A stretch of 64,000 nt of DNA from Limisphaerales bacterium (GTDB lineage Bacteria > Verrucomicrobiota > Verrucomicrobiia > Limisphaerales > SIBE01): positions 1-64,000 of the forward strand of contig JBGAIN010000016.1 in assembly GCA_044225505.1 (NCBI GenBank). The letters are read 5' to 3'. Shown here piece by piece: positions 1 to 64,000 of the stretch. A program made the translations under genes and the position numbers. How positions within the stretch are numbered: position 1 is the stretch's first letter; each line of letters opens with the position of its first letter. The notes beneath the pieces are model-generated. The model had not been told where the DNA came from. It did not search any database and saw only the letters and a list, made by a program, of their open reading frames with translations.

Positions 1-225
1 CGCAGCCAGTTGATACTGGCTTTGTCGGACGACGAAGGGGCAACCTGGCGTTGGAAGAGGGCGGTCGAGAGCCGGCCGGGAGGGCGCTTTCATTACCCGT
101 CGATGCTCCAGACTCGAGATGGGCGTCTCCAGTTGACCTACACGTTTCAGCCTGAGGATGAACGGCACCGGTCGATTAAGCACGTGGCCTTGGACGTCGA
201 CTGGGTCAAGGTGACACCGCCATGA
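1..225 (+). CDS. Exo-alpha-sialidase / BNR (Asp-box) repeat protein, 3' part (truncated by window start)
   Basis: Asp-box SDDEGATW, then YPSMLQTRDGRLQLTYT and IKHV, typical of the GH33/BNR_2 C-terminus. Confidence 0.75.
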   Translation, partial: RSQLILALSDDEGATWRWKRAVESRPGGRFHYPSMLQTRDGRLQLTYTFQPEDERHRSIKHVALDVDWVKVTPP

Positions 226-262
226 CCTACGCCGGTGCGCCGCGCATCGAGAATCGGATCTT

Positions 263-1045
263 TTGAAAAAATCTAAGATCATTGGAATTATTCCGGCCCG
301 CTACGCGTCGACGCGCCTGCCCGGAAAAGCTCTCGCACCCATTCTTGGCAAGCCGATGGTGTTGCATGTGCTGGAACGGGGGCGAGGCGCTTCGGTCCTG
401 GACGAGGTATGGGTGGCAACGGACGACCAGCGCATCCGCGCTGCAGTCGAGGAGGGTGGGGGACGCGCCATCATGACGTCCGCGCAGCATCCGAGCGGAA
501 CGGACCGGCTTGCCGAGGTCGCGCATACTCTCTCCGCCGATATCATCGTCAATATCCAGGGTGACCAACCATTTCTCGATCCCCGGATGATCGATGAGGC
601 CGTGCGACCACTCTTGGACGAACCGGCGCTGCCGATGGCCACTTTGATGCACCCCCTGTCGCGGGACGAGGATCTAGCCAATCCGAATGTGGTCAAAGTG
701 GTGGTCGATCGCCAAGGCAATGCGCTCTATTTTTCGCGGTCGCTCATCCCGTATCCTCGACAGCAAGTGGCGCATGTTGTTTACGAACACGTCGGACTCT
801 ACGTGTATCGGCGAGATTTCTTACTGACCCTCGCTAAGCTGCCGCCGACCACGCTTGAACAAGTCGAGTCGCTCGAACAGTTGCGCGTTTTGGAGCATGG
901 ATATCGGCTCCGGGTTGTCGAAACCAAGACCGCGGACCATGCGTTCAGTGGTTTCAGCGTCGATACGCCCGAGGATCTGCAGCGAGCGGAACAGATGCTG
1001 CGCGATCGCCAGCTTGGCTCCGCCAATTCTCTTCCAAATGCATGA
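263..1045 (+). CDS. kdsB: 3-deoxy-manno-octulosonate cytidylyltransferase (CMP-Kdo synthetase)
   Basis: IIPARYASTRLPGK, VATDD, HPSGTDR, NIQGDQP, ALYFSRSLIPY, LEQVESLEQLRVLE, SVDTPED. Confidence 0.93.
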   Translation: MKKSKIIGIIPARYASTRLPGKALAPILGKPMVLHVLERGRGASVLDEVWVATDDQRIRAAVEEGGGRAIMTSAQHPSGTDRLAEVAHTLSADIIVNIQGDQPFLDPRMIDEAVRPLLDEPALPMATLMHPLSRDEDLANPNVVKVVVDRQGNALYFSRSLIPYPRQQVAHVVYEHVGLYVYRRDFLLTLAKLPPTTLEQVESLEQLRVLEHGYRLRVVETKTADHAFSGFSVDTPEDLQRAEQMLRDRQLGSANSLPNA

Positions 1046-2265
1046 CTCTGGACACTCAATTGCTGGCTGCGCTTGAAGCGGACCTGCCGAAGGGCACTCG
1101 AGGACGGTTGGAGACGGCGGTCGAGCGGGTGGTTGCGGCCAAACAACGCGGGCAGAGAGTGGTGGTAGTTACCGGGAGTGGACCGAACGTCCATGAAGGC
1201 GTCACCACATTGTTGGCCGAGTTGATGCGCGTGGGATTGATTGACGGGGTGACCACCAGTTCCGCCGTTGTCTCTCACGAGATGGGAGGGACTCTCGATC
1301 AAGTGAAGCGCTGTCCTGGGGCTCCACTAGGGATTCCAGCTTACTTGCTCCCGCGCGGCGGCGAGTTTGAACTCACGTTGATGAGCGATGCCGCCTTGCG
1401 CGAGATGACCCGCGAGATGCCTCTGGACTTAGGCTTGATCGAACGTCTCCAACAGGCGCCGGGCAAGACTATCATCAAGGCCGCGGGTAATCTCGGTTAT
1501 CCCATGGGGCTTTGGCTAGAGCGGCTTTCATTGGAGATTCTGGCGTTGGCGCGAGCGCACGGTCGAACCTTCGAGGAAGTTGCCGGGTTGGGCGCCGATC
1601 CGCGCACGATGATCGGTGCCGGGGTGCGCCGAGGGGTTCCTGTGCTAGTCTCAATTCCACAACTGATTGGCGGTGGAATGGTGGGGCTCTGCATTGGGGA
1701 TAGCATCAGTCTCATGGAACGAGCGAACCGTCTGGCGCGGCTTCTGGCTGACGCCTCGGTCATCATCGAGTCCGCTGTGGCGTTGACCCAAGAGATTCAC
1801 GACGGGCCGTTTGAAACCTACACCGGTCATGGCTTGTGGGCTGGGTGGCAGGATCATTTCACCTACACCCTTGAGGGGAAGAGCCTGATCCGAATGGATC
1901 TTGATCCGGCCTTGGAGCAGGTCTGGGAAATGGAGCGGGGAGGCGGTGCGGTGCAGAAGGCCATTGCTGACGGGTTGCCAAAGACGAAGCTGTTCAAAGT
2001 CCCATTTCGAATGGAGATGTCCGGCTTTGCGCGGCACGAGGGCAGCCTGCCGCTCATTGGTGATGTGGGTGTGCTCTGGCCTTTGCTCGCCTGGAAATGC
2101 GCCAAAGCGCTCGATCTCAAGCTCGAGTTTCTTTCTTATCCTCAACAATCGGCCTCAGGACAGGCCATGCGAGAGCTGATTGTCCGGGAAGTGCGACACA
2201 TAAACCGCGCGATGATGTTGGAGAGTTTGCGCACTCCCGCTGACAGCCCGCGGCCGAATGGTTAA
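1042..2265 (+). CDS. Deoxyhypusine-synthase-like (DHS fold) protein of unknown function
   Basis: VVVVTGSGPNVHEGVTTLLAELMRVGLIDGVTTSSAVVSHE and C-terminal LIGDVGVLWPLL resemble DHS/homospermidine synthase segments; ATGA overlap with kdsB stop. Confidence 0.55.
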   Translation: MTLDTQLLAALEADLPKGTRGRLETAVERVVAAKQRGQRVVVVTGSGPNVHEGVTTLLAELMRVGLIDGVTTSSAVVSHEMGGTLDQVKRCPGAPLGIPAYLLPRGGEFELTLMSDAALREMTREMPLDLGLIERLQQAPGKTIIKAAGNLGYPMGLWLERLSLEILALARAHGRTFEEVAGLGADPRTMIGAGVRRGVPVLVSIPQLIGGGMVGLCIGDSISLMERANRLARLLADASVIIESAVALTQEIHDGPFETYTGHGLWAGWQDHFTYTLEGKSLIRMDLDPALEQVWEMERGGGAVQKAIADGLPKTKLFKVPFRMEMSGFARHEGSLPLIGDVGVLWPLLAWKCAKALDLKLEFLSYPQQSASGQAMRELIVREVRHINRAMMLESLRTPADSPRPNG

Positions 2266-2291
2266 CGATTTGTGATCACGCGTCGCTGATA

Positions 2292-3842
2292 ATGTCTCTT
2301 CATTTGACCGACCTGCTGATCATCGCCATCTATTTCGTGGCGATGGCTTGGATCGGCGCCCGGGCTGCCCGTCGTGCCCAAACGAGCGAAGGATATTTTG
2401 TTGGCAATCGTTCTTATCCCGGATGGGTGGTGGGAATCTCGTTATTTGGAGCCCAGATCAGCTCCATCACATTCGTCGCCTATCCTGCCGACGCATTTAA
2501 GACCGCTTGGTTGCGATACTTGATCTGTCTGACCTTGCCTATCGGCGTTTGGCTGGCCGCGCGGTTCCTATTGCCGGTTTTTCGTCAGCATCAGGTAACT
2601 TCGCTTTTCGAGTATTTGGAATGGCGCTTTGGACCGAGTACGCGTGTTTATGGAGCGAGCGTTTTTATTGTATCCCAATGCATTCGGATCAGTCTCATCC
2701 AATACCTGGTGGCGCTGCTGATGCATACGCTCACGGGCTGGAATGTTTCCGTGTGTATCCTGTTAGGCGGTGCGTTCACGGCGTACTACACGATCATGGG
2801 GGGGTTAGAAGCTGTGATTTGGACGGACGTGGTTCAGTCCTTTCTGTTGACTGCGGGGGGGTTGCTGATCCTCGGCACGATCGTCTGGAAATTGCCCGGC
2901 GGTATGGGACAGCTCCTGTCGGTGGGATGGACGGAGGGCAAGTTCGCATTTAGCGAAACGGGCGCGAACGGGCAAGCACACTCTATCCCTTGGGGCATAT
3001 CGTTGAGTCACAAGACGGTGCTGATGTTGCTCCTCGTCGGTATTGTCCAATGGCTGACCGATTACACGACCAACCAGGAAGTCGTGCAGCGCTATTGTGC
3101 GGCCCAGTCCCAACGCGACGCGGACCGCGCGATGTGGGTCTGCTGTTGGTCCTGTTTGCCAACCTGGGCCTATTTCATGTTGGTCGGAACCGGTCTCTAT
3201 GTTTTCTACCAAGTCTTTCCGGACCCCCAGGCCAAGGAAATGCTGACTGGCACTCGTAAAGCCGAAGAGATTCTTCCATTCTTTGTCACCCGTCAACTCG
3301 GCCCAGGATTTACGGGGTTGGTCATTGCGGCGGTGCTTGCCGCGGCGATGTCCAGCATGTCGTCGGCGATGAATTCCATCGCGGCCGTGTTGATCACGGA
3401 TATTTACCGGCGGCATTGGAAGAAGTCAGCGATAGAAGCGCACTACGTGAGGGCGGCAAAGCGGGTCACCCTAGGCAGCTCGGTCATCATGATCGGCGGC
3501 GCCTACCTTTTATTCCGATCGGAGACCAAAACACTGCAGCATCTTTGGACGGAGTTTCAATCCATTCTCGCCGGCGGGCTTTTAGGCTTGTTTGTGCTCG
3601 GGTTTATTGGCCCTCGCGGTCACGAAAGGGCGGTCGGTGTCGGCATCGGCTGCGCCATCTTATTTTCAGCCTGGGTTTCCGGCCGGGAGCTCGGCTGGAT
3701 TCCAATGGCGTGGCCCTGGAAGTGGGCGGCTGGGTTTGACAGCTACTATGCCGGAATTGTTGGTAACGCTCTGACTTTCGCGATTGGCTACACGCTGACC
3801 CAACTCTGGCCTGGCCCCGCCAAGCGTCCGTCCCTAGGCTGA
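2292..3842 (+). CDS. Sodium:solute symporter (SSS family, SiaT-like clade)
   Basis: About 13 TM segments; YFVGNRS, ISSITFVAYP, GGLEAVIWTDVVQ, QEVVQRY, AAAMSSMSSAMNS. Confidence 0.9.
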   Translation: MSLHLTDLLIIAIYFVAMAWIGARAARRAQTSEGYFVGNRSYPGWVVGISLFGAQISSITFVAYPADAFKTAWLRYLICLTLPIGVWLAARFLLPVFRQHQVTSLFEYLEWRFGPSTRVYGASVFIVSQCIRISLIQYLVALLMHTLTGWNVSVCILLGGAFTAYYTIMGGLEAVIWTDVVQSFLLTAGGLLILGTIVWKLPGGMGQLLSVGWTEGKFAFSETGANGQAHSIPWGISLSHKTVLMLLLVGIVQWLTDYTTNQEVVQRYCAAQSQRDADRAMWVCCWSCLPTWAYFMLVGTGLYVFYQVFPDPQAKEMLTGTRKAEEILPFFVTRQLGPGFTGLVIAAVLAAAMSSMSSAMNSIAAVLITDIYRRHWKKSAIEAHYVRAAKRVTLGSSVIMIGGAYLLFRSETKTLQHLWTEFQSILAGGLLGLFVLGFIGPRGHERAVGVGIGCAILFSAWVSGRELGWIPMAWPWKWAAGFDSYYAGIVGNALTFAIGYTLTQLWPGPAKRPSLG

Positions 3843-4002
3843 TTTTGTCTTGCCTGAGGGATCGAGCCCGTCGAAGCTTGGCTCGCGCTGGCTCTGGGCC
3901 TCACCGTCCATTGGTCTGTCGGAGGAACTTGGTCATGACTCAGAAAGAGCGGCAATCTCATGCGTTTGCAGTTCGGAGACAAACCATCATCGGATTCATA
4001 CT

Positions 4003-6696
4003 ATGCGTCGTATTCTCAGATCGATCGGAGCTGCTGTCTTGTTCAGCCATTGGGTCGCGGGAGTTTCACCCCTGGCAGTCGCTGGGACTTTCAAACACAT
4101 TACCATCGACGGAAACTTCTCGGATTGGGCAGGTGTTCCCGTTGCTTATTCTGACCCGTCCGAAGAAGGTGCTAATGCGGGAACGGATTTCAAGACGGTT
4201 TGGATCGCGCACGACTCGGACTATGTCTTTGTCCGGGTGGGGTTCTACAATACCGGGTCTCTGCTGCGCTCGCAGAACAACGTGTTCATCAATGCCGATG
4301 GCGACTCCGCAACGGGCTATGGTGCGCATGGCACAGGATCGGAGTTGCTGATTCAGGGGGGAGTGGGTTACCAGGAAAAGAACGGCACGTTCAATGACGG
4401 TAACTTAATCGCGGACCTAGGTTGGTCTGCGGCGCCGACGGGGTCCGCAGGAGAATTTGAGTTTCGCATTTCTCGCCACGCCAAGTATGACGACGGCACC
4501 CCGGTGTTCACGAGCGAGACGATTGCGATCCTGCTGGAAACGGAGAACCCGAATTTCGGCGAGGTCGATATCGCGAAGGATGATGGCCCGATTGAGTACA
4601 CGTTGACGGCCGCCCCGCCACACGCCAGCGGAACGGTGCAGCTCGTTGCCCTGACGGCGGCGAATTGGCAATTCAACCGGTCTGGAACCGAGCCAGCGTC
4701 CGAATGGCGGGAGCCTGGCTTCGATGACTCGCAAGGAGGGTGGGAGTCCGGGCGGGCCTTATTTGGGAAAACCGCGGATCCTTCAGTTTACCCGGCACCT
4801 GTCGTGACGCCTCTGACCGAGAAAGTCACCACGTTCTACTTGCGAGCGAAATTCAATTGGGACAAGGACTCGGACGGGCTCAGTTTGGTGGCCTCGAATA
4901 TCCTGAGCGATGGAGCCTTGGTGTGGCTGAACGGTGCAGAAGTGGCTCGAGTTCGCCTTGCTGCGGGTGCGATCTCGGCCGCAACACTGGCCTCAGGAGT
5001 CAACCCGCGTCCGGGGTCGGTTGAGATTATCGATGTTCCAGCGAGCGCCTTGGTCGTCGGTGAAAACATTCTCGCCGTGGAGCTGCACCGCCAGGCTGCG
5101 GACGCGAGCGAGCTGGTCTTTGGACTCTCTTTGCTAGCCAGTGATGCTTTGCCAGTCGCGATTCTAGAGCCGAGTGCTCCGCGCACGTTGACCGTGGATG
5201 AAGGCGCGCCCGCGACCCTTGCCGTCACGGTCCGCGGAACTGAACCGATTACCTATCAGTGGTTCAAAGGGAACGCTACGATCATCGGTGCGACCAATGC
5301 CACGTTTAAGATCGACCAGGTGACCGTGCAAGATGCGGGCGATTACACCGTGAAAGTGGGCAATGCCGTGATTCAGAACGTCGTGAGCCCTGCCATCACG
5401 TTGACGACACGCGCCATTCCAGTGACTCTTACCGACCCCAAGCTGCCTGCTGACCTAACCGTTACGGCGGGTGAAACGGCTCGATTTACCGTCAGCCTGG
5501 CTGGTTCCGAACCGATCGCGGTTCAATGGTTCAAAGATGGAGTAGCGCTTGGCGCCGCTACCAACCAGGTCTATGAAATCCCGGTTGCGCTGGCGTCGGA
5601 TGCGGGCCAGTACACGGTCGTCGTGAGCAACCGCGTCACGGCCCCGTTGACCAGCCGCACGGCCCTCCTGACCGTCAATACGGACCGTGTTCCTCCAACG
5701 TTGCTGGCGGTGTCGGGTGGCGGACGACGCATCTCGCTCAAGTTCTCGGAGGCGGTGGACGCGGCATCGGTAACTCCCGCCAATTTCGTCATTACTCCTT
5801 CCCTCGCGGTCAGCACTGCCCAGCTGAGCGCCGATGACGGCGCGCTCGTTATTCTCGAGACAGCTCGGGCGCAGCTTGGGACCGTTTACACGGTGGCCGT
5901 TTCCAACGTCAAAGATCGATTTGCCAATGTGATTGGCTCCGGCTCGGCGAAGTCCTTCCGGGCTACGATCCAGATCGACGGTGATTTTTCGGACTGGGAA
6001 GGCGTGGAAGTGGTCACCTCGGATCCCGACGATGCCGGGCCTGAAACCGGCGCCCATGCGGACTTCAAAGACGTGTCGATTGCCAGCGACAATGATTTTG
6101 TCTATCTCCATTTCACCCTCTGGCGTGCGGGCGATCCGTTCATTTTCTACAACAACATTTTTGTTGATGCCGACAATGATGTGACAACGGGGTACGCATT
6201 CAACGGGCTTGGCTCGGAACTGTTGATTCAGGGTGGCGGCGGCTACGAGCAGAAGGCGGGCGTCTTTAATGACGGCGCGGTGAACGACCTCGATTGGCTG
6301 GCGTTTCCCGAGGCGCCCGGCACGGAGTTTGAGGTGCGCTTCTCGCGCAAGGCCCAGTATGCAGATGCGGACGCCGGCGGTTCGGTGTTCAAGTCGGATA
6401 CTATCGCCCTCGTGCTCGAAAGCGAGAACAATGGTTTCCAGGCGAAAGATACCGCTCCCGACAACGGAAGTGGCGTGATCGTGCACACGCTCAAGAATTA
6501 CGAAGTGACCGAATTGGGCCCCTTAAGCGCCGTTCGGACGGCGACTGGCATCCGGATCACCTGGACAGGAGCAGCGAAACTGCAGGCCACCGGCTCGTTC
6601 AGTCCGGTGCAATGGCAAGACGTCCCCAATGCCAGCAGCCCATTTGACGCCACGCCGACCCCTACCCAGACTTTTTACCGGTTGGTGCCGCGGTGA
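4003..6696 (+). CDS. Secreted multidomain protein: duplicated 'IDGxFSDW' domain, jelly-roll domain, two Ig-like domains, Big-like domain, C-terminal FYRL domain
   Basis: Likely ATG at 4003 (MRRILRS signal peptide); Ig motifs YQWFKG..DAGDYTV and VQWFKDG..DAGQYTV; two copies of GSELLIQGGxGY; ends TFYRLVPR. Confidence 0.8.
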   Translation: MRRILRSIGAAVLFSHWVAGVSPLAVAGTFKHITIDGNFSDWAGVPVAYSDPSEEGANAGTDFKTVWIAHDSDYVFVRVGFYNTGSLLRSQNNVFINADGDSATGYGAHGTGSELLIQGGVGYQEKNGTFNDGNLIADLGWSAAPTGSAGEFEFRISRHAKYDDGTPVFTSETIAILLETENPNFGEVDIAKDDGPIEYTLTAAPPHASGTVQLVALTAANWQFNRSGTEPASEWREPGFDDSQGGWESGRALFGKTADPSVYPAPVVTPLTEKVTTFYLRAKFNWDKDSDGLSLVASNILSDGALVWLNGAEVARVRLAAGAISAATLASGVNPRPGSVEIIDVPASALVVGENILAVELHRQAADASELVFGLSLLASDALPVAILEPSAPRTLTVDEGAPATLAVTVRGTEPITYQWFKGNATIIGATNATFKIDQVTVQDAGDYTVKVGNAVIQNVVSPAITLTTRAIPVTLTDPKLPADLTVTAGETARFTVSLAGSEPIAVQWFKDGVALGAATNQVYEIPVALASDAGQYTVVVSNRVTAPLTSRTALLTVNTDRVPPTLLAVSGGGRRISLKFSEAVDAASVTPANFVITPSLAVSTAQLSADDGALVILETARAQLGTVYTVAVSNVKDRFANVIGSGSAKSFRATIQIDGDFSDWEGVEVVTSDPDDAGPETGAHADFKDVSIASDNDFVYLHFTLWRAGDPFIFYNNIFVDADNDVTTGYAFNGLGSELLIQGGGGYEQKAGVFNDGAVNDLDWLAFPEAPGTEFEVRFSRKAQYADADAGGSVFKSDTIALVLESENNGFQAKDTAPDNGSGVIVHTLKNYEVTELGPLSAVRTATGIRITWTGAAKLQATGSFSPVQWQDVPNASSPFDATPTPTQTFYRLVPR

Positions 6697-7697
6697 CGCG
6701 ACGGGGCATGCACCGTATCGTCTGCTTGGCCCTCACGGGTCTCATGTTGCGGGGAGCACCGCTGGCTCTTGGGGAAGGTCTCGCGTTACTTGTCCCGGCC
6801 TATTTTGAGCCGAAGTCCGGTGAGTGGGAGCGCCTGGCAGAGGCTGCCCGGCGCGTTCCGCTCGTCGCTATCGCGAATATTTTCAATGGTCCGGGTGGGC
6901 CTGAGGCGCCTCGCCCGGAGTATGTGCAAGCGATGCGAGGCGTTCGCGACGCGGGAGGCCAAGTGATCGCCTACGTCTACACGCAGTACGGCAAGCGGGC
7001 TAGTGAGGTCGTTAAGTCGGACATGGGACGCTGGCATGAAGGGTATCCCATCGATGGCTTTTTTGTCGACGAAATGGCCAACGACCTGACAACCGCTTCT
7101 CTGGAGTATTATGCCCAACTCCAGCGGTATGCCCGCGAACTTCACCCACGTTACCAAGTCGTGGGCAACCCCGGAACGAACACAGAAGAAGCGTACCTCA
7201 AACGTCCCGCGGCAGATGTTGTCGTCATTTTTGAACATCATACGGGTTATCCGGAGTTTGTCCCCGCGGCTTGGACGAAGCGATATCCGCGGACGCAGTT
7301 CGGCCATTTGACTTACGCGGTCCCTTCCACCGAAGTGATGACCAACTTTGTCCACCTGGCTGCGACGCGCAGAGCTGGATTTATCTACGTGACCGACGAC
7401 AGCGGGAACAATCCGTGGGATACGCTACCATCCTATTGGGAGGCTGAGCTTGCGACGTTAGAGCAGCTGAACCAGGCGGCGGCCCAGAGTGTTCGCGCCC
7501 AGTTGAGCTTGAGCAAGGCGACGGGTCCGATTCTTAGTCTCGTAGGGCAAGGTGCCGTGGGACGCCACGTATTGGAGTCGAGCTCCCCTCTGGGAGATTG
7601 GCGTGCCGTTCAGACGAATCTAACCAATACAGGGACGTCCACCTGGCAGATCTTAAATCTGCCACCCAACCGGTTTTTCCGGATGCGCCAGGATTGA
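6693..7697 (+). CDS. Spherulation-specific family 4 (spherulin-4 / GH135-like) glycoside hydrolase with C-terminal domain
   Basis: LLVPAYF, ANIFNGPG, VIAYVYTQYG, IDGFFVDE, VVGNPGT, VIFE, IYVTDD..NPWDTLPSYW; signal peptide; GTGA overlap with upstream gene (start may be 6708). Confidence 0.85.
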   Translation: MTRRGMHRIVCLALTGLMLRGAPLALGEGLALLVPAYFEPKSGEWERLAEAARRVPLVAIANIFNGPGGPEAPRPEYVQAMRGVRDAGGQVIAYVYTQYGKRASEVVKSDMGRWHEGYPIDGFFVDEMANDLTTASLEYYAQLQRYARELHPRYQVVGNPGTNTEEAYLKRPAADVVVIFEHHTGYPEFVPAAWTKRYPRTQFGHLTYAVPSTEVMTNFVHLAATRRAGFIYVTDDSGNNPWDTLPSYWEAELATLEQLNQAAAQSVRAQLSLSKATGPILSLVGQGAVGRHVLESSSPLGDWRAVQTNLTNTGTSTWQILNLPPNRFFRMRQD

Positions 7698-7734
7698 ATC
7701 GAAAAAGCACCGCTCTTCGGCTGGACTTTTCGGT

Positions 7735-7974
7735 TCAATGATTGCACTGCAAGTCTGCCCGGGTCTGAAACCCGTCGTCGCGAGGAACGAATTTGCCCTT
7801 GGCCTGAAGAAAATCGATCAACCCTTCTGGGGTGAGGTTCTGCGCTGAACAGGTATAGAAACGAGCGTTGGGACCAAAATTCGCTATAATATCCGAGAGC
7901 AAGGTCGGACGGGTGTAGACTTTGCCCGACTGCATCATCATGTCCATGACCGCGTGACCGTGGATTTGTTCCAT
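7735..7974 (-). CDS. yecH: YecH family (DUF2492) putative metal-binding protein
   Basis: IHGHAVMDMM...FGPNARFYTCSAQNLTPEGLIDFLQAKGKF...CNH. Confidence 0.85.
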   Translation of the reverse strand: MEQIHGHAVMDMMMQSGKVYTRPTLLSDIIANFGPNARFYTCSAQNLTPEGLIDFLQAKGKFVPRDDGFQTRADLQCNH

Positions 7975-8159
7975 CGCCCTAGTCTACCGGCTTCCGGCGG
8001 CGGGTAAACAACCGGTCGCGCCGGGGCTTGATATGGATCAAGGTTGCGCGCTTTCGGTTGGGATGAATTCCGGTGCTGATGCATCCGAAACCTCGGCCTC
8101 GGCGTCGGCGATAAGAACGTTCGCAACTGGTTTTGCAGTTACCCTCCCAGCGGCTTCCG

Positions 8160-9029
8160 TTAGAATTGATCGGAGTTGCGGGGGGCAAGGGCCAGCTTCA
8201 ACCGGCGAGCTTCTTCGAGCAATTGTCGCGCGCTCGTCAGAGTGTCCGGGTCGGCGCTTTGGACTGCCGGAAATGGCCGTTGCCGGATCTCGTCCGGGTC
8301 GCCCAGCCCAGTTTCTCGAAACTGACGGAGGCGCTCGAGGATCAAGTCCCGGATTTCCGGAGCGTTATCGACCCCGCGGAAGATCCCGGTATGCATGTTG
8401 GGGCCTTGTTGCCCGTGGGGATCGCCGCCGCCACCACCTCCCGCCGATTGCACCCGCAGATCGGCAATGCCGAAAAACCGCTGCAACGGTCCTTGGGAGA
8501 CGGTGACTTGCTGGAGATTGGCAAAGCTCATCGTCATTTCCTCGACTTTCCATAGCCCGCTACGGATGCGCAGACTTCGGTCGGTGACCATGTACCAGCG
8601 CATTTCGTAGTCCAGGCGGATCGCGGTGTAGGTGACGGCAATCTGGCCAAGATAAACAACCAAGCTCAGTCCTTTCACAATCCAGATCGGCAAGAATATC
8701 CACATCGGGACGCGTCCCGCCACGTCTTCAAACGCTTGGGCAAACGACCGGTGCTTTCCCGGCTTCAAAGGTCGTTGGGCCCGTCTTTGCTGCCTCGCTT
8801 CCTGGTGCGCCTTTTGCGCTTCGTGCTCGGTCGCTAGCACCACGGTCATCCAGAAGATGATTGCGGCCAAGGCCAGGAATTGGGTGACGCTCCAGCCCAC
8901 CAGTCGCAGCTGGAAAAGTTTACGGCTGGCGCGGAAGACGCGAACTGAGGTGGGCGCTCCAAACGGCGGGTCCGGCTCGGCAGGAACGCGCAGCAGCCGC
9001 AAGACGCGGTGGCGAATCCAGTCAAACAC
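8160..9029 (-). CDS. Membrane protein with bacterial PH domain (bPH_2)
   Basis: Two TM segments, then YMVTDRSLRIRSGLW...NLQQVTVSQGPLQRFFGIADLRVQSAGG. Confidence 0.8.
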   Translation of the reverse strand: MFDWIRHRVLRLLRVPAEPDPPFGAPTSVRVFRASRKLFQLRLVGWSVTQFLALAAIIFWMTVVLATEHEAQKAHQEARQQRRAQRPLKPGKHRSFAQAFEDVAGRVPMWIFLPIWIVKGLSLVVYLGQIAVTYTAIRLDYEMRWYMVTDRSLRIRSGLWKVEEMTMSFANLQQVTVSQGPLQRFFGIADLRVQSAGGGGGGDPHGQQGPNMHTGIFRGVDNAPEIRDLILERLRQFRETGLGDPDEIRQRPFPAVQSADPDTLTSARQLLEEARRLKLALAPRNSDQF

Positions 9030-9579
9030 CGGGAGCGCCTCCTTTCTTTATAGACTGTTTAGCCTCAAGAATCTCTCGAATCCCGCGCAACTCGGATGTG
9101 ACTTCCCGCAGGATGGACGCCAACTCCGAGCTCGGCTCACCCGTTCGAGAGGGTCCTTCCAACGCTGGCCGATGGGCGGCATCTTTGACTCCTCGCATCT
9201 TGGAGTAGAGAAAATCCCGGACGGCTTCAAACTCTTTTATCCCTTCGATCGTCATCTCGGCCGAGCTGCTGCCACTAGCGGTTTGCACCAAGATCCGCGA
9301 CAAACCGAGCCAGCGCTCGATGAGATTCGACTGGAGATGAATGTCTTGGATCCGGGCGTAATTCAGGATGATCTCCCGGCGGAAGAGAATGCCCCATTTC
9401 ATGGAAATGCCTTCATCCGTGAACCGATACCGCATGGTGTGGTATCTGAAATAGGCAGGGATCACCAAAATCGGAAACAAAGGCGGAATCACGAGAGACC
9501 GGAGCAGGTAATAGGTCCAAAGCGCTTTGTCCGGACGCTCAATCTTCAAGATGGCCAGATCAGATACGGAAGCGTTCAC
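9022..9579 (-). CDS. Membrane protein with bacterial PH domain (bPH_2)
   Basis: RYRFTDEGISMKWGILFRRE...RIQDIHLQSNLIERWLGLSRILVQTASG; probable GTG start at 9579 after a GGAGGG RBS; overlaps the next bPH_2 gene. Confidence 0.8.
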   Translation of the reverse strand: MNASVSDLAILKIERPDKALWTYYLLRSLVIPPLFPILVIPAYFRYHTMRYRFTDEGISMKWGILFRREIILNYARIQDIHLQSNLIERWLGLSRILVQTASGSSSAEMTIEGIKEFEAVRDFLYSKMRGVKDAAHRPALEGPSRTGEPSSELASILREVTSELRGIREILEAKQSIKKGGAPGV

Positions 9580-9949
9580 GCGTGTCAGCCCTCCCCATCC
9601 AGCTGCCGAGCAGCGGTGGATTTGTCGCACTAGCGACGTCATCGTTCAGAGTTCGTGAGGCCGAAGGTAGCAGTGGAACCTTGAACAATCCATATAAAAC
9701 CTGTCCCCAAGTCGCTGCGACGGTCGTGCTCTGCGCAGTCCACTCCCAAACTGCTTGATCCTGCCTGGAGCGTGAACGTTGAGAGCAAATTGCGCTCGTT
9801 CCGCGTTTCTAGCAGGGTAAAGGTCTCTGGGTGGACCGCGCGAATAGTCGGACGCGGATGACCGGGGGAGCTACGAGCGATGGCGTGCCCTAGTCGACCT
9901 GAACACTGGCCATGGTTTGGCACATCGCTGACAATCTCTGCGTTCACCT

Positions 9950-9982
9950 CTCGATGAGGTCTCGATGAGGTCTCGATGAGGT
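9950..9982. repeat. Perfect tandem repeat, 3 x 11 bp (CTCGATGAGGT)
   Basis: Read directly at 9950-9960, 9961-9971, 9972-9982. Confidence 0.9.
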
Positions 9983-10192
9983 GCTGGTCAGATTTTGAGC
10001 TGGGTCAGGTCGGGATCGCATGGAGATCGAAGCTTCATTGCACCGCACCGAGACCTCAGCACATCACGATCTAAGGCCGCGCGATCGACGTGGAGCTCAG
10101 CCGCTCAGGTCGACGCTTTGCAACTCTCGTGCGCATTCCACCGGCCGTGGCCGTGGCCGTTTTCCTCGACCTGCCAAAACCGTTAACCGTGT

Positions 10193-10425
10193 TTGGGAAA
10201 AGACTTGCGCGGGTCTGTTAACGCTGGGATTGGGGTGACGTCAGCGGCCACAGGATTGCTGACGCCCGAAGTGCTGGCGAAAGGTCGCGCGGAAGAGGTG
10301 AAAGTCATCGGACCGGGCGAAATCCCCTTTAAGCTTCAGATCAATGGAGAGCAGAGGCAATTGAACGTGGAGCCTTGAGTCACATGGTTCGATGCGTTGC
10401 GCAACCGCCCGGACTGGCCGGGCGG
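10193..10425 (+). pseudogene. Remnant of the (2Fe-2S) small subunit of a xanthine-dehydrogenase/aldehyde oxidoreductase (PaoA/YagT/CoxS-like)
   Basis: KLQINGEQRQLNVEP*VTWFDALRNRPDWPG matches the consensus L.VNG....VEPRVTLLDALR..L.LTG, with an in-frame TGA at 10376-10378; the Cys ligand motifs are missing. Confidence 0.6.
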
Positions 10426-10587
10426 TTCGGCGGCGGCCCTCTATTGGATAGAGCCTGTCGGATCGTGCGAATCCGTTTTGCCGGGGCGGCTGGATCAACC
10501 TCGATCAAACAGTGAAGCCTTGGCCTTGCCCGGATTCCAGGTTCACTTCATACTCTGTCCATGACCATTTCAAAACCACCCATCCAA

Positions 10588-11955
10588 ATGAACTCTGCGC
10601 CGTTCATGATCAATCGCCGAAAGTTTCTGCAGACGGCGGCGGCTTCGGTCGCGCTCTCCACTCTCGGCGCCTACGGTGCAGACGTCATCAATCAAAAGCC
10701 AAAACGAGTCGGTCTGATCGGAACAGGGTGGTACGGGAAGAGCGATTTGTTCCGCCTGATCCAGGTTTCTCCCGTCGAGGTCGTTTCGCTATGTGATGTC
10801 GACACGAAGTTGCTAAACGAAGCGGCGGATCTCGTTAGCCAGAGGCAAAAGTCCAAGCAAAAGCCGCGCACCTATCGCGATTACCGGAAGATGCTCGCCG
10901 AAAAAGACCTGGACATCGTCCTCATCGGAACACCGGATCATTGGCACGCCTTGCAGATGATCGCAGCGGTCGAGTCGGGAGCTGACGTTTACGTGCAAAA
11001 GCCAATTAGCGTCGATGTTCTCGAGGGGGAAGCCATGATGGCGGCTGCGCGAAAACACAATCGCGTTGTGCAAGTCGGCACGCAAAGGAAGAGCACGCCG
11101 CATCTCATTGAGGCGAAAAAGAACATCGTGGATGCTGGCTTGCTCGGCAAGATCTCCCATGTCGAGCTGTGTTGTTACTATCATATGCGAGCCAACGGAA
11201 ATCCGCCGTTGAGCGCCGTGCCGGAGAATCTGGATTATGAGATGTGGACCGGACCAGCGCCCTTACGCCCATATGACGGAACGCCTCACGTTCGCTGGTG
11301 GCGCACTTTCAAAGAATATGGCAACGGGATCGTGGGGGATATGTGCGTGCACATGCTCGACACCGCGCGCTGGATGCTCGGGCTCGGCTGGCCGAAACGA
11401 ATCTTTTCTACCGGCGGGATTTACGTGCAGAAGGAGGGCAAATCGAATATCTCGGATACACAAACCGCGACGTTTGACTACGACGATCTAAGCGTCGTTT
11501 GGCAACACCGCACCTGGGGCACGCCGCCAGATCCTAAATATCCTTGGGCTCTGACTCTCTTTGGAGAGAAGGGAACGCTGAAAGCCAGCGTCACAAGTTA
11601 CGATTTCACCCCGGAAGGCAAGGGCGAATCGATCCACAAGGATTGCATTTTTGAACGGGAACAGTTCCCGGAGGATGTGACGGAAAAGGATATAGAATTG
11701 CACGCAGCTCCAGCAACGCGTCGACATATGCTCGATTTCCTGGCGGCGATTGAAAAGCGAAGCCGACCGGTGGCTGACATCGAACAAGGGCACATTTCAA
11801 CGGCGAGTTGTATCCTGGCGAACCTTTCCATGGAACTCGGGAGACCGCTGGCCTATGATCCGGCCAAACGTATCGTCAGCAACGACTCGGAAGCGACTCA
11901 ACGGCTGCGCCGTCCGTATCGCCAGCCCTGGGAACGGCCTCGGTTGGACGCTTAA
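10588..11955 (+). CDS. Tat-exported Gfo/Idh/MocA family oxidoreductase
   Basis: NRRKFLQ Tat motif; VGLIGTGWYG, IGTPDHWHA, VYVQKP, VQVGTQRKS, GDMCVHMLD; start could be 10561, 10588 or 10606. Confidence 0.92.
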   Translation: MNSAPFMINRRKFLQTAAASVALSTLGAYGADVINQKPKRVGLIGTGWYGKSDLFRLIQVSPVEVVSLCDVDTKLLNEAADLVSQRQKSKQKPRTYRDYRKMLAEKDLDIVLIGTPDHWHALQMIAAVESGADVYVQKPISVDVLEGEAMMAAARKHNRVVQVGTQRKSTPHLIEAKKNIVDAGLLGKISHVELCCYYHMRANGNPPLSAVPENLDYEMWTGPAPLRPYDGTPHVRWWRTFKEYGNGIVGDMCVHMLDTARWMLGLGWPKRIFSTGGIYVQKEGKSNISDTQTATFDYDDLSVVWQHRTWGTPPDPKYPWALTLFGEKGTLKASVTSYDFTPEGKGESIHKDCIFEREQFPEDVTEKDIELHAAPATRRHMLDFLAAIEKRSRPVADIEQGHISTASCILANLSMELGRPLAYDPAKRIVSNDSEATQRLRRPYRQPWERPRLDA

Positions 11956-11977
11956 CGAACCTGAGCAAAGGGCGGAG

Positions 11978-12627
11978 ATGAACCTTTCCCGTCGTGGCTT
12001 CATCCAGACCGGGAGTTGCGCGGTGATTTCAGTCACTGCGCAATTCCCTGCCGTTGTCGGCAACGTTACGGTCGAGGCGGGACACTTGCCGAACTCCACG
12101 CTGGGGCCGAGTTGGTGCCGTCGAGCCATGCGCTGGGCAGTTGACATTGGCAGAGGATGACCCTGGGAAGTAAGATCCGCAGTTTTAGCTCGATGACTTT
12201 CGCGAGATCCCACCTTTGTTGCGCCCCTGACTCTCATTCCGTCGTATCCGGACTTGCCTTGGAGAAGGTTAATCCGCGCCAGCCCAGGCCGGTTGCTTCG
12301 GAACGCTGTGACTTGGGCGCTCCACGAGGAACCTCGGGACTGGGGGCAAGGTTCAGGGGTGCTCGATATTTCGGTGTGGCAGCAAGAAGACGCGGTGACA
12401 GTTCACCGGGTCAATTTAACCAACCCCATGATGATGAAAGGCCGAATCTGCGAGTTCGTGCCGCTGCCGGAATAGGTGCTGCGTGTTCGACTTCCGATGG
12501 GGTGCAGGCGGGCAGAGTACGGCGCTTGGTTTCCGGGCATAAACCCGAGGTGACAATCGCTCCGCCTTATGTCGAGATGAAGATCCCATCGATTTTGGAC
12601 CATGAACTGGTCGTCCTCGACGTTTAG
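11978..12627 (+). pseudogene. Degraded Tat-signal glycoside-hydrolase-like gene (GHL6 / beta-galactosidase-trimerisation type) with large internal deletion
   Basis: MNLSRRGFIQ Tat signal; RAMRWA[frameshift]LTLAEDDPGK*DPQF*LDDFREI; then a C-terminal piece GRLLRNAVTWALHEEP..GVLDISVWQQ..VNLTNPMMMKG..IPSILDHELVVLDV in several frames. Confidence 0.7.
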
Positions 12628-12775
12628 GGAGACTTCCAGCTCAAGCCGGGCAGGGAACACCCTGGCTTTCATCGTGCCAGCGCCCACCTGAGTGAGGTGT
12701 CCGCAATTTGCGGACAGCGCCAGCGATTCACGGTAACCTCCGACGCAGAACCTTTAATTGTTCTAAACGAAAGGC

Positions 12776-13093
12776 TTAGCTGACCGCCAGCAATTCCACT
12801 TCAAAAATGAGGGTTGCGTTCGGTGGGATCGCTCCGGGATAACCTTGCGAACCGTAGGCCAGTTCTGGCGGGATGGTAAGACGGGCTTTGTCTCCGACGC
12901 GCAAGGTTGCCACGCCTTGATCCCAGCCTTGAATGACTTCGCCAGCTCCAAGCACAAAGGAGAATGGCTCGTTCCGGTCGACGGAACTATCGAATTTAGT
13001 GCCGTTGGGGAGCCATCCGGTGTAGTGGACGGTGACGGTGTTTCCAGACTGTGGCGCGGGTCCGTTGCCTGAGGCTAGCTTTTCAATTTTCAT
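12776..13093 (-). CDS. FKBP-type peptidyl-prolyl cis-trans isomerase
   Basis: VTVHYTGWL..GTKFDSSVDR..VIQGWDQG..IPPELAYG..IPPNATLIFEVELL. Confidence 0.95.
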   Translation of the reverse strand: MKIEKLASGNGPAPQSGNTVTVHYTGWLPNGTKFDSSVDRNEPFSFVLGAGEVIQGWDQGVATLRVGDKARLTIPPELAYGSQGYPGAIPPNATLIFEVELLAVS

Positions 13094-13117
13094 AATGGCG
13101 GCGTTGTGCAGTTGGGG

Positions 13118-13597
13118 TTATTCGACAGTCAGAATCTTGTATTTCACCGTGGCACCCCCCAACTTAGCGGTCCAACGTTGGCCGGCTTTCTTCCCCATCA
13201 ATTGTTCGCCCAGGGGAGATTGGGGAGTAATTACGGTCACTTCCCTGCCATCGCAAAGGATGTCCATGCCTCCATTCCTCGGGCCGAGAAAGTAGAATAT
13301 TGACGTTGCGTCGGCCTGGAGTTCCACGACGGCGGCGAGATCGATCGGTTCGCCCGGGGCGAAGTCCCGGATCGCGAGGTTCTCGTAAACCTTAATGGAC
13401 TCGAGCAGTTCTTTCGCCTGGCGCGCTTGGCCGCCAGCGAGGTAAGCCGCCTCAAGGCCGCGTGTGTCGTATTTGTTCTCGGCTTTGCTGCTCTCGTGAG
13501 TGGCCTCGGCATGCGAGGCCCGAGCCGCCTTCTCGAGCACCGCGAAGTTGTCGCTCAGTTGGGTGACAATCTGTTGGAGAAGCTCCGCCTTATTCAT
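13118..13597 (-). CDS. GreA/GreB family transcription elongation factor-like protein
   Basis: N-terminal coiled coil with ATHESSKAENKYDTRGLEAAYLA; C-terminal VITPQSPLGEQLMGK; probable start MNKAELL at 13597. Confidence 0.85.
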   Translation of the reverse strand: MNKAELLQQIVTQLSDNFAVLEKAARASHAEATHESSKAENKYDTRGLEAAYLAGGQARQAKELLESIKVYENLAIRDFAPGEPIDLAAVVELQADATSIFYFLGPRNGGMDILCDGREVTVITPQSPLGEQLMGKKAGQRWTAKLGGATVKYKILTVE

Positions 13598-13796
13598 GAG
13601 AGAGGTCAAGCGGTGCGGTCGCGAGCTTGGCATGCTTCACCAGGGCACAGAACTGCTTCTTCGTCGCGCGATGGTGTGTGCCTTCTTTGGATTCGATATC
13701 GACCATCTGTTTGTATTCTACCGCGAGTCGCTCTAGAACAACGATGCGGATGAACTTACCGCCCACATCCCAGAGTTGGCCTTGGCGTAATTTCAT
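13590..13796 (-). CDS. Small hypothetical protein
   Basis: 68 aa; abuts the ychF stop and overlaps the greA-like start, consistent with operon coupling. Confidence 0.65.
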   Translation of the reverse strand: MKLRQGQLWDVGGKFIRIVVLERLAVEYKQMVDIESKEGTHHRATKKQFCALVKHAKLATAPLDLSHE

Positions 13797-14899
13797 CAGA
13801 CGTTAAATTTGAAGAGCAGCACGTCGCCATCTTGCACGACATATTCTTTGCCTTCCATCCGATAAAGGCCTTTTTCACGCGCAGCGGCGACCGAGCCGCA
13901 CTTGACCAGGTCGTCGTAAGCGACCGTTTCCGCTTTGATAAAGCCGCGTTCAAAGTCACTGTGGATGACGCCAGCAGCGGCCGGAGCGGTATCTCCCGCG
14001 TGGATCGTCCACGCACGGGCTTCTTTTTCACCGGCCGTGAAGTACGTCCGAAGCCCCAACAGCCGATAGGTGCTGCGAATCAGTGCGCCAATCCCAGACT
14101 CCTGAACCCCTAGCGATTGCAGAAACTCCTGTGCTTCACTGGGCGAAAGGTCGACCAGATCACTTTCGATCTGCGCGCTGATAACGACCGTATCGCAAGC
14201 GATATGAGTGCGGGCATACTCGCGTACTTTGTTCACGTGCGGGTTGGAATCGGCGGTGGCCAAGTCCGCCTCTTTCACATTGGCCGCAAAGATCGTCGGC
14301 TTGTCCGTGAGGAGGAAAAAGCCGCGCGCAATCCCTTGCTCTTCGGGAGTGAGAGTCAGAGTGATCGCCGGTTTACCGCCATTCAGATGGGGGATCAACT
14401 TGTTGAGCACCTCGGCTTCCGCGACCGCGACTTTGTCCCCGCGCTTGGCGTCTTTAGCTCCCTTGTCCAGGCGTTTCTGCACCGCTTCCAGATCAGCGAG
14501 GACTAATTCAGTGAGAATGGTTTCAATGTCGCGAACGGGGTCGATAGCGCCAGCCACGTGATGAATGTCCGGATCTTCAAAGCAGCGAACGACCTGCACA
14601 ATGGCATCCACCTCGCGGATATGGGTCAGAAATTTGTTTCCTAATCCTTCACCCTGTGCGGCTCCCTTGACCAGGCCGGCAATATCTACGAACTCAATCG
14701 CTGCCGGGATGATTACGGACGTGCGAGCGATTTTCGCCAGCACTGCCAGCCGATCATCCGGGACGGTGACGATGCCGACGTTCGGATCGATCGTACAAAA
14801 AGGATAGTTCGCCGCCTGCGCTTTGCGGGTGCGCGTGACGGCATTAAAAAGGGTGGACTTGCCAACGTTTGGCAAGCCGACAATACCGGCTCTCAGCAT
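13796..14899 (-). CDS. ychF: Redox-regulated ATPase YchF (Obg family)
   Basis: [73 protein letters not shown]. Confidence 0.97.
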
Positions 14900-15329
14900 A
14901 GACTCTTTTCGGTTGCGATGGGCGTGCGGTGGGACTCAAATGCCGGGGGCACTCCCTGATCTGCTCTTCACAGGTCATCCGATCCATCGCTCGGACCTAC
15001 AGGACCCGCACACTCATGCTCTCTTTTGGCCTGATCCGCAACTCGTTTTTCGCGTTGGAACGTCCGGGTGGTGATGGATTAAGCTTCAACCTCGCCTTGT
15101 GGGGTCCGCTCCGCGGGGGCCTCGGCGGTGAGTTCGAGGCAGATTCGGTCAGCTTCGTGCGCTTAGATCTATCGACGGATCGTTGATGGCAGTCCTCGCT
15201 CTTCAATCTCGTGAATCGGAGACCGGGGACATCACGCCGGGTTGGTGATGCCTCGTCGAAACCGCGCCGACTATGGCTTTCCTGCGGGCCTTTACGCAAC
15301 CGGATGAGGAGCCGGTCCGACCCGGGGGG

Positions 15330-16589
15330 TCATGTTTGAAGGAGGAGCGCCAGATCGGTGTGCCCACCGAATTCAGCCCATTGAGCTGGCGTCGCGTCAA
15401 AATAGCGGTCTCGAATGTGTCGATCGGCATTATGCTTTAGCAAGAGACTAACGGTTGCCTTGTGACCTTCGCCTGCGGCGAGGTGCAGTGGGGAAGGGGT
15501 GGAGTCGTCAGTAACAGCATTCGCGTCGGCTCCGGCAGCCAGCAGGAGGCTCGCGCATCCGGTTGCACCGCGGGCGGCGGCGAGGTGCAACGGCGCTGTT
15601 TGTGACGGAACCTCTCGGAGCAACTGTGGAAATCGAGTATTGGGGTCAGCGCCGCTTCGGAGCAGAAGCTCGAGAATCTCTTCTGCCCCAGCCCGAATCG
15701 CGACAAAGAGCAGCCCCGCCAGTTGCTGCGCGTCGGCGGTGCTCTCTCGGAGCACCTCAGTAATCGTGGGAATGTCGCCGCTGAGAACTACCGCGGAAAG
15801 GTCAAAAGGCGCGCCATGCTCTCGCAGGATTCGCACGGTCCGTTCGTCGTGTTTGCTCATTGCGAGTCCGAGCGGCGTTACTCCAAGAGTCGTGCGCGCA
15901 TTGAGGTCTGCACCGAGCTGAAGGAGGAACTCGACGATTTGGCTCAAGCCGCGGCTGCTGGCCAGATGCAACGGTTGCATTCCGCCGGCAGCGACTCCGA
16001 GCTTGCGCCGCAAAGCGCTTAAATCACGGATGACAACGCGACGGATGTCATCAGGTCGGTCCTGGACTACCGCGCTGAAGATATCCATTGGAGCGCCTGC
16101 CTCCACTAAGAATGCTGCTGTGGCAGGCTTGTCTTTGTGATACGCAGGCTCCCATTGCACAACCGCGGCCCATCCAAGCGGGCTCAAATGGTACCAGCTG
16201 TCTTCGGGATGCAGGAGTGCTCCGTGTCGCACGAGGGTTCTGGCGACATCTAAGTGTCCTCCCTCAGCCGCCCAGTGCAGCGGAGTCGTGTCACTGGCCG
16301 CCTCTCGGGCGTGCACGTCGGCGCCGTTTGATAGAAGCAACTCGACCATGTCCCGCAGGCCACGATGCGCGGCGGCGTGCAACGCTGTCGTACCGATTGC
16401 CCAGGCGTGGGCGTGGGCCAAACTGGCATCTAAGGCAAGTGCAGCCCTGACCGCCGTCAATTGATTCGACGTTACCAGATCGAGGAACTCGTTCGCGTTC
16501 ACAGACAGCTTCGTTTCGTTAGTCCCACGGAGATCAGCTCCGTTGTGTACTAGTCCGGAGAGTAGCACCCGAGTCATTCGAACCGTCAA
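15330..16589 (-). CDS. Ankyrin repeat protein
   Basis: Multiple TALHAAA / TPLHWAA / QPLHLAS / SPLHLAA..G..LL..GAD repeats; true start may be the GTG at 16502. Confidence 0.9.
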   Translation of the reverse strand: MTVRMTRVLLSGLVHNGADLRGTNETKLSVNANEFLDLVTSNQLTAVRAALALDASLAHAHAWAIGTTALHAAAHRGLRDMVELLLSNGADVHAREAASDTTPLHWAAEGGHLDVARTLVRHGALLHPEDSWYHLSPLGWAAVVQWEPAYHKDKPATAAFLVEAGAPMDIFSAVVQDRPDDIRRVVIRDLSALRRKLGVAAGGMQPLHLASSRGLSQIVEFLLQLGADLNARTTLGVTPLGLAMSKHDERTVRILREHGAPFDLSAVVLSGDIPTITEVLRESTADAQQLAGLLFVAIRAGAEEILELLLRSGADPNTRFPQLLREVPSQTAPLHLAAARGATGCASLLLAAGADANAVTDDSTPSPLHLAAGEGHKATVSLLLKHNADRHIRDRYFDATPAQWAEFGGHTDLALLLQT

Positions 16590-16696
16590 GGGTTAACATC
16601 GCGAGAGAAAGCATTAGCGCACCGCCGTCTCGAGCGTGCCGACGCGAGGTGATGACGTCGAGCTCAGGTGGCTCGCCGCGAACTCCAACCGAGCAC

Positions 16697-18181
16697 CTAC
16701 GGTTTGATCAACTGAAAGAAACCGGCCGCTCCTGACGGAAGGGCGCTTTGGTGGATCAGGGTCACGCGACGAGCTCCAACCAGGAGCGGGTCGGCAGCTT
16801 TGGTCCAAGGTCCGGTAACGCTGGATGCCATTCGCAATGAGAACCCAGTGTCTGGCAGGTTCCAGCTCACGAGATAGGCTAAGTCCGGGGTGGTCGTAAT
16901 GACTCCCCCCGCATCCTGTGCTCGAATCGCCCACTTTGAGGAATCTAACTGAGCTGATTGAAAAGTGTCATCAACGACGACGCTAGTGCCTTTAGTGATC
17001 TGAATGCGTGAAATCACGGCAGATAGGCCAACGCGCGTGCCCGCGTTGGGTTGAATCCCAAATAAGGCGCTGACACCTTTTGTCGTGGGCTCGTAAAGCG
17101 CAGCATCGGCGTCGGGAATGAGAAGGTCTGTCGTCGAGTTGTCTGGCGCTGTGAGGGTCACATGGGTGCCGTCTTTGAAGCTAATACTCCAAGTGCCAAG
17201 CATCGACGGTGCTCTGACCTGCCCAAGCACGCCGACAGGTCCCGCCGCGGCGTTTGCCGCGGTCCGATAGAGCATGCCGTTCGCCGGTCCGTCCGTGCTC
17301 ACATATTGGAACTCCAAGAGGATGACGTTGGCATCTGTCCAGTCTGGGGAAGTATCACCGGCGGAGTCTGTCGATAGGATGATGTGACCTTGAAACCCTG
17401 CGTAGGCTGTTTTGTCTGGGAAGTCGGCCCAGGTCACAGAATAAGTTACGGGACCGGGTTGATTTGCCCACCAAAGCTGGTTGGCCAGGTCTTCTGAAGG
17501 GAGGTAAACGACGTTCTGCCGCTGATATGCTTGGCCGGGTGCACTGGCGTAGAGCTTGAGGCCGGCGGCAGGATTCTTGGCTAGTATGACCGTTGGCGTA
17601 GGAGGAGCTGAGGGAGCGTTGGTAAACACCAGATTGTCCAGGTAATAGGTGATCGGGCCTCCGAACGAACCGCTTCCGTTTTGGATGATAATGCCGGAAA
17701 GCGATCCTTCAGTGGGAGCCAACGGAAAAGTGACCGTGGTCCAATTCGTCGTCGTTAGATTGACCCCGCCCATGGCGCTGGAATCCGGCCGCTTGAATTC
17801 GAAGTAGCCATACTGTCCTGTCGCCGTAGCGGCGGATGTCGGATCCACTTTAATATCCACCGAGACAGACACGTAGTCGGATCCGACCACCGGTGGATCG
17901 AAGTTGCGCGTGATAACCATCTGCTCCCAACCGTTGTCCGCAGGGGTGAAGTAATCCGCGGTGACTTTCAATGAACCAGAGCTTCCAGATCCTTTCGAAT
18001 CTTCATTGGACCATTCCAGGACGGGAGAACTCCCCCACGTGGCGCTCCAAGCACTGATGCTGGTCTCGTCATCAAACGTATCGATGACCGTGTTAGCATC
18101 GACCTTGGACTGCCGCAGTTGAATGGTGCACACGGATAAGACAACGAACGCCAGTTTGAGAAAAAGTGGTTTTGCTTTCAT
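16697..18181 (-). CDS. Secreted beta-rich hypothetical protein (CBM-like N-terminal domain) with C-terminal FFQL domain
   Basis: Signal peptide MKAKPLFLKLAFVVLSVC; CBM-like TFDDE..W..GSLKV...YYLDNL; ends GPW...GFFQLIKP. Confidence 0.7.
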   Translation of the reverse strand: MKAKPLFLKLAFVVLSVCTIQLRQSKVDANTVIDTFDDETSISAWSATWGSSPVLEWSNEDSKGSGSSGSLKVTADYFTPADNGWEQMVITRNFDPPVVGSDYVSVSVDIKVDPTSAATATGQYGYFEFKRPDSSAMGGVNLTTTNWTTVTFPLAPTEGSLSGIIIQNGSGSFGGPITYYLDNLVFTNAPSAPPTPTVILAKNPAAGLKLYASAPGQAYQRQNVVYLPSEDLANQLWWANQPGPVTYSVTWADFPDKTAYAGFQGHIILSTDSAGDTSPDWTDANVILLEFQYVSTDGPANGMLYRTAANAAAGPVGVLGQVRAPSMLGTWSISFKDGTHVTLTAPDNSTTDLLIPDADAALYEPTTKGVSALFGIQPNAGTRVGLSAVISRIQITKGTSVVVDDTFQSAQLDSSKWAIRAQDAGGVITTTPDLAYLVSWNLPDTGFSLRMASSVTGPWTKAADPLLVGARRVTLIHQSALPSGAAGFFQLIKP

Positions 18182-18585
18182 AAGGTTCTATGGGATGTCG
18201 TGGCGACACATCGGCCTTGATTCTTGCGTGGCTTTGATGAGCTGAGATTACCTGGTTTGGCGGAGGATGCATGTCATCAAAACTGGTGACAAAGCCGGGG
18301 GGGTACCGTGAGCCGAGTCGATGGGTCGACCGCAAGTCAATCGCTATCGGTGAGGGCCTACGGCAAGGGCTCAAAAGGACCTAACCAGTCTTGGGCTTTG
18401 TCGCGTGTGGACAGCGATGTCTCAATGACGAACACTTTAGAGACTCCGTTTTCTTGGTCTAGGTGCTACGTAATATGTTGTCCACGAATCATTTGGTTCC
18501 GTTGCGAGGTGGTTAACTCTAACGATTCTCGGCGGCATGGAACTGGCTGGCAGAGTCTCTGATCGTTTGGCCGCGTGGACCCATC

Positions 18586-20052
18586 ATGCAGTGGTGGACT
18601 CGACAACAACTCACTTCGCGAGACCCAAAACGCCGCATTACGGCACTTGGGAAACTCGCGGAGCATCCGAGCTCGTCGAGCGAAGCGCTCGCCCTCCAGC
18701 TCGTCGAGGACGCTGATCCGGGTGTGCGCTTGGCCGCCATCGAGGTTTTAACGCAGCTACCGCATGACCGAGCGGCGGTCTGCTTGACCAAATGCAGTCG
18801 CCATGCCGATCCTGCGATCCGAGAACGGTGTTTGCGGGGTCTCGCGAGTCTCAAGGATCCTGAACTTGCAGCTCCGCTGAGTGGTTTTTTACGAGATAGC
18901 CAATTGTCTGTCCGAACCGCGGCCGCTCGAACGCTCGAGCAACTTGGTTGGAAGCCAAGCAACGAAGTCGAGACTGCGTTGTTAGCTGTTGCAAATCAGG
19001 ATTTTAGCTCCGCTGCTCAATGCGGTGCCGTCGCGATTGAACCCCTATTGGCCGTGCTCGCCGACCCGGGCTATTCGAATCGGCGGGCGGTTGTTCTGGC
19101 CTTGGCTGAGATTGGCGACGTTCGCACGACGAAAGCTCTGATGTCGGCGACACGCGATGTCGACCCCAGTGTTCGCGTTGTCGCTTTTGAGGCGTTGGGA
19201 GACCTTAACGAACCGGGTGTCGCTGATACGGTTCGGCTGGGACTGCGAGATACCAACGCGAATGTCCGGGCCGCGTGTGCGGAGAGTGTTGGCCGCTTGG
19301 GAGATTTGGGAGCCGTGGAGTTGCTGCTCACGACCGTGCGAGACAATCATTGGTCGGTGCGAAAGGCTTCTGTAGAGGCTTTGGGGAGGCTTAAAGACCA
19401 TCGTGCCATGACGGCTCTGGTCTCGAGGTTAAGCGATTCGGATCACGACGTGCGGTTGGCGGCTGCGGACGCGCTGGGCAACCTACGTTCCCCGGGCGCT
19501 ATCGAGGCGTTGATTGGAGCTTTGATTGACGCACACGCTCCGGTCCGACGCGCAGCGGGCAACTCGTTGCGTCGCATCGATTCCCATTGGGAACAGTCTG
19601 TTGGAGCCCAAGCAGCAGCACCGAGACTGAAAGGCGCACTCAATACGAACGACTACCTGGTCCGGCAGGCCGCAGCGGATATCTTGACTCGCATTGGCGC
19701 AGCAGCGGCTGTCGATCGAGAGCCCGCCGCGCTGTCTCACGCTTCACTTTATAGAAAGCAGGCTTCGCTGGAGGTCTTTCTATCGTGCTTGGATAATCCT
19801 GACCGCGATCTGCGTTTGGCAGCGGTAGAGGCGCTAGGTCGTATTTCAGATCCGGCCAGCTTAACGGCGTTGCGCAAGATTGCGGTGGACAACGAGGAAG
19901 ATCGATGGGTTCGGGCTGCGGCCGAGGGGGTTTTGCCTCGTCTGAACCGAGGATCTGGGCCCCCGACATTTACCAGCCTGTCTGAACCCGATGCGGGGAA
20001 GATCGTTCGTCTCGCTTTGTGGGAAGAAGAAGAAAAGCAGCGCTCAAGGTGA
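18586..20052 (+). CDS. HEAT (PBS-lyase-like) repeat protein
   Basis: More than 10 repeats of D.D..VR..AA.ALG.L. Confidence 0.9.
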   Translation: MQWWTRQQLTSRDPKRRITALGKLAEHPSSSSEALALQLVEDADPGVRLAAIEVLTQLPHDRAAVCLTKCSRHADPAIRERCLRGLASLKDPELAAPLSGFLRDSQLSVRTAAARTLEQLGWKPSNEVETALLAVANQDFSSAAQCGAVAIEPLLAVLADPGYSNRRAVVLALAEIGDVRTTKALMSATRDVDPSVRVVAFEALGDLNEPGVADTVRLGLRDTNANVRAACAESVGRLGDLGAVELLLTTVRDNHWSVRKASVEALGRLKDHRAMTALVSRLSDSDHDVRLAAADALGNLRSPGAIEALIGALIDAHAPVRRAAGNSLRRIDSHWEQSVGAQAAAPRLKGALNTNDYLVRQAAADILTRIGAAAAVDREPAALSHASLYRKQASLEVFLSCLDNPDRDLRLAAVEALGRISDPASLTALRKIAVDNEEDRWVRAAAEGVLPRLNRGSGPPTFTSLSEPDAGKIVRLALWEEEEKQRSR

Positions 20053-20081
20053 AACTGGAATTGCCGATAAGGAAATCAAAG

Positions 20082-21308
20082 ATGCAGAAACGGATACTGG
20101 TGGTCGGGGAAGACGCGGACTTTATTCGCGAGCTGCGGAGCGAAGGACGCAGCGAGGTCAGCGATTGGCATTTCCACTGCGTTCGCACTGGGATGGAAGG
20201 CTTGGCTGCACTTCACCAATCCGCTCATACCGCCGTGGTCGCGAACTGGCGTCTTCCAGGGGGAATGTCCGGCAGCGCCCTTCTCGATGAAGTCTTTCGG
20301 CATCAACCCGCTTGTTTGCGGTTTGTGCGCACAGAAGTTGAGGACCAGAAGGCGACGATGAAGTCCACGGGAACGAGCCATCGTTTGCTCTTTCGCCCGA
20401 CTCAGGTGAGTACGCTCAAAGAAGCTGTTCTAAGTGCCCTAGCGCTGGAGGGTTGGCTTCCCGCAGAGCGTGTTCGGGCGTTGATGGGCAATATGCCGCG
20501 GGTCCCTAGTCCGCCGCAACTCTACTTTGAAGTGGTCAGTCAACTAGACTCGCCGACCTCCTCGCTCGACGATATTGCTCAAACCATCAGCCGCGACCCG
20601 GCGCTTACCGCCAAACTCCTCCAGTTAGTCAACTCCGCCGTGTTCGCCCTCCAATTGCGAGTGAACGAACCCAACGAGGCGATTGGGTATTTGGGGCTGG
20701 AAACCACCAAGTCATTAGTGCTGCTGGCTCACACTTTCTCCCACTTTGATGACCTGGTCACACCGGGATTCTCCGTCGATCAACTCTGGCAACATTCCTA
20801 CGCCACTGGCAAATGCGCTCGCGGCATTGCCGAAGAAGAGGTGAATGATCCAGGGCTCGGGGCGCAAGCGTTTACAGGCGGGCTGTTGCACGATATTGGA
20901 AAACTTGTCTTGGGGGCAAATCACGCGGCGCTCTTTCAGCAGGCCGTGCACTTGGCAAGAGAGACTAGGATCGAGTTGTGGGAGGCAGAATTGCAGGTCT
21001 TTGGGACGCACCACGCCGAGATTGGCGGGTGCCTGTTGGCAACTTGGGGACTGCCCGGCCCGATCGTCGAGGCCGTGGCTTTGCATCATCGTCCGATCCG
21101 CCTGTCCGATGCGGGATTCACCCCCTTGGTGGCCGTTCATGCCGCCAACGTGCTGACGCAGTCTCAGCAATCAGAGGGAAAAAAACTCGTCGCGCCGTCG
21201 TTCGATATGGAGTTTCTCCTACACTCTGGGTGTGCAGAACGGGTGAACGATTGGATGCTGCTCGGCTCCGGTCCACGGGCGCAAGTCCGCGAGGCGGTGG
21301 GCCTTTAA
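20082..21308 (+). CDS. HDOD domain protein with degenerate N-terminal receiver domain
   Basis: ISRDPALTAKLLQLVNSA, AIGYLG, LWQHS, GLLHDIGKL, HAEIGGCLLATWGLP, AVALHH; probable start MQKRILVV. Confidence 0.9.
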   Translation: MQKRILVVGEDADFIRELRSEGRSEVSDWHFHCVRTGMEGLAALHQSAHTAVVANWRLPGGMSGSALLDEVFRHQPACLRFVRTEVEDQKATMKSTGTSHRLLFRPTQVSTLKEAVLSALALEGWLPAERVRALMGNMPRVPSPPQLYFEVVSQLDSPTSSLDDIAQTISRDPALTAKLLQLVNSAVFALQLRVNEPNEAIGYLGLETTKSLVLLAHTFSHFDDLVTPGFSVDQLWQHSYATGKCARGIAEEEVNDPGLGAQAFTGGLLHDIGKLVLGANHAALFQQAVHLARETRIELWEAELQVFGTHHAEIGGCLLATWGLPGPIVEAVALHHRPIRLSDAGFTPLVAVHAANVLTQSQQSEGKKLVAPSFDMEFLLHSGCAERVNDWMLLGSGPRAQVREAVGL

Positions 21309-21313
21309 TCGCT

Positions 21314-22429
21314 ATGCAGACCCCGCCGCGGCGTCGCATTTTGCTGGTCGACGATGACCCACGCCTGTTGGCTGTCCTTCAGGCATTGATGGCGGAATAC
21401 TCGAGCGGACGTTGGCAGGTCCAGAGCGCTCAGGATACCGCGAAGGCACTCGCCATTCTGCAGGAAGGAGCGATCGACCTAGTGCTTTTGGATGTCCACA
21501 TGCCAGTGGTCGATGGCGTGCAATTCCTGCGCCTCATTCATCGACGTTATCCGAGTTTGGCCAAGGTGATCCTGACAGGAGACGCGACTGGGGCTCATCG
21601 TCAGGCCTGCCTCGACAGTGGGGCCGATCTGTATCTTGAAAAACCGCGCGTTGCCAACGGTTGGCAAAGTGTTTTTGCCACCATCGAGCAGTTGACCGGG
21701 TTGCAGTCGCCCGAATCGGGCTTTCGCGGTGTATTGCGGCGCGTCGAACTGCAAGATGTCTTGCAGATGGAATGCCTCGCGCGCAGTTCGTCAATCTTCG
21801 AAGTCACTGACGGGAAAGTCGCCGGGCGCATTTACATTCAGGACGGAAACTTTATCCACGCGGAAATCGCTGACAAGACCGGTGAGCAGGCATTGAATTC
21901 AGTCCTGGCACTCAACCGGGGAGAGTTTAGCCTGCATCCGTTTTCCGACCCGGAAAGGCGGACCATCGAGGGGCAATGGGAATTCCTGCTAATGGAGGCG
22001 GCGCGACAGCGCGACGAGAGCTCTGAGTTAGCTGCCGAACCGGCCCCGCCCCTGACAAACGAAGCACTGTTGGACAATGCGATTGACTCGGGATCAGCTT
22101 CTTGGCCGCTCGAACCTACCAAGCCCCTCGAGAACCTTGATCGCCCGGTCCCAACCAAGCCCTTAATCGAGGAAGTTCTTCTCTGCTCGAACCAAGGAGA
22201 TGTGTGGCATGAATGGCAATCCACCCGTCCAGAGGCTCGGATCCAGCTGCTGACCTTGCTACGTCACAAGGCAATTCAGCTCAGCGAAGGGTTGTCGCTC
22301 GGACAGCCCACTTTGTTGGAAATTGCCCAGCCGAATGCACGTGTGCTGGTCGAACTCAAATCCAATTGCTCGCTATTCGTCCGTTCCTCCCGCGTCGAAT
22401 CTCCCGACGAAGCAATTGTCGTCTCATGA
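21314..22429 (+). CDS. Response regulator with DUF4388 (PatA_N-like) domain
   Basis: ILLVDDD, LLDVHMP (phosphoacceptor Asp), YLEKP; GFRGVLRRVELQDVLQMEC...GRIYIQDG.FIHA...EFLLMEAARQRDE; probable start MQTPP at 21314. Confidence 0.88.
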   Translation: MQTPPRRRILLVDDDPRLLAVLQALMAEYSSGRWQVQSAQDTAKALAILQEGAIDLVLLDVHMPVVDGVQFLRLIHRRYPSLAKVILTGDATGAHRQACLDSGADLYLEKPRVANGWQSVFATIEQLTGLQSPESGFRGVLRRVELQDVLQMECLARSSSIFEVTDGKVAGRIYIQDGNFIHAEIADKTGEQALNSVLALNRGEFSLHPFSDPERRTIEGQWEFLLMEAARQRDESSELAAEPAPPLTNEALLDNAIDSGSASWPLEPTKPLENLDRPVPTKPLIEEVLLCSNQGDVWHEWQSTRPEARIQLLTLLRHKAIQLSEGLSLGQPTLLEIAQPNARVLVELKSNCSLFVRSSRVESPDEAIVVS

Positions 22430-22779
22430 AAGAACAGTTGAATCTCTGGCTCAGTCGACAAGCAGGTTTCCCCGGTTTGCTCGCTTGTGGACTTCGGTAT
22501 CCGGACCGTTCGGTATTTAGCCAGCAGCGCTCCGAGCGCATCGACAGCGGCCCTTTTGAGAAGTCCCTGAGCTGTCTGTCTGATATTTGGCGACTCCTGC
22601 GCTTAAATGGGCTCGGAGGCGAATGGTTACGCTGGGGCTATTCGGATTGTTGGTTCTATGCTGTCCAGCGTGCCGATGGGACTCTCTTAGGCTTGGTCAC
22701 AACGCGTTCGAGCGACCCGGCAGATTCCGAGCAGGTGCTGGCAATTGTCCAAGGATTCCTGGACTCGTCGCCAGGTTGA
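22426..22779 (+). CDS. Hypothetical protein, possibly roadblock/LC7-like fold
   Basis: ATGA overlap with the regulator gene; 117 aa with helix-PGLLACG-beta pattern; fold is inferred. Confidence 0.55.
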   Translation: MKEQLNLWLSRQAGFPGLLACGLRYPDRSVFSQQRSERIDSGPFEKSLSCLSDIWRLLRLNGLGGEWLRWGYSDCWFYAVQRADGTLLGLVTTRSSDPADSEQVLAIVQGFLDSSPG

Positions 22780-22863
22780 ACCGGTCACGGCTCGGTGGCC
22801 CTTCGACACTCGAGTCCATCCAAATTCCTGCCGTAACAGGATGGCCTTAGGCACCACTGGCAG

Positions 22864-24255
22864 CTAGCCGATCTGCAGTCGGGATCTTCCCTTCGGTAAA
22901 TCAACGCAAACGCTCACATTGGACCCTTCACGAAAACAAGTGCCAGATTTCAGCGCCAGCGCATCACGGACCGGCGCTAACGGCCGTCGCGTCTCTCCAA
23001 TCTCCAAAGACACTCCAGCCTCTCCGGCAGATTCAATGCGGAAGGTGAAGTCAGGGCAGGCGAATGGAGCGTCGAATGTCAGATGGGTTCCGTCCAGCTG
23101 GCATGAGGTCAACTCCCGGGCCGCCCAGTATCGCGCGACTTCACTCAGTTTCATCCAGACCAAATGTTGAAAACGCTGGTGTAGCCGGCGCGCCACTTCT
23201 TGTAGGATTTTGAAGCCCAATTCTTCGCCATTCCAGTAGATGCCAGTCCAGTGCCCCACCATGAGGGCTGGTTCGCCTCGCTCGATAACCTCGACCATAC
23301 GACCTTTTTGCAGATCTTCGGTGATAAATCTGTCCGCGCCCTCGGGTGGCGTACAATCCCATCCACCGGTCCAATCGCCCGTGCAGCCGAGGATACTAAC
23401 GACACAGCGCGGATCGGGACCTCCCAATCCGCTCGCATATTCGACGCGGGGAGCGACACTCGTCTCTCCACTGTCGTACAGGTCGCGAAAGTAATGTGGG
23501 ATCTCCGCTCCAAAAACGTCCCGGACAGCGCGCAGTGTTCCTTGGGCTAGCTGCGGTCGGGCACGGTTACCGAACCCGCCCGGGGTCGTGATGCCTTCGC
23601 AGGGCAAGCCAACGTTCTTGAGGATTTGCAGCGCGTACCGCAGATAATCAGTCATCTCCTCGACAGAGCGGCCTGTCGTCCAGTCCCAATTCTCCATGAA
23701 TGAACTTGTGCTTTCTGGGTAGGGGTGGCCCGTGCGAAGATCGATAACGCGCGTGTGGGTTACCATTTCCGGATGGATATCCCAATGAGGCGTCAGCAGC
23801 GATCGAACCAGTTCGATGCTCGAATTGAGCTCGCGCTGGGTCCAGCCAGGCAAGAAGCGATCGAGCCGACCGACACACGCCGGGTAGGGAACCACGCTGT
23901 ATTTGCCTTTAATTCCGTGCTCGCCACACCATTCTCCGAACTTCCGGACGAAGGCATCGGGAATTTCCACTGGCCAGTCCTTCCAATTCCGCCGATACAC
24001 CGCATTGGCACCTTGAAAAGTTTGGTCGAATTGCGGCATGGCAAAACGATTCAGGTTCACCAAACAGGTCGAGTCGTCGAGAATCCATCCCACCGGCACC
24101 CGTCCACGCGGGTTGAGCACACGGACGCGGCCTGCGCGCTGGGGGCGTTCGCCAGCAGGCTGGCCCAGAAGGGCAAGTGCCTCTAAGGAAATGCTGCCTG
24201 CCGCGATGTTGCGGGTCGTCTGCTGAAAAAACTGCCGCCGGGTTAGATTTTGCAT
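22864..24255 (-). CDS. Tat-exported hypothetical protein (polysaccharide-deacetylase/GH57-like barrel)
   Basis: MQNLTRRQFFQ Tat motif; ILDDST, GKYSVVP, DIHPEMVTHT, GITTPGGFG, VGHW. Confidence 0.65.
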   Translation of the reverse strand: MQNLTRRQFFQQTTRNIAAGSISLEALALLGQPAGERPQRAGRVRVLNPRGRVPVGWILDDSTCLVNLNRFAMPQFDQTFQGANAVYRRNWKDWPVEIPDAFVRKFGEWCGEHGIKGKYSVVPYPACVGRLDRFLPGWTQRELNSSIELVRSLLTPHWDIHPEMVTHTRVIDLRTGHPYPESTSSFMENWDWTTGRSVEEMTDYLRYALQILKNVGLPCEGITTPGGFGNRARPQLAQGTLRAVRDVFGAEIPHYFRDLYDSGETSVAPRVEYASGLGGPDPRCVVSILGCTGDWTGGWDCTPPEGADRFITEDLQKGRMVEVIERGEPALMVGHWTGIYWNGEELGFKILQEVARRLHQRFQHLVWMKLSEVARYWAARELTSCQLDGTHLTFDAPFACPDFTFRIESAGEAGVSLEIGETRRPLAPVRDALALKSGTCFREGSNVSVCVDLPKGRSRLQIG

Positions 24256-24482
24256 AGGCTTGGACGATTGACGGGCCCAGTATGGCCAAAATCGAAAGTT
24301 TCTCACGCAGTTTTTGGGTGCGATTCTTTGGAGGACACCTGAACGGCGCCGCGTCGCTGGTTCACTGATTGCGGGGAAGTTAGAGGTGACCGAAAATAGG
24401 GTTGATCTAGCCGGCCGTTCCAGGCATCCGTAGCCTCGGTTGCGGTCGCCATGGATACATCTGGTGATTGCTAGTTTATCTT

Positions 24483-25136
24483 ATGAAAACTCGTCTTCCG
24501 AATCCGAATTGCGTAATTGCGGCTTTTGTGTCGCGGCGGGCGTGTCAGGCAGCGCGGCTCTTTGCCATCGTTGCTGCGTTGCTCGTGAGCGGCTGCCTCC
24601 CTTCATTAAACCCTCTGTTCACGGAGAAAGACTTGATTGAAGATCCGGATGTGCTTGGGATCTGGGCCGAGCGCGAATCATCGAGTGATCATTGGGCGTT
24701 TACGCAGCTCGACGAGAAACGCTATCGTCTCGTTATCACAGAAAAAGGTGAATCCGCTCCTTTTGAAGTGCATCTCTTAAAGTTGGGCGGTCAGCGGTTC
24801 ATGGATTTGCAGCCAGAAAAAGCGTGGCTTGAAGCCGCCAAAGTCGGGGAGCTTTACAAATCGCTGCTCGTTCGAGGCCATTTGATATTGAGGATGGACG
24901 AAACCTCGCCGTCGCTGCGGCTCACCAGCCTGAATGGCGATTGGTTAGCGAAGCTGTTGAAGAGTGACCCGGCAACTTTGAGCCACAGCTGGATTGAACA
25001 AGATCGGTTTGTCATCACCGCCTCGACGAAGGATTTGCAGAGTTTCATTCTGAAACATCTAAAGAATGCGGCAGCCTGGGGTGATCCGACCCAGTTCGAG
25101 CGTCTTTCTTCGAGCGGTCCATCGACGAAGCCGTGA
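24483..25136 (+). CDS. Putative lipoprotein
   Basis: Lipobox LVSGC followed by LPSLNPLFTEKDL. Confidence 0.7.
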   Translation: MKTRLPNPNCVIAAFVSRRACQAARLFAIVAALLVSGCLPSLNPLFTEKDLIEDPDVLGIWAERESSSDHWAFTQLDEKRYRLVITEKGESAPFEVHLLKLGGQRFMDLQPEKAWLEAAKVGELYKSLLVRGHLILRMDETSPSLRLTSLNGDWLAKLLKSDPATLSHSWIEQDRFVITASTKDLQSFILKHLKNAAAWGDPTQFERLSSSGPSTKP

Positions 25137-25348
25137 CTTGCCCACGAATCTGGAAACCGGCTTTGGTGCCGGCCTTTGGACAATGACGCAAGGATTCAGC
25201 GCTGGAACGACGCCGTCCGGTCTTGGGAAGCGCGCTTCCCGGAATTGGCACATCATTGACCGGAAGTGAACCATACATGGTGGGCCTGGGGCGATTTGGG
25301 GGCTTGGCACACCAGCTGCCTCGATGCTCCTGGAACTAGCGGTCTCGC

Positions 25349-26020
25349 ATGGAAACTATGATCAAAATCGTCAATTTGGAAAAGAGCATCCAAGGCAAAG
25401 CGAGCCCCCTCTTCCTGCTCCGCCAAATCACTTTCGACCTTGATGAGGGCGAGTTTGTCACCATCATGGGACCCTCTGGAGCGGGTAAATCAACCTTGCT
25501 GAATATTATCGGGTTCTACGACAGCGCCTGGGATGGCGAATACTATTTCTGTGGGCAAGCTGTGCACGATCTCGGTGGTAAACAGCGCGCCGCTCTCAAT
25601 AAACAACATGTTGGCTTTGTGTTTCAGCAGTTTCATCTTCTCGACGATCTTACGGTGGCGGAGAACTTGGATGTTCCTCTGTCCTACCGCGATGTGAAGA
25701 AGTCTCAGCGTGAAGCAATTGTGGCAGATACACTGGACCGGTTTGGAATTGTCGGTAAAAAGGACTTGTTTCCGAGTCAACTGTCAGGTGGGCAACAACA
25801 GCTCGTTGCGGTGGCCCGTGCGATTGTGGCCAGTCCCAAACTCATTCTAGCGGACGAACCAACAGGCAATCTCCATTCGGACCAGGGCAAGGAGATTATG
25901 GAGCTGTTTCGCAAGCTGAACCAGTCAGGGACCACGATCATTCAAGTAACCCATTCAGAGGCCAATGCCAGCTATGGCAATCGAGTGCTGCGTTTGCGCG
26001 ACGGCTGGTTAGAGAGATGA
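25349..26020 (+). CDS. ABC transporter ATP-binding protein (LolD/MacB-type)
   Basis: [39 protein letters not shown]. Confidence 0.93.
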
Positions 26021-26091
26021 CGGCGTTTTCGCTGGGGCGGAAGGGCGCTTTCCAGTTGCGCCAGGGATAGAACCGGTCAAGTTAAGGCATC

Positions 26092-27207
26092 ATGACTCGT
26101 TTTCTGCGCCTTTTGGCGACCGTTAGCCTCCTCACTTCTGCATTGGTTTCGAGGGCGGACGGGCAGACGGAAGCCAACCGCCCGTTTCTCTGGGAGGTTA
26201 AAGGATCAAAGTCCACGGTATACCTGGCTGGGTCGGTTCACTTGCTACGCGAACAAGACCTGCCTTATCCAAGTCTGCTCCAAACGGCATTTGAGCGGGC
26301 AGACCAAGTGACCTTTGAAATCAACCTCGACGAAGCGACATCATTGAGTGTGCTGCTATTGACTGTGACGAAAGGGACCTATTCACCGCCCGATTCCGTA
26401 AAGGCGCATCTGACACCCGAGACCTATGCGTTGTTGGATGCTTACCGCAAGGCGAATAACGTCACGGCTCCCGATCTCTACCGTCCGTGGCTGATAAGTC
26501 AGGCGCTGACCGAGACCGAGTTGACGAGGGCCGGGTTCGCCGCAAAATACGGCGTCGATCAGCACTTCTTTGACGCCGCTAAGAAAGCAGGTAAGCCAAT
26601 TCTGGCTCTCGAATCGACCGCTTTTCAGATCAATGTTCTCGCGGACCTGCCTGAGGAGGGTCAAATCGCTGGGATTCAGCAGTTTCTTGAAAATCCTGCC
26701 AAGGTCGTGTCAGACACGGTGAGTTTGGTTGAGAGTTGGAAGCGAGGGGATGCGGAGTCGGTCCGTGCCCGAGCGGAAGCTGAGTTTATAAACGATCCCG
26801 TGGCCTTCGATAGGTTGCTGACGCAGAGGAACAAGAATTGGATGCCGACCATCGAGGGTTATCTCCAGTCCGCGAAGACCACGTTAGTCATTGTTGGGGC
26901 AGCGCACTTGTTAGGCGATCAGGGACTGGTCACATTACTGCGGCAGCGCGGCTACGACCTGGCACACCTCCCGCCGACGCCCACGATCCTGTCGCCGCCC
27001 ACCTTTCTCAAGATTCTAAAGCAGGCTGATTTTTTGCAGTTGAACCTTCAGTTAGAGATGGGGCAAAGCTACATCCTGGAAAAGACCTCGGACTGGAGAG
27101 CGTGGACCAACGTCGTTGCTTTTGCCGCGACGAACCTCGTGCAAACTCTGGAAACCCCGCTCCCTGCTTCGGGTGAGTCCACCTTCTGGCGACTCCGGAC
27201 ACCCTGA
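26092..27207 (+). CDS. TraB/GumN (Tiki-like) family protein with C-terminal FWRL domain
   Basis: FLWEV..VYLAGSVHLL, FEI, GVD, LES..FQ, LLTQRNKNW, VGAAHLLG..GLVTLLRQRGY; signal peptide. Confidence 0.9.
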   Translation: MTRFLRLLATVSLLTSALVSRADGQTEANRPFLWEVKGSKSTVYLAGSVHLLREQDLPYPSLLQTAFERADQVTFEINLDEATSLSVLLLTVTKGTYSPPDSVKAHLTPETYALLDAYRKANNVTAPDLYRPWLISQALTETELTRAGFAAKYGVDQHFFDAAKKAGKPILALESTAFQINVLADLPEEGQIAGIQQFLENPAKVVSDTVSLVESWKRGDAESVRARAEAEFINDPVAFDRLLTQRNKNWMPTIEGYLQSAKTTLVIVGAAHLLGDQGLVTLLRQRGYDLAHLPPTPTILSPPTFLKILKQADFLQLNLQLEMGQSYILEKTSDWRAWTNVVAFAATNLVQTLETPLPASGESTFWRLRTP

Positions 27208-27237
27208 GGCTTCGGTCGGAGAGGGTCAGACTACCGC

Positions 27238-28500
27238 TCAATGCCTTTGTTGAGTGCCGTTATTGAGCCAAACATCCACGCGTGGAGTTTCCCAATTGTA
27301 GGGTTTGTTCAGCAAATCTAAATCTCCATCCCCGTCCAGATCGGCCAGGCGTGCTTCGTGCCAGCCTTGTCCGGTGGTCAGGACCGTTCGGCGAAAATTG
27401 CCCTGTCCATCACCGTAAAAAATCCACGCCGTTGCGTTCGGGTTGTCAGGATCCTTCCGACTCTCCGTCCATTTCGCCATTTCCGCCGCGAAGATATCCA
27501 AATGGCCGTCGCCATCAATGTCACCCAGTTGGAGGCTATGGCCGTGTATCAAGTCACGGCCAACCAGATCGTGACCAACCCAATCCCCGCTCCGCGTTGG
27601 TTCGCCGAGACACTCATACCACCGGAGCGGGCCGATGCCGTCGCCGGGCGAGATGACAATTTGGAGACATTTCCCCGGCTTGAGCTTTCCGGCGAAGATT
27701 AAACCTCCGACCGGTCCGACCTTCACGGCGAGAAAGTTTGTTCCGCCTTGGTGCTTGAACCAGTAGTTCCCTGCAAGCAGGTCGACCTTGCCATCGCCAT
27801 CAACATCGGCGGCGGAGGCTCCTTCCGCATAGAGAAATGCTCCCTTATCACCGGTTTCCCCTGCCGTCCCGGTGAAAATAGCTAAAGCTGGCCAAGGTTC
27901 CACGCGTGCGTCCGTCGGAATATCCGCCAGAAACAAGGTCTTGGCTTGCTGATTCCAGAATGCCAATTGGGGCTTGCCCGTGCCTTTGAAATCCCCAAAG
28001 ACCTGATCGTGATGCTGGTTCTTGCCGCTGTTCTTAATGAGATGGCGTTTCCACGGAAGTCCAGGATTGAAGTGCGGTGCGGGATTTTCCCACCACCAAA
28101 CTTGGTTGCTTTGCCAGTCGCCGCCAAAGACGATGTCGACATCGCCATCTCCGTCGATATCGTACGCGGCACCACCTGCCTCGACCGTCAGGAAGTCGTG
28201 GTCGATCACCGATCGTTCCCACCTGTCAGCCACTCGGTGATACAAGACCAATGCGGGAGCAGTTTTGCGAAAGCTCAGGACAAAATCATTGACGCCGTCC
28301 TTGTCGAAATCGGCAACCAGCGCGCCGGTCTGTTGAGTCGATGTCCCTGGGATAGCCAAGCCGCCACCCTGGCTTGAGACTTGTCGCCATTGAATATCCG
28401 CAGCACGGGTCTCCTTTCCAGGGCCCGTCAGGAGGAGTATCGCGACGAGCACGGGCGTTGCCGTTAACGGAATGGTCACGAAGGACGAATGAAGATTCAT
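27238..28500 (-). CDS. FG-GAP/VCBS repeat beta-propeller protein
   Basis: DFDKDGVND, DIDGDGDVD, DVDGDGKVD, DIDGDGHLD, DLDGDGDLD; probable start MNLHSS at 28500. Confidence 0.88.
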   Translation of the reverse strand: MNLHSSFVTIPLTATPVLVAILLLTGPGKETRAADIQWRQVSSQGGGLAIPGTSTQQTGALVADFDKDGVNDFVLSFRKTAPALVLYHRVADRWERSVIDHDFLTVEAGGAAYDIDGDGDVDIVFGGDWQSNQVWWWENPAPHFNPGLPWKRHLIKNSGKNQHHDQVFGDFKGTGKPQLAFWNQQAKTLFLADIPTDARVEPWPALAIFTGTAGETGDKGAFLYAEGASAADVDGDGKVDLLAGNYWFKHQGGTNFLAVKVGPVGGLIFAGKLKPGKCLQIVISPGDGIGPLRWYECLGEPTRSGDWVGHDLVGRDLIHGHSLQLGDIDGDGHLDIFAAEMAKWTESRKDPDNPNATAWIFYGDGQGNFRRTVLTTGQGWHEARLADLDGDGDLDLLNKPYNWETPRVDVWLNNGTQQRH

Positions 28501-29897
28501 GGTCGCGTTGGTATGTCGCTGGCGGAGATAGGACGGTGACGTAGGAGATCCGCTTTGAAGTCTCCCAGACTGGGCCAGTGCAAACGTTGGTCTAAATCGA
28601 CCTCTGCGACGATGACTGTTCCCCACGTTTCACCCTTGGCCAACGTGTTGCCTTCGTGATCCCAAATGGCCGAAAGCATCCATTTGCGGCTCACATCTTC
28701 GTAAGTGCTGCTTACTAAGTAAACGTGGTTTTCACACGCTCGTGCACTCGCCAAAACGGGGTTGCAGCCCCACACGGGCCAAGCAATCACTTCCGCACCG
28801 TGGTTGCTTAACTCGCGTGCGACTTCCGGGAAAAAACCATCGTAGCAGACCATCATTCCCACTTTGCCAAACCTGGTCTGGAACACCGGGAATTCAGTGC
28901 CAGGCGAAACGCCACCCGCGACTTCATCTCGCGGTAGACAGACTTTGCGATATTTGCCGGCTACCTGGCCGTCTGGAGCGAGGAGCACAGCGACGTTATA
29001 GATTAGATGGCGGTCCCTCTCGATCAACCCAGACACAATGTAAAGATTATACTTCTGTGCGAGTTTACCAAAATACTCGGTCGACGGTCCTGGAATCGGC
29101 TCGGCGCACTCGCTGTAGGAGAGGCCTGTGCCGAAGTAGGTCAGCGTCTCTGGCAGAACGACGAGATCGGCCTTCTGTCGGGCGGCATCTTCGATCAACG
29201 GCCCGAATAATCGGCATTTGTCCGCTGGTGTCTTGCCGGCAGAAGGCCGAAAATGCGCGGTTGCCAACCGGACTTTTCGCCCTGGCGGTCGCGCGGTCTC
29301 GGCTAGTTCCACGCCGCTCCACACCCCTTGACCTCGGGGAGCCCACTGCAAATGCAGTTCGACCACCGCTTGACGGGCTTGCGATGGGGCTCGGTAAACT
29401 TGGGAGACCTCAGTCCAACCCTGCGCATCGACCCCTTGGTCCATCGGGTACTCGGCCTCAGCGGTGGGGGTGTAGCCCGGCAACACGTCGGTGACAAATC
29501 GCGCTAAAGGATCCATGGTCGGTCCGGATGCTTCGTCTCGTAAAACACTCTTGCCGGAACCGTCACGCCAAAGCAGCTTGATCACCGCGCTCCGACGCGG
29601 AATCGCCACTCCGTCAGTTTTCCGAAAGCTCGCAAACCGGTAATAATGACCTCCTTCAACGGGAAACGTTCTCGTCCAGTAGCCGTCCAACCCAGCCCTT
29701 TCATCGTGGGTAATGATCAGTTGCGGCCTGTTATTGTGTCCTCCCTCTGCCTTGACTGCGAATTGAGGGCGAATCTCCTCCCGCACCGCGGCCGCCTTCC
29801 ATCCCGCGACCTCCCCGCCCGATTCCAAATCGGCGGCCGTCAATGAGAGAGGGGCGGCTCCGACGACACACAGCAAGAGAGAAAGTGAGGTTTTCAC
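28497..29897 (-). CDS. Secreted carbon-nitrogen hydrolase (nitrilase superfamily) with N-terminal beta-sandwich domain
   Basis: Catalytic triad motifs LVVLPE, KYRKV, MVCYD; SARACENHVY; signal peptide; probable GTG start at 29897. Confidence 0.88.
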   Translation of the reverse strand: MKTSLSLLLCVVGAAPLSLTAADLESGGEVAGWKAAAVREEIRPQFAVKAEGGHNNRPQLIITHDERAGLDGYWTRTFPVEGGHYYRFASFRKTDGVAIPRRSAVIKLLWRDGSGKSVLRDEASGPTMDPLARFVTDVLPGYTPTAEAEYPMDQGVDAQGWTEVSQVYRAPSQARQAVVELHLQWAPRGQGVWSGVELAETARPPGRKVRLATAHFRPSAGKTPADKCRLFGPLIEDAARQKADLVVLPETLTYFGTGLSYSECAEPIPGPSTEYFGKLAQKYNLYIVSGLIERDRHLIYNVAVLLAPDGQVAGKYRKVCLPRDEVAGGVSPGTEFPVFQTRFGKVGMMVCYDGFFPEVARELSNHGAEVIAWPVWGCNPVLASARACENHVYLVSSTYEDVSRKWMLSAIWDHEGNTLAKGETWGTVIVAEVDLDQRLHWPSLGDFKADLLRHRPISASDIPTRP

Positions 29898-30031
29898 TTT
29901 CAAACGGTAATCCGATCGCAGCCTCGACAGCAAGAATTCCGTGCAGGCGCGCTTTCACGCCGACTGAGCGGTTCGTGTCGATCATTCAGCGGCGGATTGC
30001 CAAAAAGTTGCTGACCTGCTCAGTTTAGTGC

Positions 30032-30541
30032 ATGACACCGATTCCCAAACTGAGGGTAGGGTTCTGGCTGATCGGATTGGCGGTGGCGTTGTTTGGCTTC
30101 GGTTGCAGCACCGCGCCGAAACCGATCCGTTCTTCAGAGATTTATGATCCAAGCGCGGATGGGGAAGTTCAGATGAAAACCGCATTGGCGCGAGCCCGAA
30201 AGGAACAGAAGCTTCTGCTTTTGGATCTGGGAGCGAACTGGTGCAGCGACAGTCAAGCGATGTATCGACTCCTAACCTCAGACCCCGCTCTGAAGCGCGA
30301 GATTCGCGAGCATTATCTTCTTACGTTAATTGATGTTAACGATCGGGACGGGGCAAATAGGAACCAGACGCTCCTCCATCGATTGAATAGTCCGCTGACT
30401 CGCGGGATTCCTATGCTGTTGATTCTGAAGCCGGATGGGACCGTGCTCAATACCGATGCCACAGAACGTTTGAGCGATGATTCTCATATTGACCCCGCCA
30501 GAGTGTTGGCTTACTTGCAGAAGTGGGCGCGTCGTCCGTGA
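30032..30541 (+). CDS. Thioredoxin-fold lipoprotein (CxxS variant)
   Basis: Lipobox-like FGFGC; LLLDLGANWCSDS; GIPMLLIL. Confidence 0.8.
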   Translation: MTPIPKLRVGFWLIGLAVALFGFGCSTAPKPIRSSEIYDPSADGEVQMKTALARARKEQKLLLLDLGANWCSDSQAMYRLLTSDPALKREIREHYLLTLIDVNDRDGANRNQTLLHRLNSPLTRGIPMLLILKPDGTVLNTDATERLSDDSHIDPARVLAYLQKWARRP

Positions 30542-30623
30542 CGGTGTGGCGAGATGTTCCGAAGCCAAAGCAATGGACACGCCATCTCGGATTGCGAGAG
30601 ATGTTTCGCCGATTGTTAGTCGC

Positions 30624-32360
30624 CTAAAGTGTCAGGTCTTTGTCGGTAACGGCGCCCAAGGACGCTGACGTCACCAAGTGGGAGTACTTAGCTAGAACTC
30701 CCCGGGTATAGCGGGGTTTCGGCGGTGCCCAAGCCGAGCGGCGCTTGCGCAGTTCGCGCTCGGGAACCTCGAGATTCAACTCCCGTTTCTCGGCATCGAT
30801 TGTGATCGTATCCCCGTTTTTGACTAGCGCTAGCAAGCCGCCCACGTAGGCCTCCGGAGTGATATGTCCCACCACGAAGCCGTGGCTGCCGCCTGAAAAG
30901 CGACCGTCCGTGACTAAGGCCACATCTTTTCCCAAACCTCGACCCATAATGGCTGAAGTCGGCGAGAGCATCTCGCGCATTCCGGGCCCACCCTTGGGGC
31001 CCTCATAGCGGATCACCACGACGTCACCTCTGACGATTGTCCCATCCAAGATTGACCTGAGGGCTTGCTCCTCCGAATTGTAAACCCGGGCGACTCCTGT
31101 GAAGCGTAGTCCTTCTTTGCCCGTAATTTTCGCAACGGCGCCTTCGGCGGCGAGGTTCCCGTAAAGAATGACGAGATGGCTGTCCTTTTTAATCGGATCG
31201 GTCAAGGGACGGATGATGGTTTGTCCTTTCGAATAGGGGCGAACGTCCGTCAGGGTTTCAGCCATGGTCTGGCCGGTCACAGTCAGGCAATCCCCGTGCA
31301 ATAGACCTGCCTCGAGCAAGGTCTTCATCAGGGGACGAATTCCACCGATACGGACGAGTTCGGACATCAAATGCTTGCCACTTGGTTTCAGGTCTGCCAG
31401 GACCGGTACGCGTTTGCCGATTCGGGTGAAGTCGTCGAGGGCCAGTTTAACGTTGGCCGCATGGGCTATCGCCAGCAGATGAAGCACGGCATTGGTCGAG
31501 CCCCCCAACGCGATAACCACCGCAATCGCATTCTCAAAGGCCTTGCGGGTCATAATGTCGCGCGGACGCAAGTCGCGTTTGAGCATTTCAACCACGGCAG
31601 CGCCGGCGCGGCGGCAGTCTTCGACCTTGGCCTTGGAGATCGCGTTTTGAGCCGAACTGTTCGGCAGACTCATTCCCAGTGCTTCGATGGCTGAAGCCAT
31701 CGTGTTAGCAGTATACATTCCGCCGCAGGAGCCCGGCCCTGGGATCGCGCACGATTCAATCGCTTGAAACTCTTTAGCATCGATCTTTTTGTTCGCATGT
31801 GCCCCGACGGCCTCAAACACCGAGATGATGTCGAGCAGTCGGTTCGTTCCGGTGAGACAACCGGGCAGGATCGTTCCTCCGTAAACAAACACCGCCGGAC
31901 GATTCATATTGGCAATGGCAATCATGCAGCCTGGCATATTCTTGTCACAGCCTCCGATCGCCACGAATCCATCCATACCTTCGCATCCAACAACCGTTTC
32001 CACGGAATCAGCGATGACTTCGCGTGAAACCAGGGAATATTTCATCCCTTCGCTTCCCATCGAAATGCCGTCGGAGATCGTGATGGTGTTGAAGATAATC
32101 GCCTTGCCACCTGCGTCATTAGCGCCGGCCTCTGCTTCTTTGGCCAATTTGTCGATGTGCATGTTGCACGGAGTAACCATGCTCCACGTCGAAGCAATCC
32201 CAACGATTGGTTTCTGGAAATCTTCCGCCTTGAAGCCGACGGCATATAGCATCGCACGGCTCGGTGCTCTGTCCGGGCCGTCCAGAACCTTGCTCGAATG
32301 CAGACGAAGCGCGCTGGTTGTCTTTTGAGAGCGACGGGAACTAGACTTTACGGGTTTCAT
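30624..32360 (-). CDS. ilvD: Dihydroxy-acid dehydratase
   Basis: [75 protein letters not shown] at 32360. Confidence 0.97.
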
Positions 32361-32500
32361 GAGACGGACAGTATCATCACGGAATGCGCGGATTGACAAG
32401 GAGTCGCCCCACTGCCGAGGGCGCCAGGTTGAAGAAATGACCTCACTGTTACACTCGCGCGTTGTAAGGTTGGAATGAGCCGTTGCGACTGATCGGGCAG

Positions 32501-33270
32501 ATGCAAAGGGTCTTTTGGTTTCTGTCCTCACCGACGCACCGGCGTGTGCTGTCTTTTCTCGGGCTCGCAGGGCTGATTTTTCTGAACGGCCTGTTAGCAG
32601 GCTGTGCGATCGTGCCAGTCCGCCGAGCCCAAGAGACGTCCTTGCACGCTAGGCCTGGCCGAGTCCTGGTCTTCGGGAAAGTAAATTATGTGATCGACGG
32701 TGAGGAGAAACTGCCCTATGGCCTATTTCGTCCGAGATGGCCAGCACCTATATTGAATGCGACGGAGGTGCATTCCGGTGCAGCTCTGCATAGTCCCGCG
32801 GTCGGGAGGGAGGACGGTAGTTTTCTTTGGGAGCTGCCACCTGGGCAGTATGTAATTTCGCGAATTGGGGTCGGCCAGTTCACGGACGAGACCTANNNNN
32901 NNNNNNNNNNNNNNNNNNGTTCACGGACGAGACCTACATCGCTTGGCCCAGGATCGCGTTTCAAGTTCCGTCGGACGTGAACTTGGTTTACCTCGGGCAT
33001 CTCCGATTAGTTGGGACAACAACCACCAACGAAATGACGCTCACGACAGGACGTGTCTCTCGCGTGGTTGCCGTCCGTTACACCTTCGACGTAAAGGATG
33101 AACTCGATCGTCATGTTCAACGATTCCCTGCGGCGTTGGTTCAGAGGACGCGTCCGGTGCGATCGCTAATGTTCCAGGATCCCAAGATGCCTATTGGAGA
33201 TCGATTCGTGGAGATGTGGCGGCTCTCGCCGACGCAGTTAGGGAGACGCATTTTTGGCCGAGCGCAGTGA
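32501..33270 (+). CDS. Putative lipoprotein, split by a false assembly gap
   Basis: Lipobox LLAGC; GTTCACGGACGAGACCTA lies on both sides of the N-run, and collapsing it gives continuous ..[18 protein letters not shown].. Confidence 0.7.
32896..32918. other. Scaffold gap (23 N) with 18-bp duplicated flanks
   Basis: Identical 18-mers at 32878-32895 and 32919-32936. Confidence 0.95.
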
Positions 33271-33546
33271 ATCCGTGCGACTCCAGAGGATTGAGTAGCG
33301 CCTTACTTAAAGTTGATCGATATAGGCTGGCTGATTGTCGCAGTGCCGACATTGAAACAGAAACGCTGTCGGACTCTCATCGCGACGTCTGTCACCGGTC
33401 GAATGCGCCAATAATTGTCCGTTTGGCAATCCAGCGATTCTTCGAGAGGCAACATGGCTTTTCCCGGACATCCGCTGTTGTCCAAGGGCCGAAAAAAGGT
33501 GGCAATTTATCCGGTTTGAGACAAGCTGTTGCCACTGCACCGAGCC

Positions 33547-34263
33547 ATGGTTAACTCACGAGTCTTACGCTGGTGGACACTCTGGACTATTCTTTTGCCC
33601 GTTCTCACAACGGCGGTGGAAATGGTTCAAGGGCCTGACGTGCAGATCCTCGAAGAGGACAAGGCCGTCGTGCAATGGACGACTGACGTGGCCACGCGAG
33701 GGATTGTTCGCTATGGCCTGGTGGTTTCAAATCTAAATCAATCGGCCCAGGGCGAAATTGCCTTGCGGCATGCCGTTCCTTTGACCGGGCTGCGCCCAGA
33801 CCGCACCTACTTCTTTAGCGTCGAAACGGCTCGGATTGCCCTAACGACAAACTCGTTCCGAACGACCGGCACGGCGTCGCTGAGAGAACGGCCTGTGTCC
33901 AAAGCCTCAAATAACGCCGATCGCAGCCAGGCGCCAAGACGAGAGGTTCCTTCGGCCCGTGAGACTTGGGGCAATCCAGGCAGCTTGCGTGATCATTTCG
34001 AGCGGCATGGAGCAGATTTCAAAGCCAAGGACGCCGAAGACTACGCTGGGAAGGCTTGGGAATTTTTGCGACGCGCCCGAAGTGAAGGGTTGCCCGCGAA
34101 GGTCGACGACGAGGGGACGATTCGCATTTACGATCCCAAGAGTGGCGCATTTGCGGCCTACAACCGGAATGGCACAACCAAGACCTTCTTTAAGCCGCGA
34201 AGCCAAGATTATTTCGAACGGCAACCGGGACGGAAGGTGAACGCTAAAACGCTGAAGTTTTGA
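33547..34263 (+). CDS. Secreted FN3/purple-acid-phosphatase-N-like domain fused to a putative RNase toxin domain
   Basis: Signal peptide; AVVQWTTD..VRYG..HAVPLTGLRPDRTYFFSV; C-terminal LRDHFERHGADF..DY...IYDPKSGAF..TKTFFKP. Confidence 0.65.
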   Translation: MVNSRVLRWWTLWTILLPVLTTAVEMVQGPDVQILEEDKAVVQWTTDVATRGIVRYGLVVSNLNQSAQGEIALRHAVPLTGLRPDRTYFFSVETARIALTTNSFRTTGTASLRERPVSKASNNADRSQAPRREVPSARETWGNPGSLRDHFERHGADFKAKDAEDYAGKAWEFLRRARSEGLPAKVDDEGTIRIYDPKSGAFAAYNRNGTTKTFFKPRSQDYFERQPGRKVNAKTLKF

Positions 34264-34267
34264 TCCT

Positions 34268-34528
34268 ATGGCGCATTCCTGCCCGGTTTGTGGTTATCCA
34301 AAGTTAAAGGAAGCTCCGCGGACAAAGTCCGGGGGGGGGTCTTTCGAAATCTGCCCGTCGTGCGGCTTTCAGTTTGGAGTGTCTGACGACGACGCCGGAT
34401 TTACCTATGAGTCGTGGCGACGAGCTTGGATAGATAAAGGCGCCCGCTGGGCCAGCACATCTCATTCGGTTCCGTCGCGGTGGAATCCGCACGCTCAGCT
34501 GGATCGATTGAATAAGCGACGGTCTTAA
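34268..34528 (+). CDS. Cys-rich (CPCC-like) putative immunity protein
   Basis: CPVCGY...FEICPSCGFQFGVSDD..WRRAW; starts 4 bp after the toxin-like gene. Confidence 0.65.
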   Translation: MAHSCPVCGYPKLKEAPRTKSGGGSFEICPSCGFQFGVSDDDAGFTYESWRRAWIDKGARWASTSHSVPSRWNPHAQLDRLNKRRS

Positions 34529-34549
34529 CTGCGAGTTGCGGACGAGTTC

Positions 34550-36466
34550 TTATTCTTTGCGAAACTCCCACGCTCCAATGTCCGGCCTTGGGGAGCGTCC
34601 TTGTCCGCGAATATCAAGCGGTACGGCCTCTAAGAATTCCCCTTGATCAATGGCTCGGACGGCGTTGGCCCTCAACGAAAGGTCACCCGCGGGCGGCTTT
34701 TCGAAGTAGTGGTCCCAGCGCCCGCTGAGATTATGTTCGAGGCGGGCCGTTCCGCCTTCGAAGCTGATTTCGCCGTGAACCAGGTTGTTTCGGATCTCTG
34801 CGTCAATCGTGCCGGCGCCCACCCGAATGCCTCGGGACCAGTTTTGTTCTGGGCGCCAAATAGAATTGTGGAGGACCCGTGTATGTTCGACGGACCAGAG
34901 CTCGATTCCGCAGTCGGAGCCCCCCGCAATCATATTATTGCAGATCACGCCTTGGTCGACATGTCGAACCCGCTCGTCGGGAGTGGCCGCGGTCGTCTTG
35001 CCTGGATTTCCAAACGCGATTCCGCGATCGCAGTCCACGAACATATTTCTTTCCACAATGATATCGCGTGACCGCACCCAGATAAACACCGCAGCTCGAG
35101 CCCCTCCGGTCTGACCGCGGATGTTGCGAAAGAAATTGTCACTGAAGGTCCAGCTTTGTAGAGCCATCATATCGATGGCCGAGATGTAGTCCCCCCCGAA
35201 GCTCCACTCGGGAGGGGGAATCCGGGTGTTTTCAAACCTACAGTAGCGCACGGAACCTCTCGTCGCCCGGTTATTCAGGTCTTGTCCTGCCGAGCCTTTG
35301 ATCGCCCGCACCCCAATGTCTCGAAACCGGCAATGATAAATGTGGATGTCCTGAGGCGAACTTTCCGATTCCACTTTGATTCCGTAGGAATGGCAATCAG
35401 CGAGCGTGAGGTCCGCAAGGGTGACGCCGGAGCAAGCGGTGATATGAACAATGTCGTCGTGCTCCATCCCGCTGTCCCAGCCTCGTCCCTTGAGAATCAC
35501 CTTGTCCGGATTCCCGCTGGCACCACGGATCGTGATCTGTTGCCGACCTCTTAGGACGAGTACGCGCGGCATAGAATATCGCCCTTCTTCAACGAGAATC
35601 GTCTCGCCCGAAGCGGCCGACTCTGCCGCATGAAGGAGCTCGTCGACTGTCGTTACACGCCGCACTTGTCCTGCCGGGGGTGGTAGAGGCGGGGCTGAGG
35701 GCCACCATTCTGGCATGTTCGCGCGGTCCTCGTCAGCTTGACGCTGAAGGAACCCAAGTTCCCTTTCAGCGGCAAACGTCATTGCGAAGGGTTCGCTCCC
35801 GCTACCTTCGTCCGTGCCCAGGCTCTGGGCGCGCCGCAGCGCGCGGTCAAACTCAAGTTCGGACAGTTCCTCCACGGCAACGCTGCCGGAAAAGCCGGGC
35901 AGGGGAATCTTCAGTGTCATGGAGCCGTTGAGCGACGGCGGAATCGCACCGGCGAACTCCAAGGCCGAACCTTGCGCGAGCTTGATACCGGACGAGGGAA
36001 CCTCCAGGACGCCGAGCCATCGTTCGGTATTTTCCATCCGGGACCATATCGATCCGTCCCGGAGTGACAGAGCTTGGGGGCGTTTACCAGATTCCAAAAC
36101 CAGCCGCGCCGACGCTTCGGCGTAGTCGCCCGAAATGTTCTCACCTTCGAGATTGATCAGAAGAATCGGCTGCGTTGGCGAATTCTGATCGGGACGAAGC
36201 TTTCCCTTGTGGAGCAGGATGGTTTGACGATACCGAATCCCATTCGTGACCCAGACGTTATGCAAGACTCGACCGCTGGTTCGCTCCTGCCGGGAAGGCG
36301 TCACGGGTAAGCCGAAGCGAAGTTGGATCGGTCCCGCCGTTTCCCCGATTGTCACCGCTGGAATCGTGATTGACCCGTCTCTGCCGACGACGATCGTTTC
36401 GGCGTGCAGGCGTAAAGCCCCTCCCAAATTCGCGAAAAGAGCCAATAAGAGAACCGATTGCGACAT
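34550..36466 (-). CDS. Secreted protein with right-handed parallel beta-helix domain
   Basis: GETILVEEGRY, ITIRGASG, IVERNMFVDCDRGIAFG, NNLV, AIDQG..DIRGQ.R..PDIGAWE; probable start MSQSVLL. Confidence 0.8.
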   Translation of the reverse strand: MSQSVLLLALFANLGGALRLHAETIVVGRDGSITIPAVTIGETAGPIQLRFGLPVTPSRQERTSGRVLHNVWVTNGIRYRQTILLHKGKLRPDQNSPTQPILLINLEGENISGDYAEASARLVLESGKRPQALSLRDGSIWSRMENTERWLGVLEVPSSGIKLAQGSALEFAGAIPPSLNGSMTLKIPLPGFSGSVAVEELSELEFDRALRRAQSLGTDEGSGSEPFAMTFAAERELGFLQRQADEDRANMPEWWPSAPPLPPPAGQVRRVTTVDELLHAAESAASGETILVEEGRYSMPRVLVLRGRQQITIRGASGNPDKVILKGRGWDSGMEHDDIVHITACSGVTLADLTLADCHSYGIKVESESSPQDIHIYHCRFRDIGVRAIKGSAGQDLNNRATRGSVRYCRFENTRIPPPEWSFGGDYISAIDMMALQSWTFSDNFFRNIRGQTGGARAAVFIWVRSRDIIVERNMFVDCDRGIAFGNPGKTTAATPDERVRHVDQGVICNNMIAGGSDCGIELWSVEHTRVLHNSIWRPEQNWSRGIRVGAGTIDAEIRNNLVHGEISFEGGTARLEHNLSGRWDHYFEKPPAGDLSLRANAVRAIDQGEFLEAVPLDIRGQGRSPRPDIGAWEFRKE

Positions 36467-36763
36467 AACGCCGACGCGAGATCCGCAGGATGCCGCCGTC
36501 GCGGGACGAACAAACCGGCATCCTCTCTGGCGTTCCGTTTTTTCAACACGGTCGACTGAAGGAATCCGATCCGCATTCGTTGCGATCCAGTGAAAATGCA
36601 CGCTTGACGGATATGTATCAGTTTACGGTGGCTCAGGGCTACTGGAATTCTGACCCAGACGAGCGATCATCGCCTTTCCTTCCGTAGGCCACGACCGGGG
36701 CTATTCCATACTGGCGCAAGACCCACCCGCGCAGAATCGGGCGCTGCTTGGGTCGCGGGGACT

Positions 36764-38356
36764 TCAGGTCGCGGTCTTGCGGGAATCCCTCGCGCCTTCC
36801 CCGCTTTTAAACAAGATCATCGCCAGGGCCGCACCGCTCCAGCTTAAGAGTGCGGTGAGTGCGCAGATCAATCGGAACGTGTCCACAAACGCGAGTTGAA
36901 TGGCATGTTGGACTTGCCTCAATGACTCGGGCGACAGACCGGAGGGAGGCTGAGTCTCAGCTAAACGTACGGATTCGCGCGTCAGGTGAAGACGATGATC
37001 AGGCGCTAGATTCAGAGGCGCGGTTCGCGCAGGCAATGCACGGTCGAACGCAATCACGGCCGCCGTTCCGAAGACTGCGACGGCCAAGACACCAGCCAGC
37101 CTTGATAATGTGCTATTAATGCCCGAAGCCAGTCCTAGCCGCTCGGATGGCATCGACCCCATCACCGCAGTGCTCAGGGGAGCGGCCGTAAGCCCCAGCC
37201 CGGCCCCAATCAAAAGTAAGCCGGGCAAATACGTCCAGGCGAATTCCTTCGGCCCGGCGGTTAGTCCAGGAACGCTTAACCAAGCAAAACCGGCCCCTGC
37301 GATCGCGGGGCCGAGCGTTAGGGGCAGCTTCGGGCCATAGCGATCGACCATGCTGCCGGCCACACGGGAAAGTGCGATGAGCAAGGCCATCAAAGGAAGC
37401 TGAGTCAGTCCCGCGATGGCAGGATCGTATCCTTGCACTTGAATCAAGTTCAACGGCAGAAAAAAGAGCATTCCGTGGAACGCCATATAGAACGCCAGAC
37501 TTACCAGGCTTGCGGTTTTCAGGGTGTGGGACCGAAATATGTCCAACGGCAACAAGGGCTGGGAAACCCGCTTCTGGACCCAGACGAAAGCGACGAGGCC
37601 CAGCATTCCTACGACGATCGCAGCAATGGCCTGATGTCGCACAGCGTCACCCTTGGCATATTGCAGCAAACCGTAGTTTAGAAATACCAGCCCGATGGTG
37701 ACGGCGAATGCCCCTGTCCAATCAACGGGCTTAGTCCGGTTGGATCGGGAATCGCTAGGGACGTTCCGCCAAAGCATCGTCAGCGCGGCGACGGCTAGCG
37801 GGATGTTGATGAAGAATACCCAGCGCCAAAGTCCCCCGCGTGCCAGGACACCGCCTAAGACCGGGCCGATCGCCGTGGCTAGGACACTGCAAGCCGACCA
37901 CGTCCCAATGGCACGGCCGCGCTCCGAAGGAGCAAAGTAAGTCGATACCATGGCGAGCGCGCCAGGAATCATGAGCGCGCCTCCTATCCCCTGGAGTCCT
38001 CGCCAAACCAGTAGAGCAGAGACACTGGAGGCAAGGCCGCACGCCAATGATGCCGAAGCGAATAGAGTAATGCCCAATGTGAATACCTGCTTGCGTCCAA
38101 AACTGTCCCCCAAGCTGCCACCCAGCAAAAGAAGTGACGCCAAGGGCAGGGAAAAGGCGTTCGTCACCCACAGTAGGTCTGTTCCGGTTGCTCGAAGTCC
38201 GTTTTGGAGCGACGGTAGCGCCACGCTCAAGGCCGTGCCATCGATAAAAACCATGGCCGAACCGAGAATAGACGTCGCTAGGACCCAGCGCGCTACAGCG
38301 ATACGCGACGCGGGCGGCATTGGTGATTGCATCGCGTTGGAGTCGAGGCGCCTCAT
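36764..38356 (-). CDS. MFS efflux transporter, DHA2 (EmrB/QacA) family
   Basis: 14 TM pattern; FIDGTALSVALP, GSLGDSFGRK, RGLQGIGGA, GPVLGG, WRWVFFINIP. Confidence 0.92.
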   Translation of the reverse strand: MRRLDSNAMQSPMPPASRIAVARWVLATSILGSAMVFIDGTALSVALPSLQNGLRATGTDLLWVTNAFSLPLASLLLLGGSLGDSFGRKQVFTLGITLFASASLACGLASSVSALLVWRGLQGIGGALMIPGALAMVSTYFAPSERGRAIGTWSACSVLATAIGPVLGGVLARGGLWRWVFFINIPLAVAALTMLWRNVPSDSRSNRTKPVDWTGAFAVTIGLVFLNYGLLQYAKGDAVRHQAIAAIVVGMLGLVAFVWVQKRVSQPLLPLDIFRSHTLKTASLVSLAFYMAFHGMLFFLPLNLIQVQGYDPAIAGLTQLPLMALLIALSRVAGSMVDRYGPKLPLTLGPAIAGAGFAWLSVPGLTAGPKEFAWTYLPGLLLIGAGLGLTAAPLSTAVMGSMPSERLGLASGINSTLSRLAGVLAVAVFGTAAVIAFDRALPARTAPLNLAPDHRLHLTRESVRLAETQPPSGLSPESLRQVQHAIQLAFVDTFRLICALTALLSWSGAALAMILFKSGEGARDSRKTAT

Positions 38357-38359
38357 CTC

Positions 38360-39961
38360 CTACGCCTCGGCTTGCGCCTGCACCAGTGCGGTGTAATCGA
38401 TTTTGCTCCGGTGCCGCTGGTCAACGGGTAGTTTCCTAACCCTCGTGATGCGATCGATGTGCCAGCGGTTGAGAACTCCCTCAAGAGCATGTAAACCTTC
38501 TGATCCGCGCCGTTCTACGAAAAGGACACGCTGTCCGGCTGCCGCGACAAGCGTCGCCCGACAGCCATGTGCTCGTTCGCGTATCATACCCTCAATAGCA
38601 AGCGGATAAACCGTGCCGTACGCATCATGCACTCGAGCGCAACACCGGCCGAGCAACCAAAGTCGGGACTCTGAATCCAGGTATCCTGCATCACCGGTAC
38701 GATGCCAGATTGTGTCGCCCACGCGAATCTTGGTCTCGGCGTCCTCGCTTGGGTTCAGGTAACCCCGAAGGACGTGATCGCCGCTAACGACAATTTCTCC
38801 CGGATTGCCTTCACGCAGACATCTCTTGTCAAATTCGGCTACAGACATAGGGCCAGCCTTGGCGCTGAAACAGTCTGGAAGGATTCGGAGCCGCGTTCCC
38901 GAATCGATTCGACCCGCCAAGAGGCCAGCGCCGTTAGCGGTGGCATCCAGGTCTCGGGCGCGAATATCTTGCCTTTGCAGAGTCGCAATCGGCTCGGCTT
39001 CAGTGCAACCGTAAAGGGCGGTAATTTTCGCTTGAGGCGCCGCAGCGTGCAATGCATCCAATAGGTGCGGAAAGACCGGGCCCCCGCCCGTATAAATCTT
39101 TCGAATCCGCGACCAGGCCGCGACATCCGAGGCACGATTCAACAGCAAGCCTTCCAGAACGGCTGGCGCGGCCCCAATCCTGTCAACGCGTTGGGCCTCG
39201 ATTTGACGAAGCACAGCATGCGGTTCACGCCAGCGCCCGGAACGCAGATTGCCGCCTGGAAGAACGCTGGTGACTCCGCTGGCCAGATTAGTGAGCGCGA
39301 AGGTGGGAATCGTGGTGAGGTCGATCTCGCCTGGGACAAGTTCGAGGGTTCGTTCGAGAAGTTGCTGCTGATGCCAGAGAAATCCATGAGTCCGCATGGC
39401 GGCTTTCGGCCGTCCCGTGCTCCCGCTGGTGAAGGTGACCAGCGCCGGGGTTTCGGGTGAGCATGGCCAAGGCTGGAATGCCGGCGAATTCCGCCAGCGC
39501 GCGAACGGTATTGTCCAAGGCAATCGCCCTCCTGTGGAGAACTGCATGGGAATGGCTCGCAGCGCTGGAGAAATGAGCCGGAGCAGGTGGGCTTTCGGGC
39601 ACGCGATAAGCCCGCGCGGTGCCCAGAGAGCGCAGCATCGTTCGATGTGTTCACGACCCGTGGTAGGATCGAGGAACATCGCGACCAATCCCAAGCGCAA
39701 CACCGCAGCCAGGGCGATGTAAAGCTCCGTCGACATGGGTTGAAAAACGAGGACCGCATCCCCAGGACGCAACCCTGTGGCATGCAACAGGCCGGCGGCT
39801 TGGGCTGAAGCACGTTCCAGTTCGGCGAACGTAATTGTTCGGTTTCGATGGACGCTCCGTCCCGCGGGGCCAAGCATACTTATTCTGGCCCCAAGATCGA
39901 TGATGGCTGGCTGGGCAGGCCGGACAGTCGCTTGGGTCGAGAGGAGATGCGCTAGATTCAC
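38360..39961 (-). CDS. AMP-dependent ligase (ANL superfamily, OleC-like)
   Basis: FTSGSTGRPK, YGCTEAEPI, GEIVVSG, WHRTGDAG, LWLLGR, LPVDQRHRSKIDY (OleC-like C-terminus). Confidence 0.88.
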   Translation of the reverse strand: MNLAHLLSTQATVRPAQPAIIDLGARISMLGPAGRSVHRNRTITFAELERASAQAAGLLHATGLRPGDAVLVFQPMSTELYIALAAVLRLGLVAMFLDPTTGREHIERCCALWAPRGLIACPKAHLLRLISPALRAIPMQFSTGGRLPWTIPFARWRNSPAFQPWPCSPETPALVTFTSGSTGRPKAAMRTHGFLWHQQQLLERTLELVPGEIDLTTIPTFALTNLASGVTSVLPGGNLRSGRWREPHAVLRQIEAQRVDRIGAAPAVLEGLLLNRASDVAAWSRIRKIYTGGGPVFPHLLDALHAAAPQAKITALYGCTEAEPIATLQRQDIRARDLDATANGAGLLAGRIDSGTRLRILPDCFSAKAGPMSVAEFDKRCLREGNPGEIVVSGDHVLRGYLNPSEDAETKIRVGDTIWHRTGDAGYLDSESRLWLLGRCCARVHDAYGTVYPLAIEGMIRERAHGCRATLVAAAGQRVLFVERRGSEGLHALEGVLNRWHIDRITRVRKLPVDQRHRSKIDYTALVQAQAEA

Positions 39962-40956
39962 AAGGCTTTTGCAAATAGGGCATAGCGCCGGAACACCGAC
40001 CCGTAGCGGGCACTGATGCTTTGGGATTTATTGGAAGAATGCATGAGCGCGTGGATCGCCTGACAGTACCCGAGTTTTCCGGCTTCACGTTGGTTTTCTG
40101 CGGCTAGGAGAGCCCCCAGTCCAGCGTAGGCCCTTTCCGGAGCGATGACGAGAGTCTTGATGATCACCGTATCGATGGGCTCGCCGCGGGCGGCCTGTAA
40201 AAAGTCGGGAATGGTGAAAACAAGTCCAACCGGCCGATCCTCGTGCTCTGCGATCATGATCAATTCCGGCCTCAGCACGGGCCGAATGGCACGATACTGT
40301 TCGATAAAATCGGCGATGTTTACCGGCGAGTAGAGGAGGTTTTGTTGAAAACTGGAAGTGATGAGTGGATAAAGACGCTCGAGCTCCTGATCAAAGCGAG
40401 CAAGATCCAAACAGCGAAATTGAACGCCTAGCTCCCTAAGACGATCCGCGGCCCGTCGACCGCGAGGCTCGTCGTAGTTCAGATTCGTATTCAGCCGGGA
40501 AACGTAGGTTGCTTCCACCGTGAATCCAGCGGCCCACCAGGCTTGCGGCCAATCCAGAGGGTTGTCTGGCTCGAGAAAAAAAGGCGGGCGTGATCCGCTT
40601 TCGACCACGAGCCGATAACGGCGCCAGGTGTTTCCGTCAATTGGGCCAACGGCCCAATTAACGTCCCGCCGCTGGAGTTCTTTGCAAGCATGTTGGAGAA
40701 GTCGAGCGCCATCGCTGGAGTTCTGCGCGGCGTAGTGGCCGATGATGCCAACCCGATGAGAGTCGTACGCGGGAGTCCGTTGCCACCATGCTGAACACCG
40801 AGCACTGGGACTGCCAGCGGCGTTCAACCAAACCCAATGAGCGTCGGGCCCATGCTGCGAGAAATCTGAGCAATGCCTGAACCATCCCGCAGAAATTCCG
40901 GCCAACTGCTGGACTTGGGCTTCGCTCTCAATCAAGACAGGATGATCCATCGTCAC
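39958..40956 (-). CDS. Tandem GNAT-fold N-acyltransferase (YghO-like)
   Basis: GIIGHY, AVGPIDGNTWRRYR, PFFLEPDNP, IIKTL..AGLGALL..AIHALMH; ATGA overlap with the ligase gene. Confidence 0.75.
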   Translation of the reverse strand: MTMDHPVLIESEAQVQQLAGISAGWFRHCSDFSQHGPDAHWVWLNAAGSPSARCSAWWQRTPAYDSHRVGIIGHYAAQNSSDGARLLQHACKELQRRDVNWAVGPIDGNTWRRYRLVVESGSRPPFFLEPDNPLDWPQAWWAAGFTVEATYVSRLNTNLNYDEPRGRRAADRLRELGVQFRCLDLARFDQELERLYPLITSSFQQNLLYSPVNIADFIEQYRAIRPVLRPELIMIAEHEDRPVGLVFTIPDFLQAARGEPIDTVIIKTLVIAPERAYAGLGALLAAENQREAGKLGYCQAIHALMHSSNKSQSISARYGSVFRRYALFAKAL

Positions 40957-40980
40957 GGTGCTCCAAGGAATTTCCGATCG

Positions 40981-42135
40981 TTAGAGGGGCTTGGACACTT
41001 CCTCGATAACCAAGGCACAGTAAAAGAAGGCTTTGTCCCGAGCGTGCAAATCCCGACTCTCCTCGGTCTTTGCGACCAGTTGACTTGTCAAGGCCGCCGG
41101 CCGGCGGCGGTCCACTAACGTATTCCAGTAGACAAGTCGTGCGCCGTCACGTCCGGCGCGGATCAATCGCTCGAGGACCGCTTGATAGTGTGCGGGCGAC
41201 ATGTACTCAAAGATGTCGCTCAAGTTAAACGCATCAAAGGCGCTGGCTTCAGTCGCATCCAGGTATTCCTCGACGGATTGGCAGTGCCATTCCAATCGAT
41301 CAAGATTGTCGCGAATAGTCTCAAAATGCTCTTGGCGCAAGGCCAGCGGTAAGGATGTGTCGTGCTGGCCTTTTAGAATCCAGGTTAGGTACGGATTCTC
41401 GGCCGGGCTCAGCACGGTGAGCGCGTGTTCGGCGCGCTGTAGGATCCGGTCGGCAACGGAGCCTTCGACAAATCTGAAAAAGCTCGGATCGCGGCCACAA
41501 CGGCCCATCACGAACCGGGAGAAGAAGAGTCGGAACATCAACTGCCAACGCCAGGTGTTCCAAGTGCGGTCATAGAAGTCAGCGCGCGCTTTCGAGGATT
41601 GGACGGCGAGCAGTTGTTCCACGCGTGCTTTGGAGTGTACCCATGGGAGCACCTGGGTGCGGAAAGTTTCAAAATAACGTTCGAACTTTCCGGCATTCCC
41701 AAATCCGCGAGCAATTTCGGCAGGTCGATCCGCCCAAAATTGTTGAACGCGTGCGGAAAGGTATTTTCGACAGCGCGCGTAAAGCTCCGGGCGGCGCTGG
41801 CTCGGGCGGGATCCCAGAAGTTCAAGCAGGCCGCCATGGTCAAGTGCGCGATAGGCGGCGACGCGTAGCTCGAGGCATGCGAGTTGGGCCGGGTTGAGAT
41901 CCAGGGCTACGACGCGCCTGGGATGTCGCGTCAGCAAAGCCAGGGTGTTATCGCCGGCCGAGGCGATCGAAAGACACGTCGCCCCCGGTTGCAGACGCAG
42001 CGCGTCCAGGAGAACGTCCGCGTCTTCCCAACATTGAGCATATCGAATGATGGAGAAGTCGGCGTGCTTCGCCGCTTCGCTGTGACGGGCAGCGGGAATC
42101 GGTTCAGATCGGGAATCCAGAGCGGCGAGACTCAT
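40981..42135 (-). CDS. DUF3419 / BtaA-like SAM-dependent 3-amino-3-carboxypropyl transferase
   Basis: IRYAQCWEDAD, LSIASAGDN, DLNPAQLA, GKFERYF, FNLSDIFEYM, RDKAFFY. Confidence 0.85.
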   Translation of the reverse strand: MSLAALDSRSEPIPAARHSEAAKHADFSIIRYAQCWEDADVLLDALRLQPGATCLSIASAGDNTLALLTRHPRRVVALDLNPAQLACLELRVAAYRALDHGGLLELLGSRPSQRRPELYARCRKYLSARVQQFWADRPAEIARGFGNAGKFERYFETFRTQVLPWVHSKARVEQLLAVQSSKARADFYDRTWNTWRWQLMFRLFFSRFVMGRCGRDPSFFRFVEGSVADRILQRAEHALTVLSPAENPYLTWILKGQHDTSLPLALRQEHFETIRDNLDRLEWHCQSVEEYLDATEASAFDAFNLSDIFEYMSPAHYQAVLERLIRAGRDGARLVYWNTLVDRRRPAALTSQLVAKTEESRDLHARDKAFFYCALVIEEVSKPL

Positions 42136-42147
42136 AGTGTGGGACCG

Positions 42148-42783
42148 TCACCGGCGGTGCGAATTCTTAGAGAGGCGTCCTGCCATGAAGCCTACGACCA
42201 GCCCAATGGCCAGCGTCGCGCCTGATCCCCAGTAGAGCGCTCCTTTCGCTGCATTGAGCAGCGGATTGTCGAGGATGTTGTTGGAGACGTGATATGCGCC
42301 CAACTGCCAGCGGCCGTTATCCTTTACGAGAGTCGCAGTCCAACGATTGGTAAAGTCGAAGTCTTTTCCGAACAACGCGTAATGAGCGACGGTATGGCCG
42401 AATGAGATTCCGGTATTTCCATGGAGAATAGTTAGTTCCTCGGGCGTTGGCGGAACGCGATAGCCTTTAAACGCATCTTTTCCCATGCGGTTAAAAAAAG
42501 TCCGCAGGCCGTCATGGCCGCGGCAGACTTCCGCGTTTTGCCAGGTCACGACGACGTTGGTATGCACATTGGCCAGAGTGCGATCGAAGTCGCCGTGCGT
42601 AATGGCATCCACCACGTTCGTCCGCAGTGCGCGGAGTTCCTGGTGCGCGGGATCTTCGGGAACTACTGGTTGTGCGGACGGTGTCAGTTGACAGGCGCTG
42701 ATCGTGAGAAGGAACACGAAGAGCTGAGGCTGACAGAAGCGGGAGCAATATTTGGTGTTAATGACAGGGACAAGGGGAGTCAT
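42148..42783 (-). CDS. NTF2/SnoaL-like (DUF4440) protein with export signal and C-terminal TM anchor
   Basis: ISAC lipobox-like signal; RGHDGLRTFF..RWTATLVKDNGRWQLGAYHVS; C-terminal hydrophobic helix. Confidence 0.75.
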   Translation of the reverse strand: MTPLVPVINTKYCSRFCQPQLFVFLLTISACQLTPSAQPVVPEDPAHQELRALRTNVVDAITHGDFDRTLANVHTNVVVTWQNAEVCRGHDGLRTFFNRMGKDAFKGYRVPPTPEELTILHGNTGISFGHTVAHYALFGKDFDFTNRWTATLVKDNGRWQLGAYHVSNNILDNPLLNAAKGALYWGSGATLAIGLVVGFMAGRLSKNSHRR

Positions 42784-42856
42784 AGGTTTGATTGGGAGGA
42801 TTGTGAGTTCGGGAGAATTATTGAAAAGCGGTGTGTCATCGGCAACGTTTCGTGCT

Positions 42857-44977
42857 CTAAAACTCTGGTGCGCCGAGTTCGACTCGGCCTTCGTCCGCCA
42901 TCAGTGAAATCTTGCTTCGATCGGCAATGCGTGTGGTGGCGTCCGAGACGCCTAGCACCGCGGGGATTCCATACTCGCGACAAATAATAGCGGCATGGGA
43001 AAGCAAGCCGCCGGTTTCGGTGACGACGCCAGCGACTCGGCTAAGAATCGGCGTCCATCCCGGATCTGTGAACGGACAGACTAGGATTGAGCCTGATTCC
43101 ACGGTGGCGGCATCTTCGACCGAACGAGCGACTCGGGCGACGCCGTGGACCGCGCCGCGACTCACGGCAATGCCCCGCAGGCTGCGGCCACCAACAGATG
43201 GCGCAGCGCTCACGGTCGATCCAATTTCGTTGGGCGCTTTGAAGTGTCGGTAGCTCTCGTAGTTGTGCCGGGCTAGGGCAAGGTGCGATCGGTCATTGTC
43301 GAGAATCTCACGAACGGTCATGAAGAAAATGTCGTCGCCCAGGCCGCGTCGCCGAGCGATGGCAAGGACATGCCGACGGAGCAGGTAATACATTTGGCTG
43401 GATAAATCGCGCATTTCCTCGCGCAACCATAAGAAGTGTCGAAGTCGGTCGAGTTTACGCGCGAACCGGCGCCGCTGATGCCAGGGCAGGCGAGCGATCG
43501 CATCCCGTCGTGCTTGCTCATAAACCAAACTTGGATCCGTTCCAGCGAATTTTGAATCTCGCTCGAATAAGCTCCGGACCCATTCCCGGTCCTCATCCCA
43601 GCGCGGTGCCCGAATATCAAGCTCCCGGCGGCTATGGTGCCGGAACCGGTGGAGGAATTGCTCGAATCCCAAATCGCCTCGGAGACGCATCTCAGCTGCA
43701 GATTCGGTCGGTTCGAAATGCCGCAACGGTGGCAGCCCTGCCACCAAACTGGGATAATCGGCTTCCGGAAACGCGTCGGAGAAATCGAGCTTCGCCAAGG
43801 ACGCGCAAAAGATCGTGCGAAAGTAATTGGACTCTGTGATTTGGTAGGCGTGCTCTACCAGACGACGGAACCCGAGCTCAGGGGGATCCGAAACCTCTTC
43901 AGCCCCACCAATCAATTCCGTAAAACCGCCGTTCAGGAAAGCCCGATCGAACTCTGCCTGTTTTTTCCACACGGAAGTCACAGCCCAAGCCGTCGGCAAT
44001 GCGCGGAGAAGGCCGCCGACCGTCACGGGAGTGCAGATACCGTCGCCGGAATACTGCCTGGGAATACTTAAGTCTTCGTCGAACTTTCGTTCATTGTAGC
44101 CGGGAAGTCTCTCTAAGCATCTTTTGACCGCACCGACGTTCCAATAAGGACGGCCGAAAAACATGCGTCCAGCTTGAAAGTCGCCTTCCAAGAGATGAAT
44201 TTCACGGAGAAAACCTTTGAGCGTCTTTTCCCAGATGAAGTCGTAGAGCGACCACATAAGCGGCGTGCAAACGCTGCTTGAAACTCCTCCGTCTCTGAAA
44301 TCGGCGTTGGTCCATAATCCGGTTTCAGGAGCAAAACAGATCCGAGTGATTGGCCGGGCTTGCAGGATGTAAAGTGCACCGTCTTGGATAGCAAACTCAA
44401 TGTCCTGCGGAGCTCCGAAATGGTGTTGGATCTGACGGGCGACAGCCGTGATCTGCGGTGAATACTTCCGGACGAGTTCATGGTTGGGCGATAGGGGCGC
44501 CCGAGTGCCGAGTAACAGTTTATCGGCCAATCCTTCACAAGCTTCGATGACGACTTCCTCCACCCCAGTGGCAGGGTTGATTGTAAATGCCACGCCTGCC
44601 AACTCCGGTTGGATCATTCGTTGAATGATGACTCCCATCTCAAGCGTGCGACTGTCGACGCCGTTTTGGCGGCAATACTCAAGGACTCCCGGGCTTCGGA
44701 GCGAGGACTGACACTGGTGGACAGCGGACCGCAACTCCTCCGCCGATACCAGATTCAAGAAACTCTTGAATTGGCCGGCGAACGAGACGGATTTGCCGTC
44801 CTCGACCGAGGCAGACGAACGCACCACCAGGGGCGTTCCCAACTGCTGGATGGCTTCGTCCAGGTCGCAGGGAAGGCAGACGAATTCTGGCACGGGAAAC
44901 CCAGCTTGGGCTAGCTCCGCCAAGGTCCTGGCTTTGCCACCTACAACCGCGGGCGGAATCACCTCAAACGGCCGCAT
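42857..44977 (-). CDS. PEP-utilising enzyme (PPDK-N ATP-grasp, substrate domain, His swivel); PigC/rifampin-phosphotransferase-like, compact copy
   Basis: VGGKA, VRSSASVEDG..SFAGQF, QDIEFA..ILQARPIT, TDPGWTP, GGLLSHAAIICREYGIPAV. Confidence 0.88.
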   Translation of the reverse strand: MRPFEVIPPAVVGGKARTLAELAQAGFPVPEFVCLPCDLDEAIQQLGTPLVVRSSASVEDGKSVSFAGQFKSFLNLVSAEELRSAVHQCQSSLRSPGVLEYCRQNGVDSRTLEMGVIIQRMIQPELAGVAFTINPATGVEEVVIEACEGLADKLLLGTRAPLSPNHELVRKYSPQITAVARQIQHHFGAPQDIEFAIQDGALYILQARPITRICFAPETGLWTNADFRDGGVSSSVCTPLMWSLYDFIWEKTLKGFLREIHLLEGDFQAGRMFFGRPYWNVGAVKRCLERLPGYNERKFDEDLSIPRQYSGDGICTPVTVGGLLRALPTAWAVTSVWKKQAEFDRAFLNGGFTELIGGAEEVSDPPELGFRRLVEHAYQITESNYFRTIFCASLAKLDFSDAFPEADYPSLVAGLPPLRHFEPTESAAEMRLRGDLGFEQFLHRFRHHSRRELDIRAPRWDEDREWVRSLFERDSKFAGTDPSLVYEQARRDAIARLPWHQRRRFARKLDRLRHFLWLREEMRDLSSQMYYLLRRHVLAIARRRGLGDDIFFMTVREILDNDRSHLALARHNYESYRHFKAPNEIGSTVSAAPSVGGRSLRGIAVSRGAVHGVARVARSVEDAATVESGSILVCPFTDPGWTPILSRVAGVVTETGGLLSHAAIICREYGIPAVLGVSDATTRIADRSKISLMADEGRVELGAPEF

Positions 44978-47471
44978 AACGCTCCTTTCGCAACTCGGGG
45001 GCCAGGATGCAATCTTGGTTCACGGCGGCTAATCCGAACCCATGTTTCTGGGCCATGAGTGCGACCCGTCGCAGGCCTTGTCCTGTGATTGCGCCTGTAA
45101 AGCTCATGTCTCGAACGTTTTCAAAACCAAGGAGGGCAGCCTCGGCCATGCACCCGTACGTTTGGCCTGGCGGCAATGGAAACCCGACGATCCCCAGGTC
45201 TTCGCCGCCCGGCAAGGAGGCGATGCCTCCGCGGAGCACGCGCAAATCCTGGCAGGGCTGATCGAGGCCCGAGGCCATAGCATTTGGGACGGACAAGTCG
45301 CAGACCACTGCTCCAGGTTTGAACTGTCCCGGGTGCAAAGTGACGTCGGCGGCATTGATGGCGATCAGCACCGTGTCTCCTAGTTGAACATCACCCAGTT
45401 GGTCGGTCACCTTGGATCGGGGTATGCCCCTCGCCAACTCCGATAGACGTCGCTGCGATCCAGGGCGATTGCTTCCAATCAGCACGGTTTCCCGATAGTT
45501 AGGCGCCAGAATCTCAGCGGCGGCGCGGCCGATATTGCCAGCGGCCCCCACAATGACAAGGGTGGCATCCTGCGGGAGCCGGTCTTGCGAGCGTTCGGCC
45601 CGAGCAATCGCCTGCAGCGCCAGCCAGAGCGCGTAGGTATTTCCGGTTGTCACTCCCATGCCATTGCCGTTCACGCGGACGCCGTTTTGCGTGGCGATGG
45701 ACGTGTACTGTCCGAGTGCGACGAGTTGGCATTTGAGCTCTCGCGCCAGGTCGACGCCGCGCTGCACCAGATGCGCGGCCGCGTGCCGACGTCCTGCGTC
45801 CAACTCTCGTTTGACCCACGCGGAGGTGAAAGGGAGCAAGATTGGGCAGAGCCAGACCTTTTCGCCAGTTCGAGATCGGATCTCGACGCCATTCATCGCG
45901 ATGGGCCACGCGCGGCCCAGCCCGCGTTCCAGGAAGGTTTCCCGGGCCTGTTGATTCCAGGCAGCGAATGCTGGATCCAGATGACGCAGGTCGTCAGCTT
46001 CAATCAAGTGGCAAATCCATCCGACGCGATTCCCGGCCGTGGAGCGAGTCTTTTCGAACTGAGCGGGTTCAAAGGCGAAGAAGTGTCCATCGCTCCGGAC
46101 GCAATGGGTGGCACTGGCCGCGGGTGTCTCGCCGAGGAATCGAGTCAGACTGGCGCCGTCTTGGGCGCGCAAGCACTGACAGACATTCTCCAACGCCGTT
46201 AACGTTCGTGCCTCCTCAATTTCCGTGAGCAACAAGGAGGGCTCGAAACGGAGTGTGAAACGATCGCTCAGCGTTGGCGCGACGCGGATCTGGTGCTGAT
46301 GCAGGAGGTATCCGGTAATGACAAACAGCAAGTCTTGCTGAGTCGAGAGGAAGCGCAGAACCATTCCGGCGGATGTTGCGATCGGTCGGAATTCAAGCCC
46401 GAGCATCAATCCGATCCCGCGGACATCTGCAATCACGTCGGGGAAACGCTCGGCCAATCCTCGCAAGGCCTGGCGAAATCCGTTCCCGCGATCAAGACAT
46501 TGCTTTAAAGCAGCCTCATCCAGGAGTTCCAAGACTTTAAGGGCGATCCCGCAGGAATAATCGTCGTCGGCGTAAGTGCTGGTATGTTTCAGATCGAACT
46601 CGTCGCGATACTGGCGACGCTCAACAAGCAAGGCCGAAATCTTCGCCAACCCTCCTCCGAGGGCCTTCGAGAGCACAATATAGTCTGGACGAACGCCGTG
46701 GTGTTCACAGGCGAGAAACCTTCCGGTGCGTCCGAGACCTGTCTGACACTCGTCCGCGATCAAGGGAATTCGTCGTTCGCCGCAGAGGCGTGCGGCCGTT
46801 TGAACAAAGTTGGAGTCGAGCAGTCGCACGCCACCTTCGCCCAGGACAGGTTCGAAGACGAATCCCGCCAAGTCCCGTTCGTTGGCAAATGCGGATTTAA
46901 GAGCTTCCATGTCGTTGGGCGTCACCCGCACGACTCGAGCTCGAGGCAAATCGAATGGCTCCCGATACTCGGGATTAGCCGTTAGTTGGAGCGCGCCGAG
47001 AGTCTTCCCGTGAAAACCTCTTTCCAAGGCGATGAACGTCGCATGCCCTGTCTGTAGCATGGCGTGTTTTAAAGCGGCTTCGACCGCTTCCGCTCCGGAA
47101 TTGGCAAAGACCGCATAATAATCCCCGCCCGCCCGGCGTGATAGTTCACTGGCCAATCGCTGGGCGAGAGGACGCACTGATCCTTGGACGTGGTGAGGCC
47201 GTTGTTCCGCGAGGAACCGAATGGCTTCGGCGGTGAGGATCGGATGGGCGTGTCCGAAGAGAAGAGACCCGTAGCCTCCCACGAGGTCGAGCACCTCGAC
47301 GAGGTCGGCCTTTTCGTTTCGATAGAACAGGCTGGTCCCCGCGCCTCGTTCATACGCGACATCCAATCGTAACGATTGCAGGAGTTGGTTGAGGCGGGGC
47401 TTGAAATGGCCGCTATGAGTGCCTGGAGGGCGCCCCGTGCGACTCAACTTGGAAACGTCATTAGTGGGCAT
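44964..47471 (-). CDS. Class III aminotransferase fused to an acyl-ACP/CoA-reductase-like domain (TamH-like)
   Basis: NSGAEAVEAALK, FHGKTLG, EPVLGEGG, DECQTGLGRTG, LSKALGGG; C-domain ALGQYTSI, TTGNT, VGAAGNIG, YGCMAEAALL; probable start MPTND at 47471. Confidence 0.85.
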   Translation of the reverse strand: MPTNDVSKLSRTGRPPGTHSGHFKPRLNQLLQSLRLDVAYERGAGTSLFYRNEKADLVEVLDLVGGYGSLLFGHAHPILTAEAIRFLAEQRPHHVQGSVRPLAQRLASELSRRAGGDYYAVFANSGAEAVEAALKHAMLQTGHATFIALERGFHGKTLGALQLTANPEYREPFDLPRARVVRVTPNDMEALKSAFANERDLAGFVFEPVLGEGGVRLLDSNFVQTAARLCGERRIPLIADECQTGLGRTGRFLACEHHGVRPDYIVLSKALGGGLAKISALLVERRQYRDEFDLKHTSTYADDDYSCGIALKVLELLDEAALKQCLDRGNGFRQALRGLAERFPDVIADVRGIGLMLGLEFRPIATSAGMVLRFLSTQQDLLFVITGYLLHQHQIRVAPTLSDRFTLRFEPSLLLTEIEEARTLTALENVCQCLRAQDGASLTRFLGETPAASATHCVRSDGHFFAFEPAQFEKTRSTAGNRVGWICHLIEADDLRHLDPAFAAWNQQARETFLERGLGRAWPIAMNGVEIRSRTGEKVWLCPILLPFTSAWVKRELDAGRRHAAAHLVQRGVDLARELKCQLVALGQYTSIATQNGVRVNGNGMGVTTGNTYALWLALQAIARAERSQDRLPQDATLVIVGAAGNIGRAAAEILAPNYRETVLIGSNRPGSQRRLSELARGIPRSKVTDQLGDVQLGDTVLIAINAADVTLHPGQFKPGAVVCDLSVPNAMASGLDQPCQDLRVLRGGIASLPGGEDLGIVGFPLPPGQTYGCMAEAALLGFENVRDMSFTGAITGQGLRRVALMAQKHGFGLAAVNQDCILAPELRKERYAAV

Positions 47472-50118
47472 AGCAGTCGGCGGCGAGGCCAGCTCGATCT
47501 CGCGGCAAATCTGAGATTGCGGGTGATTTGGCGGGAGGGCTGACCCGGCGCACATGACCAGTCCCGCCGTCGACCTCGAGCCATTCTCCGTCTTGAACCC
47601 AATCCAAAAGGCCATCGATCGACACCACGGTGGGGATTCGCAACTCACGCGCTACAATGGCCGAGTGTGAGAGCAAACTTCCTCGCTCCACGAGCACCGC
47701 GGACGCGGCTGGGAAAAGCAGAATCCAGCCCGGATCGGTAGACCGTGCGATCAGAATCTCGCCCGCGGAAAGCCGCGCTTCGTGGGGGTCGCGCACCACG
47801 CGCGCGATCCCGCGCACCACGCCCGGGCAACAACCAATGCCTTGCCGGGAATCTCCGGAGGTTCCTGCTACCGGGGAACTCACGTTCAGCGAAGGCCGTC
47901 CTTGATACGGAGTGCCTCGCGTGGTGAGGCGGTTGGGGAGCACCGGTTCGCGGCGGAACTGTTCGTATTGCGAGCGTCGTAGGCGTGCCAGGGCGTCTAG
48001 ATCTGTCAGGGACGCCGTGCCATCGTAGAACCCAAGGATCTCGTCCAATTCCAAATAGAAGATGTCTCGGGGATCCTCCAGGTATCCTTCGGCGGTGAAC
48101 CGTCGTCCTAACTCGAGCATCACTTGGCGCACTCGTCCGAAAAGGCGTGTTCGTTCAAACCGCAAATTCTCTCGGTCCCGGACCCGAGCGCGGGCCTGTC
48201 GAAGCACCACATAGAATAGGGCGCGGCGGAGCGGGTGATGCCGTAGCTGTTGGGCGACCCGTGCTTCGGCTTTGGCCGCCGGACCTTGATCCAATGCGCC
48301 TCTCTCCGAGGGCGGAGGGTCAGGCAGCGCAGCCATCCGCGCCACCGATCGCAGGAGCGGTAAAGGATCCTCCTGCAAGGTGGGACTCTCCAGTTTCAAT
48401 TCGTCGAGACAGCGATCTCCAAAGTCGTTCAGATAAGCCTGAAAGGCCGCTGCAAAGTCCGGCGCGTGTTCGATTGCTTCCCGAATGCGGCCGAGCGGCT
48501 CTTCGCGCAGTTGGCGCAATAGCTCTGGGTGAGCTTGCGCCAGGCGAGCCAGGGCGCGGATTCTTCGGACAGGTTCGGCGCTAATGGTCGCCCCATGGCG
48601 GCAAAGCAATGATGGAACCAACCCGGCGTCGTCCGACGGGCACCACTTCTGCGCAAGGCTTCGCAGCACGCCGCAGAAAATCATGGTGAAAAAATCGTTC
48701 AGGAGAGGCGCATCCCAGCGGGTCAGGAGTTTCCTTTCCAAGTCTTGGAAGTAACCGATCAACTCGTCGCTTCTTTGGGCTTCGAGCGGGATGTGCGGCG
48801 GTTGCAGCGCTTCGCTCAAACGGGTGTGAAAGCGCTGGACCGTCGTGGGAAGGCGAACACAATGCCGGACGATCTTGGAACCCATCAACGCCAGGCGACC
48901 GAGATCACGAAGACGATCCTGCCACGTTGCGTGCTCGAGTTGACCGAGCACTTCAGCGGGTAAGGGCTCTTTCACTCCCATCATTTGTTCCATGAACCGC
49001 CGGTTGACAGTGAACCCCGGAAGCAAAGCGAGCACTCGGTACCAGTTGAGCAGATTGTAGTAAACGCGTCCGCGGATCAGGCCTAGCATCCGTGGGAATG
49101 TCGTTTGATGCGCTTGTATCTTGGCCGGCGAGACGGCTAGGAGTTGACAGAACTGCCTGTAGACACCCTCGTAGGCGCGTCGCGCAAAGGTGAACGTCAA
49201 GGGAGTGGTGACGCCGCTATAGCTCTCCGTGATATTGCTGTTGTCCCAGATTCCCAAATCGCTATCCGGGTCGACTCGGTCTTTTAGGGTCGTGATGGGC
49301 CGCGCCTGCAAAAGGTAGATCGTTCCCTGTTCGATGGCCCACTCGATGTCCTGGGCGCAGCCAAAATGCCTTTCCACGTTTCGAGCCAATTGTGCGAGGG
49401 CACACACCTGGGATTTCTCCAGCACCGGTTGGACACCCGCTGCAGAACCGGCGCTCTCTTCCGGCAGCCCAAGCTCCGCAGATGCATTGTGGCTTATGAT
49501 TTTTCCTTCCCGATCGATTTTCCAGGTCTCTCCGCTGCTTTCGCCCGAAGCTAATGCGGCCCCGAGACCCCGGACGGCAGAGATGACGCTGACACTGCGT
49601 CGGCCGGTGACAGGGTCAGCGCTAAAAGCAATCCCAGCAACGTCGGCTCGCACCATTCGCTGCACTACGATGGCAGGCAACTTCAGCATGGGCGCATCCG
49701 AGAATCGTTGCCGGTAGGCGGAGATGCGCGCGCTGTAGGAGGAGCGCCAAACGGCGGCCATTCTGTCGAGCACCATGTCAGCGGGGACACTCAGGAAACT
49801 GTCCAACTGACCCGCAAATGAATAGTCGCGACCATCTTCGTCAGAGGCTGAAGACCGGACGGCGACGGTCTCCTGGTTTGGGCAAAGCTGCTCGAGAGCG
49901 GCTTGGATCGCTCTCCGCAATTCGTCGCTTGGGCCCGAGTCGAGAAATTCCGTCCCATCCGAGTTGGCCGAAGTGCGGATGAGCCAGCAGGCGTCCGGCA
50001 AAACCACGAACCACGGCGGGATGGACCAGCCTGCCTGGCCTAGTGAGAGAAGGGATGCGGCTTTCCGACCTATCTCCGATTGAGCACGCGAGGTTTCGGG
50101 CCAAACAATGAGGTTCAT
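47461..50118 (-). CDS. PEP-utilising enzyme, PigC/rifampin-phosphotransferase-like, long copy
   Basis: AVRSSASDEDG..SFAGQL, QDIEWA..LLQARPIT, WDNSNITESYSGVTTPLT, TDPGW, GSLLSHSAIVARE; start MNLIVW at 50118. Confidence 0.9.
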   Translation of the reverse strand: MNLIVWPETSRAQSEIGRKAASLLSLGQAGWSIPPWFVVLPDACWLIRTSANSDGTEFLDSGPSDELRRAIQAALEQLCPNQETVAVRSSASDEDGRDYSFAGQLDSFLSVPADMVLDRMAAVWRSSYSARISAYRQRFSDAPMLKLPAIVVQRMVRADVAGIAFSADPVTGRRSVSVISAVRGLGAALASGESSGETWKIDREGKIISHNASAELGLPEESAGSAAGVQPVLEKSQVCALAQLARNVERHFGCAQDIEWAIEQGTIYLLQARPITTLKDRVDPDSDLGIWDNSNITESYSGVTTPLTFTFARRAYEGVYRQFCQLLAVSPAKIQAHQTTFPRMLGLIRGRVYYNLLNWYRVLALLPGFTVNRRFMEQMMGVKEPLPAEVLGQLEHATWQDRLRDLGRLALMGSKIVRHCVRLPTTVQRFHTRLSEALQPPHIPLEAQRSDELIGYFQDLERKLLTRWDAPLLNDFFTMIFCGVLRSLAQKWCPSDDAGLVPSLLCRHGATISAEPVRRIRALARLAQAHPELLRQLREEPLGRIREAIEHAPDFAAAFQAYLNDFGDRCLDELKLESPTLQEDPLPLLRSVARMAALPDPPPSERGALDQGPAAKAEARVAQQLRHHPLRRALFYVVLRQARARVRDRENLRFERTRLFGRVRQVMLELGRRFTAEGYLEDPRDIFYLELDEILGFYDGTASLTDLDALARLRRSQYEQFRREPVLPNRLTTRGTPYQGRPSLNVSSPVAGTSGDSRQGIGCCPGVVRGIARVVRDPHEARLSAGEILIARSTDPGWILLFPAASAVLVERGSLLSHSAIVARELRIPTVVSIDGLLDWVQDGEWLEVDGGTGHVRRVSPPAKSPAISDLPRDRAGLAADCYAH

Positions 50119-51065
50119 GGGGAACTTTGAATAAGACGTCGGAGGAGTGGCCCGACTCCCAGACTGAGATACATGATCAAAGTGCCAAGGCCTGAACAAC
50201 GGTCAATCCACTGCGCGACTGACGGGGTAGGATGTCGCCTGAAGCGGAGTGCGAGCCCGCCCGCCAGCAGCAATACCCCGCCGAAGAGCAATGCCAACCA
50301 AAGGCCGCACCCGACCCGCCCTGCGGCCATAACCGCACAGACGGCAGTGAAAAGCAGCGCGCTCCACCAGGCGGTGGCGGCCCGCGCCGAGCCCCAAAGC
50401 GCACTGTAAGTGCGGACGCCTGGTTCCTCACTTTGCGGTGCGCGAATCTTTCTCCCAAGTTCCAAGGCAATCCCATTACAGAAGCTAGTGGCCAGAAACC
50501 AAAACAGACCCGAGGGAGGTTGGGTGCTCCAGCGCGTCCAGTCGCAGGCTGTGGCGAAGAAGTCGGCCAGTGGGATAACCAGCATGTGCGTCCAAAGATA
50601 GGTCAACGGCCGGCGGAGGATCCATTCGCGGACAAAAAACTCTTTGGTCATGAGCGCGAGGTAGCTCCAAACCAGAACTAACAAAAGCGCCAGGCGCCAC
50701 GATAGAGTTGCCGCGGCTGCCAGCTGCACGAGCGCTCCAAGGCCGGCGATGGTGGCCAATTCCCGCAACGTCACTAAACCCCGGGGCACCGGACGGTAGG
50801 GGCGCCAGCGAGCATCCTCATCACGATCTTTGAACTCATCAGCGACTCGCAGTTGAAAAAAGCAAATAAAACAGCCGACGAATGCAATCAGGAGCGACGC
50901 AGGCAAGGGCCAACTTCCGTCTGCACGCAGCGCGCAGGCGTAGCTGACCGCGGATCCGCTAAATGCCGCAATGAGCAGTCCATGGCCGGCAAGCGGGAAC
51001 CGTTCCGCCTGGTAAGCCCAAAGGCGTGTCGCGAGGTTTCCGTCGGATTCACGGGGCACGCTCAT
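50115..51065 (-). CDS. UbiA family prenyltransferase-like membrane protein
   Basis: ERFP, LRVADEFKDRDED..RPYRPVPRG (Asp-rich motif), EFFV, ELGRK..EEPGVRTYS; about 8 TM; start 51065 or 51116. Confidence 0.82.
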   Translation of the reverse strand: MSVPRESDGNLATRLWAYQAERFPLAGHGLLIAAFSGSAVSYACALRADGSWPLPASLLIAFVGCFICFFQLRVADEFKDRDEDARWRPYRPVPRGLVTLRELATIAGLGALVQLAAAATLSWRLALLLVLVWSYLALMTKEFFVREWILRRPLTYLWTHMLVIPLADFFATACDWTRWSTQPPSGLFWFLATSFCNGIALELGRKIRAPQSEEPGVRTYSALWGSARAATAWWSALLFTAVCAVMAAGRVGCGLWLALLFGGVLLLAGGLALRFRRHPTPSVAQWIDRCSGLGTLIMYLSLGVGPLLRRLIQSSP

Positions 51066-51316
51066 CGTTCCGCCAGGTAGCAGCGGCACATGGGCAAGTG
51101 GAGGTCTCACGGGCATCTCTTCGAGTTACAACATGCAAACAGGAACGGAGCATTCGGACATCAGGAGCATAGGCGAATGGGGAACGGCCTGTGAAATAAA
51201 AAATTGAAGCGTCGCCATTGACCCAATCGATGCTCGGCGACCGTGACTCTGCACGCTACGGACGCGGGAGACATTTTTCCGAGAGAGGAAACGCTGCCCC
51301 TGGGATTCGTGACGTC

Positions 51317-52717
51317 TTAAGCGCGTCTTGTCAGGCAGATGGGAAGGCCGCTGCGCGTTCGTAAGGTTATCCCGGGCCAAGGGGTTACCTCCGTGCCGGG
51401 GGGCAGTTCCAGCCGGAATTCCCGCACGACCCGAGCCGTAACGAGCTGCGCTTCTAACATGGCAAACTCGCTGCCGATACAATAGCGCGGTCCGGTGCCG
51501 AACGGTAGATAGGCCGACGGCGGTTCCGAGGCAAACCGTTCCGGAACAAACTCGTCGGGCTTTTCCCAAAAGCGTGGGTCACGATGCAACGTAAACGGGC
51601 AGACCACCACAGGCGATCCGGCGGGAATGGCAAACCCGGCTAGCGCATCCCTTGCGATGGCGCGTCGTTCAATGATCCAGATGGGCGGAAACAGGCGCAT
51701 CGCTTCCCGAAGCACTTGCTGCACTTCAGCGAGCGACGCGAGGTCAGCTAACGCCGGTTCCCGGTCGCCAAGAACCTGCCGAACCGTCTTGTGCAGTCGG
51801 TCTTGAATCTCCGGGTGCCTGGCCAGGAGATAGAAGGTCCATGTGAGAGCATTGCTCGTGGTCTCGTGTCCGGCCAGGAGAAACGTGATGGTTTGGTCAC
51901 GAATGGCTTGGTCGGCGATAGGACCGCCGCCGGATTCATCCTGAGCCGTCAGGAGCATCCCGAGCAAATCAGTCCCGCCGTCGGTCTGCGGCGGTCGCGC
52001 TCGGCGTTGTTCGATAAGGCGGTAGACAACCGCGTCCAGATCCCGGAGGGCGCCCTGGAAACGTCGATTCTGACGAGTCGGAACCCAGTCCGGCCAATTG
52101 AACAGGCTTTGCAGGCGACCAAACGTATGTGGGAGGATGACTTGCATGGCCGCCTCGATCGTGCGGGCGTCGCCGTCCGAGCCCGCATCAAAAAACGCCT
52201 GCGCGGCAATCGCGTAAGTCAATTGCATCATTTCGGCTGCGAAGTCGAGTGGCTGGCCGAGGTCCGCCGCCTTGCCCCAGACGCGTGCGAAACCCCGAGT
52301 GGTATCCACCATCAGGGTAGCAAATCGTTGAACGCTGTTGTGGTGAAAGAACGGTTGCAGGCGCCGTCGCTGGCACTGCCAGCTCGCGCCATTGCTGGTC
52401 AAAAGACTCTCGCCGCAAACCGCTCGAATGTAGCGAGCGCTACGGGTGGCTTTGTCATAATTCGCGGCGCGTCGTCGCAAGACCTCCTCGACCAGATCGG
52501 GATGATTCACCATATGGACCACCTGCGGCCCGAGGCGAAAGCGAATCACATCTCCGTACTTGCGGGAGGAATCCAGCAGCAGTTGCAGAACGTCGCGTCG
52601 AAACTCGCGCAAATGCCCGAGGGCCCAGTGAGCGGGGGGGCCTGGAGCCCGGTGCGATGGAGTGGGTGCCCGCACGGTTAAGAAGGGTATTTCCAGGTAT
52701 CGAATGATCGTGCCCAC
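51317..52717 (-). CDS. Cytochrome P450
   Basis: AGHETT, EAMR (ExxR), FVPERF, FGTGPRYCIG heme ligand; real start may be the GTG at 52675. Confidence 0.95.
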   Translation of the reverse strand: MGTIIRYLEIPFLTVRAPTPSHRAPGPPAHWALGHLREFRRDVLQLLLDSSRKYGDVIRFRLGPQVVHMVNHPDLVEEVLRRRAANYDKATRSARYIRAVCGESLLTSNGASWQCQRRRLQPFFHHNSVQRFATLMVDTTRGFARVWGKAADLGQPLDFAAEMMQLTYAIAAQAFFDAGSDGDARTIEAAMQVILPHTFGRLQSLFNWPDWVPTRQNRRFQGALRDLDAVVYRLIEQRRARPPQTDGGTDLLGMLLTAQDESGGGPIADQAIRDQTITFLLAGHETTSNALTWTFYLLARHPEIQDRLHKTVRQVLGDREPALADLASLAEVQQVLREAMRLFPPIWIIERRAIARDALAGFAIPAGSPVVVCPFTLHRDPRFWEKPDEFVPERFASEPPSAYLPFGTGPRYCIGSEFAMLEAQLVTARVVREFRLELPPGTEVTPWPGITLRTRSGLPICLTRRA

Positions 52718-53817
52718 TCTCGAGCAATCCGCTGACGCAATGCGGAGGGCAGGGGAGTGAACTCATTCTTTTGATATCCAGCAAGCGACTCGACGTAGCG
52801 TCGCAGTTTGGGCTCAAAAGTGTCAAAGCCAGACAGGTTCAACTGTTCATAGATGGCCCGAACCTGCCCGATCGGGTCTCGCTCCAATGCCTCGAACGGG
52901 ATGTCGCAGAACCGATCGTTGGGCACTAAACCGCGGTCGCGGAAAAAGGCGTCGTGGAGCAGGTTGTAGCGCTGGAAAATGCCGTCGTCCTGGCGCTCCA
53001 GATCCGGTCGTTGCAGATAGGTATACCACATCGCGGTGTCAAAGTAGTGCTGGGTGGACCGGAAGACCCGGTAAGGATCGCGATGGACATGGACAAACCG
53101 GGCCTTGGGAAACAGTTCCAGCAGAATCCGGATTCTCGCGGTGTGGGTGGGCGATTTAAGCAGCAGAGTCCGGTTCGATTTCAGCGTCAGTTTCTTTAGG
53201 AAATAGACAAACGCTTGTTGCCATTGCTCTCGCTCGTCCGCGGATGCCCGATCAAAGGTTAAATACTTTAAGTAATGCTCTTCGCGCCGCGGAAAGCTGA
53301 TTCCCAGATAGGGGGAGAGCAAGCTCGTCAGGCAGGGACCAAATTCGTCTTCCTGGGGAGTATCGAAACTGAGCGCCATATTATCCATCGGCCTATGCGG
53401 TGGCACCAGCCGGGCAAAGCGCCGTTTGTTAACCTCCTCCGTGCAGAGGAAAGTTAGAGGGTTCACCACCTGATAGGTATTGGCAAACGTGAACTGGTCC
53501 GTGTCCTGCGCCAGCAGGTAGTGCAGCAAGGTCGTGCCGCTGCGCCAGTGCCCGAGAATGAACAACGGCGCTTCGGCGAGTTGAACCTTGGCAATGGCCG
53601 GTCCGAACTGGCGTTCTTCTTGCGCCCTGTACCACGCGTTCAGGCCGCTCGTGAGTGTGATAAAGGCGGCTCGGTGCAGATAGGCCGGATCGATCCCGTA
53701 GTGATTGTCAGACAGCAGCTTTCTCCATGCGCCAGGGGTAATCCCGGCGAGATAGTTGTGCATGACGCTCCACCGGTGTTTTAGAACGGGCCGAGAGGAT
53801 CGGGACAGCGGCGGCAT
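52678..53817 (-). CDS. PAPS-dependent sulfotransferase (Sulfotransfer_3, Stf3-like)
   Basis: PLFILGHWRSGTTLLHYLL, RPMDNM..PQEDEF, LKSPTHTARI, FVHVHRDP, YQKN. Confidence 0.9.
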   Translation of the reverse strand: MPPLSRSSRPVLKHRWSVMHNYLAGITPGAWRKLLSDNHYGIDPAYLHRAAFITLTSGLNAWYRAQEERQFGPAIAKVQLAEAPLFILGHWRSGTTLLHYLLAQDTDQFTFANTYQVVNPLTFLCTEEVNKRRFARLVPPHRPMDNMALSFDTPQEDEFGPCLTSLLSPYLGISFPRREEHYLKYLTFDRASADEREQWQQAFVYFLKKLTLKSNRTLLLKSPTHTARIRILLELFPKARFVHVHRDPYRVFRSTQHYFDTAMWYTYLQRPDLERQDDGIFQRYNLLHDAFFRDRGLVPNDRFCDIPFEALERDPIGQVRAIYEQLNLSGFDTFEPKLRRYVESLAGYQKNEFTPLPSALRQRIAREWARSFDTWKYPS

Positions 53818-54182
53818 GGCAACGTCTTTGACTCGAGAACCGCTCCGTGCCGGCTACGTGACGCGGCCCTGGCGTGTTCTATTTCCAGAGGTTAGCGAAG
53901 GCATTCACGTTGCAAAAGCGCAATCCGGAACGCTTGAGAGCAGTTTGCCTCGGCGACGTGAGCGCAACAGATTGGGTCTCAACACCCCTTTGGAGACAAA
54001 TGTCACCAGAGGCTGATGAATTTTGGGGCCGGGCCGTTCCCAGCGCACAGTTGGGCGAAAAAATGCGGTATCTTCCAGTCCTCCAAGGATTAGCACGGAA
54101 TCCAGGAGCAATTTGCTCTTGGCCTGTGCGACATATCGCTCGGCTCGTCGTTCGCATGGCATTTCAGCTGCCAGGTCAGCCG

Positions 54183-56057
54183 TCAGCGCTTGGAGATGGA
54201 GGGCAAGTACGTCCCGAGCGGTTCGCGCTGCCACCAATCGCTCTTTTGGCCCTTTTCCGGTCGCCTAAAGTGATACTCATACACCACCGCGCGCACGTGC
54301 TTAGGGGGCGCGGTCGGAAATGGATTCTTCTCGAGTAAAGCCAAAACGTCAGGGGAACCCGTGAGTAACCGGGAACAGAATTGGACAAACCAGGGGTTCT
54401 GCTGCGGCGTTCCGAGCGCAGCGAACCACATTTGCCAATCAAGACGAGGTTGATGCGGGGCAACGAACCGAGGGCGCCGGTCGACCGCACCTGGCTTGTA
54501 CTTAAATGTGTAGGCGAGCCAGTGCTGCCCATCGTTACTGCCCTCAACGACGATTTCCGGTCGGGATGTGGTCATGACCGCGAACAGCCCGTATCGATTA
54601 AAGGTGCGGAAGGGAGTCAGCCATTCTGACAACGCGGACGCCGGCCCAAGCCACACTGGTTGCCATCGAAAAAGTGCGAGCAATGGCGGCGTCGTGGCGC
54701 TCAGGACCAGAAGCCCTACCAAGCCAAAAGCCCAAGACTGCCAGCGTGGGCCGGGCGCAGGCTCCCTGGCCGCTTCCGCTTGCCCGCGCCCCGGGAACCA
54801 CCGTCGAATGGCCGCATCATCAAGCAAAGCCAAACAAAGCACCAACGTTAAGTAGTTAAAGAAACCGTAGTTGCCCGTCAGTAGAATCCAGAGTTGAAGA
54901 AGCGCGATGCCAAAACCGGCAGCGATACGCAACCGTCGGGGACTAAAGATAAAGAAGGGCAGGGCAAGTTCGATCCCGAACATCACGACGACGCAGAATT
55001 TGTGGAAGATGCTGGGCAGTTGGTGCGCGTACCACGCGATCCACGTGGGCAACGGCTGCGTTTCGTAATGAAAGTCGAGCGCCGTCAAGTGTTGCCAGCT
55101 CAGGTCGCCACTGAGCAGTTTCACGCAGCCCGATTCAAACATCAGACGAAAGAGCAGCCAACGCAGCAGCCATAAGACAACGCGCGGCACGGGCAAGTCG
55201 GAGCGACCCCGCGCCCGCAGCCGGAAGGGGGCCAGGAAAATGCAAAGAAACCCCGTCTCGAGCAAGAGCGCGTCCCACTGGAAACTCAGGAAGTCCCGTC
55301 CCACGACGCACAGTGAAAGATACAAGATCCAGAGCGCAAGGGCAGACAGGGCAGGGGCCACGCCCGTCAGGAGGAGCAACGACGCTGTCACGCCCGCGGC
55401 GCAAAGCGTATGCAGAAACGCGTTGCCAGCGGAGATCCAGCAGAGCGTGGGCATGGCATGCCATCGGGTTCCAGTAGCGCTGGGACTCTCGAAATAGCGA
55501 CCGGCCGCTGTCATGTATTCGTCGGCCGGCAAAATCCCCTCGTGACCGATCAGCCCGTCCACTTGGACCCACAACGACACAAAAGCCAGCAGGTAGATCA
55601 GACTGACCGAACGCAGGAACAGCCAGCGCACTCTCTGATAGCGCGGCAGTTCGGGGTTTGAACCCCACAACACTCGCGTCAGCAACGAAAATGTCGTGCG
55701 GTTCTGGGCGACCTGTCCGTAGGCCCATTCGCTGGCACCGGCGAACAGAGGCGATGCACCGTACGCCAATAGCGGCCAGCGCCAACGCGGATTTGACGCG
55801 AGCGATCGGAAGACCGCCGCCGCTCCGGTCGAGACCTGCCCACTCGGCTCTACCAGATGGACCGACTCTCCTAGCTGTGAAGGGTTCAGCTCGGGAAACC
55901 GTCCCGCGACGGTCGGCTCTTGAAACGGCAAATAGTCGATACGGTCACCCGTAATCGTCTGCCAGCGCCGGATCCAAAAGCGACAGAAGTTGCAATCTCC
56001 ATCAAACAGGAGCAGCGGCTTCGTCGGTGGCGACGCAACGGTTGCGGGAGCGGTCAC
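54183..56057 (-). CDS. Lipase maturation factor (LMF) family protein with N-terminal DCC1-like (DUF393) thiol-disulfide domain
   Basis: LLFDGDCNFC; GHEGILPA, FLSFQWDALLLETGF, HYETQPLP, LTGNYGFFNYL, YGLFAVMT, PHQPRLDWQMWFAAL. Confidence 0.9.
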   Translation of the reverse strand: MTAPATVASPPTKPLLLFDGDCNFCRFWIRRWQTITGDRIDYLPFQEPTVAGRFPELNPSQLGESVHLVEPSGQVSTGAAAVFRSLASNPRWRWPLLAYGASPLFAGASEWAYGQVAQNRTTFSLLTRVLWGSNPELPRYQRVRWLFLRSVSLIYLLAFVSLWVQVDGLIGHEGILPADEYMTAAGRYFESPSATGTRWHAMPTLCWISAGNAFLHTLCAAGVTASLLLLTGVAPALSALALWILYLSLCVVGRDFLSFQWDALLLETGFLCIFLAPFRLRARGRSDLPVPRVVLWLLRWLLFRLMFESGCVKLLSGDLSWQHLTALDFHYETQPLPTWIAWYAHQLPSIFHKFCVVVMFGIELALPFFIFSPRRLRIAAGFGIALLQLWILLTGNYGFFNYLTLVLCLALLDDAAIRRWFPGRGQAEAAREPAPGPRWQSWAFGLVGLLVLSATTPPLLALFRWQPVWLGPASALSEWLTPFRTFNRYGLFAVMTTSRPEIVVEGSNDGQHWLAYTFKYKPGAVDRRPRFVAPHQPRLDWQMWFAALGTPQQNPWFVQFCSRLLTGSPDVLALLEKNPFPTAPPKHVRAVVYEYHFRRPEKGQKSDWWQREPLGTYLPSISKR

Positions 56058-56184
56058 CCCACAGGCTTAGCGGATTTCATGCTGGATGCCAATGCGCCAG
56101 CGCGGGATCGCTCCAGTCTAGTGGCCTAGCTTAGCGAAGGGGGACGCCGATTCAGCCTGCGACACCTTCGCCAGGCGCGTTTTT

Positions 56185-56472
56185 CTAAGGTGCCAGGCGC
56201 GAGGGCGGCGCCGAGGGAAGGGCGTTGGTGTTCGTTGTCATACCAGCACCGACTCCGGAGCCTGGCGCGGGCACAGTCCCATATTTGCCTCCGCCCCGGC
56301 CGCTGCCGTCGTATCCCGGCCCGGCGCCGCCCGCGCCTTGCATACTGCCGCCGCGAGGCCGCTTGTCCGTGGCGGTCTCGGCTGCGCGTTGATGATCATC
56401 GTTGTCCGGGGTCCCGCGGCCACAACCGACGAGGAGGCCCCAGCAAATCAAACTGAGGAATTGGTTTCGCAT
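56185..56472 (-). CDS. Small Gly-rich putative lipoprotein
   Basis: MRNQFLSLICWGLLVGC lipobox, followed by a low-complexity tail. Confidence 0.5.
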   Translation of the reverse strand: MRNQFLSLICWGLLVGCGRGTPDNDDHQRAAETATDKRPRGGSMQGAGGAGPGYDGSGRGGGKYGTVPAPGSGVGAGMTTNTNALPSAPPSRLAP

Positions 56473-56602
56473 ATGAATAACGCCAGCCTTGGATCTTGCG
56501 TTCGCGAAGAGAATATCCCTCTTGCTCAGGAGTGCAGCAATCCCCCCGGGACCCTGAATCTCGAGTCGGCTCCGGCACGTTCCCGAACGGAGCCGTCGAC
56601 CT

Positions 56603-56974
56603 TTAGAACTCGTGCGGCGATAGGCCGACGGCCACAATACTGCACGCCTGGATGGCGTTCAGCCCCAGTCGCTCAGCTTCCGCCACGACTTCTGGAGACT
56701 CGGCCCCCGGATTCAACCAGAGCTCGTCGCATCCCTTTTGGGCAATCTCTGAAAGGATCGGCAGTAGCCGTTCCGGGGGGATGTAGACCGTCACCATCTC
56801 CGGCCGGACGGGCAGATCGAGAATGCTGCGGTAGGCGGACAATCCCTCCACCGTGGTTTCCGAATGGTTCACCGGATAAACGATGTAACCTTGCTGGCGA
56901 AAAGCACGTAACGCTTTGTTGCCAAATTTGCTTCGGTTGCTCGAGGCTCCGATGATCGCCACGGTTTTTGACAT
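56603..56974 (-). CDS. CoA-binding protein (YccU-like)
   Basis: MSKTVAIIGASSNRSKFG..VYPVN..WLNPGAES..ACSIV. Confidence 0.88.
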   Translation of the reverse strand: MSKTVAIIGASSNRSKFGNKALRAFRQQGYIVYPVNHSETTVEGLSAYRSILDLPVRPEMVTVYIPPERLLPILSEIAQKGCDELWLNPGAESPEVVAEAERLGLNAIQACSIVAVGLSPHEF

Positions 56975-57033
56975 GCCGCCAACAAACACGCTCTCGTGTT
57001 GAAATGCAACTGGCCTTGTTCCATGCTCGATGG

Positions 57034-57567
57034 ATGAAACTCTGGACTCTCGGCGCGGTAGGGTTGACCGCTTGGTGCCTCTGGACGGGTTGCAGTCGCC
57101 CCGCGGCTGTGGCCCCACCAGCGGCTCCGGCAGATGCAACTCCGGCCGTGACGGGTCGTCCCCAACCTAAACTGTCGACGATCAAGTTATGGCTCGGGGC
57201 GAAGGAGATCGTCGCGGAGCAGGCCATCAGCCCGGATCAGGTGCAGACCGGAATGATGTTTCGCAAGGAGATTGGAGAAACCGAGGGGATGCTCTTTATC
57301 TTCGCGCGGCCGCACCGCGCTTCGTTCTGGATGCGTAATACTTTGATTCCGCTCGCGGGCGCTTACATCGATCCGTCCGGGGTCATTCTTGAGATTCATG
57401 CCATGAAACCGCTCGACGAGACCTCGATCACGGCCAGTTCGGATCAAGTGCAGTATGTTCTGGAAATGAAAGAGGGATGGTTTGAAAGGAACCACGTGGA
57501 AGTGGGGACGGTGATACGGACGGAGCGGGGATCGCTCGGGCAGACCTATTTTGGCCGGGCGGAGTAA
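57034..57567 (+). CDS. DUF192 domain lipoprotein
   Basis: WTGC lipobox; GMMFR..GMLFIF..SFWMRNTLIPL..YVLEM..GWF. Confidence 0.88.
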   Translation: MKLWTLGAVGLTAWCLWTGCSRPAAVAPPAAPADATPAVTGRPQPKLSTIKLWLGAKEIVAEQAISPDQVQTGMMFRKEIGETEGMLFIFARPHRASFWMRNTLIPLAGAYIDPSGVILEIHAMKPLDETSITASSDQVQYVLEMKEGWFERNHVEVGTVIRTERGSLGQTYFGRAE

Positions 57568-57620
57568 GAGGAGTAAGCAATTCAACGTTAAGAACTGGGC
57601 TCAAGAAGCTTCATTCGTAT

Positions 57621-57722
57621 TTAACAGGGATATAAAACGGATATAACACGGGTTTAACAGGGATTTAACACGGATAGTGTCCCTGTTATTCCCGTATTAA
57701 TCCCTTGTAAATTCCATGTAAT
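57621..57722. repeat. AT-rich array of 11-bp units: 5 direct copies followed by 4 inverted copies
   Basis: TTAACAGGGAT ATAAAACGGAT ATAACACGGGT TTAACAGGGAT TTAACACGGAT agt GTCCCTGTTAT TCCCGTATTAA TCCCTTGTAAA TTCCATGTAAT. Confidence 0.85.
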
Positions 57723-57759
57723 AACCGAAGAGAGTGCCTCCCGTGGTCTGAACGCAAAA

Positions 57760-59088
57760 ATGCGTGCGTTCGTCCCAGAGACCGTTAATTTCACCTCCAT
57801 GACATCGTTGCGGCCCAATTCCGAACAGCTTTTCGCGGAGGCTTTGAAATACATCCCCGGCGGAGTCAATTCTCCGGTCCGTGCCTTTCGCGCCGTGGGC
57901 GGGCAACCGTTCTTTGTCGATCGTGCGGCCGGAGCTCACGTCTTCGACATCGATGGGAACGAATACATCGATTACGTTGGAACCTGGGGACCAGCGATTT
58001 TGGGTCATGCCCATCCGAAAATCATTCGTGCGCTGCAGGAAACCGCGACCCGAGGGACCAGTTTCGGAATTCCTAACCCGTTGGAAGTGAAGATGGCCAA
58101 ACTGGTTTGCGAGGCTGTTCCCAGCTTGGAAAAGGTGCGCATGTGCAATTCGGGGACTGAGGCGACCATGTCCGCTATTCGGCTCGGCCGTGGATTTACG
58201 AAACGCAACAAGATTATCAAGTTTGACGGCTGCTACCACGGTCATGCGGACTCATTGCTGGTGAAAGCCGGTTCCGGCGCTTTGACGTTCGGACATCCCG
58301 ACAGTATGGGAGTCCCCGCAGCGTTTACGCAGCACACCATCGTTGTGCCGTTCAACGAAACTGGCCCGGTGGAGGAAGCGTTCGAAGCGAACCCGGGAGA
58401 CATCGCCGGAATCATCCTCGAACCCATTCCAGGAAACGCCGGACTTTATCTGCCCAAACCGGGATACCTGGACTTCCTGAGAGAGATTACCCAAGCCAAT
58501 CAGGCCTTGCTGATTTTCGACGAAGTCATGACGGGTTTCCGGCAAGCTTGGGGCGGCGCGCAGGAGCGTTTCAAAATTAAACCGGACCTGAGCTGTTTCG
58601 GGAAGATCATTGGGGGAGGATTGCCGGTCGGAGCTTTTGGCGGTAGGGCTGAGATCATGGACCATCTGGCACCGTTAGGGCCGGTTTATCAGGCCGGGAC
58701 ACTCAGTGGCAATCCGTTAGCAATGGCCGCAGGCATCGCCGCTCTGGAAGAACTGAGGGGCGGCGAGATCTATTGCCGACTGGAGGAAATGGGGCAGGAG
58801 TTGGAGGCGGGAATGAAGCGGGCGGCGGCGACGGCTGGAATTCCGGTCCAAGTCAATGCGTGCGGCTCTATGTTTTGCTGCTACTTCACATCGGAACCGG
58901 TGCATAACCTTGGCGACGCCATGCGCAGCGACCGGGCGCGCTTCGCCAAGTTCTTCCACGGAATGCTGGCCGAAGGCGTCTACTTAGCACCGTCGCAGTT
59001 CGAAGCCGGATTTCTCTCGGCCGCCCATACGTCGCAGGATATCGAACGGACATTAGCCGCGGCGACGAAAGTCATGAAAACGTTGTAA
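57760..59088 (+). CDS. hemL: Glutamate-1-semialdehyde 2,1-aminomutase
   Basis: [68 protein letters not shown]; start 57760 or 57799. Confidence 0.97.
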
Positions 59089-59124
59089 CTCGGCGGCGCC
59101 AACCCTGTGCGATTGGCCCCCGAA

Positions 59125-59965
59125 TCACGCCGCTTTCTTCGTCTTATGCTTTGCTGAGCTTTTGGAGCGGCGGGCTTTGGCGCCCGCTTCCTTAGTTCGA
59201 TTCAGACTCTCCTGCAGGACCGAGACGAGGTCGATCACCTTGGTGGTCGGGCGGCGCTTCGGGCCGCTGCCGGGAGGGAGTTTCCCGCCATGCTCGATCT
59301 TTTCATGGATCAGCTTAAGCAGCGCGGAACGATAATCGTCGTTGTATTTTTCCGGATCCCAGTGATCCGTCATACTCTCCACCAGTGCGGTGGCCATCTC
59401 CAACTCTTTGGTTCCGACGTCCAGACTGCCTGGGATCTTCAGTGCCGTGGCTTTGACGAGTTCTTCGCCAAAGTGCATCAATTCCAGGACCAGGGTGTTG
59501 CCGTAAGGTTTGACGGCGGCCAGGTGTTTGCCGGGATTTTATGACGACCTTCGCGATCCCGACTTTGCCAGTCTTGCGCAGAGATTCGCGGAGCAAGGCA
59601 TAGGCCTTGGCCCCGCCTTTCTGCGGTTCCAAGTAGTACGGCTTGTCGAAGAACATCGGGTCGATCTCGTCCTGCGCCACAAAATCGATAATATCCACCG
59701 TTTGGGTGGCTTCCACATCCACTCGGCGGAAGTCCTCGTCCTTCAAGACGATGAACTTGCCCTTTTCGTGCTCGTAGCCTTTGACGATATGTTCCCAAGC
59801 AACCTCGCGTCCGTCCGCTTCCGCGACCCGTTTGTAATCGATGGGGCTCAAGTCCTGGTCGCGCAACAGCCGGAACTTCAGTTCCTCGCGGCGGGTCGCG
59901 GGATAAAGCGCAATAGGGATATTGACGAGACTAAAGCTGATCGCTCCTTTCCAAATCGCTCGCAT
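59125..59965 (-). pseudogene. ku: NHEJ Ku protein, single frameshift (pseudogene or sequencing error)
   Basis: MRAIWKGAISFSLVNIP..IVKGYE..FFDKPYYL..YALLRE; one extra A near 59528 (CGG CAA A CAC CTG); removing it restores RQHLAAVKP..LELMHF..YNDDYR..VIDLVSVLQESL. Confidence 0.85.
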
Positions 59966-60063
59966 AAGTCTTTCGGGTGAGTAGGTGGGTTATCAGGCGC
60001 AACACGGAAATGAATGTCGGCATTCTGTCGCTTGCTCCACTGGCCGGTTGTTCTCAGCGCAAT

Positions 60064-61044
60064 TCACAGCACGGGCTCCGGGAGCGTTTGCTCTGTGCGC
60101 AACTGAGTGTTTCGGAACCGACGCAGAGAATGATTGAGGAGGCTTTCTTCGAATAGGCTGCGATTGATCGCTTGCGCGGCCGTGGCTCCCTGGCCAGCGG
60201 CAATGATCATCTGACAATTGGCCGGAGTCACGCAACCCGCCGCGTACAGGCCTGGGACACTAGTTCGGCAGCAATTATCCACGACGATTTGGCCGTCCGG
60301 ATCCAGTTCTGCACCCAGATTCTGGGCGAGCGTATTGTGGAAAATGTCACCGCGCGTTGTGAAAATCGAATCTACGGCAATGTGACGCTCGTCCGCGAAA
60401 GTGAGCGAGCCGACTTTGCCACATGAATGTTCGACTCGGATGATCCGATCCGGAAACACCGGCAACTGATACTCTTTGATCCAAGCGGCATGTTCCGCAT
60501 CCCAGGTCGGTGCCCGACCGTTCGATGCGATGATGACGCAGGAGGAGTAAAGGAGCATCCCCAGCGCATATTCGACCGCTTCGTCGTTGCTGCCCACAAT
60601 CGCGATCCTTTTCCCTTGTACGCGGTGCGCATCGCAATCTTTGCAAAAGAACATGCTCTGTCCCAAACAGGCTTCCACTTCTGGAATCTCCGGCGGCAAA
60701 TGGTAAAGTCCGGTGGCCAAGAGCAAACGGTCGCATTCGTAACACGCCCCGTTGCCGGCCAACTGAAACCGGCTACCGACGCGCCCGGCGCTGCAAATCC
60801 TGTCTTTGGCAAAATGCACGCCGAACTGCTCGGCTTGGTGCCGGCCCCGACGCAACAGGTCTCGGCCATCGATGCCTTCTGGAAATCCCAGATAATTCTC
60901 AACGTTGGGTTCCCAAATTGCCAGGGACTGGTCGTCATCCACGACCAAGGTATCTCGGAGCGCTCGCCCAAGGTAAACCGCGGCGGAGAGGCCAGCGAGC
61001 CCGCCCCCGATCACAATGACGTCATGCTTGCTCGTTTCTACCAT
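60064..61044 (-). CDS. NAD(P)/FAD-dependent oxidoreductase (thioredoxin-reductase-like)
   Basis: DVIVIGGGLAGLSAA, ENYLGFP, LLLATG, CKDCD (CxxC), TSVPGLYAAG. Confidence 0.9.
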   Translation of the reverse strand: MVETSKHDVIVIGGGLAGLSAAVYLGRALRDTLVVDDDQSLAIWEPNVENYLGFPEGIDGRDLLRRGRHQAEQFGVHFAKDRICSAGRVGSRFQLAGNGACYECDRLLLATGLYHLPPEIPEVEACLGQSMFFCKDCDAHRVQGKRIAIVGSNDEAVEYALGMLLYSSCVIIASNGRAPTWDAEHAAWIKEYQLPVFPDRIIRVEHSCGKVGSLTFADERHIAVDSIFTTRGDIFHNTLAQNLGAELDPDGQIVVDNCCRTSVPGLYAAGCVTPANCQMIIAAGQGATAAQAINRSLFEESLLNHSLRRFRNTQLRTEQTLPEPVL

Positions 61045-61116
61045 GGCCAGAAAGCGCTTGCCGGTGGGGGCGGGGACGATTGCGCGTTTAATTCGCACGT
61101 CTTCCACCTGGAGAGC

Positions 61117-61673
61117 CTAACGCGCCGAAGTTGGTTCTTCAGGGGCGGCCTGATTGTCTCCCCGGACGGACGCTTCTTCCGCAATGGCGATGTCTTCCGC
61201 CCCAGCTCGTTCAAAGATCTCGCGCGCTCGGCGCGTTTCCGAGGGGTCATCAGCATGGACCGAAATCAAAATATTTCCGCTCTTGATCCTGCCCTCGTAG
61301 CGCTTCGCCTCATATTCTGGAATGCCCATCCCCACCAGGGCTCCAGTGACACCGCCAAACGCTGCTCCCACCGCAGCTCCACTTAGCGCCGCCATTAGGG
61401 GCCCAGCCGCGATGAAAGGGCCGACTCCCGGAATTGCCAGCGCGCCGATTCCCGCCAGCCACCCGAGCGCCCCTCCGACCAGGCCTCCCGTGCCCGCCCT
61501 GTCGCCGCGCCTTCGGGCGCTGGTATGTTGTTCGTGGGCAAAATGCCGCGTGCCCGCCTGATCTGGAAACAGAACGGAGATGTCATTGTGGAAAACCCAG
61601 CGTCCTTGAGTTGATTGACGATGGACTCTGCCTGAGCCTCGCTCAGGGCAATACAAAAAATCGCTTTAGGCAT
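61117..61673 (-). pseudogene. General-stress (YflT/DUF3341-like) membrane protein with glycine zipper, frameshifted
   Basis: MPKAIFCIA..QLKDAGFS / NDISVLFPD..FAHEQHT / APEGAATG / AGTGGLVGGALGWLAGIGALAIPGVGPFIAAGP..MGIPEYEAKRYE; three small deletions between about 61495 and 61590. Confidence 0.75.
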
Positions 61674-62319
61674 AAACGTATCCTTCGGGTGATCCCAAGC
61701 CCTGCGCCGGGATATTTCAGGAAGTGGCGCGCCGGGAGACACACAACCTGTGGTTAAATTGAACCTGGTTCCAAGGACGGCAATCGGGCTGCCTCCCTGA
61801 TTGAAGCCTCCGGGGAACCGGACGCCATGTCAGGTGGAGCAGAAGAAAGGACGCCAAAAGTTCGACCCGACAGCCGCTCGAAAAAAGTGATACAGCTTGA
61901 ACATCCGTGGCAACGCGAGGTTAACAGCTTCGTGTTGCCGACCTCGAATCAGCAATTGCTGATTCAGGAGTGGAACAACTCTGATTTCAGGCATTAAGGA
62001 GGGTGTTTAGGGAATTTCTGCCACCCCTCGGCCGCGGGGCTGTCAGATGGCACGAAGGAAGCCATGCCGATCGAAAGAAAAGGTCAACCGCTTCCCCTTA
62101 AGCGACCTGACGGGCCTGCGGAATCGGCCATCAAGTGGCGCGACCTTGATTTGGTGACTTTTTGTCTCCACCCGATCCTCGGTTTGGGGCCGGTCCGTTC
62201 CCAAACCATGCGTCAATTCACTGATTTGGCGCACACTCTGTCAACAAATTGTTACCAGCCTGCAGACGGCATAGGCTGCGGTGGTGCGGCAAACGAGTTT
62301 TAGAGGCACCTTAGTCCTT

Positions 62320-62360
62320 GCGCGCCAGCGTCTTGGAGTGCGCCAGACCTCTGGCGCTTT
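62320..62360 (+). repeat. REP-like palindromic element
   Basis: GCGCGCCAGCGTCTTGGAGT GCGCCAG ACCT CTGGCGC TTT: a GGAG tetranucleotide directly 5' of a 7-bp-stem hairpin. Confidence 0.55.
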
Positions 62361-62426
62361 TCCCTCGAGGTGAGCCGATTACCCTGCATCTCGCGATATA
62401 CCAACAGCTTCCGCCTTGGTCTTTCC

Positions 62427-62478
62427 CTCGTAATCTTCATCCTCATCGTAATCGTAATCCTCCTCGTCATCGTTCTTC
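62427..62478. repeat. Degenerate hexamer/trimer low-complexity tract (TCGTAA / TCCTCA-type)
   Basis: CTCGTAATCTTCATCCTCATCGTAATCGTAATCCTCCTCGTCATCGTTCTTC. Confidence 0.6.
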
Positions 62479-62750
62479 TATCCTCTCCGCACCTTCGTCC
62501 GCTACCCATTTCTCCCCCCTCATTTGAACCATCTGAGAGCCACGGCCGGCGCTGAAGGTATGTCGCCCCACGCGCCTTGGCGACGCAACCGAATCCAGGA
62601 GCAGTTTGCTCCCGGTATGTGCGACAAATCGCCAGCCAGGCTTGGCTTGCGGGATCGGACCTGTTGATGAGTTGTTGCCGGGAAGTCGGACCTGAGTAAG
62701 TTGTTGCTTGATTCAGGACCTGAAGTGGTGTTAGCGAAGAGTAATTTTGG

Positions 62751-62914
62751 TCTGTTTGGAAGCCTGCCCTGGGGGCTTGCGGCCTACATTCCGCAGCTGG
62801 AAAATGGAAGGGAATTTTTCTGTGGGCTTTTCGGTAATGTTCATCGGACCTGGGCCAAGTTGTTGTGAGGCTCCAGTATATTTGAAGGTTTCTGTTTGGA
62901 AGCCTGCCCTGGGG
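62751..62914. repeat. 24-bp perfect direct repeat, 140 bp apart
   Basis: TCTGTTTGGAAGCCTGCCCTGGGG at 62751-62774 and 62891-62914. Confidence 0.85.
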
Positions 62915-64000
62915 TTCAAGGGCGGCAGGCTCGTTCTTTGCTGAGTTCCGCTCCAATAGCGCTTTGGCCGATTTAAGTCGTTGGTGATCTTCCCTCAGCA
63001 TCCTTAAGGTGTAGGCTTTTCCAGCCGGGCCTGGCGCGGTTTCACGGCTTTCGCTGTCTTGACCACTCCGTCTGCGCGCCTCGCTTGGCGCGGCGCTCTT
63101 CCGACCAAATCTGTTATGTTGCTGATAGAATTTTGCCTCGACCGCGGACGCTTTGCTCTCCAGGTCCATTGCGGCGACAAACTGCTGCACGCGGTATGCT
63201 CCAGGATCTCCCTGGCCGCGCCAAGGATCTGGCCTTGACGCTTGAGGTCTTCGATCAACTGCTCCATCCGTTAATGACTTCGGAACACTCTTCTCGTGAT
63301 AAAACCAGCCAGCTCCACTTACCCTTCAAAGATAAAAGGACTCGGTGGTGCCTGTTCGACCCACGCTGGAGTTGATCAGCGCCGACGACCAGGTTGTGGA
63401 AGAATGGTGATGGCGCGTGATTGACGATGTAACGGAGCTGTTCCTGGGTGCAAAGGATTTACAGTCGGCGACCAGGGCCATGGATACAGAGGGAATCCCA
63501 GGTTTCTATGTACGTGAATGCTCATCGTTACGGTTGCCGGGATAAACGCGATGACCATGGCGCCGTCATCAGCTCGGTGTGGACCATGCAAGTCGCGGGC
63601 GGTGATCTTGCTGTGGCCCCGACGCAATTCGCCGGTGCTCCTCGACCATTGTGTCATCCGTTCGGAATGGATGCCGTCCGGACCGAAACGACTAAAGCGA
63701 GTGAGCCGGTGCGATCGGCTTCGTGAAACTGATCGAGCCGGGCAAACCGACATCACGCTCCAGGGGGGAGTTCATAACTCACCCTCCACCCACTCAGCTG
63801 GTCATCCATCGGCGTATCAGCGCGAGCAAGGCCTGGATCGGAACCGGGTTTCTCTCCGAGCGCAGTCGCGGGGAAGGTGGAGCGGATGAGGAAGGTGAAC
63901 GCGACTTCGAGCAGGTGATGCATTTGATATGACCCAATACCGAGACCATTTAAGAGAAGAAAGAGTGCGCCTCGTTACGCAGACAAATCCTCCGGCATGA

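What the first reader, a model, noticed from the sequence alone, without database searches (positions are those of the whole stretch)
36764..53817. Orphan 11-gene biosynthetic cluster with no PKS/NRPS: candidate new amino-lipid or alkaloid pathway
Seen: eleven consecutive minus-strand genes, in order sulfotransferase, P450, UbiA-like prenyltransferase, PEP-utilising enzyme 1, aminotransferase-reductase fusion, PEP-utilising enzyme 2, NTF2 protein, DUF3419, GNAT, AMP-ligase and DHA2 exporter. Most junctions overlap or abut (50115-50118, 47461-47471, 44964-44977, 39958-39961, 38356/38360), and the catalytic motifs look intact. Known: these families respectively sulfate, hydroxylate, prenylate, phospho-activate or condense (PigC/TamQ/RPH), reductively aminate acyl thioesters (TamH), transfer aminocarboxypropyl from SAM (BtaA), acylate, adenylate acids and export. 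Inference: together they build and export a lipophilic amine-containing metabolite or membrane lipid that may be prenylated, oxidised and sulfated. I know of no characterised pathway with this combination. With no ACP, KS or C domain, rule-based BGC finders may miss it.
Basis: partly seen in the sequence, partly recalled or inferred. Interest (0 to 1): 0.92.

Follow-up and report, generated by a model that had tools for sequence, protein, structure and literature searches.

The report
Fatty-amine version of unknown lipid operon
These eleven genes form a conserved cluster that is the nitrogen version of a widespread but unstudied fatty-alcohol operon, and they likely turn fatty acids into fatty amines and then into an amino-acid-headed, probably sulfated lipid whose structure is unknown.

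Summary
The eleven genes, their order, the five named junctions and most catalytic residues are real. All eleven lie together in four other Verrucomicrobiota genomes, and ten lie in the same order on three more contigs. The cluster is not an orphan. Five genes (UbiA-like, kinase 1, DUF3419, GNAT, ligase) form the core of an operon found in about a dozen phyla. There the core usually comes with an FcrA-type fatty-alcohol reductase and a phytol-kinase-like protein. Here those two are replaced by a TamH-type amine-forming fusion, kinase 2 and a membrane-anchored NTF2 protein: of 80 loci, 57 had the alcohol module, 13 the amine module, none both. Best reading (0.55): acyl thioester to fatty amine, activation by kinase 2, homoserine-type head group from SAM, N-acylation, then P450 hydroxylation, sulfation and export. 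Every chemical step is inferred. Prenylation is doubtful, because the second Asp-rich motif is replaced by basic residues. Ten literature searches found no description; MIBiG and antiSMASH were not run. Boldest open reading (0.2): a lipid with an N-P bond.

The parts
52678..53817 (-). Sulfotransferase, 379 aa. Predicted to sulfate the P450-made hydroxyl.
   Evidence: PF13469 E 2.6e-36. 13 of the 120 listed homologues carry the JGI label omega-hydroxy-beta-dihydromenaquinone-9 sulfotransferase. Directly upstream of the P450 in the related clusters that hold both.
51317..52717 (-). Cytochrome P450 (probable start GTG 52675).
   Evidence: PF00067 E 4.6e-91. I-helix, ExxR and heme-Cys motifs present.
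50115..51065 (-). UbiA-fold membrane transferase with a non-canonical second motif (ORF runs from 51116). Core gene.
   Evidence: PF01040 49.6 bits. Model pLDDT 91. Z 20.1, rmsd 3.6 over 264 residues to ApUbiA; Z 19.2 to DGGGP synthase; Z 16.6 to Rv3806c. Motifs.
47461..50118 (-). Kinase 1: RPH-architecture ATP/phospho-His phosphotransferase, 885 aa. Core gene.
   Evidence: H818 invariant. Orthologue in 62 of 80 DUF3419 loci.
44964..47471 (-). TamH-type fusion: class III aminotransferase plus acyl-ACP-reductase-like thioester reductase, 835 aa. Amine module.
   Evidence: C-terminal domain matches PigE (E 8.9e-16) and cyanobacterial AAR (E 1.3e-9), catalytic Cys aligned. K269 and C774 invariant.
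42857..44977 (-). Kinase 2: second PPDK-family phosphotransferase, 706 aa. Amine module; takes the place of the phytol-kinase-like gene.
   Evidence: Directly follows the fusion in 21 of 24 distinct loci with at least 1 kb downstream. One natural fusion to DUF3419, P0098.
42148..42783 (-). NTF2/SnoaL-fold protein with predicted signal peptide and C-terminal membrane anchor. Found only with the amine module.
   Evidence: DUF4440 E 7.6e-7. N- and C-terminal hydrophobic segments across the 28 sequences listed, duplicates included.
40981..42135 (-). DUF3419 (BtaA-like) predicted SAM 3-amino-3-carboxypropyl transferase. Core gene.
   Evidence: PF11899 E 7.7e-73. One subfamily shared by both operon versions, far from the genome's other DUF3419.
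39958..40956 (-). Tandem GNAT acyltransferase. Core gene.
38360..39961 (-). Adenylate-forming ligase of the OleC-like group. Core gene; usually moves with the GNAT.
   Evidence: PF00501. Best NCBIfam PRK09274 332 bits and OleC 188 bits, both below cut-off. Gene orders.
36764..38356 (-). DHA2-family MFS exporter.
   Evidence: TIGR00711 234 bits against a cut-off of 230. Orthologues (55-64%) lie inside the related clusters at another position.

Best explanation
The cluster is the amine version of a widespread, uncharacterised fatty-alcohol lipid operon, and it likely makes a fatty-amine-based amino lipid that is predicted to be hydroxylated, sulfated and exported to the cell envelope. Shown: the gene set, its conservation and the module swap. 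Inferred order: (1) the TamH-type fusion reduces a fatty acyl thioester (housekeeping acyl-ACP, or acyl-CoA from the ligase) to the aldehyde and transaminates it to a fatty amine; (2) kinase 2, standing where the alcohol kinase stands in the other version, activates that product through phospho-His chemistry, either by N-phosphorylation as TalE does or by driving a condensation as PigC/TamQ do; (3) DUF3419 adds a 3-amino-3-carboxypropyl (homoserine) group from SAM; (4) kinase 1 and the UbiA-fold protein join the lipid phosphate to a second unit; (5) the ligase and the GNAT add an N-acyl chain; (6) P450 and sulfotransferase hydroxylate and sulfate a chain; (7) the MFS exports the product and the anchored NTF2 domain binds it outside the cytoplasm. 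The order of steps 3-6 is not determined.
For: One unit: all 11 genes are contiguous in 4 other Verrucomicrobiota genomes (L003, L007, L009, L035). Ten lie in the window's order on 3 distinct metagenome contigs (L115, L121, L126). Module swap: of 80 DUF3419 loci, 57 carry the HMGR-like and/or kinase-like gene, 13 carry the fusion and/or kinase 2, 0 carry both and 10 carry neither. The kinase-like profile was found in 0 of 5 amine-type genomes and 0 of 3 more including this one, with 2 of 2 positive controls. PF00368 was found in 0 of 5 amine-type genomes, and the middle domain of kinase 2 in 0 of 5 alcohol-type genomes. The HMGR-like gene has the FcrA marks of PMC11948995 section 19: Ser684 to Glu in 40 of 40, Leu862 to Phe in 40 of 40, and no Lys at the 735 position. 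FcrA makes fatty alcohols, so its counterpart here should make a fatty-chain product. TamH converts C12 aldehyde to amine and has the same two domains and Cys (PMC9594044 passages). In Horticoccus (G001) the set is split in two loci, and the UbiA locus has no reductase of its own, which fits one shared pathway. A distant version ends in a phosphatidylserine decarboxylase gene (L163), which points to a lipid with an amino-acid head. More distant ligase-aminotransferase-reductase triple fusions also sit beside DUF3419, a GNAT and often an MMPL gene.
Against: No product, activity or transcript was observed. The cluster is patchy: no DUF3419 orthologue in 40 of 40 relatives searched, including 2 of the same genus, and no close NTF2 match in 300 other genomes of the phylum. 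That, with a drug-type exporter, suits a secondary metabolite as well. TamH did not accept C12-CoA, and this cluster has no ACP. The fusion and kinase 2 occur without the other genes in L120, L124 and L125, and three fusion relatives with room lack kinase 2 (L130, L132, L133). One alcohol-type genome has a distant aminotransferase-reductase fusion elsewhere (30%, G452). The phytol-kinase label of the swapped gene rests on a recalled motif pattern and an Atlas hit at 0.91; Pfam and NCBIfam gave nothing. The 80 loci are the best of 503, reach at most 10 kb each side, and many genomes are incomplete.
Confidence: 0.55

Rival explanations
1. The same early chemistry makes a small, secreted bioactive alkylamine metabolite (nocuolin- or tambjamine-like) rather than an envelope lipid.
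For: DHA2 exporter, P450 and sulfotransferase; patchy distribution. The nocuolin locus has a DUF3419 gene next to clyA (PMC7923214 Table 1) and an aminotransferase (PMC5333925), and nocuolin takes C2-C4 and N from methionine (PMC9486936). TamH with a PPDK-family condensing enzyme is the tambjamine pairing (TamQ's role is recalled).
Against: Kinase 2 scores 195 bits against PigC and 191 against RedH, with cut-offs of 1300 and 1350. The cluster has no pyrrole, KS or carrier genes. The alcohol version mostly has no exporter, and a PSD gene occurs in L163.
Confidence: 0.25
2. Two separate pathways sit side by side: MFS-fusion-kinase 2-NTF2-DUF3419 makes an N-(aminocarboxypropyl) alkylamine, and UbiA-kinase 1-GNAT-ligase-P450-sulfotransferase makes something else.
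For: Three Opitutae genomes split the set this way (L008, L012, L013), and G001 has a second DUF3419 (42%) in the UbiA locus. The fusion and kinase 2 occur alone in L120, L124 and L125.
Against: The same genomes keep both halves, the genes are interleaved in the window and in 7 other loci, and the UbiA half needs a reductase that these genomes otherwise lack.
Confidence: 0.12
3. The UbiA protein is a true prenyltransferase and the product is a prenylated, omega-hydroxylated, sulfated compound like mycobacterial sulfomenaquinone.
For: UbiA fold; Stf3-type label on 13 of 120 sulfotransferase homologues, next to a P450. The Cyp128/Stf3 pathway is recalled; the paper was not held.
Against: The second Asp-rich motif is replaced by basic residues in 29 of 29. 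There is no prenyl-diphosphate synthase or ring-forming gene among the conserved neighbours. The HMGR-like partner of the other version is FcrA-type, not a mevalonate enzyme.
Confidence: 0.08

Closest known systems
TamA/TamH/TamQ tail branch of tambjamine YP1 (Pseudoalteromonas tunicata; PMC9594044) and PigE/PigC
   Same: Aminotransferase-thioester reductase fusion with the same domain order, PLP Lys, GxxGxxG and Cys; an adenylating ligase; a PPDK-family enzyme nearby.
   Different: No ACP on the ligase or in the cluster, no bipyrrole genes, kinase 2 far below the PigC/RedH cut-offs, and DUF3419, UbiA-like, GNAT, P450 and sulfotransferase added.
FcrA-led seven-gene operon (FcrA-UbiA-kinase-DUF3419-phytol-kinase-like-GNAT-ligase). 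FcrA itself is characterised (PMC11948995); the operon is not.
   Same: Five core genes at 40-65% identity, the same DUF3419 subfamily, similar order.
   Different: FcrA and the membrane kinase are replaced by the amine fusion, kinase 2 and NTF2; sulfotransferase, P450 and MFS are added.
Betaine lipid synthesis BtaA/BtaB
   Same: DUF3419 family, presumed aminocarboxypropyl transfer from SAM (PMC10491745 passages).
   Different: No BtaB-type methyltransferase in the cluster. The genome has another, better-scoring DUF3419 (386 against 246 bits) that is only 26% identical.
TalE (phosphoramidon) and Cj1418 (PMC6482885)
   Same: PPDK-family phospho-His kinases that phosphorylate an amine or amide nitrogen; precedent for what kinase 2 may do.
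   Different: Their substrates are a dipeptide and glutamine, not a fatty amine. Sequence relationship to kinase 2 was not tested.
Nocuolin A cluster (noc; PMC9486936, PMC7923214, PMC5333925)
   Same: Fatty-chain activation, an aminotransferase, a DUF3419 gene and a methionine-derived C3-N unit.
   Different: noc uses FAAL-ACP and the ketosynthase NocG. The passages read mention no UbiA-like or PPDK-like genes; the supplementary gene tables were not seen.
Rv3806c decaprenyl-phosphate phosphoribosyltransferase (PMC10994848)
   Same: A UbiA fold used with a lipid phosphate as acceptor, held by a TM6 lysine; the window protein has invariant R205/K206 at the end of its sixth long helix.
   Different: 12% identity. 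Positional equivalence was not checked by superposition, and ApUbiA and DGGGP synthase score higher.

Membership tests
TamH-type transaminase-thioester reductase fusion | N-terminal class III aminotransferase with PLP lysine | tested here: met
   PF00202; K269 invariant in 9 of 9
TamH-type transaminase-thioester reductase fusion | C-terminal AAR-like domain with GxxGxxG and catalytic Cys | tested here: met
   features as in PMC9594044
TamH-type transaminase-thioester reductase fusion | Dedicated ligase-ACP partner (TamA type) | tested here: not met
   The ligase is 533 aa with AMP-binding only; no PF00550 hit on this contig
TamH-type transaminase-thioester reductase fusion | Converts acyl thioester to primary amine | not testable with these tools
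   Needs an enzyme assay
Tambjamine/prodiginine cluster | PigC/RedH-type condensing enzyme above family cut-off, and bipyrrole genes | tested here: not met
   Kinase 1 252/1300 and 300/1350; kinase 2 195/1300 and 191/1350; no carrier or KS among the 11 genes
FcrA-led seven-gene operon | Core of UbiA-like, kinase 1, DUF3419, GNAT and ligase | tested here: met
FcrA-led seven-gene operon | FcrA and phytol-kinase-like gene | tested here: not met
   No hit in the own genome, 95% complete
BtaA/BtaB betaine lipid pathway | DUF3419 protein | tested here: met
   PF11899 246 bits
BtaA/BtaB betaine lipid pathway | BtaB-type methyltransferase partner | tested here: not met
   None among the 11 genes
BtaA/BtaB betaine lipid pathway | Orthology to characterised BtaA | tested here: inconclusive
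   The tree separates the cluster subfamily from the genome's other DUF3419, but holds no verified BtaA, and that branch is very long
UbiA prenyltransferases | UbiA fold | tested here: met
   Z 20.1, rmsd 3.6, 264 aligned
UbiA prenyltransferases | Two Asp-rich motifs (feature recalled) | tested here: not met
   First kept, second replaced by E-x-G-R-K-x-R in 29 of 29
Rifampin phosphotransferase (RPH) | Score above the curated cut-off | tested here: not met
   259/999 and 240/999; same domain order and His kept
N-P-forming kinases (TalE, Cj1418) | Sequence kinship or N-kinase activity | not tested
   Their sequences were not fetched; activity needs an assay
OleC beta-lactone synthetase | Score above cut-off and ole partner genes | tested here: not met
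   188/900 and 155/850; no oleA/B/D among the 11 genes
Bacterial ceramide synthase bCerS | Sequence kinship, with Spt and CerR partners | not tested
   The resemblance is recalled only; no bCerS sequence was fetched. Tandem GNAT fold seen
Cyp128/Stf3 sulfolipid tailoring pair (recalled) | Stf3-family sulfotransferase next to a P450 | tested here: inconclusive
   Automatic label on 13 of 120 homologues; no direct comparison with Stf3

The most novel reading that the evidence does not exclude
Kinase 2 N-phosphorylates the fatty amine, exactly replacing the alcohol kinase, so this operon builds a phosphoramidate (N-P) linked membrane lipid with a homoserine head group and a sulfated chain: the nitrogen twin of an undiscovered alkyl-phosphate lipid class made across many phyla.
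Probability: 0.2. Interest if true: 0.88.

Novelty: new variant of a known kind. Interest (0 to 1): 0.64.

Why it matters
The O-for-N module swap gives a testable handle on a lipid operon found in about a dozen bacterial phyla whose product was not described in the papers searched. It pairs a membrane alcohol kinase with a soluble phospho-His kinase as likely functional equivalents, and it places a TamH-type enzyme outside pyrrole pigments. A cultured carrier exists for each version (Horticoccus for the amine form; Brevibacillus laterosporus, Alkalilimnicola ehrlichii and Microcoleus for the alcohol form), so lipidomics can be done now. An N-P linked bacterial membrane lipid, if found, would be new chemistry.

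Tried and rejected
Literature: ten full-text searches gave no paper on this gene set or on the FcrA operon; most subscription papers are not held, and no supplements were read. Mevalonate/isoprenoid reading of the HMGR-like gene in related loci: rejected on pocket residues. DUF3419 kinship to the microcin C enzyme MccD (transfer onto phosphate): no PDB match by sequence or profile, and PMC10491745 says BtaA does not appear homologous to MccD, so MccD is a chemical analogy only. GNAT against PDB sequences: only weak GNAT hits; the fold search named no close relative. Apparent DUF3419-kinase fusions in alcohol-type loci were not confirmed by alignment and are treated as ORF-extension artefacts. 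Promoter and terminator scan at chance level (5 against 5.8; 24 against 21.3). Expression: no RNA holder listed. The DUF3419 tree is a quick one and mixes amine- and alcohol-type rows (4 changes; one origin not ruled out), so it gives no order of events. The flanking beta-helix and LMF1 genes were found in 0 of 80 loci and are excluded. No small conserved ORF or ACP motif was seen in the P450-UbiA gap. GC content matches the genome, 56-61% against 57%. No complex prediction was run.


Full report
OBSERVATION. The eleven minus-strand ORFs from 53817 to 36764 are present in the stated order, and their families check out. Catalytic residues are intact in both kinases, the fusion, the P450, the sulfotransferase and the ligase. 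The UbiA-like protein has the fold (Z 20.1) but not the second Asp-rich motif. Contigs of three other runs tile nearly all of the region with no indels listed. The closest DUF3419 homologues come mostly from Verrucomicrobiota, so the host probably belongs there (inference).

CONSERVATION. A DUF3419 scan of the genome collection found 503 loci, of which the best 80 were examined. By stricter thresholds UbiA lies in 60, kinase 1 in 62, the GNAT in 60 and the ligase in 55 of the 80. Two versions exist. The common one adds an HMG-CoA-reductase-like gene (43) and a 450-aa membrane protein (55). The rarer one adds the aminotransferase-reductase fusion (11), kinase 2 (13) and NTF2 (16). No locus has both modules: 57 have the first, 13 the second and 10 neither, several of these on short contigs. 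Whole-genome checks agree in small samples, with one distant fusion elsewhere in an alcohol-type genome. All eleven window genes are contiguous in four other Verrucomicrobiota genomes, with the MFS moved between P450 and UbiA. Ten genes stand in the window's order on three distinct metagenome contigs; two more distinct contigs (L117, L122) have the ten with one half inverted. Three Opitutae genomes split the set in two loci; two of them show sulfotransferase and P450 next to the ligase. The cluster was not found in 40 relatives, so it is accessory.

WHAT THE SWAP MEANS. The HMGR-like gene keeps the catalytic residues but has Glu for Ser684 (40 of 40), Phe for Leu862 (40 of 40) and no Lys at position 735. 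I saw the first and third changes before reading earlier findings, which then supplied the name FcrA. [quoted passage not shown] The 450-aa gene looks like a phytol-type alcohol kinase from recalled motifs and an Atlas hit; Pfam and NCBIfam do not confirm it. So the common version likely makes a fatty alcohol and its phosphate. The window version has instead a TamH-type fusion. Its C-terminal domain matches PigE and cyanobacterial acyl-ACP reductase with the catalytic Cys. TamH turns C12 aldehyde into amine and did not accept acyl-CoA (PMC9594044 passages). Kinase 2 follows the fusion directly in 21 of 24 distinct loci with room downstream (25 of 28 before removing four duplicates) and is fused to DUF3419 in one protein (P0098). 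The simplest inference is that kinase 2 acts on the fusion's product and hands it to the shared core. PPDK-family enzymes can phosphorylate nitrogen (TalE, Cj1418; PMC6482885 passages) or drive condensations (PigC/TamQ, recalled). Kinase 2 is close to neither PigC, RedH nor RPH, and TalE was not compared.

OTHER STEPS. DUF3419 proteins of both versions form one subfamily (SH-aLRT 95, quick tree), which suggests a similar acceptor in both. Aminocarboxypropyl transfer from SAM is known for BtaA and, onto a phosphate, for the unrelated MccD (PMC10491745 passages). A distant version ends in a phosphatidylserine decarboxylase gene (L163), as expected for an amino-acid head group. GNAT and ligase move as a pair in most rearranged loci, consistent with acyl-CoA supply for N-acylation; a more distant ligase-UbiA-kinase trio without GNAT also occurs. 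The invariant basic residues of the UbiA-like protein recall Rv3806c, which binds a lipid-phosphate acceptor with a TM6 lysine (PMC10994848 passages); this is a lead, not a test. The sulfotransferase stays next to the P450, and 13 of 120 homologues carry the Stf3-type label, which suggests hydroxylation and then sulfation of a chain. NTF2 orthologues have a signal peptide and a C-terminal anchor, so the domain probably faces outward.

COMPARISON. It works in part like the tambjamine tail branch, in part like betaine-lipid and nocuolin chemistry (PMC7923214 and PMC5333925 passages; PMC9486936 parts 1-3 of 5), and it belongs to none of these by the features tested. The fusion alone is a TamH-type enzyme. 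The bCerS resemblance of the GNAT is recalled and untested (PMC11087976 passages describe only bCerS itself). PMC6429109 (passages) added nothing on bacterial N-P lipids. Ten searches found no description of the gene set; MIBiG was not searched, and supplements, which may list noc or FcrA neighbours, were not read.

VERDICT. A real, conserved, uncharacterised cluster. It is not an orphan but the amine variant of a broad operon that earlier scan notes had already flagged in its alcohol form. Lipid reading 0.55, secreted metabolite 0.25, two pathways 0.12, prenylated product 0.08. Interest 0.64: the enzyme families are known and no product is in hand, but the module swap makes sharp, testable predictions, including a 0.2 chance of an N-P linked lipid.

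Noticed in passing
L168-L189 (e.g. L174:1112-5554, L171, L183): About 1480-aa ligase-aminotransferase-reductase triple fusions followed by DUF3419 and a GNAT, often with an MMPL gene upstream and sometimes a sulfotransferase: a compact cousin pathway.
   Followed up: partly
L163:2-10895: Distant version in the order kinase 2, fusion, UbiA, DUF3419, kinase 1, GNAT, phosphatidylserine decarboxylase.
   Followed up: partly
L140-L144: Related fusion (38-39%) in another conserved setting: acyl-CoA dehydrogenase, amino-acid permease, fatty-acid desaturase and a divergent 1100-aa adenylating enzyme.
   Followed up: no
P0098: Natural fusion of kinase 2 and DUF3419, 1083 aa.
   Followed up: partly
L096:5319-6542 (G000:C311): Second DUF3419 gene of this genome, 26% identical, Pfam 386 bits; possibly the true BtaA. 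No BtaB was recognised in the one neighbour scanned.
   Followed up: partly
window 54095-54138: Short repeat upstream of the sulfotransferase with 29 BLAST hits across the genome.
   Followed up: partly
window 59125-59965 (-): A Ku gene appears as two overlapping ORFs in different frames; the first covers 146 of 190 profile positions.
   Followed up: no
window 32896-32918: A run of 23 N interrupts an ORF at 32483-33270.
   Followed up: no
window 34550-36601 (-): 683-aa beta-helix protein right after the MFS on the same strand; not found in any of 80 related loci.
   Followed up: yes
window 3850-7697 (+): 948-aa immunoglobulin-domain protein followed by a spherulin-4-family gene.
   Followed up: no
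L027, L041: Two cyanobacterial genomes have the cluster-type DUF3419 standing alone.
   Followed up: no
L006:2119-3251: Tandem duplication of the NTF2 gene.
   Followed up: no
L195 (G452:C93): An alcohol-type genome carries a separate aminotransferase-reductase fusion at 30% identity.
   Followed up: partly
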